Shown in pieces: positions 1-32,167 of a DNA stretch of 32,167 bases. How positions within the stretch are numbered: the stretch's first letter is position 1; each line of letters opens with the position of its first letter. Where the stretch lies: the NCBI GenBank assembly GCA_964510275.1, contig CAZEBE010000001.1:1-32167 (forward strand). The letters run 5' to 3'. The notes below the pieces were generated by a model that was not told the origin of the DNA, searched no databases, and saw only the letters and a list, made by a program, of their open reading frames with translations. The DNA comes from an uncultured Gammaproteobacteria bacterium (GTDB lineage Bacteria; Patescibacteriota; Patescibacteriia; Patescibacteriales; UBA12465). The translations under genes were made by a program, and so were the position numbers.

Positions 1-310
1 AATAACAAATTGGACATTTCATAGTTATATATCATTACTTAAAGACTTAAAATTCGTCAATAGGTAAAATAACAATATTTAGTGGCTGTATTTTAATCCA
101 TTACACCACATCTTGTGTGTACCCTTATTGTAAACTAATAGTTAAAAAAAGGGAATAGTCGTATTTTCAGGAAAAAATAAGAATATTTTCATTGCCTGGT
201 CGGCTGTGGATAAATGGTGGGGAATTTAAAAAACAATAACCATGCGGTTAAAAAAACACAAAGAAAATATTAACCAATTTTTACTAGGCTAAAAAAATTT
301 ACAAAAAAAT

Positions 311-346
311 TTAAAACAAAAAAAATAAGACCCCTTAAGGTCTTAT
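311..346 (-). terminator. Rho-independent terminator after ftsZ
   Basis: Perfect 8-bp inverted repeat ATAAGACC (325-332) / GGTCTTAT (339-346) with a 6-nt loop, about 25 nt past the ftsZ stop. On the minus strand the hairpin is followed by TTTTTTTGTTTT (complement of 313-324). Confidence 0.6.
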
Positions 347-371
347 CTTTAAAAGAGTTAATCAGCAAAAA

Positions 372-1577
372 TTACATCATTTTCTTCCGAATAAAGGCTG
401 GCACACTTAAATCATCTTCCTCATTACTATTTACCATTGGTTGCTCCATTTTCTTTTCAATTATTGGTTTAATTGGGGTGTTTTTAAAAACTGATAATTT
501 TGTTTTTGTTTTATCAGCCCAAGAAGAATTAATTGGAGAAGCTTCTCGTTCGTTTTCTTCAATAAAAGAATTTGAAGTATAAGTTGTTTTAATTGGTTCA
601 ATCTTATTAACACTATTACTTCCCTTACCGTCAAAACCAGTGGCCACCACGGTAATTTTAATTTCGTCTTTAAGATTTTCATCAATAACAGCACCAAAAA
701 TAATTTTAGCTTCTTCGTCAGCGGCCGCGGTAATAACCTTAGCGGCTTCACTAACTTCACTCATTGATAAATCAACACCACCGGTAATTGTAAAGACGAT
801 CCCTCTTGCTCCGTCAATTGACATATCAAGTAAGCTAGAGTTAATAGCAGCCTTAGCTGCATCAATCGCTTTGTTTTCACCAGTTGCTTGACCAATACCC
901 ATTAAAGCAGAACCAGCGTTAGACATTACCGCTTTTACATCAGCAAAGTCGGCATTGATAATACCAGGAACCGTAATAATTTCGGCAATTCCCTGAACAC
1001 CTTGACGAAGCACGTCGTCAGCAATATTAAAAGCTTCGAGTAATGAAGTTTTCTTATCAATTACTTGAAGTAATTTATCATTGGAAATAGTAATAATAGT
1101 ATCTACTTTATCAGCTAACTCAGCGAAGGCTCTGTCAGCAATGTTCTTGCGTTGACCACCTTCAAAAGCAAACGGTTTGGTAACCACTGCCACTGTTAAA
1201 GCTCCAAGTTCGCGAGAAATCTTAGCAACTATTGGAGAAGCACCAGAACCAGTACCGCCACCCATACCACAAGTAATAAAGACCATGTCGCAACCCTTTA
1301 AGGCTTCACGAATTTCATTTTCTGATTCTTCGGCCGCTGCCTTTCCAAGTTCTGGATTCATTCCTGCCCCAAGTCCACGAGTAACTGTTTTACCAATGTG
1401 AATTTTTTCGCCAGCCTTGTTATAATGTAAAGCCTGAATATCAGTATTTACAGCCACAAATTCAACACCTTTAATACCACCATCAACCATACGGTTAATT
1501 GCACTACCTCCGCCACCACCAACGCCAACAACTTTTATTTTAGCGAAAGTTTCAATTTCTGGTTTTATTTCTGCCAT
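372..1577 (-). CDS. ftsZ: Cell division protein FtsZ
   Basis: 401-aa ORF with tubulin/FtsZ signatures GVGGGGGSAINRM and GMGGGTGSGASP. It has the conserved C-terminal FtsA-binding peptide DDLSVPAFIRKK and lies directly downstream of ftsA. Confidence 0.97.
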   Translation of the reverse strand: MAEIKPEIETFAKIKVVGVGGGGGSAINRMVDGGIKGVEFVAVNTDIQALHYNKAGEKIHIGKTVTRGLGAGMNPELGKAAAEESENEIREALKGCDMVFITCGMGGGTGSGASPIVAKISRELGALTVAVVTKPFAFEGGQRKNIADRAFAELADKVDTIITISNDKLLQVIDKKTSLLEAFNIADDVLRQGVQGIAEIITVPGIINADFADVKAVMSNAGSALMGIGQATGENKAIDAAKAAINSSLLDMSIDGARGIVFTITGGVDLSMSEVSEAAKVITAAADEEAKIIFGAVIDENLKDEIKITVVATGFDGKGSNSVNKIEPIKTTYTSNSFIEENEREASPINSSWADKTKTKLSVFKNTPIKPIIEKKMEQPMVNSNEEDDLSVPAFIRKKMM

Positions 1578-1637
1578 ATAACTATTTATAGATAGGAAAT
1601 AAAAATAATTCCGGCTCTATATTCTAAATATAATTTA

Positions 1638-2897
1638 TTATTTTGGAATGATGTGTTGAAAGAAATTTTTAGCTTTACCAAAAACACCTTCTAAATTTTT
1701 ACGAATGTTATTGTTACCACGAACTTCTGAACTATTATGATTACCCCAAATAACCAAGCCTAGAGATGTTAAAAATTCTGGGGTTTTAACTTTATCAATT
1801 ACTACATTAACGTTACGAGAAACACCCATGCAAGCTGGCAATCTTAGTTTTTTCTTAGCCAGGTCGACTAAACCATTTAACTCTGCACCGCTACCAACAA
1901 AAACGATACCAGCAGGAAGCATTCCTGACCTATCAACTTTTTTAAACTCGGCGTCTATTTTTTCTAAAATTTCCTCCACTCGAGCTTCAATAATTTCTGC
2001 TACGTAATGTTTAGAGACGGTTTCAATATCATCATTTACATCTTCTTCTTTAACTAACTCCGTAACATCAACCTCCTCTTCGCGATCGATTACATCAGGA
2101 TTACAACTGCCAAATTCTCTTTTTATCCTTTCTGCTAATTTAATCGGGCAACGAAGGCCAATGGCAATATCAGCGGTTATATGTTCAGAACCAATTGGTA
2201 AAATAGCGGTGTGTAACAAATTTCTTTCTTCATAAATAGCTACTGAAGTGGTAGAAGAACCGATATTAATTAAAGCAACACCTAATTCTTTTTGTTTAGG
2301 AGTGAGCACCGATTCAGCAGCAGCAAGCGGCGCTAAAACCAAGTCTTCAATTTCAAGTCCCGTACGATAAATAGCTTTGGTTAAATTTTTGATTTGAGTA
2401 GATAGTCCTTGAATAATTAGAGTTTCGACTTCTAAACGAATTCCAGACATTCCGATTGGATCTTTAATATCAGTTTGATTATCAACGGCAAATTTAACAG
2501 GAATAACATGTAAAATTTCGTAATTAACTGGAACAGCAAGTGCCCGAGCGGCTTCAATAGCACGATTAACATCCGCTTCATTTATCTCTCCATCACTCTT
2601 AGAAACAGCCACCACGCCTTTACTGCGTTCACATTTTACATGAGGATCATTAATGCTTACCCAAACGTTAGTAATTGGTACACCAATTAAACGTTCGGCC
2701 TTTTCAAGACAAGCGGAAATAGAAGAAGTGGTTTCTTCAATACTGCTTACCACGCCTTTATTAACCCCAGCGGTTGGCGAAGAAACGGCGCCGATAATCT
2801 GTAACTCTTCCCCAGAAGGAGTTTCTATTTTTTGACCAATCACCAATCTAATAGCGGTTGAGCCAACGTCTAAACCAGCGATAATTTCATCTCTCAT
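1638..2897 (-). CDS. ftsA: Cell division protein FtsA (actin-like ATPase)
   Basis: 419-aa ORF with actin-fold phosphate/adenosine motifs GLDVGSTAIRLVIG, LINIGSSTTSVAIY and VFVGSGAELNGL. It ends in a C-terminal amphipathic helix (LEGVFGKAKNFFQHIIPK) and shows the canonical ftsA-ftsZ order. Confidence 0.93.
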   Translation of the reverse strand: MRDEIIAGLDVGSTAIRLVIGQKIETPSGEELQIIGAVSSPTAGVNKGVVSSIEETTSSISACLEKAERLIGVPITNVWVSINDPHVKCERSKGVVAVSKSDGEINEADVNRAIEAARALAVPVNYEILHVIPVKFAVDNQTDIKDPIGMSGIRLEVETLIIQGLSTQIKNLTKAIYRTGLEIEDLVLAPLAAAESVLTPKQKELGVALINIGSSTTSVAIYEERNLLHTAILPIGSEHITADIAIGLRCPIKLAERIKREFGSCNPDVIDREEEVDVTELVKEEDVNDDIETVSKHYVAEIIEARVEEILEKIDAEFKKVDRSGMLPAGIVFVGSGAELNGLVDLAKKKLRLPACMGVSRNVNVVIDKVKTPEFLTSLGLVIWGNHNSSEVRGNNNIRKNLEGVFGKAKNFFQHIIPK

Positions 2898-2988
2898 AAA
2901 TAATTATAGATAAGTCTTTTAGGCAACATCAAAAAACTAATTTTAACAATCTCTGCCAAGCCAAAAAGAGCTTTACTTGTTCAAATTT

Positions 2989-3017
2989 ATTATACTAGAT
3001 TTTGATTTTTTTAACAA
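2989..3017 (-). promoter_or_regulatory. Candidate sigma70-type promoter for ftsA-ftsZ
   Basis: On the minus strand: TTGTTA (3017-3012), a 17-nt spacer, then TATAAT (2994-2989), inside the 126-nt pilD-ftsA gap. A second TATAAT (2908-2903) lies 5 nt before the ftsA ATG. In an AT-rich genome such matches can be fortuitous. Confidence 0.3.
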
Positions 3018-3023
3018 CCAATT

Positions 3024-3809
3024 TTATAAAGAAAAAAGATTTAAATACCAACCGGCAATTTCTTGTCCAAAGAATAATGAGATTATTCCGCCAAGAGCTA
3101 AAAACACCCCTAAAGGTAACTTACTACCCCATTTTTTATTACCCATTAAAAGCAGCCCCAAACTAACAATGGCGCCAATAAAATAAGCACTTAAAATGGC
3201 CACTGATAACTCTAAAACGTTAGTAAAAATTGCTCCCAAAAAAGCTCCCAACCAAATATCTCCTTCACCCAAGCCTTTGCCCTTGGTTATAAGATATTGT
3301 GCCCCAAAGAAAACGACTGATAGAGCTATTGTAACCACCAAAGAAAACAGATAATAACCAAAAATAAATAAATTAGAGATGACTCCTAAAATAACAATTA
3401 CAGATCCGCCCCATAAAAGAGTTGAAACCGGGATGAGATACCAGCGGAAATCAAAGATAAAAACTAAAACTAAAATTGAAATTATAATAAAACTCTTAAT
3501 CAGGATTAATGGCGATGGACCAAAAAATAAAAAAGCCACATAAAAAAACAGTCCCGTTATAAGTTCAACTAGTGGATATTGCCAAGAAATCTTTTCAGAA
3601 CAAGATCGGCACTTACCTTTTAAAATTAAAAAACTAAGAAGTGGAATGTTGTCATACCATTTAATTTTGTTTAAACATTTGGGGCAATAGGAACGTCCTA
3701 AAATGGTTTCTTCTTTGTATAGTCGCCAAGCTAAACAATTTATAAAACTACCAATTAACATCCCAAAAATCAAAAAAATAACTGGGCCAAAAAATAAATA
3801 ATCGTTCAT
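3024..3809 (-). CDS. pilD: Prepilin (type IV pilin leader) peptidase, A24 family
   Basis: 261-aa polytopic membrane ORF. It has the N-terminal four-Cys motif CPKC...CRSC of the A24 N-terminal domain and two aspartyl-protease motifs (FIFDFRWYLIP and GLGEGDIWLG, i.e. GxGD). Confidence 0.9.
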   Translation of the reverse strand: MNDYLFFGPVIFLIFGMLIGSFINCLAWRLYKEETILGRSYCPKCLNKIKWYDNIPLLSFLILKGKCRSCSEKISWQYPLVELITGLFFYVAFLFFGPSPLILIKSFIIISILVLVFIFDFRWYLIPVSTLLWGGSVIVILGVISNLFIFGYYLFSLVVTIALSVVFFGAQYLITKGKGLGEGDIWLGAFLGAIFTNVLELSVAILSAYFIGAIVSLGLLLMGNKKWGSKLPLGVFLALGGIISLFFGQEIAGWYLNLFSL

Positions 3810-3813
3810 ATAA

Positions 3814-5763
3814 TTATTTTAATAATAATTCTGTTTTAGTTAAGCGTAAGTTAACTTGCTCTTTATAAAAATTTAATCTCTTTTTTTGATCAGCATTTAT
3901 GTATTTATTATTTGAATCTGGCAATAAACGACTAGCCCGCTCAAACTTTACCAGCGCTTCCTTGTAATTATGGGTAAACATCAAAGAGTCCCCCCAGGCT
4001 AAATAAATTTTAGGTAGTTCCGGACTTAATAAGGCTAACTCATTAAATAATTGGTTGGCACGCTGATTATCAGACATTCCCAAAATAAAAGCTTTAATAA
4101 ATTTATTTTCAAAATTAGTGTCGGTTATTCTTTTTTCTGTTTCCAATAAATACTGCGAGATAACAAAAATTGCCGAGCGACTAGAAATTATTGGTAACTT
4201 TTCTAAAAGATGCAAAGAAATGCCCTGATCATAATAAGTTAAAAATATTTCATTGGGCTGAGTTTCTTTAATATAATCCTTAAAAACCAAAGCGGTAAAA
4301 TACTGAGAATTATTTATCTCTACCAACGCTTTATTATAATAATAATCCGCCTCTATTTTTTTTAATTCTACCCAAGAGCCATAAAAAAATAAAATCGCCG
4401 TACCAATTATTAAAATAATTCTTCCTAAATCAAAATTTCTTTTTTCATTTTTTACCAAAAATATTTCCTGCCCGCTGATTACAAAAGTCAAAGCAACGAT
4501 AAACCAAAAATAAATATTAGTTATTGTAACTGAAAAATTAAACAACAAAGAACTTAAATAAGCTGCCAAGGATAACCCCAAAAAAGATGGAAAATCCCCA
4601 TATTTCCTATCTTTAAGAGCTTTAGTTAAATTATTAAAAATCCAATAAAAGAAATAAACAAAAAAAACAAAACCAATAAGACCACTGGTTAACAAAATAT
4701 CTAAGATTAAATTATGGGCACGATCGCTATAAGTATTTGGTCGAGCATAAAGTGCAAAATCAGTTTTATAATAACCAACATAAGCCTCCTTTTGATTTTC
4801 TAAACCATAACCCAGCCAAGGTTTTTTTAAAAAAGCTTGCCAACCAGTTTGATAAAGATTTAGACGAACGGCTAAACTTCCTTTTTTTATATCGGTAAAT
4901 TCGGCTAAGCGAGTTTGATTACTATGAGTTAAAAAAGCTAAAAAGCCAATCAAAACAACAAGAATCACCCCACTAATTAACAAAATCTTTTTAACAGATA
5001 GTAGTCTTTTTTTATTTAAAAACCAAACTAACCACCCCATTAAAACAGCTAAAAAAATAAAAAAAGTCGCCCGACTTCCAGTTAAAATTAAGGTTATAAA
5101 TTGAAAAACAAACACCACTAACCAACAATAGGCTGCCCTTTTTTTAGACGCCCAGACTAGATAAAGACTTAGTGGCAAAACTAAGACAAGCCAACAAGCT
5201 AAGTAATTAGGCTGTCCAAAAGAAGAAACAACGCGACCCGTAAGTGTTGCTGGCTCCGACCAGGAAACAAAATCAAAGCCTAAGATTTGGAAAATGGCAT
5301 AAATAGATACTAACAGACCAGATAAGGAGCTAATTTTTATAAAACTATTTATCTTTAAAGTTTTTTTCTCGGCCGGATAACTGCCTAAATGAATAATAAG
5401 TAAAAACGCCCACAAACCATAAAAAAGCCAAGAAACCAGACCCTCTTCACGATCGTAAGAACCGAACCAGGAAGTAGCAATATCAACCGAAAAAAATAGA
5501 GAGAAGATTAAAAAAACAAATAACAACACCAGTGGAAGTAATCTTCTCCAACTATTTTTAACTACTAACAACCTTAAACCAACCAAACGCCAAACAACAG
5601 CAAACAGCAACAGTAGAGTAAAGACTTTGAAAATAACTATTTTACTTAAATCAATACTAATTGGATAAAAATAATTAAAAAACAAAGGGGTTATTCCTAA
5701 AACGATAAAAATTGCCAAATCAGCCAGCCAATTAGCATCTAAGTTTAAAATATTTTTTTTCAT
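3814..5763 (-). CDS. Wzy_C (O-antigen ligase / PglL-like) polytopic membrane protein with C-terminal TPR-like domain
   Basis: I moved the start to the Met at 5763 (MKKNILNL, 649 aa), because the longer ORF runs through a terminator hairpin and a -10 box. There are about 10 or more hydrophobic helices. The Wzy_C-type loop is present (LTGSRATFFIF ... YSDRAHNLILDILLTSGLIGF). The C-terminal part is soluble helical repeats (YYYNKALVEIN..., IYLAWGDSLMFTHNYKEALVKFERASRLLP). The stop is 4 nt from the pilD start. Confidence 0.8.
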   Translation of the reverse strand: MKKNILNLDANWLADLAIFIVLGITPLFFNYFYPISIDLSKIVIFKVFTLLLLFAVVWRLVGLRLLVVKNSWRRLLPLVLLFVFLIFSLFFSVDIATSWFGSYDREEGLVSWLFYGLWAFLLIIHLGSYPAEKKTLKINSFIKISSLSGLLVSIYAIFQILGFDFVSWSEPATLTGRVVSSFGQPNYLACWLVLVLPLSLYLVWASKKRAAYCWLVVFVFQFITLILTGSRATFFIFLAVLMGWLVWFLNKKRLLSVKKILLISGVILVVLIGFLAFLTHSNQTRLAEFTDIKKGSLAVRLNLYQTGWQAFLKKPWLGYGLENQKEAYVGYYKTDFALYARPNTYSDRAHNLILDILLTSGLIGFVFFVYFFYWIFNNLTKALKDRKYGDFPSFLGLSLAAYLSSLLFNFSVTITNIYFWFIVALTFVISGQEIFLVKNEKRNFDLGRIILIIGTAILFFYGSWVELKKIEADYYYNKALVEINNSQYFTALVFKDYIKETQPNEIFLTYYDQGISLHLLEKLPIISSRSAIFVISQYLLETEKRITDTNFENKFIKAFILGMSDNQRANQLFNELALLSPELPKIYLAWGDSLMFTHNYKEALVKFERASRLLPDSNNKYINADQKKRLNFYKEQVNLRLTKTELLLK

Positions 5764-5769
5764 ATTAGA

Positions 5770-5778
5770 ATTATACCA
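5770..5778 (-). promoter_or_regulatory. Extended -10 element (TGGTATAAT) 6 nt upstream of the Wzy_C-like start codon
   Basis: The minus strand reads TGGTATAAT-TCTAAT-ATG, which matches TGnTATAAT perfectly. The spacing places the predicted transcription start at or next to the ATG, giving a leaderless or near-leaderless mRNA. Confidence 0.4.
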
Positions 5779-5785
5779 CAGATTA

Positions 5786-5816
5786 AAAAGGACTCCCATT
5801 AACCGGAAGTCCTTTT
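5786..5816 (-). terminator. Rho-independent terminator after secF
   Basis: 9-bp perfect stem AAAAGGACT (5786-5794) / AGTCCTTTT (5808-5816) with a 13-nt loop. It begins about 20 nt after the secF stop (5836), and on the minus strand the 3' arm runs into a T tract. Confidence 0.55.
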
Positions 5817-5835
5817 ATAATCAACTTAAAAAGTG

Positions 5836-6741
5836 TTATTTTCTTTTTTGCCACTCCTGGAAATAAACCAATAAAGGACTGGCCATAAATAAAGAAGAAT
5901 AGGCTCCGCAGAAAACACCAATCATCAGAGCTAAAACGAAATCGCGAATTGAAGCGCCGCCAAATACTAATACTGCTAGCAGGGATAGCAATACTGTTAA
6001 AGTGGTGTTGATAGAACGCACAAAAGTCTGATTTAAACTATGATTAACAGTGTCAGCAAAAGAAGAATTGCTTTTTGGTAAGTTCTCACGAGTTCTATCA
6101 AAAACAATAATGGTATCATGCACACTATAACCCAAAACTGTAAGCAAGGCGACAACAAACGGAGTATTAACTTCAACGCCGTAAAAATGACCCAAAATAG
6201 CAAAGACACCAGAAGTAATAACAATGTCATGAACCAAGGCAATAATAGCAATGGTACCGTATTTCCAAGAAGCAACCGGCTTTGAAACCTTATTAAAGGC
6301 TAAAGAGATATAAAGAATAATAATTAGTAGCACTAGAAACATAACTGAAAAAGATTTGCTTCTAAGTTCTGCTCCAACTGAAGTTCCAATTGATTCAAAA
6401 CGAATTTCTGTTAGACCAGTCTTTGCTTTTTCCATTTTACTTAACGCCTCAATAACTGCTAAATGTTTTTCTTGTGAGGTTTCTTGAAAACGTAGAATAA
6501 CAGAATCACTGCCAGTTGGTTGAATGACCAAACTACTAACCCCTGCCCCGCTTAAACTATTTTGCACCTCAGTTACTGTTGGTTGTCCGCCAGCCATTTT
6601 TACTTCCAGTAAACTACCGCCAGTAAAATCTAATCCGGCTTTTAAGCCCCAAATTGCTAGAGCAGCCACAGAGACTATCACCATCGCAGCGGAGATTATT
6701 AGCCAAAGTTTTTTAAATCTAATAATGTGATAATTAACCAT
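5836..6741 (-). CDS. secF: Protein translocase subunit SecF
   Basis: 301 aa with the GLDFTGGSLLEV motif, six hydrophobic helices and the SecD/F signature LGYSVHDTIIVFDRTRENL. It lies 23 nt downstream of secD. Confidence 0.93.
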   Translation of the reverse strand: MVNYHIIRFKKLWLIISAAMVIVSVAALAIWGLKAGLDFTGGSLLEVKMAGGQPTVTEVQNSLSGAGVSSLVIQPTGSDSVILRFQETSQEKHLAVIEALSKMEKAKTGLTEIRFESIGTSVGAELRSKSFSVMFLVLLIIILYISLAFNKVSKPVASWKYGTIAIIALVHDIVITSGVFAILGHFYGVEVNTPFVVALLTVLGYSVHDTIIVFDRTRENLPKSNSSFADTVNHSLNQTFVRSINTTLTVLLSLLAVLVFGGASIRDFVLALMIGVFCGAYSSLFMASPLLVYFQEWQKRK

Positions 6742-6764
6742 AAAGTTATAATAAAAATTGACCC

Positions 6765-8303
6765 TTATTTATTAATCTTTTTAACACCTAACCACCAAGG
6801 ATGATGAGATAAAAATTTACCAACAAAAACCCTCATCAAACTACTAGTAATAACAATGCTGCTCAACATAGAAATAGCGACCCCTAAGAATAAAGTAGCC
6901 CCAAAACCCTTAACCAATCCGGTGCCAAAACTCATTAAAACGAAACAGGCTAAAATAGTAGTAGTATTACCATCACGAATTGATGGCCAAGCACGTTTGA
7001 AACCTTCATCAAGAGCAATATCAAGTGGCTTACCAGCATTAAGCTCTTCTTTCATACGTTCAAAAATCAAGATATTAGCATCAACTGCCATACCGATTGA
7101 TAAAATGAAACCAGTGATACCCGCTAAAGTTAAAGTAACTGAAGTGTGAGCATAATAACCCAAGAAGATAAACACTACCAAGAACATACCAGCCGATAAA
7201 ATACCGTCAAAAATTTTAAGTTCCCTAAAGACTGAAACAAATAAAGCAAATAATGATAATAAGAATACCCAAGTCATCCACCAAGGCATAATCTTAAATA
7301 TTGCCAAAACGGCGGTTACATAAATAGCTAAACAAATAACAGAAATAAGACCAGGAAGACGGTAATAGAGAATCATAAACAAAGCAACTAATAAGAAGCC
7401 AACTAAACCAGCTTTAAAACTATTATCAATAGACTGCTGACCTAAACTAGCCTCAACCGTTTGTTGACCGACTAAAGTAATCGGCACTGGAAGAGCACCA
7501 GTATTAAGTCTCTGAACTAATAATTTAGCTTCGGTAACGGTAAATCTTCCAGAAATAACCGCTTTACCATCAGGAATTCTTTCGTTAACTGTTGGAGCGC
7601 TAATAGTATAACCATCAAGCACAATGGCCACTGGCTTATTAACGTTGCGTTCTGTAATATCGGCAAACATTTTAGCACCTTTTTCATCAAAATTTAGAGC
7701 TACTTGAGGCGTACCATCATTAGGATCAAAACTTAAAGTAGCTGTTTTTAAATTTTTACCAGTAAGTTCAGTATTAACCCAAGATTGTTCAATTGTAGCC
7801 GTAGTTGAAGTTCCGGAAACAGGGACAACGTTGTTAGTTGTCTCTTTAAATTCTAATAATGGAGTTTCGCCAATCATCTTAATCGCCTCATTAACATTCT
7901 TAACACCGGCGAGTTCAACGATAACACGATAATCACCACTCATACTGCGATTAACTTGAATTACCGGTTCGGCCACACCAGTAGAATTAACACGGCGTTC
8001 AATAACATCACGAACGCCTTCAAGTGAAGAGGTTCTGTCGGCTTCGGGAATATTTTTTACATCAGCCTCATAAGTAAGCTGAGTTCCTCCCTGTAAATCT
8101 AACCCTAAAACAAAAGGGATTTCTTTAGCTTGTGGCAAAACTACAATACTGTTAGTTTTATTAGCTACGTAGTTAACAAACCGATTGTAATAATTGCCAG
8201 CACTTCCCAAGAAAGAAATGAAAGCAAAAATCACGATGAGTAAAATTGTGATTCTTAAATGAGCCTTTTTTGAAGAAAATAAGCTCTTTGACTGATTTTT
8301 CAT
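6765..8303 (-). CDS. secD: Protein translocase subunit SecD
   Basis: 512 aa with an N-terminal TM helix and a large extracytoplasmic loop carrying VLGLDLQGGTQLTYEA. The C-terminal 5-TM bundle carries LSIGMAVDANILIFERMKEEL. Confidence 0.93.
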   Translation of the reverse strand: MKNQSKSLFSSKKAHLRITILLIVIFAFISFLGSAGNYYNRFVNYVANKTNSIVVLPQAKEIPFVLGLDLQGGTQLTYEADVKNIPEADRTSSLEGVRDVIERRVNSTGVAEPVIQVNRSMSGDYRVIVELAGVKNVNEAIKMIGETPLLEFKETTNNVVPVSGTSTTATIEQSWVNTELTGKNLKTATLSFDPNDGTPQVALNFDEKGAKMFADITERNVNKPVAIVLDGYTISAPTVNERIPDGKAVISGRFTVTEAKLLVQRLNTGALPVPITLVGQQTVEASLGQQSIDNSFKAGLVGFLLVALFMILYYRLPGLISVICLAIYVTAVLAIFKIMPWWMTWVFLLSLFALFVSVFRELKIFDGILSAGMFLVVFIFLGYYAHTSVTLTLAGITGFILSIGMAVDANILIFERMKEELNAGKPLDIALDEGFKRAWPSIRDGNTTTILACFVLMSFGTGLVKGFGATLFLGVAISMLSSIVITSSLMRVFVGKFLSHHPWWLGVKKINK

Positions 8304-8414
8304 ATAGATTTTTAGATTAAAAAGCGAAACGAAAGAATTACGACGTTTTGCTTTTAAAGCTTAGAATAATCTTTATAAAAAATCAATGGTCTAAAAGTAA
8401 AAATTGTTAACATC

Positions 8415-8443
8415 TGGACAAATTTGCCGCTTTTAACTATAAT
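8415..8443 (+). promoter_or_regulatory. Candidate sigma70-type promoter for clpP
   Basis: TGGACA (8415-8420), a 17-nt spacer, then TATAAT (8438-8443), 30 nt upstream of the clpP ATG in the 169-nt divergent secD/clpP gap. Confidence 0.5.
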
Positions 8444-8472
8444 TAAGCCAATAACTCATTAAATATTAAAAT

Positions 8473-9054
8473 ATGCCACTAATACCAACCGTAATTGAAA
8501 AGGAAGGACAAATGGAGCGAGCTTATGACATCTACTCTCGCCTTTTAAAGGACCGCATTATCTTTTTAGGTGAAGCAATTGATGATCATGTTGCTAATAT
8601 TATTATTGCTCAGTTACTATTCTTAGATGCCGAAGATAAAACTAAAGATATTAAATTTTATATTAATTCCCCAGGAGGATCAGTCAGTGCTGGTCTAGCA
8701 ATTTATGACACTATGCAATATATTAAAGCTGATGTATCTACAATTTGTGTAGGCATGGCCGCCTCAATGGCTTCGGTTTTATTATCAGCCGGCGCTAAAG
8801 GAAAAAGAATGGCACTACCAAATAGCGAAGTAATGATTCATCAAGTAATGGGAGGGGCCGAAGGACAAGCTTCAGATATCAAGATTCAAGCGGAACACAT
8901 TTTACAAACTAAAAAGAAGCTAAACAAAATTTTAGCCTTACACACCGGTCAGAAAGCAGAAAAAATTGAAACCGATAGCGATCGCGATAACTGGATGCTG
9001 GCCGAAGATGCTAAAAAATATGGTTTAATTGATATCGTTTTAAAGAATCAATAG
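8473..9054 (+). CDS. clpP: ATP-dependent Clp protease proteolytic subunit
   Basis: 193 aa with [20 protein letters not shown]. Catalytic triad contexts are GMAASMAS (Ser), VMIHQ (His) and SDRDNWM (Asp). Confidence 0.97.
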
Positions 9055-9060
9055 AAACTA

Positions 9061-9100
9061 AAAAAGACTTACTAAATTTTTTACTAGTAAGTCTTTTTTT
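9061..9100. terminator. Bidirectional rho-independent terminator (clpP / surface operon)
   Basis: Perfect 14-bp stem AAAAAGACTTACTA (9061-9074) / TAGTAAGTCTTTTT (9085-9098) with a 10-nt loop. A and T runs sit on both sides, between the convergent clpP (stop 9054) and the 336-aa gene (stop 9113). Confidence 0.75.
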
Positions 9101-9112
9101 AATTAAGGGATC

Positions 9113-10123
9113 TTATTTTATAATCAAGGTTTTAATCATTAAATGAAATAGGGTTACCCCATCAGTGTCATTTGTTAGAGGAGAACAAGAAAAATTATAA
9201 ATTTTAGAAAAATCTTTATTAAAAATATAGGCAGCCAACTCGTCTTGTGAATAAATACCCTGCCAACTATCACCTAAAACTTCTTCCCCTGGAGTTAAAC
9301 CAGAAAACTGTTCAGTAAACCAAGCCCGAGGACTAATTTTACCAGGATTATCTTGATAGGTAACTTGAATAAAAGCCTTATCAGAGTTAACAAAAATAAT
9401 TGTATTATTAATATCACTTCTGGTTATTTCCCAAAATGAAGGGTAAATAACCGTTGTTTTGTCATCAATTTTATAACTTAACATTTGCGAAGTGGTCGTT
9501 GCTTTCATGTTGGCAGACAAGGGGTCGTAACCACTTTTAAGTTCCGCTAAATCTAAATAACCATCAGCATCTGTATCGGCTTTATTTGGATCAGTGCCAG
9601 TTATTTTTTCTTCATCATCGGTTAAACCATCAGCATCAGAGTCGGTAGTGGAAACCGTTTTTGGTTCTAAAATAACAGGGGTTTCTTCAGGAAATAATTC
9701 CGAAGAAGTAGCGGCAGTATTCGTTGATGTGGCAATTAGTGGCGTCTCGGTAGCAATTGTTTGTGGAGGCAATAAAACCTCTTCTGTTTTAGAAGTAATT
9801 ACTTCAGGGGCCGTTACCACCTGATTATTATTAGTACCTAGAGCGGGTTCTTTTAATAATGGTTTTATAAAATAAGAATAGCCAAAATAGAAAAGAAGAA
9901 TAATTAAAATAAAACCGCCACCAATAATAAGCAATCCAACTTTTTGATGATTTACAGCACTAGGGTTATTTAAAGACGAGTTATTTTTAACAGCGGTACC
10001 ACTAGAAAAAGTCTGGCCAGAAAAACGATGTGCTCCTGGCATATTGTGAGTAACAAAATCTTTATTAACCTGATCGGTTGTGTCGTTAATTGAAGTAGGT
10101 TTTTTTTTAGAACTATTAAACAT
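9113..10123 (-). CDS. Single-pass membrane protein with two TSP3-like Ca-binding repeats and a C-terminal globular domain
   Basis: 336 aa. The S/T/N-rich N-terminal tail contains HNMPGAHRF and is followed by a TM helix (VGLLIIGGGFILIILLFYFGYSYFI). A T/P/E-rich linker leads to DSDADGLTDDEEKITGTDPNKADTDADGYLDLAELKSGYDPL (aa 161-202), then about 130 aa of mixed sequence. This is the last gene of the operon. Confidence 0.75.
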   Translation of the reverse strand: MFNSSKKKPTSINDTTDQVNKDFVTHNMPGAHRFSGQTFSSGTAVKNNSSLNNPSAVNHQKVGLLIIGGGFILIILLFYFGYSYFIKPLLKEPALGTNNNQVVTAPEVITSKTEEVLLPPQTIATETPLIATSTNTAATSSELFPEETPVILEPKTVSTTDSDADGLTDDEEKITGTDPNKADTDADGYLDLAELKSGYDPLSANMKATTTSQMLSYKIDDKTTVIYPSFWEITRSDINNTIIFVNSDKAFIQVTYQDNPGKISPRAWFTEQFSGLTPGEEVLGDSWQGIYSQDELAAYIFNKDFSKIYNFSCSPLTNDTDGVTLFHLMIKTLIIK

Positions 10124-10313
10124 AAATCATTAAAAAAATAATCAGACTGACTAAAATAAGCAATCCGCCAGTGAGCCAACTAAAAACTCGGACATCAGCA
10201 GATTCTTGCCCCCGAGGCATAACGTGAAGATTTAAAAAAACCTTTCGCCCTGATTTTTTAGTAGAAAAAATACTACTAGTTTTAGTTCTGTTAATATCTA
10301 AATTTTTATTCAT
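10116..10313 (-). CDS. Small single-pass membrane protein (65 aa), hypothetical
   Basis: A basic N-terminal tail (KTSSIFSTKKSGRK) and an LHVMPRGQ motif precede one C-terminal TM helix (WLTGGLLILVSLIIFLMIYV). Its stop overlaps the next start by 8 nt (ATGTTTAA). There is no homology evidence, so the call rests on position and architecture. Confidence 0.45.
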   Translation of the reverse strand: MNKNLDINRTKTSSIFSTKKSGRKVFLNLHVMPRGQESADVRVFSWLTGGLLILVSLIIFLMIYV

Positions 10314-10333
10314 ACTAATAAAGAGACTAGCTA

Positions 10334-11110
10334 CTAATTTACAGCATCAATTAACTTACCGGTTCCTAGTGGATTATAACCTCCTTTAACCTCTGAGCCA
10401 TCATCATAACTATCGCCATCGGTATCAATTTTATTAGGATCGGTTCTATAAATTTTTACTTCATCATAATCAGGTAGAGTATCATCGTCAGTATCAACTT
10501 TACCTGGGTTGGTATTGTAAATTTTTACTTCATCAGCATCGGACAATCCGTCACCATCAGTATCGGTCATGATAACATTTGTTCCTAAAACATTTTCTTC
10601 TTCATCAGTTAAACCATCGCCATCGGTATCAACTAAATTACTTACCGGAGGGGTAGTTGTTGCCAAAGGAGTTGAAGTTACGACCGTTATTTCTTGGCTA
10701 ACAGGAATAACTGGTTCTACCGGCTCTGTGACAGTCACCACCGCTTCTTGGTTGGTTGTAACAACAGCCGTTGTCTTAGTTTCAATTACTTCAGCTGGAG
10801 CCTGGTTAGCAATAAATTTGATGTAAACTAGATAACCCAAACTAGCTAACAAAATTATAAATAAAATTATTAAACCAATTTTTAAAATTTTACTCTTAGA
10901 GGGACTAGCTGCGCCATCACTAGCCGACAAACCAGCTTTTTGAGTTTCAATTTCCGTGGGAGCTGGCGAGCTAACAGAATTAGCTGGGCTTTGATTGTAA
11001 TAGCCGGAAAAACTTTTAGCCTCCGTCACCGGCTTATCAGTTTCAGCAAAAATGTCGTCAACCGACGGTGTTGTTGGAGCTGATTGATTTGCTTGTAAAT
11101 CATTAAACAT
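10334..11110 (-). CDS. Single-pass membrane protein with four TSP3-like Ca-binding repeats
   Basis: 258 aa. A low-complexity tail of about 75 aa is followed by a TM helix (ILKIGLIILFIILLASLGYLVYIKFI) and a T/V/P-rich linker. Four repeats of 22-23 aa of the form DTDGDGLxDxxE...P..(V/I) occupy aa 161-251. Confidence 0.8.
   Translation of the reverse strand: MFNDLQANQSAPTTPSVDDIFAETDKPVTEAKSFSGYYNQSPANSVSSPAPTEIETQKAGLSASDGAASPSKSKILKIGLIILFIILLASLGYLVYIKFIANQAPAEVIETKTTAVVTTNQEAVVTVTEPVEPVIPVSQEITVVTSTPLATTTPPVSNLVDTDGDGLTDEEENVLGTNVIMTDTDGDGLSDADEVKIYNTNPGKVDTDDDTLPDYDEVKIYRTDPNKIDTDGDSYDDGSEVKGGYNPLGTGKLIDAVN
10358..10630 (-). repeat. Coding tandem repeat: 4 x ~23-aa thrombospondin-type-3-like (DxDxDGxxDxxE) units
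   Basis: The four units are DTDGDGLTDEEENVLGTNVIMT, DTDGDGLSDADEVKIYNTNPGKV, DTDDDTLPDYDEVKIYRTDPNKI and DTDGDSYDDGSEVKGGYNPLGTG. Confidence 0.8.
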
Positions 11111-11120
11111 AAATTTTTAT

Positions 11121-11390
11121 TTATTTTTTTATACGATAAATATATATACCATTTTTTTCATTAACCACTTCCGCCTCCTGAGAAGGACTGATTAAAAGTT
11201 TTATTTTTTCTTCTTCTGTCATTTCTCGGGCAGTATTTATTTCTGATATTACTTCTGATTCGTCATCATTGCTTAAAGGTTTAGTTGTCGAATCGTTTTT
11301 CAAACTAACAAAAACAATGATAAAAATAATAATTATCAAAACAATTGAAAGGGCGATGATAATTTTTTTTCTATTACTTAATTGTATCAT
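11121..11390 (-). CDS. Small N-terminally anchored membrane protein (89 aa), hypothetical
   Basis: N-terminal TM helix (KIIIALSIVLIIIIFIIVFVSL) followed by an acidic tail of about 60 aa. It lies 27 nt after the 1048-aa gene and 10 nt before the next gene. Confidence 0.55.
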   Translation of the reverse strand: MIQLSNRKKIIIALSIVLIIIIFIIVFVSLKNDSTTKPLSNDDESEVISEINTAREMTEEEKIKLLISPSQEAEVVNEKNGIYIYRIKK

Positions 11391-11417
11391 ATAAAAAGAT
11401 TAAATTTAAATTAACAC

Positions 11418-14400
11418 CTACTTAAATATTTCTGCCGTTGAAAAAGAGTAGCGACAATAGATGGTTTTAGCATCTTCAACACCGCTTGTTTCATTGGCGG
11501 CCCAAATTTGATTATATGGTAAAGAATTACCCCTTACCGGCCCCTTGTTACCCAAAGACTGAGCCGTTGGCCAAGCATCATCATTATAATCGTTTAAATT
11601 CCAACCTGTTAAATTTATATAATTCTTTTCTTCAGTACAACGCCAATTATTTGTTGAGTCTGTATTCATTGAAAATGTTTTAGAACCTGTTTTATTCTTA
11701 CAACCATAAACATTTAAAGTGGCCGACAAACCGTGTAAATTATTAGAAGCTCCAGGATCATCATCAGCTTGAATAGCAAAGACGTTAACGCCCTTTTGCA
11801 AAGTAACATTAAATTTTTGAATTTTAGTCCAGTCATGCCCACTAGCAACCTCAACCTCATTAAAATAGGTTAAATGCTTATTGTCAGCAGACACTTGAAC
11901 ATCAGCCCCTGATAAACAGCAGGAACCGTTGACGCACTCTTCATCTTCAGAACAGTCACCACAAGAGCCACCGCAACCATCATCACCGCAAATATTAACC
12001 TCACAACTAGGAACACAAACACAAGCACCACAATCAGAGCTGCAATTTTTACAAGTTTCCATCTCCACTAAAGAACCCTGAGGATTTATAATTTTATTTT
12101 GACAATAACCATCGCCACAATAACCACCACCTTCAACAGCTGATTTAAAGACACAGCTATTACTATTTAAAATAGGATAAGGCGATTTAACGTTTAAACC
12201 AGTAGTACAAGCATACTGTATAGCTGGATTTGTAGAAACTGCTGTAGTTGAAGCCCAAACACCATCGGCACCATCACAAGATTCCATTCCGTTATTATAA
12301 AGTCCGCCCTGCCCTTCAGAATTTGGTATCTGTTTCACGCCATCACCACAAAAAGTATTAACCTTTAAAGCAAAACTTTTTTCAGTGAGCGATCCATATT
12401 CATTAGCAACCGTTATTTTAACAATTGAACTAGTAGCAATCGACCCCTTAATAGTGTCTGCTTTTAAATAAACATCTTCGGCTGATGAACTTTTATCAAC
12501 ATAAAGATTGTTAATACTACTTACAGAATAAGACAAATTATAATTACCACTTTTCTGCTTACCCAAGAAACAGGAATTTCCAGAAATTGGATAAGAAGCT
12601 CCCAGGCGAGCCGTTGTATCACATTGAAAATCCAACAAAGGCTTCTCCATTTTTATGGTTATATTTACCATCACTGAAGAAGTAATATTGTCAGCGGTGG
12701 CGGTAATGAGCAAAGGAATAACAACATCTTGTTTTATTTCTACAGAGTCAGGAATTCTAAAAGAAAAATCAATCTTGCTTTTGTTCAAGCCAACCGAAGT
12801 TTCTGTTGCTTTTGCTACCGCTTCTTTTATTAAAGAAGAAAAATTAGAATTAGAAGAGGTAACTTTAAAAGATGGTTTTGAATTACTACCCTCAACAATA
12901 AAACTATATTTTAACGGAATAATTGGATCAACAAAATAAGTAATATCTTCAGCTTCTATACGAGGTTTGCCCGCTTCACTGATATTTAAAGTTAATTTGG
13001 TGGTTGTCGCTGCCCCACGACTATCAGTTAAAACCAAGTTCATATCATACAAACCCGGCTTTCCAGCCTTAGGAGCATAAATTCTTTTTTGATTAGGATC
13101 GCCAGTATCTTGTAAAACCGGGATTAAGCTATTACCATATCGCCAATCACCGCTAATCCAAGGAGCGGTAGATAAAGCATTTAAACTCCAAGAAACAAGA
13201 TCACCCTCAGCGTCTTTAATTTTTACATAACCGTTAAATTCTTTGCCAGATTCGCCGCCAGTATAAGAACTTTCTACATAAGGAGCTGTATTAGAATTAT
13301 AACCAGCACTGTTATTTACCGAGCACATATGGGTACTAATTTTTTCATCCGCAGTATCATAACCCAGAAGACCAGTTTCAAAAACAGAACAAAGTGAGTA
13401 ATTAACCCCGTTTTTAGTAGCGGTGTAATTAAAAGCATAACTTCCAGCCGGTAACGACAGGTTAGAATTTACAAAAGATTTAGTTTTATCATTCCAGCAA
13501 GTAACTGGATCATGTCCGCTGCAAAAACCCAAAGAGTTAATCGGGTCGAGTAAAGTTTGTCCTAAACCAAGTTGAGGAGTTAAGGTTTCTTTCCAGCTAG
13601 GCCAGACCGATAAACTACTACCCAAAATATAAGTCCCGAATTGTAAACTAGGATAAGTACCATTTGCTTGTTTAAAATTTTCAATTGCTTTACCAAATTG
13701 ATTTAATTTTCCTAGACGATTAACATCGCGAGTTACTCGAGCTTTCAAACTGTCACAAAATAAATTTAAAGGACAATCACTATCAATTAAACAAGCTTTA
13801 ATGGTTGATGGTTGGCACTTGGTGTTAGAACAAGTATAATCTTTTGGGCAATCAGAGTCTGTCTGACAATTTAGTTTAGAAATAGAACAACGACCAGATT
13901 CAGTGAGATTGTTGTTAAATTTCCAATGAGAAACTAATTGTCCCAGAATATCCAGAGTCTTTTCCTCTGATTCTTGATTGTAAGAAATTAAATAAACATT
14001 GGTATATATTTTGGTAGAATTATTTCTAACTGAACATTGACCACTCCACTCTTTTCCACCTTCTACCCAACGGCACTTGTTCGCATTAACCATTGTCGAG
14101 CATTTTGAAGTAGAACAATATGGAGTATTTCCCGTACCATAAGAAATTGCACCAAAAAACTCTTCGGCATAAGTATTGGGATTTAAAAATAAATCTAAAT
14201 TACAATTAACCGCACCTGTTATTTTATCAACGGCTATTTTTACTTTACATTCCCGTCCTAAGGCGGCATCTGACAAGCTAAGTGGTTTATACCAATTACC
14301 CGAATCAATATTAGCCGCGTTTACAAAAACCGTTCGCCCATCGCGAATTGCTTCATAGCCGTCCACAATTAAACTTTGTGGTGAGCCTTTATACCCCTGA

Positions 14401-14564
14401 TTAGTATACCAAGTTTCAATATTATCATGATGAACATTAGGCAAAATACGAACAGCAATCGCGTCTGATTGACTGGCCGCTTCAACTTGATTTAAAAGAG
14501 CAAAAACAGCGCCAACTATTATCAGGGTGCTAATTTTTTTCCAATTAGTGGTTGTAACACGCAT
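11418..14564 (-). CDS. Giant secreted Cys-rich multidomain protein (1048 aa) with pilin-headgroup-like, Ig-like, CGDG Cys-repeat and jelly-roll lectin-like regions
   Basis: Sec-type signal peptide (MRVTTTNWKKISTLIIVGAVFALLNQVEA|AS) with no other TM helix. I count about 42 Cys by hand. Domain-like regions are listed under findings. Confidence 0.85.
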   Translation of the reverse strand: MRVTTTNWKKISTLIIVGAVFALLNQVEAASQSDAIAVRILPNVHHDNIETWYTNQGYKGSPQSLIVDGYEAIRDGRTVFVNAANIDSGNWYKPLSLSDAALGRECKVKIAVDKITGAVNCNLDLFLNPNTYAEEFFGAISYGTGNTPYCSTSKCSTMVNANKCRWVEGGKEWSGQCSVRNNSTKIYTNVYLISYNQESEEKTLDILGQLVSHWKFNNNLTESGRCSISKLNCQTDSDCPKDYTCSNTKCQPSTIKACLIDSDCPLNLFCDSLKARVTRDVNRLGKLNQFGKAIENFKQANGTYPSLQFGTYILGSSLSVWPSWKETLTPQLGLGQTLLDPINSLGFCSGHDPVTCWNDKTKSFVNSNLSLPAGSYAFNYTATKNGVNYSLCSVFETGLLGYDTADEKISTHMCSVNNSAGYNSNTAPYVESSYTGGESGKEFNGYVKIKDAEGDLVSWSLNALSTAPWISGDWRYGNSLIPVLQDTGDPNQKRIYAPKAGKPGLYDMNLVLTDSRGAATTTKLTLNISEAGKPRIEAEDITYFVDPIIPLKYSFIVEGSNSKPSFKVTSSNSNFSSLIKEAVAKATETSVGLNKSKIDFSFRIPDSVEIKQDVVIPLLITATADNITSSVMVNITIKMEKPLLDFQCDTTARLGASYPISGNSCFLGKQKSGNYNLSYSVSSINNLYVDKSSSAEDVYLKADTIKGSIATSSIVKITVANEYGSLTEKSFALKVNTFCGDGVKQIPNSEGQGGLYNNGMESCDGADGVWASTTAVSTNPAIQYACTTGLNVKSPYPILNSNSCVFKSAVEGGGYCGDGYCQNKIINPQGSLVEMETCKNCSSDCGACVCVPSCEVNICGDDGCGGSCGDCSEDEECVNGSCCLSGADVQVSADNKHLTYFNEVEVASGHDWTKIQKFNVTLQKGVNVFAIQADDDPGASNNLHGLSATLNVYGCKNKTGSKTFSMNTDSTNNWRCTEEKNYINLTGWNLNDYNDDAWPTAQSLGNKGPVRGNSLPYNQIWAANETSGVEDAKTIYCRYSFSTAEIFK
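13371..13742 (-). other. Type IV pilin / pseudopilin headgroup-like domain inside the 1048-aa protein (aa ~275-398)
   Basis: ARVTRDVNRLGKLNQFGKAIENFKQANGTYPS ... LLDPINS ... YAFNYTATKNGVNYSLCSVFE follows the pilin pattern RD..R..dL..i..Ale.y....G.YP ... l.DP.N ... Y.Y......y.L.a.lE. It lacks the class III signal peptide and the hydrophobic alpha1-N helix. Confidence 0.5.
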
Positions 14565-14606
14565 GGCTTTATATCTTAAAAAATTAATTAATATATTTTA
14601 ATAATC

Positions 14607-17600
14607 TTACTCCTGCAAAACAGCGGCTGTAATAGTAGTAGAAGCTTCATCCGAGGTTTCACTAATATTTCCACTCTCATCAATCGCCGCTAAATAAAAA
14701 TAATGTTTACCAACGCGATAATCACTTTGGTTAAAAGTTAAGCTAGTGGCTTTATTTGGAGAATCAACTGAATCAGAGGCTCTTTTTCCGTCTAAAAATC
14801 CGTGAAATAAACGATAATAAAGAGCGTCATCAGTGTTAGCTTTCCATTTTATAGCTAAAGTACTGCTTGTTGTTTCAATACTTAAACCCGTTGGTTTTGC
14901 TGGAGCGATAGTGTCCGTTGGGGTAATTTCGGCCCCGCCAGACAAAGGACTTTCGGCTTTTTTATTAGTCAAGGATGAAACTTTAAAATAATATTTTTTA
15001 TCTTTAATTAAACTGGTTATCTTTAAAGAACAGTTATACTTATCAAGAGATTTAGAACAAACCGCCGAATCATTAACTGAAACCGGAATAATTTCCGAAC
15101 CAGCCTGACCGCCGCTTAATCCATAGTAAATTTTAAATGATTCTAAAGTTGTTGGGTTTACAATTGGAGCATACCAGCTTAAAAGTACTGAATCGCCAGT
15201 GCCGGTGTTTCTTACTTCAATGATTTCTCCTGATTGAGGAATTGCTTCTCGGAAAAAATAGGATTCTTTAAGAACATTCCAAATACAAGTACCACCAATT
15301 CCACAAACAGCCCCCTGTTCGCTACAAGGATTGCCTGAATTACTACAAACCAAATTTCCTGAAGAACCTAAAATTAAAGCTGGGTCAGCCACTGCTGGTA
15401 AATCGTCGACTGTTCCTTTGTTTCCCGCGTCACGACAATAATAAAATTTATAATTATAATTTATACAACCAGAAATAGCATTACCTAAACTATCGACACA
15501 CTTGTCAGACCAGGGACTCCATTTTCCATTTGTTACCATTGGCCAAGGGTTGGCACAAAGAAACACGTAAGCATTGGAGGTACCGCTAAGACCATTACCA
15601 CGGAAACTAAAATTACTAAAGCCAGACATGTTAACCGAAGCAGTTATTTTTGTGCTCTTATCAGTAACACCAGAAACCGCACCGACTACAATTTCATTAT
15701 TTTTTAAACCAGAAATATTCATTTTATCAACAACCGAAGAGTCGTCTATTTTAAAGTTCCAATTCCAGCCATAGCCAGAAACTGGTTGTATTAATTGGCC
15801 ATCAGCACTATAAGCCCAGGCCGAAACGGCTCGGTCACTATCAGCTTTTGTATCAAATAATTTACTATTAGCAACATCATCGGTGACGTCGTTGTCGGCT
15901 GTATTAATTAAGAAAGAATCTGGCTCCAAAACAACATCATCTAAAACACAAACACCACCACCTTCACTCTCAACGGCTAAAGTTGTAAAACCAAACGTAT
16001 AAGAATTTTTAAATTTAATGCCGTTAAATTCTGGGTTGGTAATATGACCAAATATGGTCGAACCGTTCATTCCAACTTTTTTAAGGCTGGTTACCCCATA
16101 ATTACTATCTAAATTTTCATCACCCTTTACAACTACAAAATAATTGGTTTGAGCATCTAATAATTTTTGAGGACTAAGATAAATTATTGTTGAAGTAGCC
16201 TTATTTGTATAACCAGTTTTTGTTTCAGTTGTTGCTGGCAACACACAATATAGTTTATCCGCTGAAGGAGTGGCGGCAATTGCATTATTATTTACCGAGC
16301 CACTAAATAAATACTTAAAGTTATTTAGTATTGTTTGATATACTCTAGCGATAAAATTAATTTTCTTTGGTCTGAAATCATTTAGAGACAGCGTTGTTCC
16401 ATCAGGACAAACATCGGTGTTATAAGTTTTTTCTTCTAACAGTAAAATATTGGAAGATAGCGTAGCAAGATTCATCTCTTGATCAAACTTAATCTTAATC
16501 TGTGCGTTACGACAAACTTTCTGGGCATTATTTTTAGGGTCAGTAGAAACAACCTTTGGTCTTCCGTAACAACAGGTATCATCACCGCAGCCTTGACCAC
16601 CACCACATTGAGAATCTAAAGAGCAGCCACAGAATAAACCACGGCCATTTCCAGAACAACTTCCTTTATCTTTTAGACAAGTTAAATCTCCGTTTTTTTC
16701 ACCTGGTTTACAACAGCAAAAACCACAATCTTTCAGATCTGGACCTTCTCCCTTATCAGACAAACAACTATAAGGGTTTCCACAAAGACTAGTATTACAA
16801 ATAGTAGCTTCATCGGAAGCACAACTACTATTAGGTGAAACATCTAAAGAGCCACATTGATTTTGACAATTATTAAAGCCAATGATTTGTCCAGTGGTGC
16901 TAGCGACATTTCCGCACTCTTTAGTGTCCTGATCACAATTATAATAAGCACAATATTTTACTCCTTCCAAATTAAACTTCTCTGTTCCATCAGTACACTT
17001 ATCATTTTTTTCATCATAACAACAATTATTTTGAGCGGAGCATTTGGTTTTGTCTTTACCAATTAAATCACAGATTGTTTTAGAATTAGCTGCACAGTCT
17101 GTAACACAGGTAGAGGTGGCTAAAAATTGTCCAGTAGAGGTAGCTGTCTGATTACAAATAGCTTTATTACCAGCATCACAATCATAATAGGCACATTTTC
17201 CGTTAAGTAAATTACCATTACCTCCCTGACAAACTCCTTTAGCCTCGTCAAAACAACATTGATTTTTATGGTCGCCACAACTAGTTTCATCTAAAGCAGC
17301 ACAATCAACACAAACACCACCCGATTTAGAGGTGTCACAAATTTTTCCACTAGTGGTGTCGCAGTTACAAGCAGCATCATGATCTGCTTGAGTAGTACCA
17401 ACCGCTGAACAACCAGAACAAGAACCATAGCCAGAACCATCATTGGAAGTGTCGCTACCACAAGTACCAGCACATTTAAGCGGTGCACAACAATCTCTAG
17501 CGTCCTTACCAATTTCACAACAACATTCACAAGTGTCTTTTGGTGCCTCTAAACAAGAAAATTTATTTCCATTTTTCCCGCAAGAAGCGTTGCCACCACA

Positions 17601-20600
17601 AATCTTTTTTGATTCACAGATACCATAATCATCATTAGAGTTGGAATCTTCATTACAAGCAAACTCAGGTGCACAAGGATCACATAAAACTGGAATTCTA
17701 TCAACACAATAACCACTGCCGATATTTATATAATTATTCGGACAAGAAGTGTTTACTTTAAGCTGTTTAACAAAATAAGTTTTGCCACTGGTTTTATCAT
17801 CATAAGCACGACAACTGGTAACTCCTTTGTAATTAATAACTACATCTTTGTTATCAATTTTAGAAGTCAAAGAATAAGAAACTTCTTTTTCTAAAATGCA
17901 TTTTTTAGTCTGACAAACATCTTTAGTTGCATTATAAGTACAATTCTTATCATCTTCTTTACAATACCCTAAAGCTCCACAGGCCGAAGTAGCGCTGCCG
18001 CAATCAGCCGTAATTCTTGGGGAAACAGCATTAAAAGGTGAACATTTTCCTGGAGAGTTTGGACAAAATTGACCAGTCTGACAACCATTATAAAAAGTTG
18101 CCATTGCTAAACAGCTATCAAATTTATTATCCGAATTGCCGGATAAAATAGTATTAAATTTAGATTCATAAACTGAATTAGGAACATCAAAATAGCAAGA
18201 TAATAAAGACGCAGCGCAAGAACCGGTTTTATAAGTATTGTTTGGACAGCAAACAGGACTAGAAGCCGAACAATCGGAATTGTTAATACATTTACCAACG
18301 ATAAAGTTGACTTCGTTTCCTGATTCTCCACTCTTCATAACCCTAACTGGACCAGTTATAGCTGAAACGCCATCACTGTTTACCGGCACAACGGTTTCTA
18401 GTTTATCAGCTAAATCGTCTTTAGTTATCTTTGAAGAAGTGCTGATTTCTCGATTAAAAACAACTGAAGCATAACTATCAGCCTTACCAAAATATTCCCC
18501 CCATAAAGTAACTTTATCACCAACTTGTCCACGGACAGGATCGATTTTACAAATACTAGTTTTTAAATTTTGCGTTGGATCAAATTTAAAATTATTATTT
18601 GGAAAAAGTAAATCTGTGTTTATAACAACCTCTCCTAAATTAACTTTAATTTTATAATTTTTATTAACTAATCCTTCTGGGACTTTAACAATAATCTGAC
18701 TGTCGCTCCAAGCGGAATTAGTACAAACTTCCGGAAAATCATAGGAAGCTTCTTTGTCGTCAAACAACACTTGACGACTACCACGAGCACTGCCAAAACC
18801 TTTGCCGGAAATAGTAACATACTGCCCAGTGTTTCCCGATGTGGGATAAAAAGAAGAAATGTAAGGGCCTGCTTCAGCTTCCCTTTCTTTTACAAACATC
18901 AAAGAATTACTTTTTTGATTGATACCAGCTAAAGATCTTTCTACAAAAGTTGTCGTTCTTCCAGGGATAATACTAGGAGCCAAAGTTTGCCCTGATAAAT
19001 TGTCAGTTGAAAAAACAGAATCAATTCCTTTGTAAGGATTATTATATTCTCCAAAGTAAGCAGTGCTATTTCTTAGATTAACCCCCTGATAACCAACTTT
19101 ATCCCCTAAAGCTCCTTTAGTAGGGTCAATCAAACAAAGACCGGGACGATAAATTTCGTTCTTAACAAAATCAGCTACTTTAGGGCCACTATCATTATTA
19201 GTGGTGTCAAAATTTTCTTCAAAATTACCCTCACGTTTAACCTTTATCGGTCCGGTGGCTGCCCCACTAGGAACCGCTACCGTTATTTGACGATCAGTCC
19301 AAGAACTAACACAATTAGCATTTAAAAGTTTGGGGAAATTAGCTAGCTGAGACTGTGACTCATTCGCCCCTAAAAAAGTAACTTGTCCGGTATTTAAAAC
19401 TTTAGTAACTGTAAAATCATCAATATACAAATCTGTTCCGGTTTTGGTGGAATTATAACCAACAGACAAACCAAGTTCAATCATTTTTTGTCCACTAGCA
19501 TTAAGCCACGTGTCCATTTCTGGAGTATATTTAAAAGTATAAGAATACAAAGTCCAATCAGAAGTTGAGCTGATTGGTATTGAGGTTAAATTAAGAGCTC
19601 CATAACATTTCTTTTGATAAGGGGTGTTCATGCAACAAGTATTTGCCTGTTCGGAACAAGTTTTTCCCATACCGCAAGGATCTACTCCAGCAGCAGGGGT
19701 TGGGACTACTTTTGAGCCATCCCAAGTATAACCAGATTTTAAAGCAGCATAATAGTTATAAGCCACACACTGAGAACCCCAACCTAAATTAGAAGCAATT
19801 TGAACAGCAACATTAGCCGTTGTTTTTCCTTTATAGTAGAACTGAATAGAATAGGTTTCACCAATTTTAAAGTTAAGCGGTGCTAAATTATAGGTCAATT
19901 TAGCCCACATTACATTGTGAGAATTTCCCCAAACTAAAATTTCACCTTGTCTGTAAACAGCAGGGCCGCTTCGGTGAGCATCGTCTGTTCCTGAAAAATT
20001 ACAAGTGTTATCAGTCGCTTTCCAGGTACAATTACTTAAATCATCACAAGTCGCTTTATTACAAATACCTGGATAATCTTGATTGGCGTCTTGATGAATT
20101 CTAACGCTCTGCTTCCCTGATCTAAATTCATTTTGAACAATGCCAACACTAGAGTGTTTTTGTGAGGCAATTGTCCAATCGGTTGGCACTTTACCAATAG
20201 CCCCTCTTTCAAAATCAATATTTGTTAAGAAACTTTCAAAAACACTAGAGCTAGTTCCAAAATTATAACCGTAAATGGTTATTAGATTATTAGCACCACC
20301 GTTTGGTGTTGCGGTATCACACTTAGCACCACCTAAACAATCAGAGTCTAAATTACAACCACGGTTTTTATCATTAGCACAAAAACCTCCAGCCGGGCTA
20401 ATGCCAGTAATAACTGGAGCGCCAACACAAGTGCAGGAATCTGGATTACATTTTAAATAAGGTCCACACAAATTATTATCAACAGAACATTTTCCTCCAT
20501 CAGGATTAGCGTTACAAGATTCTCCTAAACTAGATTTTGGTTTACACAAACAACTATTTTCGTCACAAGTATAATCATCACCGCATAAATCATTGTCAGC

Positions 20601-21140
20601 CTGACATTTAGCAACAACCGTGTCACCATCACAACTTGTTTTCTCATCAACATCTGGCAAACAAGTTGAACCTAAGCAGGGGCCCCAAGTATCAACGTTA
20701 CAAGTTTTAGCACCACCACAACCACAGGAAATACTAGCACCATTAGTACAGCTGTTAGAGCTTGGATCCCCGCCAGTAACACCCAAAACTTTATTGATAA
20801 CAAAATAAACAACCCCCCAAGCTGACAAAATTATAAGCAAACCAATTACACCGTTTTTTATAATTTTTTTAGCTTGATCGATTTTATCTTCGCTACCACC
20901 AGAGGTCATATATACAAAACCGCCCCATAAAATTAAACAGACTGCTAACAAGCCCAAAAAACCCATTAAAAGGTTAATGATATTTTTAATTATCGTAACT
21001 GGACTATTAGCCCCCAAATTCAAAGGATTACTACTGGCCGAATCAATACCCGTGTCTACAGCCAAAGACTGAGAAGCAAACAAAAAGACCGATCCAATAA
21101 TTAAAGTTAAGATTAAAAAACCTTTGAGTTTATTAGACAT
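14607..21140 (-). CDS. Giant (2177 aa) membrane-anchored Cys-rich adhesin-like protein with N-terminal VirB2/TrbC-like pilin hairpin
   Basis: An uninterrupted 6.5-kb ORF in an AT-rich genome. In order it contains a signal peptide (...FASQSLA|VD), a two-helix hairpin module and six-Cys knots. Next come four IPT/TIG-like domains (PVITGISPAGG..., PGLCLIDPTKG..., GPYISSFYPTSGNTGQYVTISGKGFG..., ICKIDPVRGQVGDKVTLWGEYFG...) and a Cys-rich region of about 580 aa. It ends with Big_5/SbsA-Ig-like (PKVVSTDPKNNAQKV...IKIKFDQEMN), Big_2-like and two fn3-like domains (aa ~1967-2165). I count about 127 Cys by hand. Confidence 0.9.
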   Translation of the reverse strand: MSNKLKGFLILTLIIGSVFLFASQSLAVDTGIDSASSNPLNLGANSPVTIIKNIINLLMGFLGLLAVCLILWGGFVYMTSGGSEDKIDQAKKIIKNGVIGLLIILSAWGVVYFVINKVLGVTGGDPSSNSCTNGASISCGCGGAKTCNVDTWGPCLGSTCLPDVDEKTSCDGDTVVAKCQADNDLCGDDYTCDENSCLCKPKSSLGESCNANPDGGKCSVDNNLCGPYLKCNPDSCTCVGAPVITGISPAGGFCANDKNRGCNLDSDCLGGAKCDTATPNGGANNLITIYGYNFGTSSSVFESFLTNIDFERGAIGKVPTDWTIASQKHSSVGIVQNEFRSGKQSVRIHQDANQDYPGICNKATCDDLSNCTWKATDNTCNFSGTDDAHRSGPAVYRQGEILVWGNSHNVMWAKLTYNLAPLNFKIGETYSIQFYYKGKTTANVAVQIASNLGWGSQCVAYNYYAALKSGYTWDGSKVVPTPAAGVDPCGMGKTCSEQANTCCMNTPYQKKCYGALNLTSIPISSTSDWTLYSYTFKYTPEMDTWLNASGQKMIELGLSVGYNSTKTGTDLYIDDFTVTKVLNTGQVTFLGANESQSQLANFPKLLNANCVSSWTDRQITVAVPSGAATGPIKVKREGNFEENFDTTNNDSGPKVADFVKNEIYRPGLCLIDPTKGALGDKVGYQGVNLRNSTAYFGEYNNPYKGIDSVFSTDNLSGQTLAPSIIPGRTTTFVERSLAGINQKSNSLMFVKEREAEAGPYISSFYPTSGNTGQYVTISGKGFGSARGSRQVLFDDKEASYDFPEVCTNSAWSDSQIIVKVPEGLVNKNYKIKVNLGEVVINTDLLFPNNNFKFDPTQNLKTSICKIDPVRGQVGDKVTLWGEYFGKADSYASVVFNREISTSSKITKDDLADKLETVVPVNSDGVSAITGPVRVMKSGESGNEVNFIVGKCINNSDCSASSPVCCPNNTYKTGSCAASLLSCYFDVPNSVYESKFNTILSGNSDNKFDSCLAMATFYNGCQTGQFCPNSPGKCSPFNAVSPRITADCGSATSACGALGYCKEDDKNCTYNATKDVCQTKKCILEKEVSYSLTSKIDNKDVVINYKGVTSCRAYDDKTSGKTYFVKQLKVNTSCPNNYINIGSGYCVDRIPVLCDPCAPEFACNEDSNSNDDYGICESKKICGGNASCGKNGNKFSCLEAPKDTCECCCEIGKDARDCCAPLKCAGTCGSDTSNDGSGYGSCSGCSAVGTTQADHDAACNCDTTSGKICDTSKSGGVCVDCAALDETSCGDHKNQCCFDEAKGVCQGGNGNLLNGKCAYYDCDAGNKAICNQTATSTGQFLATSTCVTDCAANSKTICDLIGKDKTKCSAQNNCCYDEKNDKCTDGTEKFNLEGVKYCAYYNCDQDTKECGNVASTTGQIIGFNNCQNQCGSLDVSPNSSCASDEATICNTSLCGNPYSCLSDKGEGPDLKDCGFCCCKPGEKNGDLTCLKDKGSCSGNGRGLFCGCSLDSQCGGGQGCGDDTCCYGRPKVVSTDPKNNAQKVCRNAQIKIKFDQEMNLATLSSNILLLEEKTYNTDVCPDGTTLSLNDFRPKKINFIARVYQTILNNFKYLFSGSVNNNAIAATPSADKLYCVLPATTETKTGYTNKATSTIIYLSPQKLLDAQTNYFVVVKGDENLDSNYGVTSLKKVGMNGSTIFGHITNPEFNGIKFKNSYTFGFTTLAVESEGGGVCVLDDVVLEPDSFLINTADNDVTDDVANSKLFDTKADSDRAVSAWAYSADGQLIQPVSGYGWNWNFKIDDSSVVDKMNISGLKNNEIVVGAVSGVTDKSTKITASVNMSGFSNFSFRGNGLSGTSNAYVFLCANPWPMVTNGKWSPWSDKCVDSLGNAISGCINYNYKFYYCRDAGNKGTVDDLPAVADPALILGSSGNLVCSNSGNPCSEQGAVCGIGGTCIWNVLKESYFFREAIPQSGEIIEVRNTGTGDSVLLSWYAPIVNPTTLESFKIYYGLSGGQAGSEIIPVSVNDSAVCSKSLDKYNCSLKITSLIKDKKYYFKVSSLTNKKAESPLSGGAEITPTDTIAPAKPTGLSIETTSSTLAIKWKANTDDALYYRLFHGFLDGKRASDSVDSPNKATSLTFNQSDYRVGKHYFYLAAIDESGNISETSDEASTTITAAVLQE
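16854..17279 (-). repeat. Coding tandem duplication: two 81-aa-period Cys modules (CC[FY]DE ... CAYY[DN]CD ... [ST]TGQ ... C-x3-C)
   Basis: Copy 1 is aa 1288-1349: CGDHKNQCCFDEAKGVCQGGNGNLLNGKCAYYDCDAGNKAICNQTATSTGQFLATSTCVTDC. Copy 2 is aa 1367-1429: CSAQNNCCYDEKNDKCTDGTEKFNLEGVKYCAYYNCDQDTKECGNVASTTGQIIGFNNCQNQC. The CAYY Cys residues are at aa 1316 and 1397. Confidence 0.75.
20427..20633 (-). repeat. Coding tandem duplication: two 39-aa six-Cys modules with identical spacing C-x8-C-x6-C-x5-C-x4-C-x-C
   Basis: Module 1 is aa 170-199 (CDGDTVVAKCQADNDLCGDDYTCDENSCLC). Module 2 is aa 209-238 (CNANPDGGKCSVDNNLCGPYLKCNPDSCTC). Confidence 0.75.
20787..21005 (-). other. VirB2/TrbC-like 'T4SS pilin' helical hairpin module of the 2177-aa protein (aa 46-118)
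   Basis: The module reads SPVTIIKNIINLLMGFLGLLAVCLILWGGFVYMTSGGSEDKIDQAKKIIKNGVIGLLIILSAWGVVYFVINKV. Two hydrophobic helices flank a short Lys-rich loop, after a cleavable signal peptide. This fits the GGF.y.TSgG....AK....viG pattern I recall for the Pfam T4SS_pilin family that is abundant in CPR bacteria. Confidence 0.65.
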
Positions 21141-21154
21141 ACTTATATCAAGAA

Positions 21155-23848
21155 TTAATTAACACAATTACCGTCAGAATTTAAGGAATTTGTTCCCGTG
21201 CCAGAACAACAAGAAGGGTTCTCTTCGCTTAAATTAACACAACCAGGACCAATACTAGGTTTAAAACAATTTTGATAAATGTTTTTTACACCAGAACCAA
21301 TTTGAGAAACATAGGTAACTGCTTCAAAAAAATCTGAATGTAAAATTTTAATCGAGGTGTAATCGGGCTCACCATCAGGAGTGCCCTGTTCTTTATTTTC
21401 ACTCTCCATCCAATAACCTAAAGGCTTATCCGTTAAACTGCGCAAATTAACTAATTTATGTTCTACGCTGGTCAAATCATTTTTCATTTCCAAACTACCA
21501 GTCCTTAAAGAGCTATTCATCATCAAATCATTAAAATCAATTATCACCGGACTAGTTAATCTAACACCAACTTCTTTTAGATAAGGCGAAGTTAAAGATA
21601 TCGTCGGTGGTATTAAATTAATCTCGTTACTAACCCAAAAAGAAAATTCAAAACCATCGCGTTTGGTTAAATCATTATCACCTTCAATAAAATAGGGGTA
21701 AACCGCTGTTATTGGGCCTTCCGCTTGATTATCGCGATTACCGTCTAAAGAGTTAAAAGCTAAATCAACAACACCATCTAATTGCAAAGAATTAGCTGCA
21801 GGATAATTCATTCCTTTAGCAACATCGCGACAAACGCCAGCGACACACTCAGAGTAAGGAGCAAGACTACTACAATCAGTCACTGATGAACAAGTTTTTA
21901 ATTTAGCTGCGTTTATTTTGAGAGCTAAATTACTACCAGCTGGTAAACAATACATTTTTTCACCACAACTATTTACTCCACATTCCTTGTCAGAAATAAA
22001 TTCTAAAGTGCGGTAAGCGTTAGTTAAAGAAAATTTACCAGAAACATAATCACCAACACAAACCGTCGCTTCGCAATTATAAGACAAACAATCACTGGCC
22101 GCACTACAAGCTTCTCCGTTTGTTTTAGCGGTTCTACTAGCGTTTACTAAACGAATATAGGATTTGAGTTCATCAGAACTGCCGGACAAAACCATAGGAT
22201 TAACTGCTTCATTAAAAGTAACTTGAACAACTGAATTCATTGGCTTATCCTTCAAGCCTTTTATTTCATAAAGGTCACTCTTGTCAGTTCCACCAGAAAA
22301 TTTAGTAATTGTCAGTCCGTTTCCGGTTGAAGAAATATTTAAACTATTACCCGAAACTCCTGTCTGTTTTGAAAATAAATTTAAGGTGTTGCCGTTACCA
22401 AAAACATTAATATTATAATTACTACTTAAAGCTGCTTTCATGTTAGCAGTCATAAGTTCGCTTGAACAAACAGCGGGAACTAAAATTTCGTTACCCGCAC
22501 CAGATTTAGAGCCAACAAAAATATAAGTATCAGAACCAATGGTTAAAGTTTGAGCAGGCGCTGCAGGCTTAATTCTTACCGTCCAAAGATTTCCTTGATT
22601 TACAACAGCTGGAAGTGTAACTGAAAAATAACCATCAAAATTTGCTACCCCATCAATAATATCACTAGCTCCCAATAAATTATCGCCACTAAACAATTTT
22701 AATTTGCCATTGTCTATCTGAAGTTTAAAGTAAGTAACAGTTCCTGAATAATTAGGATTTATTATTAACTCAATTTTTTCAGAAGTTCCAATCTTAACAA
22801 CACTAATTATACTGGCAGCTGTTTTTATTTTAGGGCAATCAGAAACCACTATTTGTGCTTTAGCCGCTTTAGCTTCAGAGCCAACACTAAAAGTGTCGGC
22901 CAAATTATCTATTGGCGGAAAAATATTTCCTAATAAAACTTGAGGGGGGGTTAAATCCAACTTGTCATTAGTTTCAAAAGTCCATTCTAAAAAATCAGAA
23001 GAACAGGTTTTAAATAAAGCCTCTCCACCAGCTTTTTTTAATTCATTGGTTAAGCGAACCGCATATTCAACATTACCACTAGCACTTCCTAAATAACCAA
23101 CTGGCATTAGAACTAAAGTTTTATTTCCAGCTGGCACTGATACTTCAATGTTAGTAATGTTATCAGCACAACCAGCGGAGACACAGGAGTTGCCATCGGC
23201 TGTTTTATAAACCTGAATATTTGTCGGATTAAGTAAATTACAATTTGGCGTATTGTCGCAAGCACAGGCGTTTTTAGTGTTTCTATTTATACAAACCGTA
23301 TCCAATTGAAAAGCCTCTTTTGAAGTAACTAAGATGCTTGAATTACGAGCCACATCTTTAGTTCCGGGAGCTGGAAAAACAGATTCAATTGAACAAGAAC
23401 CTAAAGTTCCTAAACTTAAATTTTTAAAATTAGCTGTACTAGCCGGCAAAGAAAGGGCTGTTGAATTTTTATCAGTGAAAAGAGATAAGACATAAGAAGA
23501 AATTCCCCAGGCTGATAAAATAATAACCACTCCGATAACCGCATTTTTAAGAACCTGCTTAGCTTTCTTTATTTTATCCTCACTACCACCAGAAGTTGTC
23601 CACAAGAAACCGCCATACATAATAGTAATTACCAAAATAAGACCAAGCAAACTAAAGACCACCTGAATTATTCTTATAATTATAGTGACTGGAGAAGAAG
23701 CGCTTAAAGATAAATTATCTTCTACAACAGCCGTTCCCAAATCAGTGGCTTCAATGGCTAAGCTACTTTTAGCTAGCAAAAAAGTGGCCAAAAATACCAC
23801 AAGAGGTAGGCCAATTTTTTTCAAAAAAGAGGTTGGACATTTTTTCAT
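21155..23848 (-). CDS. Large (897 aa) membrane-anchored Cys-containing surface protein with N-terminal VirB2/TrbC-like pilin hairpin
   Basis: Signal peptide (...LLAKSSLA|IEA), then the hairpin module, then Big_5/SbsA-Ig-like repeats (SIESVFPAPGTKDVARNSSILVTS...LEWTFETN; VVQVTFNEAVNPMVL...; PPTISLTSPYLKEVGVRLTSPVIIDFNDLM) interrupted by C-x5-C-x4..8-C-x4-C knots. I count about 27 Cys by hand. This is the first gene of the operon, 14 nt upstream of the 2177-aa gene. Confidence 0.88.
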   Translation of the reverse strand: MKKCPTSFLKKIGLPLVVFLATFLLAKSSLAIEATDLGTAVVEDNLSLSASSPVTIIIRIIQVVFSLLGLILVITIMYGGFLWTTSGGSEDKIKKAKQVLKNAVIGVVIILSAWGISSYVLSLFTDKNSTALSLPASTANFKNLSLGTLGSCSIESVFPAPGTKDVARNSSILVTSKEAFQLDTVCINRNTKNACACDNTPNCNLLNPTNIQVYKTADGNSCVSAGCADNITNIEVSVPAGNKTLVLMPVGYLGSASGNVEYAVRLTNELKKAGGEALFKTCSSDFLEWTFETNDKLDLTPPQVLLGNIFPPIDNLADTFSVGSEAKAAKAQIVVSDCPKIKTAASIISVVKIGTSEKIELIINPNYSGTVTYFKLQIDNGKLKLFSGDNLLGASDIIDGVANFDGYFSVTLPAVVNQGNLWTVRIKPAAPAQTLTIGSDTYIFVGSKSGAGNEILVPAVCSSELMTANMKAALSSNYNINVFGNGNTLNLFSKQTGVSGNSLNISSTGNGLTITKFSGGTDKSDLYEIKGLKDKPMNSVVQVTFNEAVNPMVLSGSSDELKSYIRLVNASRTAKTNGEACSAASDCLSYNCEATVCVGDYVSGKFSLTNAYRTLEFISDKECGVNSCGEKMYCLPAGSNLALKINAAKLKTCSSVTDCSSLAPYSECVAGVCRDVAKGMNYPAANSLQLDGVVDLAFNSLDGNRDNQAEGPITAVYPYFIEGDNDLTKRDGFEFSFWVSNEINLIPPTISLTSPYLKEVGVRLTSPVIIDFNDLMMNSSLRTGSLEMKNDLTSVEHKLVNLRSLTDKPLGYWMESENKEQGTPDGEPDYTSIKILHSDFFEAVTYVSQIGSGVKNIYQNCFKPSIGPGCVNLSEENPSCCSGTGTNSLNSDGNCVN
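23477..23695 (-). other. VirB2/TrbC-like 'T4SS pilin' helical hairpin module of the 897-aa protein (aa 52-124)
   Basis: The module reads SPVTIIIRIIQVVFSLLGLILVITIMYGGFLWTTSGGSEDKIKKAKQVLKNAVIGVVIILSAWGISSYVLSLF. By hand alignment it is 40/73 identical, without gaps, to the module of the 2177-aa protein. Confidence 0.65.
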
Positions 23849-23873
23849 TTTTTTATAATAATCTTACTTATTA

Positions 23874-23892
23874 TGTTATAATAATTATAACA
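23874..23892. promoter_or_regulatory. 19-bp perfect palindrome carrying back-to-back extended -10 elements (divergent promoters for rel and the surface operon)
   Basis: TGTTATAAT-A-ATTATAACA reads TGnTATAAT on the plus strand (23874-23882, 34 nt before the rel ATG at 23917). It reads the same on the minus strand (23892-23884, 35 nt before the 897-aa gene ATG at 23848). Confidence 0.45.
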
Positions 23893-23916
23893 GAAATTGT
23901 TAAAAAAGAAAAAGAT

Positions 23917-25386
23917 ATGACCATTGATCGTATTGTCAAAAAATTTAAAGAAAACCATCCACAAATTGATGCCGAAATTCTTTGGTTAGCTTTTGATTTT
24001 GCCGATAACGCTCATCGTAATCAAATTAGAAAAAATGGTGAACCATATATCAATCACCCCCTACACACCGCTTACTTACTAACGGAAATGAAAGCTGATT
24101 TAGCTACGGTTACAGCTGGCTTATTACACGATGTTCCCGAGGACACTGAATACACCATCGAAGAAGTAGAAAAAAATTTTGGCAGTGACGTAGCTAATTT
24201 AGTTAGAGGAGTTACAAAATTAGGAAAACTAAAATATCGCGGCATTGAACGTTATCGTGAAAATCTTAAAAAAATGTTTTTGGCAATGACTGGCGACATT
24301 AGAATTGTTTTTATTAAGTTTTGTGACAGACTGCACAATCTTAGAACGCTAGAGTCATTACCAGAAGACAAACGCCGTCGCATTGCCAAAGAAACTTTAG
24401 AAATTTATGCTCCAATCGCTGGAATGCTTGGTATTTGGCGTCTAAAATGGCAAATGGAAGATTTGTGTTTTAAATTTTTATACCCTGAAGAATTTAATAG
24501 CTTAGAGCAAGAATATGAAGTTGAGAAAAAAGCAGAAAGAAATCTATTTTTCCAAAAAGTAAAAAACATTTTAGCGCCACGCCTTGAAGATGCCAAAATC
24601 AATTACGACATCGAAGTTCGTTTTAAACATCTATATAGTATTTGGCAAAAGATGCAAAATAAGAATCGCCGCTTTGATGAAATTTATGATGTGTTTGCCT
24701 TGCGTTTAATTGTTGATGATATAAATGACTGCTATAAAGTATTAGGAATAATTCATACTCTTTGGAAACCTAAACCGAATCGCTTTAAAGATTATATTGC
24801 CGTACCTAAACCAAACGGTTATCAATCATTACATACCACTGTTTTTGGCCCCGAAGGAAAAGCTGTTGAATTTCAAATCAGAACGCTCGAGATGCATGAA
24901 GAATCTGTTTATGGTATCGCCGCTCACTGGTATTACAAAGCTCAAAATAATCGAGAATTTGAAAGGCAACCTAAATGGCTTCAAGAAATTGCTGATGTAC
25001 AAAAAGAAATTACTAACACTTCAGAATTCATCAACAACGTTCAGCTTAATGTTTTTCGTGATCGAATTTTTGTTTTTTCACCACGAGGCGATGTTTTTGA
25101 ATTGCCAGAAGGATCGACTCCAATTGATTTTGCCTATGCGGTTCACAGCAATGTTGGTAATCACGCCTCTGGAGCGATGATTAACGATCGTTTAGGAAAG
25201 CTTGATCAAGAACTTAAAAACGGTGATTTAGTCGAAATTATTCTAGAAAAAAGCCGTCAACACCCCAGCAAAGACTGGCTAAAATTTGCCAAGACCAAAA
25301 GGGCGCGTGACCATATTAAACAGTATGCTAAAAAATCAACACTCGAAAGCATTAAAAGATTTATCCCAGGAATAAACAATAAATAA
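23917..25386 (+). CDS. rel: Bifunctional (p)ppGpp synthetase/hydrolase, short RelA/SpoT homologue (HD + synthetase + TGS only)
   Basis: I moved the start to Met29 of the ORF (MTIDRIVKKF, 489 aa). HD motifs are HRNQIRKNGEPYINHPL and LLHDVPEDT. Synthetase motifs are YSIWQKM, DVFALRLIV, DYIAVPKPNGYQSLHTTV and EFQIRTLEMHE. The TGS motif is IFVFSPRGDVFELPEGSTPIDFAYAVHSNVG. The protein ends about 45 aa after TGS. Confidence 0.92.
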   Translation: MTIDRIVKKFKENHPQIDAEILWLAFDFADNAHRNQIRKNGEPYINHPLHTAYLLTEMKADLATVTAGLLHDVPEDTEYTIEEVEKNFGSDVANLVRGVTKLGKLKYRGIERYRENLKKMFLAMTGDIRIVFIKFCDRLHNLRTLESLPEDKRRRIAKETLEIYAPIAGMLGIWRLKWQMEDLCFKFLYPEEFNSLEQEYEVEKKAERNLFFQKVKNILAPRLEDAKINYDIEVRFKHLYSIWQKMQNKNRRFDEIYDVFALRLIVDDINDCYKVLGIIHTLWKPKPNRFKDYIAVPKPNGYQSLHTTVFGPEGKAVEFQIRTLEMHEESVYGIAAHWYYKAQNNREFERQPKWLQEIADVQKEITNTSEFINNVQLNVFRDRIFVFSPRGDVFELPEGSTPIDFAYAVHSNVGNHASGAMINDRLGKLDQELKNGDLVEIILEKSRQHPSKDWLKFAKTKRARDHIKQYAKKSTLESIKRFIPGINNK

Positions 25387-25413
25387 AAAAAGAACTCTAA
25401 TAGAGTTCTTTTT
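25387..25413. terminator. Bidirectional rho-independent terminator (rel / rpsU)
   Basis: AAAAAGAACTC (25387-25397) / GAGTTCTTTTT (25403-25413) with a 5-nt loop, between the convergent rel (stop 25386) and rpsU (stop 25420). Confidence 0.65.
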
Positions 25414-25419
25414 TATAGA

Positions 25420-25653
25420 TTATCTTCTCATTTCTTCTTCTGGTAACTTACCAGTCTTTCTTAAGAAATCTTTTTCTTTTTTAATCTTGATACTGGTTAG
25501 AGCATACTTCTTTTGTTGACGCTTAGTTTTTTTAGGAACTAAGTGTTGTTTCTCACGAGCCTTTTCTAAACGTTTACCGTTCTTCAAAGCCTTTTTGAAT
25601 TTTCGTAAGAAGCTTTCAAAACTCTCTCCAGACTTTCTTTTAAAATCAGCCAT
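25420..25653 (-). CDS. rpsU: 30S ribosomal protein S21
   Basis: 77 aa counting from MADFKRK. It is highly basic, and GESFESFLRKFKKALKNGKRLEKAREKQHLVPKKTKRQQKK fits the S21 pattern (ESfE.aLRrFKr....G.l.e.r.r..y.kPs..Rk). It overlaps the hisS stop by 8 nt. Confidence 0.8.
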   Translation of the reverse strand: MADFKRKSGESFESFLRKFKKALKNGKRLEKAREKQHLVPKKTKRQQKKYALTSIKIKKEKDFLRKTGKLPEEEMRR

Positions 25654-27037
25654 AAATAACACCCACCTTTCTAATTATTTTCTTATCTAATTTTTCTTTT
25701 ATCTTTTTCTGGGCCACAATTTCCTGAACGCCCGATTCCATATCTCTCATTAAAATTGTTTCATCCATTACTTCTTTCTTGCCCAATACTAAAGTTATTT
25801 TAGCTTTCAGCGCATTAGCTTCTTCAATCTGAGTTCTTAAACTATCAACTGAAAATGATTGTCTAACATTAAAACCAGCAGTTCGAAGTTCTTCAAAAAG
25901 AAGCAAAGCTTTAGTCTTAGCCTGTTCGCCAATTTGAGCGATATAAATCAATTCTTCTTCGTCGCAGTAAGTAGCGATGGAATTTTTTTCCTTAAGCTTC
26001 ATCATTATTCGTTCCAATCCAATTGCCAAACCAACGCTTGGAGTAGGTTTGCCACCCAAACTCTCAACTAAAGAATCACATCTACCACCACCAGCCAAGG
26101 CTAGTTTATTATTAGCCACACCATCATCACCAACTGGCCAGAATTCAAAAACCGTATCATTATAATAACTAAGACCTCTAACTAAATAGGAATTAAAGTT
26201 ATAAGGAATACCAAGTTCATCTAAATATTCCAAAACCTTACCAAAGTGTTCACGACTAGCTACTGATAAATAATCGGCAATTTGTGGAGCTCCTTCTCTA
26301 ATCTTAACACAAGAATCTTCACGACAATCAAGTAATGCCAAAGAATTTTTACCTAAATTCTTTTTACAATAATTACACAACTTAGATCTTCGTCCACGTT
26401 CTTTATAAAAAGCTAGTAATTTACTATTAAATTCTTTGCGAGATTCAGTATCCCCTAAACTATTAATTTGTAGTTGAACATTTACCCCTAATTCTTTAAA
26501 AAATCTATAAGCCGTGTTTATTAAAACCGCTTCTGACATCGGTTTTCTCTCACCAATAATTTCTAAATCAAATTGAGTAGATTCTCGATATCTTCCGTTT
26601 TGCATTTTTTCTTGACGAAAAACTTGCCCTACAGAAAATAAACGAACCGGCTGAGCAAGTTCATCCATTTTATTTTCAATATAAGCACGGATCATGCCCT
26701 GAGTAAGTTCTGGACGTAAAACAGCTTTTTCGCCACGTTCAAAATCAACAAAATAAAATTCCTTATCAGAGCTTTTTCTAGTAGATTTCTTATATAGATT
26801 AAAATCTTCAATGAGTGGGGTGCGAATTGCTGAAAAACCAAAAATACGAGCCAGCTCCCAAGCTTTAGTTTGCGCTAAATCCCAATTTAAAAAATCAGTT
26901 GTTGTATAATCTTTTAAACCTAAAAGACGAGCCACCGCTTTGGCGCTTTTTCTTTCAATTCGCTTAACTCCAGCAACTTCTTTAGCAACAGAAGAAACTG
27001 GTTTTTTAATTGAAGCCGTAGTTTTTTGCTTTGGCAT
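25646..27037 (-). CDS. hisS: Histidine--tRNA ligase
   Basis: I moved the start to MPKQKTT (463 aa), because the longer ORF overlaps lepB. Class II motifs are AVLRPELTQGMIRAY, VFRQEKMQNGRYRESTQFDLEIIGE and LALAGGGRCDSLVESLGGK. The CNYC...LDCREDSC insertion-domain motif is also present. Confidence 0.93.
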   Translation of the reverse strand: MPKQKTTASIKKPVSSVAKEVAGVKRIERKSAKAVARLLGLKDYTTTDFLNWDLAQTKAWELARIFGFSAIRTPLIEDFNLYKKSTRKSSDKEFYFVDFERGEKAVLRPELTQGMIRAYIENKMDELAQPVRLFSVGQVFRQEKMQNGRYRESTQFDLEIIGERKPMSEAVLINTAYRFFKELGVNVQLQINSLGDTESRKEFNSKLLAFYKERGRRSKLCNYCKKNLGKNSLALLDCREDSCVKIREGAPQIADYLSVASREHFGKVLEYLDELGIPYNFNSYLVRGLSYYNDTVFEFWPVGDDGVANNKLALAGGGRCDSLVESLGGKPTPSVGLAIGLERIMMKLKEKNSIATYCDEEELIYIAQIGEQAKTKALLLFEELRTAGFNVRQSFSVDSLRTQIEEANALKAKITLVLGKKEVMDETILMRDMESGVQEIVAQKKIKEKLDKKIIRKVGVIYG

Positions 27038-27038
27038 A

Positions 27039-27605
27039 TTAATATTTTGGTAAATTATTTTTTGTAAACACTTTAGCTTTACTAATCGGTAAACCACGCA
27101 GCCAAACGCGTCCAGTGATAAAACTCTTATTAACCGCTCCAAAAAAACGAGAATCCTGAGAAGCATCACGATTATCTCCTAAAACAAAGTACTCATCCGC
27201 TTTTAAATCAACCTTGTTTTCATTATTAGCCTCTGTTACCTCATTGGTATCCAAATAAGGTTCATTTAAAACAAAACCGTCTGGATGTTCAGTGTTGTAT
27301 ACATAAACATGATTATTCTTAATTTGTACACTTTCACCAGGTAAACCAATTATCCTCTTGATAAAATGCTCCTGTGGGTCTCGTGGATAACGAAAAACCA
27401 CCACTTCCCCTCTTTGCGGAACATTAAACCGATAATTAAGTTCATCAATAATCAAATATTCAAAATTATGAAAATTAGGTTCCATTGATGTCCCCTTTAC
27501 GTAAAAGGGTTGAATTAAAAAATAGCGAACCGGAACAATAATTACCAAAGCAATGGCCGCTAATTTAATTAACTCTCGCAAAAATAAAAAAATCTTCTTA
27601 AACAT
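27039..27605 (-). CDS. lepB: Signal peptidase I
   Basis: 188 aa with an N-terminal TM helix. It has the catalytic Ser box VKGTSMEPNF, the Lys box FIKRIIGLPGES and VLGDNRDASQDSRFFG. Confidence 0.92.
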   Translation of the reverse strand: MFKKIFLFLRELIKLAAIALVIIVPVRYFLIQPFYVKGTSMEPNFHNFEYLIIDELNYRFNVPQRGEVVVFRYPRDPQEHFIKRIIGLPGESVQIKNNHVYVYNTEHPDGFVLNEPYLDTNEVTEANNENKVDLKADEYFVLGDNRDASQDSRFFGAVNKSFITGRVWLRGLPISKAKVFTKNNLPKY

Positions 27606-27684
27606 AAAAAATACTAATTGTAGTGTAATTTTACCAAAATTAAAGATGATAATTTCACTAAACTGTTGTCTATTCTAACATTAA

Positions 27685-27722
27685 AAATAAAAAAAAGCAA
27701 ACCCCTAAACTTAAGGGTGTTT
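27685..27722 (-). terminator. Probable rho-independent terminator after queA
   Basis: An imperfect hairpin at 27699-27722 (AAACCCCT...AGGGTGTTT, one bulge). On the minus strand it is followed by GCTTTTTTTTATTTTT (complement of 27683-27698). It lies about 22 nt after the queA stop. Confidence 0.45.
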
Positions 27723-27744
27723 CATGTATATTTTTTATTTAATA

Positions 27745-28782
27745 TTAGTAAATAAACATTGCATCACCATAAGAAAAAAAGCGATATCCATCCTTTACGG
27801 CTGCTTGATAGGCCTGTTCTATCAGTTTTTTACCAGCTAAAGCGGAAACTAACATCAATAAAGTCGATTTTGGCAAGTGAAAATTAGTAATTAAAGCACT
27901 AACCACGGCAAATTTGTATCCAGGATAAATAAAAATATTAGTCCAATTAGAGTATTTATCAGGACAACCTGCTTTTCCCCAAGATTCTAAGGTTCTAGCA
28001 CTAGTTGTTCCAACGGCAATAATTCGCTGCCCATTAGACTTAGCCTTCTTTAATCTTTTTATTGTCGCAATACCTATCTCGGCAAACTCCGAATGCATTT
28101 TATGTTCTAAAATATTCTCTGTTTTAACTGGCGAAAATGTTCCAAGGCCAACATGAAGGGTAACTCTTTCAATAACAACCCCCTTGTCTTTTATTTTTTT
28201 AAGCAGTCGAGGTGTAAAATGCAGACCGGCTGTTGGCGCGGCCACCGATCCAACCTTATCGCTAGCAGCATAAACGGTTTGATAGTTTCTTTTATCTTCT
28301 TTTTGATCTTTTGGTCTTTTGATATATGGCGGGAGTGGTAAATGTCCAATTCTAGAGACTGCTGCAAAAAAAGCCACTCCTGTTTTATTAAATTCTACTT
28401 GCCAAGTTCCGTCCTGATTATTTTCTCGAACCACAGCTTCAAAATGTGGGGCGAGTTCAATGACTAAACCAATACTAACCCGTCCACCAAGTAAACACTC
28501 CCAAGTATTCTCAGTAATTTTTTTATGTAAAAAAACTTCCACCGCGCCACCAGTATTTTTTTTACGACCAAATAAGCGGGCCGGAAAAACCTTAGAATCA
28601 TTAACGACGAGAACATCACCCTTCTTAAGATAATCAACGATATCTGAAAACTTTTTATGTTCTAACTTTTTTTTAGTCTTATTTACAATTAAAAGCCGCG
28701 CGGCATCACGTGGATTTATGGGTTCTTGAGCAATTAATTCGTTTGGCAGATTATAATCGAAGTCACTTAAACTATATTTCAT
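27745..28782 (-). CDS. queA: S-adenosylmethionine:tRNA ribosyltransferase-isomerase
   Basis: 345 aa with LPLPPYIKR, APTAGLHFTP, IAVGTTSARTLES and LITNFHLPKSTLLMLVSA. Confidence 0.95.
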   Translation of the reverse strand: MKYSLSDFDYNLPNELIAQEPINPRDAARLLIVNKTKKKLEHKKFSDIVDYLKKGDVLVVNDSKVFPARLFGRKKNTGGAVEVFLHKKITENTWECLLGGRVSIGLVIELAPHFEAVVRENNQDGTWQVEFNKTGVAFFAAVSRIGHLPLPPYIKRPKDQKEDKRNYQTVYAASDKVGSVAAPTAGLHFTPRLLKKIKDKGVVIERVTLHVGLGTFSPVKTENILEHKMHSEFAEIGIATIKRLKKAKSNGQRIIAVGTTSARTLESWGKAGCPDKYSNWTNIFIYPGYKFAVVSALITNFHLPKSTLLMLVSALAGKKLIEQAYQAAVKDGYRFFSYGDAMFIY

Positions 28783-28784
28783 AA

Positions 28785-29792
28785 TTACTTACTGACATTA
28801 TCTAGACCTAAATGTTTATAAGCACTTTCTGTAACAACACGTCCACGAGGCGAGCGATCTAAAAAACCTAGTTGCAATAAATACGGTTCATAAACATTTA
28901 AAATAGTATCAATATCTTCTCCGGTCGCTGCTGATAAAGTGTTAAGTCCAACGGGACCACCTTTAAATTTATTAATAATTGTTAAAAGTAATTTACGGTC
29001 AACATGATCAAGTCCCAAAACATCAACCTCCATCATATTAAAAGCTTCCTCACAAATTTTTAAATCAATATAACCAGTGCCTTTCACCTGAGAATAATCA
29101 CGAACTCTTTTAAGTAAGCGATTAGCAATTCGCGGTGTCTTTCGAGCCCGAGTCGCAATTAAATTAGCCGCTCCCCGATCTAATTCAACATTTAAAAGTT
29201 TAGCACTACGTCTAATAATTCTTTCCATTTCGCTAAGTTCATAAAAATCTAAATGATGAATGTGTCCAAAACGATCACGAAGCGGAGCTGAAAGTAAACT
29301 CGCCATCGTCGTCGCTCCGATAATTGTAAAGCGTGGTAAATCCAAACGAAGGGTTCTGGCACTTGGACCTTTGCCCATCACAATATCCAAAGCAAAATCT
29401 TCCATGGCTGGGTATAAAATTTCTTCAATGTTTTTATTCAAACGATGAATTTCGTCAATAAATAAAATATCACCTTCTTCTAAATTGGAAAGAATTGCGG
29501 CGAGGTCACCACTTTTTTCAATCGCTGGACCAGAGGTTACTTTAATATTTGCCCCCACTTCATTAGCAATCACATGGGCTAAAGTAGTTTTTCCTAAACC
29601 GGGCGCACCATATAATAAAACATGCTCCATCGCTTCAACTCTTTTTTTGGCCGCCGAAATAGCAATTTCTAAATTAGCTTTTACTTTTTCCTGCCCCACA
29701 TACTCGCTCAGTGTTTTTGGACGCAGAGAAAAATCAAAGGCCTCTTCGCTTTTTTGTTCTTTTGGACTAATAATTCTGTCTTCGTTTTCCAT
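28785..29792 (-). CDS. ruvB: Holliday junction branch migration helicase RuvB
   Basis: The start is taken at [10 protein letters not shown] (335 aa), which avoids overlap with the upstream gene. Motifs are [16 protein letters not shown], Walker [10 protein letters not shown], Walker [11 protein letters not shown] and [20 protein letters not shown]. Confidence 0.96.
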
Positions 29793-29799
29793 AAAATTA

Positions 29800-30474
29800 T
29801 TAATAACTAAATTGGTCCCAAGTTTTTTGACCATCGCCAGTTATGTCATACTTTTCTCCTAAATATTTAGAGCTAGCTCGACAGACAACATTAAGCCAAG
29901 CTTTTATTCTAGCAAAAACCTCTCTTCTTTGCATACTACTAATATCTTTATACTTATGCAAATCCGCCTTACAGCCCAAAGTTTCCATGCCAATCGATTT
30001 AGATAAATACAAAGCCCTAGGCAAATGAAATTCTTGAGTGATTATTAAAGCTTGATTAATATTAAAAATATTTTTAGCACGATAGACCGAATCATAAGTG
30101 TCAAAACCAGCGTGATCTAAAAAAATATCAGCCGGTCTAACACCCTCTTTAAGTAAGTACTCTCGGCCGGCGTTTACTTCGTCATAATTTGTTTGTCCAT
30201 GATCTCCAGAAATTAGTATCTTCGTAATTTTCCCTTGTTTATAAATATTGACCGCTGTTTGTAATCTGTCTGCATAAACGTCGCTAACCTTATCAGCACC
30301 AATAACTCTGGCACCCAAAACAATCCCCACTGGGTAAGAATCAACACTCTTATCACAATCAATGGCAATATCATTAGCACTATAACCTACTAATAAATTA
30401 ATAAACCAGATTACCCAAAGACCAATAATAAAGAGATATAAAAAATAGCGCAACTTAAACCAGGTTAAATTCAT
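29800..30474 (-). CDS. sanA: SanA/DUF218-family membrane-anchored protein
   Basis: 224 aa with an N-terminal TM helix. [39 protein letters not shown] and [14 protein letters not shown] parallel the E. coli SanA motifs (SGDN...YNEP, LDYAGFRTLDS, ITQRFHCERAL) as I recall them. Confidence 0.8.
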
Positions 30475-30483
30475 AAAATTATT

Positions 30484-32167
30484 TTAATAACGCCACTGAC
30501 AAATATCACGGAAGTCGCAATATTTACAAAGTTCAGATGGATTAGGTGGAAAATTACCTTTTTTAATTTCAGCAATTTCATCTAAAACCTCCTGACGTAA
30601 TTTTTCAACATCCTTATCTTTAGCTTCAAAAGATGTTTTATAAGTTCCCTCTAAATAATAATAACTTAATTTAGAAACTTTTATCTTTAAAAATTCTTCT
30701 AAAAATATTTTATATAAAATTAACTGTCGCTTATCAGCATACTCTAACTTTTCTTTAGGGTTTCCAGTTTTATAATCAATAATCTCTAACGTGCCATCTG
30801 ACAGTTTATCAACCCTATCAATTGCTCCTTTAATTATGCCGTCGCCAACTTTAAAAGTAAAATTCTTTTCTAAAAAAATAATTTCTGGCAGTCCGTCAGT
30901 TTGTAAATTAGACCAAAAAGTTTTCAAAATCTTCTGACCTTTTTGATAATATTTTTCACGATTCTCTTTATCACTATAACCATCTGATTGCCAATGTTTT
31001 TTGTATAACTCTAAAAGTTTTTCTTCATCTAGTTTGGTTTCTTTTTTGCCAAATAAAGAATCCTGCAAATTACTAGATTCAAATGGTTCTAAAAAATCAT
31101 GAAGGACGTTATGTAAAACACGACCAAAAATTAATGAGGCTTTATCAGATGGGGCGGGAATTTTGAGCACAAAAGCAAATTTATACTGTAGCGGACAAGT
31201 TGAAAAAGCCGCCAGTTGTGAGAAAGAAAATTTATCAGGTAATACCAATTTCTCTGGCTTCTCTGGTTCTTTTTGATCTAGTCTTTCAAGATCACGAATA
31301 AGTTCTAATTTGTTTGAAAAATCTTGATCAGCGCCAACTTCAAAAACATCCAATTTCATCTCAGAGATAAATGGCGATGGTTTTTTCTCACGTGCCCCAC
31401 CGTAATCTTTAGCGCCAGTAATAAATAATTCTTCTTTGGCTCTGGTAATAGCCACATAAAACAAACGACGTTCTTCTTCAATGTGAGCATCTTTACCACC
31501 AGTAATTTTTTCTTTCACTAAATTATCGGGAATACTAATTTTTTCTGAGCGCGAAATAGTAGGAAACTTTTTGTCCACTATATTCACTAGAAAAACATAT
31601 TTAAATTCTAAACCTTTAGCCGCATGCACGGTCATAATCTTAACCGTGTCATTATCAGAAAAATCTAAACGTAGCGCGCCCACTTCTCCGGCCTCTAGTT
31701 CTAAATCCATCAGTTGCATAAAATCACTGAGTCGTGAGGCTGGCAATGTATCTTCAAACTTTTTTATTTTTTGATAGAACTGATTGAGGTATGAAAAAAT
31801 TTCTTGATCCCTGTCAAAATCATATGAAGCAACTAAGCCAGAATCATAAGCAAAACGTAAAAATATTTTAGAAGGTTCTGAGTCGGCAACTAATTTAGAA
31901 TGTTTATCTAAAAGTTCTAATAGTTTATCAATATTATTTCGTCCGTTTTCTGAAATATTAGGAATCGCTGAAATATTTTTTAAGGCTTCAAATAAGGACC
32001 AAACTTTATGCTTGGCAAATTTATTAATGGTTATAATATCTAAATGACTAACTTTAAAAGCGGCCATATTTAATACACGGAATAAGGCCGATGATTCGTG
32101 ATAATTATCTAGAAGACGAAGATAAGCTAAACAATCTAAAATTATTTCTTTAAAATATAAACCTTTA
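30484..32167 (-). CDS. UvrD/PcrA-type helicase (C-terminal half) fused to a Cas4/AddB-like 4-Cys PD-(D/E)XK nuclease; 5' end outside the window
   Basis: I translated the frame upstream of the Met at 32067 and it stays open to the window edge (...KGLYFKEIILDCLAYLRLLDNYHESSALFRVLN-MAAF...), a UvrD-like LAYLRLL/RVLN motif. Helicase motifs are IMTVHAAKGLEFKYVFLVN and EEERRLFYVAITRAKEELFI. Nuclease motifs are FSTCPLQYKF, GAIDRVDKL...LEIIDYKTG, QLILYKIF and CKYCDFRDIC. Confidence 0.87.
   Translation of the reverse strand, partial: KGLYFKEIILDCLAYLRLLDNYHESSALFRVLNMAAFKVSHLDIITINKFAKHKVWSLFEALKNISAIPNISENGRNNIDKLLELLDKHSKLVADSEPSKIFLRFAYDSGLVASYDFDRDQEIFSYLNQFYQKIKKFEDTLPASRLSDFMQLMDLELEAGEVGALRLDFSDNDTVKIMTVHAAKGLEFKYVFLVNIVDKKFPTISRSEKISIPDNLVKEKITGGKDAHIEEERRLFYVAITRAKEELFITGAKDYGGAREKKPSPFISEMKLDVFEVGADQDFSNKLELIRDLERLDQKEPEKPEKLVLPDKFSFSQLAAFSTCPLQYKFAFVLKIPAPSDKASLIFGRVLHNVLHDFLEPFESSNLQDSLFGKKETKLDEEKLLELYKKHWQSDGYSDKENREKYYQKGQKILKTFWSNLQTDGLPEIIFLEKNFTFKVGDGIIKGAIDRVDKLSDGTLEIIDYKTGNPKEKLEYADKRQLILYKIFLEEFLKIKVSKLSYYYLEGTYKTSFEAKDKDVEKLRQEVLDEIAEIKKGNFPPNPSELCKYCDFRDICQWRY

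Follow-up and report, generated by a model that had tools for sequence, protein, structure and literature searches.

A conserved seven-gene locus of Falkowbacteria-type ultra-small bacteria and its possible role in cell-surface attachment

The seven co-directional genes g1–g7 form a real operon, one coherent, conserved unit in Falkowbacteria-type ultra-small bacteria. We regard the block as the form taken in Falkowbacteria by a class ABY1 locus that is inherited vertically and encodes a membrane-anchored surface complex, most likely serving attachment or recognition, and give this reading a probability of roughly one half. The block is 14,736 nt long and occupies 46% of the window, the whole stretch of 32,167 nt that was analyzed. 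The ORF list reproduced exactly the lengths and spacings given in the original prediction: seven ORFs, all on the minus strand, encode 897, 2177, 1048, 89, 258, 65 and 336 aa (g1 to g7); the spacers from g1 to g6 are 14, 42, 27, 10 and 20 nt, with an 8-nt overlap between g6 and g7. The anticipated core genes flank the block, clpP (8473–9054) at the g7 end and rel at the g1 end; rel probably starts at the ATG at 23917 rather than at the TTG at 23833. The bidirectional terminator and palindromic promoter proposed for the two ends are both real:

9060–9099, no strand assigned: bidirectional intrinsic-terminator-like hairpin, common to the block and the convergent clpP, 16 pairs with T-runs on both sides
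23874–23892, no strand assigned: divergent, overlapping extended −10 promoters of g1 and rel, joint palindrome of 17–19 bp (sequence inspection)

In the palindrome TTATAATAATTATAA (23876–23890), two TGnTATAAT extended −10 boxes abut, one on each strand; the pattern was found once in the window, with 0 expected by chance. Judged from the sequence, TGTTATAAT on the minus strand would serve g1 and TGTTATAAT on the plus strand would serve rel. Nearly every orthologous locus has TGnTATAAT followed by its mirror AATTATAnCA ahead of g1.

Surveying the gene neighborhood, as had been proposed, revealed synteny rather than scatter. At least 46 of the 80 species-level loci show the complete order rel, g1, g2, g3, g4, g5, g6, g7, clpP; the others are truncated but show no break in it, and no informative locus of the 80 genomes departs from it. 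Relatives of g3 are encoded by 202 species. Other lineages, including Uhrbacteria, possess a reduced core of one g1-like protein, one g2-like giant, TSP3 bitopic proteins and one g7-like protein. This core adjoins ybeY in 4/4 other-lineage loci with the downstream flank seen; dagK (three loci) and ftsA-ftsZ (all four) lie downstream of ybeY. A separate g3 gene was not called in four of five other-lineage loci, the g3 module being inside the giant where tested, and equivalents of g4 and g6 were not identified in the five. The seven genes form the predicted coherent set in Falkowbacteria loci, whereas the deeply conserved core comprises only four of them (g1, g2, g5 and g7).

The two anchored giants have the following features:

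21155–23848, minus strand: g1, 897 aa, Sec signal peptide, VirB2-like hairpin, chain of Ig-like (Big_5-type) beta-sandwiches
23486–23698, minus strand: g1 pilin hairpin, residues 51–121, two hydrophobic helices with loop TSGGSEDKIKKAK (Pfam, hydropathy, AF2)
14607–21140, minus strand: g2, 2177 aa, Sec signal peptide, VirB2-like hairpin, Cys-rich modules, IPT/TIG repeats, Big_5, two fn3
20796–21008, minus strand: g2 pilin hairpin, residues 45–115, T4SS_pilin E 4e-13
19371–20243, minus strand: lineage-specific, beta-rich g2 insertion, residues ~300–590, occupied in ~12% of orthologues

By hydropathy, g1 and g2 both contain a signal peptide followed by two helices. The VirB2-like hairpin foreseen on two giants was recovered by Pfam above the curated cut-off (T4SS_pilin, E 5e-13 in g1 and 4e-13 in g2). 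The suggested Pfam check also upheld the Big_5, TIG, fn3 and TSP3 assignments: Big_5 was matched in g1, Big_5, TIG and fn3 in g2, and T4SS_pilin together with Big_5 in 41/41 g1 orthologues. The g1/g2 anchor is a true representative of PF18895, the T4SS VirB2-like pilin family, which leaves the claim that the block matches no named system unsupported or at least overstated. Within this large family, in which about 35,000 representative clusters (34,858) match the g2 hairpin at E<=1e-3, proteins that combine an N-terminal hairpin with a giant ectodomain are seen repeatedly among the nearest relatives. It was already known that PF18895 is extremely abundant in Patescibacteria (PMC12102498; bioRxiv 10.1101/2025.04.23.650224); new here are the ybeY-adjacent reduced core, the g2–g3 fusion, the marked conservation of the hairpin, the conserved cytoplasmic motifs of g5 and g7, and the recurrent hairpin-plus-giant proteins.

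Full-length g1 homologues (n=70) are 26–70% identical, and g2 orthologues in Falkowbacteria loci range from 1464 to 2396 aa. The AF2 model of g1 has a pLDDT of 83, and its Foldseek matches are strings of Ig-like domains (SbsC, Sap) of low TM-score; for g2, the PDB profile search returned generic TIG and fn3 matches only. Cysteines are conserved at 26/27 positions in g1 and 116/127 in g2. The shared mini-knot motif C-x3-[ST]-[DQ]-C occurs 7 times, versus ~0.15 expected from shuffled sequences, and both Cys of every motif are retained in at least 62/63 orthologues. As originally stated, the block contains no ATPase, enzyme, SLH domain, sortase signal or secretion-machine gene (Pfam, NCBIfam, motif scan); LPxTG, RTX and class-III prepilin motifs were likewise absent from its proteins in the motif scan.

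The third giant, g3, is connected to g2 by its distribution in other lineages:

11418–14564, minus strand: g3, 1048 aa, Sec signal peptide, no anchor (hydropathy)
13377–14498, minus strand: conserved g3 module, residues ~23–396, fused behind the g2-like region of a giant in other lineages
11421–11942, minus strand: lectin-like C-terminal beta-sandwich of g3, residues ~875–1048, occupied in 25–49% of orthologues

Hydropathy agrees with the prediction of a Sec-secreted giant, the signal peptide being the only hydrophobic segment. The protein contains one N-terminal beta domain, Cys knots, one helix-plus-sheet, possibly pseudopilin-like, domain, three to four Ig-like domains, one Cys-rich region and the variable C-terminal beta-sandwich. 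The AF2 model (pLDDT 75) matched tandem Ig domains in Foldseek. Among at least 385 g3 homologues, the N-terminal part is 63–82% conserved, while the C-termini are variable (He_PIG, Beta_helix, FISUMP, CarboxypepD_reg). In BLASTP, g3 23–396 matched P0311 (2051–2351), P0322 (2308–2559) and P0289 (3129–3309), directly behind the segment matching g2 1450–1950 in all three, and it also matched P0236, P0265, P0284 and P0285. Because the g3 module belongs to the g2 polypeptide in other lineages, g2 and g3 very probably cooperate, which strengthens the earlier idea that g3 is a tethered partner.

The finer assignments in g3 are weak. The pilin-headgroup-like domain is suggested by the helix-then-sheet pattern of the AF2 model and by sub-threshold T2SSG matches in 5/24 orthologues. 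The lectin-like C-terminus found a PDB profile match to fungal lectins (6t0q/6kbj), but only at E 8e-4; an NCBIfam rhamnosidase segment was matched at E 2e-4, and the proposed CBM_4_9 search did not detect that domain in the block proteins.

The remaining four proteins are small, and each contains one TM segment by hydropathy, in line with the four bitopic proteins originally described, two of them with TSP3 repeats:

11121–11390, minus strand: g4, 89 aa, N-terminal TM segment, small external tail (hydropathy)
10334–11110, minus strand: g5, 258 aa, predicted bitopic, cytoplasmic tail, TM, Thr/Val/Pro-rich linker, external TSP3 Ca-binding repeats
10116–10313, minus strand: g6, 65 aa, basic cytoplasmic tail with LHxMP, C-terminal TM segment
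9113–10123, minus strand: g7, 336 aa, predicted bitopic, cytoplasmic IVHNMP tail, TM, linker, two TSP3 repeats, ~130-aa C-terminal domain

The TSP3 repeats of g5 and its paralogue g7 exceeded the curated cut-off (TSP3_bac, E 7e-14 and 3e-6, respectively; Pfam). The cytoplasmic tail of g5 carries the invariant MFNDL...VDDIFAETDK, of which a g5-type motif, [VP][DE]DIF, is retained in loci L086 and L087. Orthologues of g7 are present in L086, L087, L088 (Uhrbacteria) and L089; its motif and ~130-aa C-terminal domain are conserved, and similarity of g7 to PsbP reached E 0.2 only. Lineages whose FtsZ is only 55–62% identical still share the cytoplasmic motifs of g5 and g7. Between g3 and g5, nearly all Falkowbacteria loci have one ORF of 80–145 aa with an N-terminal TM, and g4 has the conserved motifs EK..L and VYKI. 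At the g6 position, most loci have one ORF of 61–73 aa with a C-terminal TM segment. In the Uhrbacteria locus L088, one 108-aa gene occupies the g4 position.

Taken together, we favor the following picture. Sec would export g1 and g2 with cleavage of their signal peptides; the two-helix VirB2-type hairpin, its positively charged loop in the cytoplasm, would keep both in the membrane, with the long disulfide-rich Ig/TIG/fn3 ectodomains facing outward. Exported on its own, g3 would then dock onto g2, since it is the detached piece of a single g2–g3 polypeptide in sister lineages. As bitopic partners, g5 and g7 (in Falkowbacteria also g4 and g6) may brace or organize the giants through linker-held external TSP3 repeats, presumably in a calcium-dependent way, and their short conserved cytoplasmic motifs may link the assembly to a putative cytoplasmic partner. 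The evidence that would place g1, g5 and g7 in one complex is their synteny. The conserved stalks appear to bear exchangeable distal modules (lectin-like, He_PIG, beta-helix, FISUMP, laminin-G, GH39); we therefore think that the complex most likely attaches to, or recognizes, a partner surface that bears glycans, for instance that of a host cell. Lectin-domain adhesins are essential for epibiotic growth in the one patescibacterium that has been studied genetically (PMC10633639).

The pilin-type anchor also brings to mind T4SS-dependent pilus adhesins, which we consider unlikely. Here g1 and g2 would be specialized VirB2-type pilins, extracted from the membrane by a VirB4/TrsD encoded elsewhere and, together with small pilins, either incorporated into a conjugative-type pilus or placed at its tip or base; they would provide an adhesin function apparently missing from Patescibacteria T4SSs, for which no PrgB-type adhesin is reported (PMC12102498). 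Besides T4SS_pilin, TrbC was weakly matched in 6 of the 41 g1 orthologues, and the NCBIfam pilin-like conjugal transfer protein Mbov_0395 was matched below its cut-off. The hairpins of g1 and g2 are 47% identical. That of g2 is 43–47% identical to the hairpins of other-lineage giants whose ectodomains share only 22–30%, and it is clearly more conserved than the ectodomain within g2 as well; the pattern is less clear in g1, where the hairpin (50%, against a g1 mean of 44%) is among the better-conserved stretches but is exceeded by residues 601–650 and 851–897 (63%). Such conservation, beyond the need of a passive anchor, and the pilin-family membership may reflect dependence on a T4SS encoded elsewhere. 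In about 40% of assemblies, pilin genes and virB4 are far apart (PMC12102498), and three block-carrying genomes are listed as VirB4-positive, with VirB4/TrsD outside the block. In GWF2_43_32, the only genome checked, VirB4/TrsD lies away from the sole VirB2 listed there by the paper, a comparison covering the listed VirB2 only, as a contig end cuts off the pilin genes of the block. However, no T4SS gene was found within 10 kb of the block in about 88 loci, and a helical VirB2 lattice would hardly accommodate ectodomains as long as 780 and 2060 residues. Tandem multi-hairpin proteins encoded in loci without VirB4 also belong to the hairpin family, whose use thus extends far outside T4SS clusters; moreover, the block brings its own conserved bitopic partners.

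Less probable still is a structural envelope layer, in which the giants and TSP3 proteins would form a calcium-stabilized S-layer-like lattice or wall scaffold, perhaps placed via the divisome, rather than a partner-specific adhesin. In Foldseek, g1 matched three S-layer proteins best, SbsC, Sap and EA1 (E 3e-6 to 1e-3), and g3 matched SbsB; TM-scores are about 0.1, so these matches reflect chains of Ig-like domains only. The block proteins are acidic (pI 4–5), and the conserved g5–g7 cytoplasmic tails could bind a cytoskeletal protein. The fixed site beside housekeeping and division genes and the steady g1 length (about 880–910 aa across 35–70% identity) would suit a structural part of the envelope better than an adhesin under rapid evolution. 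However, the proximity of the core to ftsA-ftsZ may be plain inherited gene order, SLH and CWB2 domains are absent, the very high Cys content is atypical for S-layer proteins, and the variable lectin, GH39 and beta-helix tips favor ligand recognition.

Surface-tethered capture and degradation of polysaccharides, with glycans bound and processed for nutrients rather than for stable adhesion, is highly improbable: carbohydrate-related modules do vary between giants (Glyco_hydro_39 in P0322, Laminin_G_3 in P0289, CarboxypepD_reg and Big_7 in P0311), as do the rhamnosidase-like/lectin-like g3 C-terminus of the window and the FISUMP and beta-helix domains of its orthologues, but the proteins of the window lack a catalytic domain, the catalytic module occurs in one lineage only and the conserved core is non-enzymatic. 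Compatible with ligand recognition, as in the attachment reading, are the variable g3 C-terminus and the g2 insertion; the latter has no sequence match in the PDB, and a copy of it is present at the C-terminal side of P0334.

Judged by sequence, the best-supported reading of the seven-gene surface operon (hereafter the block, genes g1–g7) is a membrane-anchored surface complex. Its building blocks are all known domains, and we infer its function. The original prediction described the block as a self-contained cell-surface attachment operon of seven co-directional ORFs. All seven were recovered; their spacers are 14, 42, 27, 10 and 20 nt in length, with an 8-nt overlap between g6 and g7.

21155–23848, minus strand: g1, 897 aa, giant with a VirB2-like hairpin
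14607–21140, minus strand: g2, 2177 aa, giant with a VirB2-like hairpin
11418–14564, minus strand: g3, 1048 aa, anchorless Sec-exported giant
11121–11390, minus strand: g4, 89 aa, small bitopic membrane protein
10334–11110, minus strand: g5, 258 aa, small bitopic membrane protein with thrombospondin-type-3 (TSP3) calcium-binding repeats
10116–10313, minus strand: g6, 65 aa, small bitopic membrane protein
9113–10123, minus strand: g7, 336 aa, small bitopic membrane protein with TSP3 repeats

The block is inherited as a unit. Homologues of g1 (n = 70) are nearly all about 860–930 aa in size and 35–70% identical to it; the named ones belong to Ca. Falkowbacteria. Scanning one genome per species, relatives of g3 were found in 202 species, and the best 80 of the 202 loci were fetched and searched by tblastn with the proteins of the window. 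Of these 80 loci, 46 have the complete order rel / g1 g2 g3 g5 g7 / clpP secD; the others are truncated by contig ends and show no break in it. Three seeming exceptions were traced to cross-hits among paralogous segments. Scattered homologues would have spoken against the predicted operon, and the picture is clearly another one, with block order kept in the best 80 of the 202 species loci. ORF inspection identified a g4-like ORF, whose transmembrane (TM) segment is N-terminal, in nearly all loci and a g6-like ORF, whose TM segment is C-terminal, in most, and independent gene calls for two loci (L001 and L002) gave the identical seven-gene set. The median identities are 43% for g1, 39% for g2, 39% for g3, 37% for g5 and 31% for g7, compared to 74% for rel and 82% for clpP. 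The GC content is flat across the block; on this ground, and because the locus is syntenic and vertically inherited, a mobile element or island was rejected.

Both g1 and g2 matched the T4SS_pilin family (PF18895) of Pfam, with scores of 49.4 bits (E = 5e-13) and 49.6 bits (E = 4e-13), respectively, against a cut-off of 26.6; the family was also matched by 41 of 41 g1 orthologues. Hydropathy analysis gave one signal peptide and two helices for each protein, and NCBIfam added a sub-threshold match to the Mbov_0395 pilin-like family on both. The similarity between g1 and g2 is confined to the signal peptide and the hairpin, which share 47% identity. The hairpin of g2 is among its best-conserved segments (56% identity versus a mean of 38%). 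In g1, the hairpin is 50% identical versus a mean of 44%, and the ectodomain residues 601–650 and 851–897 are higher, at 63%. In the AF2 model of g1 (pLDDT 83), the helical hairpin (residues 53–84 and 90–125) is followed by one chain of β-sandwich domains. Pfam detected Big_5 on g1 and g2, and TIG and fn3 on g2, for which the PDB profile search also returned TIG and fn3 matches only; CBM_4_9 and Big_2, which the original prediction had suggested, were not detected in the Pfam search.

The ectodomains are all acidic, and those of the hairpin giants are rich in conserved cysteines: 26 of 27 in g1 and 116 of 127 in g2 are each found in 80% or more of the orthologues. The C-x3-[ST]-[DQ]-C motif noticed at first reading holds up, with seven occurrences versus about 0.15 expected and its cysteines retained in essentially all orthologues. 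Occupancy among the orthologues exceeds 90% everywhere outside three variable parts, namely g2 ∼300–590, g3 101–185 and the lectin-like C-terminus of g3. The g2 part (window 19371–20243) is a lineage-specific insertion found in about 12% of the orthologues; since a copy with 36% identity lies at the C-terminal side of P0334, a 3821-aa orthologue, the module has shifted its position in the course of the family's evolution.

Can g1 and g2 be regarded as pilins? Like VirB2/TrbC pilins, their N-termini have two hydrophobic helices and one short basic loop behind a signal peptide of the cleavable type, and score above the curated PF18895 threshold; like the reported 'VirB2 arrays', their genes form a tandem pair. 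Known VirB2-type pilins, however, are about 100–180 aa in size and encoded in or near virB4 clusters, whereas g1 and g2 carry ectodomains of 780 and 2060 residues behind the second helix and come with dedicated TSP3 membrane partners. The mature size of about 70–130 aa, which goes with helical pilus packing, is far exceeded by g1 (897 aa) and g2 (2177 aa). No virB4, virB3/prgI, virB6 or trsD was found in the 32-kb window or in the loci with gene lists, and in Falkowbacteria the block fills the rel–clpP interval. By sequence, the hairpin is a member of PF18895; because the small size and the T4SS-cluster context are both lacking, g1 and g2 as a whole are classed as a variant using the pilin module, not as pilins proper.

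A T4SS-dependent pilus adhesin is the rival that survives best. VirB2-like pilins, PF18895 included, have been reported from 1,948 VirB4-positive assemblies and lie near virB4 in only 1,135 of them; they form gene arrays of 2–11, a PrgB-type adhesin was not found, and large fusions are unmentioned (PMC12102498). Three block-carrying genomes (GW2011_GWF2_43_32, ADurb.Bin115 and HGW-Falkowbacteria-2) are listed as ABY1 and VirB4-positive in Table S1 of that study, which bears indirectly on the idea that VirB4 would draw g1 and g2 out of the membrane and polymerise them into a pilus. In GW2011_GWF2_43_32, VirB4/TrsD are genes 572–573, and the sole listed VirB2 match, gene 711, is flagged as not near VirB4; it lies outside the block, whose pilin genes are cut off by a contig end in that assembly. 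Since these three genomes are VirB4-positive, a T4SS is available in trans; its one tie to the block, as read from sequence, is the family membership of the hairpin. Ca. Southlakia uses a T4SS with small pilins, type IV pili and several lectin-domain adhesins, which are essential for epibiotic growth (PMC10633639), and the six-pilin array of the T4SS is essential in Ca. Southlakia epibionticum (PMC10633639, PMC12102498). Should the hairpins turn out to depend on a T4SS, g1/g2-type proteins would be the adhesins so far missing from the T4SS of Patescibacteria.

The hairpin of g2 was also searched against 1.84 billion 50%-identity representatives, where it matched 34,858 clusters with a threshold of E ≤ 1e-3 and 4,613 with one of E ≤ 1e-10. 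Three architectures were seen among the top 150 matches: small single pilins of 110–180 aa, tandem multi-hairpin proteins with 2–8 hairpins, and proteins with one N-terminal hairpin followed by an ectodomain of 570–4650 residues (36 of 150). A sizeable part of the PF18895 family appears to serve as membrane anchor of very large, disulfide-rich, multi-domain surface proteins. The tandem proteins (P0191–P0198) are single polypeptides with 2–8 VirB2-like hairpins, the 820-aa P0198 having eight matched stretches. Two of their loci (L083 8001–10463 and L084 230–2692) adjoin further pilin-domain and PKD-repeat proteins, with VirB4 absent nearby; the T4SS pilin literature examined makes no mention of covalently concatenated pilins.

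Different from g1 and g2, g3 has a signal peptide only, and Pfam found nothing on it; an exact look-up of g3 in the contig index gave no match. Its AF2 model (pLDDT 75) contains one N-terminal β domain, one helix (residues 273–301) followed by strands, three to four Ig-like domains (residues 428–740) and one C-terminal β-sandwich (residues 875–1048). Foldseek matches were mostly to tandem Ig domains, and the C-terminus resembles fungal lectins in the PDB profile search (E = 8e-4). This lectin-like end is present in 25–49% of the orthologues, and residues 101–185 (window 14010–14264) are confined to close relatives of the window, with about 2% occupancy. Among more than 385 homologues, the N-terminal part is 63–82% conserved and the C-termini vary (He_PIG, Beta_helix, FISUMP, CarboxypepD_reg and PKD). 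The segment ∼273–420, in which a sheet comes after one long amphipathic helix (KARVTRDVNRLGKL...NGTYP), is reminiscent of GspG and the type IV pilin head; T2SSG (GspG, PF08334) was matched in 5 of 24 orthologous g3 segments, all sub-threshold (best E = 0.0035), and the segment had no significant PDB sequence match. However, different from type IV pilins and T2SS pseudopilins, g3 has neither the class-III signal peptide (the G|F/M xxxE motif is absent) nor the hydrophobic α1-N helix; unlike GspG, the domain sits within one large Sec-exported protein with a type-I Sec signal peptide. The class-III prepilin motif is absent from all seven proteins.

The original prediction treated g3 as a tethered partner, and covalent fusion in other lineages is the strongest sequence evidence for it. 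By BLASTP, g3 ∼23–396 aligns with residues 2051–2351 of P0311, 2308–2559 of P0322 and 3129–3309 of P0289, which are homologous giants of other lineages; in all three, this region lies just behind the region matching g2 ∼1450–1950. Parts of g3 ∼23–396 also align with P0236, P0265, P0284 and P0285. From these alignments, g2 and g3 are a textbook Rosetta-stone pair; the distal part would have become one gene of its own in Falkowbacteria, with a Sec signal peptide. Because both lie in one polypeptide in other lineages, the products of g2 and g3 very probably still associate. An assembly frameshift was rejected as the cause of the g2/g3 split, which is seen in about 80 species and leaves g3 with a separate signal peptide. 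The fused giants also carry extra modules missing from the window proteins, namely Glyco_hydro_39 (P0322), Laminin_G_3 (P0289) and LVIVD (P0334).

The contexts of the other-lineage giants were analyzed in five loci, that of P0289, L086, L087 (which encodes P0322 at 5875–15243), L088 (Ca. Uhrbacteria, GCA_016222815.1) and L089. Their genes are typically arranged as lepB-hisS-...-yqeY, one g1-like gene (630–850 aa), one g2-like giant (1708–4654 aa), one or two g5-like genes, one g7-like gene and ybeY-dagK-ftsA-ftsZ; TSP3 was detected in most of the g5-like bitopic proteins. L087 lacks dagK, L089 has rel upstream and stops before ftsA, and L088 is visible from inside the giant onward only. FtsZ of L086 and L087 is 55–62% identical to that of the window. 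No T4SS genes were found in these loci. L089 has no g3, and the deep core is therefore taken to be g1, g2, g5 and g7.

The small proteins g4–g7 all have one TM segment by hydropathy, at the N-terminus of g4, at the C-terminus of g6, and behind a cytoplasmic tail of 60–77 residues in g5 and g7. No Pfam domain was found on g4 or g6. The TSP3_bac family (PF18884) was matched by the paralogous g5 and g7 with 51.7 and 27.4 bits, respectively (cut-off 25), and the TSP3 Asp positions are invariant across 48 g7 orthologues. NCBIfam gave partial TSP3-repeat matches to CglD and MtsD (E = 6e-9 and 3e-7), far below the family cut-offs; its hints on g4 and g5 (DotG, IcmG/DotF and EssB, E = 0.015–0.08) were judged to be noise. 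Like Myxococcus CglD, a gliding adhesion lipoprotein, and MtsD, which functions in cell–cell cohesion, g5 and g7 have DxDxDG-type calcium-binding repeats. The repeats are all they have in common: CglD and MtsD are large lipoproteins, whereas g5 and g7 are short and bitopic, with cytoplasmic tails.

Short motifs are kept on these proteins: the cytoplasmic N-terminal MFNDL...VDDIFAETDK in g5 orthologues, LHxMP in g6 and IVHNMP in g7. Distant lineages have their own versions of the g5/g7-type motifs (VEDIF and PEDIF; EVHTMPKKF and IVVIPDKF). Such conservation implies that the g5–g7 tails have a conserved, putative cytoplasmic partner. The INLLP peptide of PilN binds the FtsA-like PilM, and we take the VHxMP of g6/g7 to be reminiscent of it.

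In the membrane-anchored complex that we favour, g1 and g2 would be held in the membrane by their hairpins, with g3 docked on g2. The TSP3 bitopic proteins may act as calcium-dependent organisers with cytoplasmic connections, and the exchangeable distal modules would serve glycan or partner recognition.

The second rival is a structural envelope layer. Like the S-layer proteins SbsC, SbsB, Sap and EA1, the giants are of multi-domain Ig-like architecture, acidic and possibly Ca-dependent, and S-layer proteins are among the top Foldseek matches of g1 and g3; the best PDB matches of the g1 model are SbsC, Sap, EA1 and other Ig-chain proteins. Because the TM-scores are near 0.1, this modelled resemblance of g1 is one of architecture only. 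Different from SbsC, SbsB, Sap and EA1, with TM-scores of about 0.1, the giants are membrane-anchored, Cys-rich and without SLH; Pfam found no SLH or CWB2 wall-binding domain on any of the seven proteins. A glycan-processing apparatus, the weakest rival, could point to the lectin-like end of g3, and the Pfam families matched by the block proteins themselves are PF18895, Big_5, TIG, fn3 and TSP3_bac.

Like the Gram-positive conjugation and colonisation adhesins PrgB and the sortase-anchored MSCRAMMs SdrE and Bbp, the latter two being among the g1 Foldseek matches, the giants have long Ig-like β-sandwich chains and one distal, putative binding module. Different from PrgB and the MSCRAMMs, the block proteins have no LPxTG and no sortase, are anchored by an N-terminal membrane hairpin and are very high in Cys; LP.[TSA]G is absent from all seven, whose C-termini are hydrophilic. 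As to RTX/T1SS adhesins, with their GGxGxD nonapeptide repeats, the GG.G.D motif is absent from the seven proteins and ABC/MFP genes from the window. Neither Pfam, AF2/Foldseek nor PDB profile searches assigned g1–g3 to a characterised system. Whole-model Foldseek was so dominated by tandem Ig domains that neither the N-terminal module of g3 nor the unassigned domains of g1 could be resolved. The PDB profile matches of g1, g2, g7 and g3 262–425 (sheath-protein motif, E = 0.08; TIG/fn3; EF-hand/lanmodulin at the TSP3 repeats; PsbP, E = 0.2; tail spike, E = 0.055) were generic, and no assignment was accepted. A type IV pilus accessory role, with pilD ∼5 kb off, was also rejected: clpP and secDF intervene, and other lineages have no nearby pilD.

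One more far-reaching version of the anchored complex is improbable in our judgement. The VirB2-derived hairpins would serve no T4SS and would nucleate one T4SS-independent oligomer, a membrane 'stub' descended from the conjugative pilus, which together with the TSP3 bitopic proteins would form an unrecognised envelope-spanning organelle of ABY1. The [VP][DE]DIF motif of g5 and VHxMP of g6/g7 would couple it to FtsA or the divisome, encoded a few genes away, which would tie attachment to the host to the division of the cell.

Much of the diversity of uncultured bacteria is patescibacterial, and those Patescibacteria that are in cultivation are attached to host cells. To our knowledge, contact molecules have been identified in a few Saccharibacteria only (type IV pili, a T4SS and a few adhesins), and class ABY1 has no cultured member. 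Freshwater-specific protein clusters are dominated by the PF18895 pilin hairpin; as far as we know, such hairpins have been discussed only as small T4SS pilins. Neither the operon nor giant PF18895 fusions nor the g2/g3 fusion–fission was found described in the literature searched. The PF18895-anchored giants of this locus appear to have fixed partners, the detachable g3 module and the TSP3 bitopic proteins, and the set is inherited at one chromosomal position across ABY1 lineages. The block is thus a defined, conserved candidate contact apparatus for this uncultured class, and the locus predicts that g2 and g3 form a complex, that calcium is required, that the tips bind glycans and that two short motifs have a partner in the cytoplasm.

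The predicted regulatory elements at both ends of the block were confirmed. Downstream, a 16-pair terminator-like hairpin (9060–9099), flanked by T-runs on both strands, is common to the block and the convergent clpP. Upstream, the palindrome TTATAATAATTATAA lies at 23876–23890 (0 expected in shuffles); it is composed of two TGnTATAAT extended -10 boxes, one per strand and 1 bp apart, one toward g1 and the other toward rel. The promoters of rel and the operon (23874–23892) face each other, the predicted start of each lying in or beyond the -10 box of the other. The facing pair is kept in nearly all orthologous rel–g1 intergenic regions (L001–L079), with a spacing of 1 bp in the window and about 10–25 bp elsewhere. 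Conservation of these facing, overlapping promoters suggests mutual interference between the stringent-response gene rel and the surface operon. The mechanical rel ORF starts at one TTG (23833) and overlaps the g1 start codon region; the probable start is ATG 23917 (MTIDRIV...), after which the rel Pfam domains and conserved sequence begin, leaving a 68-nt intergenic region. Between promoter and g1 start, most Falkowbacteria loci (L002, L012–L019 and L030–L079) have one AATTTAAAAG(C/T)TTTTT element, often palindromic, which neither the window nor its closest relatives, L003 and L005, contain. The leaders are A/T-rich, with no Shine-Dalgarno-like purine run in the 25 nt upstream of any of the seven starts.

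The flanks are all housekeeping, with ftsZ, ftsA, a prepilin peptidase, a Wzy_C protein, secF, secD and clpP on one side and rel, hisS, lepB, queA, ruvB, a DUF218 protein and an AddB-like nuclease on the other. Many of the MAG records of L003–L082 that carry a clearly patescibacterial locus bear the title 'uncultured Gammaproteobacteria bacterium', with isolated cases of Bacillota, Balneolaceae or Saccharimonadales instead; such titles evidently stem from placeholders or mis-binning. In the secF–ftsA interval (window 3024–5799), the prepilin peptidase gene (A24_N_bact / Peptidase_A24) lies immediately 3′ of that for the 661-aa Wzy_C (O-antigen-ligase-like) membrane protein. The two are possibly a pilin-glycosylation pair; in L002, two glycosyltransferase genes are located between them.

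Follow-up and report, generated by a model that had tools for sequence, protein, structure and literature searches.

T4SS_pilin hairpins at the head of a conserved pair of giant, predicted surface proteins in Patescibacteria

Two adjacent genes of a Patescibacteria contig encode proteins of 897 and 2177 residues (L900 and L2000) in which a hairpin of the T4SS_pilin family stands between a signal peptide and a very large, Cys-rich C-terminal part. We consider it somewhat probable that the two are modular VirB2-type pilins, in which a pilin hairpin acts as a carrier and presents ectodomains of an adhesin-like or surface-layer-like kind to the outside, and in which the hairpin would probably still dock with partners. 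As such, L900 and L2000 may be an undescribed adhesin arm of the type IV secretion system (T4SS), or else a pilin that has been turned into a membrane anchor.

Two hairpin-bearing genes in tandem

The DNA analyzed, referred to here as the window, is the entire 32,167-bp contig, and its relevant features are collected in Table 1. In both proteins the tripeptide S-L-A ends the hydrophobic leader (residues 29–31 in L900, 25–27 in L2000), as the initial annotation had claimed; the predicted cleavage agrees with hydropathy and with Ala31 of L900, which is conserved at 90% or more among 75 orthologues. The two 73-aa modules were likewise found where they had been placed, and recomputing their ungapped alignment returned the reported 40 identical positions of 73. 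Divergence beyond the module was also confirmed: BLASTP aligns the N-terminal 114 aa with E = 2e-25 and finds no significant match downstream. A six-frame scan of the window with a module HMM recovers two copies only, those of L900 and L2000.

Table 1. Features of the window (positions on the forward strand; arrows mark predicted cleavage)
Feature	Position	Strand	Basis or remark
L900 gene, 897 aa: signal peptide, PF18895 hairpin, flexible linker, all-beta Ig-like ectodomain	21155..23848	-	
L900 signal peptide, SPase I type, aa 1-31 (...SSLA↓IEAT)	23756..23848	-	hydropathy, conserved Ala31, no prepilin motif
L900 T4SS_pilin (PF18895) hairpin, aa 52-124: helix, TSGGSEDKIKKAK loop, helix	23477..23695	-	Pfam, AlphaFold
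L900 low-confidence (disordered) linker from helix 2 to ectodomain, ~aa 125-143	23420..23476	-	pLDDT <50 at residues 126-143
L900 predicted ectodomain, aa 144-897: beta-sandwich chain, Big_5 match, conserved Cys-rich C-terminus	21158..23419	-	
L2000 gene, 2177 aa: signal peptide, PF18895 hairpin, Cys-rich ectodomain with TIG, Big_5, fn3	14607..21140	-	
L2000 signal peptide, aa 1-27 (...SQSLA↓VDTG)	21060..21140	-	hydropathy
L2000 T4SS_pilin (PF18895) hairpin, aa 46-118	20787..21005	-	Pfam
L2000 predicted ectodomain, aa 119-2177	14610..20786	-	
Promoter-like site TTGACA-16-TATCTT upstream of L900, candidate operon start	23912..23939	-	consensus match only
p1048, 1048-aa secreted Cys-rich protein, co-operonic	11418..14564	-	signal peptide, no hairpin
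89-aa single-pass membrane protein in operon	11121..11390	-	small gene at equivalent position in locus L001
258-aa membrane protein with bacterial TSP3 (Ca-binding) repeats	10334..11110	-	conserved downstream neighbour
336-aa membrane protein with one TSP3 repeat	9113..10123	-	last gene of co-directional block
Terminator-like 16-bp hairpin and T-run after last gene, candidate operon end	9060..9099	-	
Signal peptidase I, candidate leader-removing enzyme	27039..27605	-	in 60/84 loci; linkage may be coincidental
Prepilin peptidase gene	3024..3809		L900 and L2000 not its substrates by sequence

Relationship of the hairpin to T4SS pilins

Profile comparisons support the assignment of both modules to the PF18895 family, and with it to the TrbC–VirB2 superfamily, as genuine pilin hairpins. 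The T4SS_pilin profile PF18895 is matched over positions 3–71 of its 71 with E = 4e-14 in L900 and 5e-15 in L2000, and the two modules score 49–56 bits against a curated gathering cut-off of 26.6. The initial annotation had made its pilin claim depend on a significant profile or structural match to VirB2/TrbC-family pilins. At the level of profiles the claim stood, through PF18895, whose full-profile match lies above the cut-off; the TrbC/VirB2 family PF04956 itself is absent from the Pfam matches of both window modules at E ≤ 0.1. PF04956 is matched by 48 of 91 close small relatives, at best with E = 5e-7, and the loop motif TSGG.E..K..AK is shared with 91 relatives. Aligned by hhalign, the family profile falls in register with mature Agrobacterium VirB2 (P = 3.6e-4; VirB2 sequence checked against PDB 8cue/8exh), the DP segment preceding helix 1 coinciding with the DP segment of VirB2; the same program gave no alignment with the F-pilin TraA. 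This DP and the TSGGSE(D/E)K..AK loop are the hydrophilic motifs common to fused modules and free pilins. NF045849, a model of the pilin-like conjugal transfer protein of Mycoplasma integrative and conjugative elements (ICEs), is matched over positions 6–79 (E = 4e-7 in L900, 2e-9 in L2000) with scores of 29.7 and 37.3 bits, below its 40-bit cut-off.

The AlphaFold model of L900 places the hairpin helices at residues 53–85 and 90–129 with a pLDDT of ~90. Foldseek comparison of the 130-aa N-terminal model with the PDB cannot decide pilin membership, because its top matches are non-specific helical hairpins, none with E ≤ 0.001. The best-placed pilin, the Aeropyrum conjugation pilus (8dfu), ranks fourth with E = 2.4 and a target-normalized TM-score of 0.61, helical hairpins not being a discriminating fold. 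A profile of the module alignment returned no matches from PDB sequences at E ≤ 10.

Predicted topology and ectodomains

Charge, hydropathy and the AlphaFold model predict that the large C-terminal parts are displayed outward and anchored in the membrane. The only hydrophobic segments of L900 and L2000 are the leader and the two module helices; five Lys/Arg residues lie in the loop of L900 and four in that of L2000, and none in the mature N-terminal stretch. Ectodomain cysteines number 26 in L900 and 126 in L2000, both even. This charge distribution, the richness of the Ig-like ectodomains in Cys and the AlphaFold model of L900 (mean pLDDT 85.8) all fit the N-out/C-out topology proposed in the initial annotation; in the model the hairpin is followed by a disordered linker and a confident beta ectodomain.

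The ectodomain of L900 is predicted to be a chain of Ig-like beta-sandwiches. Its Foldseek matches are Ig-domain chains—alpha-2-macroglobulin, the S-layer proteins SbsC (E = 4e-5) and Sap (E = 7e-5), cadherins and MSCRAMM adhesins—with global TM-scores of 0.06–0.12, as generic Ig-domain strings. Pfam identifies TIG, Big_5 and fn3 domains in the ectodomains and no SLH domain in either protein. Such fold classes suggest an adhesive function for the ectodomains.

A sortase-anchored adhesin was rejected because neither protein has an LPXTG motif: the one loose match (IPQSG) lies well inside the 2177-aa protein, at residue 1967, and neither has a C-terminal hydrophobic segment. A type IV pilin was rejected because the class III leader is missing; no G↓F-x-x-x-E prepilin motif occurs within the first 60 residues, the leader is of the SPase I type, and there are two helices.

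Distribution, constraint and concerted evolution

The initial annotation had called the fusion unusual. It is so in the literature, though not in the databases. In the literature searched we came across no earlier account that joins VirB2 or PF18895 to large ectodomains, an absence that is not thereby proven, and no large ectodomain is known to us on a canonical VirB2. In the databases, by contrast, the gene pair is deeply conserved, and single-module proteins of >500 aa make up 54 of the best 150 representative matches. At least 80 species-level genomes encode a full-length L900 orthologue, and the best 80 genome loci are all full length. At least 120 clusters of L900 orthologues were found, mostly of ~840–930 aa and 35–72% identity, nearly all combining PF18895 with Big_5. 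In 74 of 84 loci the very next gene after L900 also encodes the hairpin, with one pair per locus in a fixed position beside housekeeping genes; synteny with RelA, HisRS and signal peptidase I is kept even at 35% identity. The length of L900 is nearly invariant (856–930 aa, with 57 invariant columns, many of them Cys), that of L2000 lies between 1500 and 2400 aa, and related hairpin proteins with different ectodomains reach 4654 aa. The module is N-terminal in all long proteins, its envelope starting at residues 20–62. The L2000 hairpin has 34,852 representative relatives. A word-indexed search with the 130-aa N-terminus returned 2 matches only, and one profile search, which gave short proteins only and missed the 897-aa protein itself, is unusable for fusion frequency. 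For a Falkowbacteria genome with an L900 orthologue, the published VirB2 Table S3 holds at least one row (gene 711), not mapped onto L900. As a separate observation, covalent 'polypilins' with 2–8 hairpins also occur.

Across 113 orthologues the hairpin is the most conserved N-terminal region of L900. The majority-residue frequency is 0.71 in the module and 0.74 in its loop, against 0.57 in the ectodomain and 0.41 in the signal peptide. Fused modules are 44–47% identical to small pilins, and small pilins are 45% identical to one another. The hairpin is thus under pilin-like constraint, and therefore probably still docks with the partners of the free small pilins; conservation of the loop could instead come from the needs of membrane insertion. 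The two hairpin copies in one genome evolve in concert: L900 and L2000 modules are 68% identical within the same genome and 57% across genomes, and the observed value was not attained in any of 10,000 permutations. The modules also share synonymous codons in excess of expectation (0.505 versus 0.40). The within-genome similarity is at least partly gene conversion, which requires no functional interaction.

Genomic neighbourhood

The pair heads a co-directional block with intergenic gaps of −8 to 42 nt and promoter-like and terminator-like sites at either end. The third large protein of the block, p1048, is lectin-like in its C-terminal aa 880–1005 and is present in 52 of the 84 related loci. 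Cell-division and Sec genes also neighbour the pair in the window. The initial annotation reported no VirB4, VirD4, VirB6 or relaxase gene in the window, and indeed Pfam detected none among the scanned (large) ORFs. All 84 loci were searched with the module HMM and with homologues of the proteins of the window, which identified the tandem pair only and no pilin array near it; no T4SS genes came to light within 10 kb of the pair, precomputed Pfam annotation covering the flanks of L001–L004. Two small-pilin arrays that we inspected have no VirB4 within 10 kb either.

Discussion

On the reading that we favour, that of modular VirB2-type pilins, the carrier would be the pilin hairpin and the effector the large extracellular part, with a flexible linker of ~18 aa between them. 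The proteins would be exported by Sec and cleaved by signal peptidase I after S-L-A. The hairpin would then insert so that its mature N-terminus and its C-terminus lie outside and its Lys-rich TSGGSE(D/E)K loop is cytoplasmic; to judge from charge, hydropathy and the AlphaFold model, it would be oriented like a membrane-embedded VirB2/TraA propilin. About 750 or 2060 disulfide-rich residues with Ig-like, TIG, Big_5 and fn3 domains would thereby be kept at the cell surface. The hairpin does not seem to be an inert anchor, and probably docks with other hairpins, lipid or the assembly machinery. Together with the lectin-bearing p1048 and the two TSP3 Ca-binding membrane proteins, L900 and L2000 are encoded in one seven-gene block, a putative conserved surface apparatus of Falkowbacteria-like Patescibacteria that would most likely serve attachment to a host cell or particle.

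A possible but doubtful alternative is that the hairpins enter a filament: the patescibacterial T4SS (VirB4/TrsD/VirB6) would polymerize them with small PF18895 pilins, placing the giant ectodomain at the tip of a VirB2-type pilus or sparsely along it. Fused modules are indistinguishable from free pilins in conservation and identity. In VirB2/TraA pili, as the F- and T-pilus structures demonstrate, both termini lie on the outer surface, and therefore a C-terminal fusion would, by analogy, be geometrically allowed; in a monoderm, moreover, the ectodomain would presumably have no outer-membrane channel to cross. The Falkowbacteria genome L031 (GCA_000999715.1), which has an L900 orthologue, encodes VirB4, TrsD and coupling proteins away from that gene. 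Filament incorporation would give the T4SS an equivalent of PilB and other modular type IV pilins, a precedent by analogy from an unrelated pilin class, and it would provide the adhesin missing from a survey of Patescibacteria in which 'no adhesins such as PrgB were detected' (PMC12102498). The pair, however, is unlinked to T4SS genes or pilin arrays, and its housekeeping neighbourhood, single copy per locus and very stable L900 length look more like those of a structural than of an accessory component. A ~70-aa pilin that bears a 2000-aa ectodomain cannot be a major subunit, and to our knowledge no VirB2-type pilus has ever been observed in Patescibacteria. It is with similar reserve that we entertain VirB2-type filaments or membrane assemblies bearing a covalently fused giant adhesin at the host-contacting end, with the 'polypilins' in the same assembly system.

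We regard as improbable that L900, L2000 and p1048 are the main S-layer-like envelope proteins of the clade, the hairpin merely tethering a lattice whose function would be envelope architecture rather than host recognition. SbsC and Sap are among the top Foldseek matches of the ectodomain, and one pair per locus in a fixed place beside housekeeping genes in at least 80 species-level genomes, with L900 so uniform in length and rich in invariant Cys columns, is what a coat would predict. The very low global TM-scores of those matches nevertheless point to generic Ig-domain strings, an S-layer-specific domain is absent, the variable L2000 and its longer relatives with other ectodomains are typical of adhesins, and the lectin-like domain of p1048 suggests ligand binding. 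Highly improbable is a generic two-helix hairpin unrelated to conjugative pilins, arisen by chance or convergence, or a fusion made by assembly or gene calling: Foldseek cannot tell the hairpin from other helical hairpins, the PDB profile search was empty and the window modules lack a direct PF04956 match, but PF18895 is matched in full at twice its curated cut-off, the hydrophilic motifs are common to free pilins with the DP segment in register with VirB2, and the same architecture recurs in at least 120 independent clusters and in 84 loci from different assemblies, conservation that rules out a gene-fusion or assembly artefact.

Few systems have been shown to be indispensable when a cultivated Patescibacterium grows epibiotically, and a T4SS with VirB2-like pilins is one of them (PMC10633639). 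A pilin-bearing T4SS in a monoderm is already held to be exceptional, and Patescibacteria are credited only with the 'potential to elaborate conjugative pili' (FEMS review). A pilin hairpin welded to 800–4600 residues of Ig-like, lectin-associated ectodomain is a concrete candidate for host contact, and would carry the principle of the 'modular pilin' beyond type IV pili, to a conjugative-pilin fold that is unrelated to them. If L900 and L2000 are modular conjugative pilins, they represent a class undescribed for any T4SS, and the adhesins and host-specificity determinants so far missing from an epibiosis-essential T4SS would be the pair and its relatives, which reach 4654 aa. If the hairpin is an anchor only, it is still a previously undescribed, phylum-typical tether for giant surface proteins. 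There is also a risk for annotation, in which giant proteins of this kind now receive the name 'pilin', or are tallied as VirB2 homologues, from 70 residues.

Among known systems, L900 and L2000 share family, phylum, leader-hairpin layout and the TSGG(S/N)E(E/D)K loop with the small PF18895 pilins of Patescibacteria, VirB2-like proteins whose arrays have been surveyed across the phylum (Quinonero-Coronel 2025, PMC12102498) and whose array in the T4SS locus of Southlakia epibionticum is essential (Wang 2023, PMC10633639). Small pilins, however, are 115–200 aa long with a median tail of 6 aa after helix 2, and lie in arrays of 2–11 genes, often near virB4, whereas L900 and L2000 continue for 770–2060 more residues, predicted to be extracellular, and form one fixed pair away from T4SS genes. 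Proteins of this type are not discussed in PMC10633639 or PMC12102498. With TrbC, VirB2 and TraA (PF04956; 8cue/8exh, F-pilus) the pair has in common a long SPase I leader, a two-helix hairpin, a basic loop and, as predicted here, the N-out/C-out arrangement. The loop of the Patescibacteria family is ~8 residues longer than that of VirB2, adjacent T4SS genes and a match to F TraA are lacking, unlike in canonical conjugative pilins, and the cyclization of TrbC would be impossible given the C-terminal fusion. The Mbov_0395/ICE_MMCAP2_0565 pilin-like protein (NF045849), an 80-position hairpin model from conjugation in wall-less monoderms, is similar, though matched below cut-off; unlike L900 and L2000, these proteins are small and ICE-encoded.

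In general design the pair resembles modular type IV pilins—PilB and PilC of Streptococcus sanguinis, CofB, TcpB and ComZ (Raynaud et al. 2021, PNAS, PMC8179133)—in which a small N-terminal carrier and a short linker present a bulky effector on the cell or filament, a design frequent in CPR phyla including Falkowbacteria (PMC8179133). Neither the pilin superfamily nor the machinery is related, however: in type IV pilins a prepilin peptidase removes a class III signal peptide, and the N-terminus forms one helix only. At the level of the fold, L900 and L2000 are also comparable to PrgB, MSCRAMM and S-layer Ig-chain proteins, large surface proteins with tandem Ig-like domains that are anchored by LPXTG/sortase or SLH, whereas the anchor predicted here is an N-terminal pilin hairpin.

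Two giant ectodomain proteins with a T4SS_pilin hairpin

The initial annotation described a VirB2/TrbC-like pilin hairpin serving as the N-terminal module of two giant ectodomain proteins of 897 and 2177 aa (L900 and L2000; the names also cover their orthologues of about 900 and 1500-2400 aa), and this observation is confirmed. Both leaders end in S-L-A, and the 73-residue modules lie exactly where they had been placed and are identical at 40 of 73 positions without gaps. Beyond the module the proteins diverge as claimed: BLASTP aligns the N-terminal 114 aa (E = 2e-25) and finds nothing significant further on. In a hydropathy analysis, neither protein shows hydrophobic segments other than its leader and the two helices of the module, and a six-frame scan of the window with the module HMM found no third copy.

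The window has a G+C content of 35% and is coded almost wholly on the minus strand. A Pfam scan identified FtsZ, FtsA, prepilin peptidase, a Wzy_C/TPR protein, SecF, SecD, ClpP, RelA/SpoT, HisRS, signal peptidase I, QueA, RuvB, DUF218 and a helicase-nuclease, and no T4SS family among the scanned ORFs, in line with the reported absence of secretion machinery nearby. L900 and L2000 are the first two of seven co-directional ORFs between ClpP and RelA, separated by -8 to 42 nt and bordered by a promoter-like site and a terminator-like hairpin. The block ends with genes for membrane proteins that contain Ca-binding TSP3 repeats (Pfam). Another member, the 1048-aa protein p1048, has a signal peptide but no hairpin, and its lectin-like C-terminal region suggests a carbohydrate-binding partner within the operon; the same residues weakly match a Streptomyces alpha-L-rhamnosidase model (profile positions 169-287).

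Coordinates of the hairpin proteins, their gene block and adjacent features in the window
Feature	Position	Strand	Remarks
A24 prepilin peptidase and Wzy_C/TPR genes	3024-5799	-	
Strong terminator-like hairpin	9099-9060	-	border of seven-ORF block
p1048	11418-14564	-	
Lectin-like region of p1048	11550-11927	-	aa 880-1005; PDB 6t0q, 6t1d, 6kbj, E about 2e-5
L2000	14607-21140	-	
Hairpin module of L2000	20787-21005	-	
L900	21155-23848	-	
Hairpin module of L900	23477-23695	-	
RelA/SpoT, mechanical ORF	23833-25386	+	517 aa, TTG start
Promoter-like site	23939-23912	-	consensus match; border of seven-ORF block
80-aa ORF	25420-25662	-	between RelA and HisRS
HisRS, mechanical ORF	25646-27169	-	507 aa, GTG start

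Family membership and topology

The T4SS pilin identification is supported. PF18895 (T4SS_pilin) matches both proteins over positions 3-71 of 71 (E = 4e-14 and 5e-15), with scores about twice the curated cut-off, and both match the NCBIfam Mycoplasma-ICE 'pilin-like conjugal transfer protein' model just below its cut-off. The proposed kinship with TrbC/VirB2 holds at the family level, but the modules of the window do not themselves reach PF04956 (TrbC/VirB2): of 91 close small relatives, 48 hit this model (best E = 5e-7), and in hhalign the family profile lines up in register with mature Agrobacterium VirB2 (P = 3.6e-4; VirB2 sequence verified against PDB 8cue/8exh). In this alignment the DP motif ahead of helix 1 coincides with TDPATM of VirB2, whose loop is 8 residues shorter than that of the PF18895 hairpins. 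In an AlphaFold prediction from 91 sequences, the module folds as two helices (53-85 and 90-129, pLDDT about 90) that form a hairpin. Foldseek does not discriminate among helical hairpins, and its best pilin match was the Aeropyrum conjugation pilus (E = 2.4); a profile search of the module against PDB sequences returned no match. That both proteins belong to PF18895 is thus established at the sequence level, and the homology of the hairpin to canonical VirB2 is supported, if indirectly. We class L900 and L2000 as atypical members of the family, neither small nor linked to a T4SS.

VirB2/TraA propilins lie in the membrane with both termini outside and the loop inside. The same topology, proposed earlier for the two proteins, fits the features of their sequences: the hairpin loop carries 5 (L900) or 4 (L2000) Lys/Arg residues, whereas the mature N-terminal stretch is acidic and has none, the ectodomains have even Cys counts (26 and 126), and their Big_5, TIG and fn3 domains (Pfam) are of extracellular type. 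Leader cleavage, like the topology, is inferred. In the full-length AlphaFold model of L900 (75 orthologues, mean pLDDT 85.8), the leader and hairpin are followed by a disordered linker (126-143) and a confident all-beta ectodomain, an arrangement that also fits this topology.

Conservation of the pair and of its hairpins

A search with the L900 ectodomain recovered at least 120 clusters at 35-72% identity, nearly all about 840-930 aa long with PF18895 and Big_5. Their source names include 'pilin', 'Type IV secretion system pilin' and 'Ig-like domain-containing protein', and most come from Candidatus Falkowbacteria, which Table S1 of a phylum-wide survey places in GTDB class ABY1 (PMC12102498). 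With one genome scanned for each GTDB species, tblastn gave 522 relatives. The 80 best of these are full length; as one of the three patterns used for the scan falls in the hairpin, some of the 522 may share the module alone. In 74 of 84 loci, the ~900-aa gene is immediately succeeded by another ORF with the hairpin (1500-2400 aa), and BLAST finds RelA nearby in 74, the S21-like ORF in 67, HisRS in 62, signal peptidase I in 60 and the 1048-aa protein in 52 of them. The TSP3 proteins are likewise recurrent neighbours, and the gene order is kept even in the most distant orthologue inspected (35% identity). Judged from these comparisons, the fusion of hairpin and ectodomain is ancient and conserved. 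One locus (L074) carries a third ORF with the module (246 aa; 3951-4691, minus strand), which lies about 5 kb upstream of the pair and is read from the opposite strand; short hairpin proteins thus co-exist with the giant pair in one genome.

The majority-residue frequency across 113 orthologues reaches 0.71 in the module and 0.74 in its cytoplasmic loop, compared with 0.57 in the ectodomain and 0.41 in the signal peptide. Identity between fused modules and free small pilins is 44-47%, compared with 45% among the small pilins themselves, and the fused modules retain the hydrophilic motifs of the latter. Hairpins from the same genome are 68% identical, against 57% between genomes (73 loci with both genes; the observed value was reached in none of 10,000 permutations), and they also resemble each other more than orthologues do on average. 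The pair of this window lies below average (55% aa, 61% nt identity). Together, these observations argue for a pilin-like constraint on the hairpin beyond anchoring, although conservation of the loop could alternatively be due to membrane insertion. Same-genome hairpins also share more synonymous codons than expected (0.505 versus 0.40), which indicates that part of the similarity signal is repeated gene conversion involving the 5' ends of the two neighbouring genes. Concerted evolution of the two hairpins requires no interaction between them.

Surface display or filament

We lean towards a reading in which both proteins use a pilin-derived carrier hairpin to display their giant Ig-like ectodomains at the cell surface and belong to a conserved surface operon of seven genes. 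That they enter a VirB2-type filament, at its tip or as a minor subunit, is possible but doubtful. At least one pair-carrying genome has a T4SS elsewhere: for Falkowbacteria GW2011_GWF2_43_32 (L031), the phylum-wide survey records VirB4, TrsD, coupling proteins and one VirB2 match (PMC12102498). However, the conservation, identity and concerted-evolution results do not demonstrate incorporation, and the pair is linked neither to pilin arrays (84 loci, module HMM) nor to VirB4, the annotated flanks of four loci (L001-L004) containing no T4SS genes. An S-layer-like coat is improbable. Foldseek matches the 897-aa model to strings of Ig-like beta-sandwiches, all with low global TM-scores, namely the S-layer proteins SbsC and Sap, E. 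coli alpha-2-macroglobulin, cadherins, MSCRAMM adhesins and CopC-like domains; the composition of the block is that of an adhesive or coat-like surface apparatus and does not tell the two apart. A chance resemblance or artefact is very hard to credit.

Small VirB2-like pilins are known from Patescibacterial T4SS loci (PMC12102498) and are essential in Southlakia (PMC10633639). The phylum-wide survey states explicitly that it detected no adhesin, and neither the length of pilins nor fusions of them are discussed there (PMC12102498). No account of a VirB2 or PF18895 hairpin joined to a large ectodomain was found in the literature searched. The closest parallel is the 'modular pilin' of type IV pili, in which an effector module is grafted onto a pilin module that acts as carrier; this design is widespread and has CPR examples (PMC8179133). 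Those pilins belong to an unrelated superfamily and carry a class III leader, which L900 and L2000 lack.

The module in other proteins

An exhaustive phmmer search with the first 130 residues of the 2177-aa protein matched 34,852 representative proteins at E <= 1e-3. Among the best 150 of these, single-module proteins number 22 below 200 aa, 6 at 200-500, 4 at 500-800, 20 at 800-1100, 2 at 1100-1600, 22 at 1600-2800 and 6 above 2800 aa (up to 4654), and the module is N-terminal in all long proteins. For several of the largest, no more than 5-28% of the ectodomain is shared with L2000, so the hairpin carries differing cargoes.

The other 68 of the best 150 have 2-8 hairpins per polypeptide. In these 'polypilins', such as P0241 (552 aa, 6 modules), P0250 (820 aa, 8), P0246 (239 aa, 2) and 65 others, a single N-terminal signal peptide precedes a tandem series of PF18895 hairpins, with linkers of 2-28 aa between them and no internal leaders, and each hairpin keeps the loop motif. 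This implies either polytopic membrane proteins of 4-16 helices or pilin units that would be covalently pre-linked; we found no description of them in the literature searched. Small PF18895 pilins also occur in arrays of 6-11 genes on two unrelated contigs (L085, 5247-14454; L086, 6763-10396). Both arrays adjoin an NTP_transferase gene and an SBP_bac_1 solute-binding-protein gene, and neither has VirB4 within 10 kb.

Neighbouring genes and database records

Between FtsA and SecF, the A24 prepilin peptidase gene is directly followed by that of a 661-aa Wzy_C/O-antigen-ligase-like protein with TPR repeats, a layout that recalls pilin-glycosylation loci and has no relation to the SPase-I-type hairpin proteins. 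The 80-aa ORF recurs, about 71% identical, in 67 of 84 loci and weakly matches ribosomal protein S21, below the cut-off (E = 0.004). The mechanical RelA/SpoT ORF overlaps the start of the 897-aa gene and the HisRS ORF overlaps signal peptidase I by 131 nt; both exceed their called orthologues (488-500 and 446-464 aa), so the real starts probably lie further downstream. Loci L006, L007, L011, L012 and about 30 more come from MAG records titled 'uncultured Gammaproteobacteria bacterium' despite a clearly Patescibacterial, Falkowbacteria-type locus, and two such records are titled otherwise (one Bacillota, one Saccharimonadales); these titles look like placeholder or wrong names.
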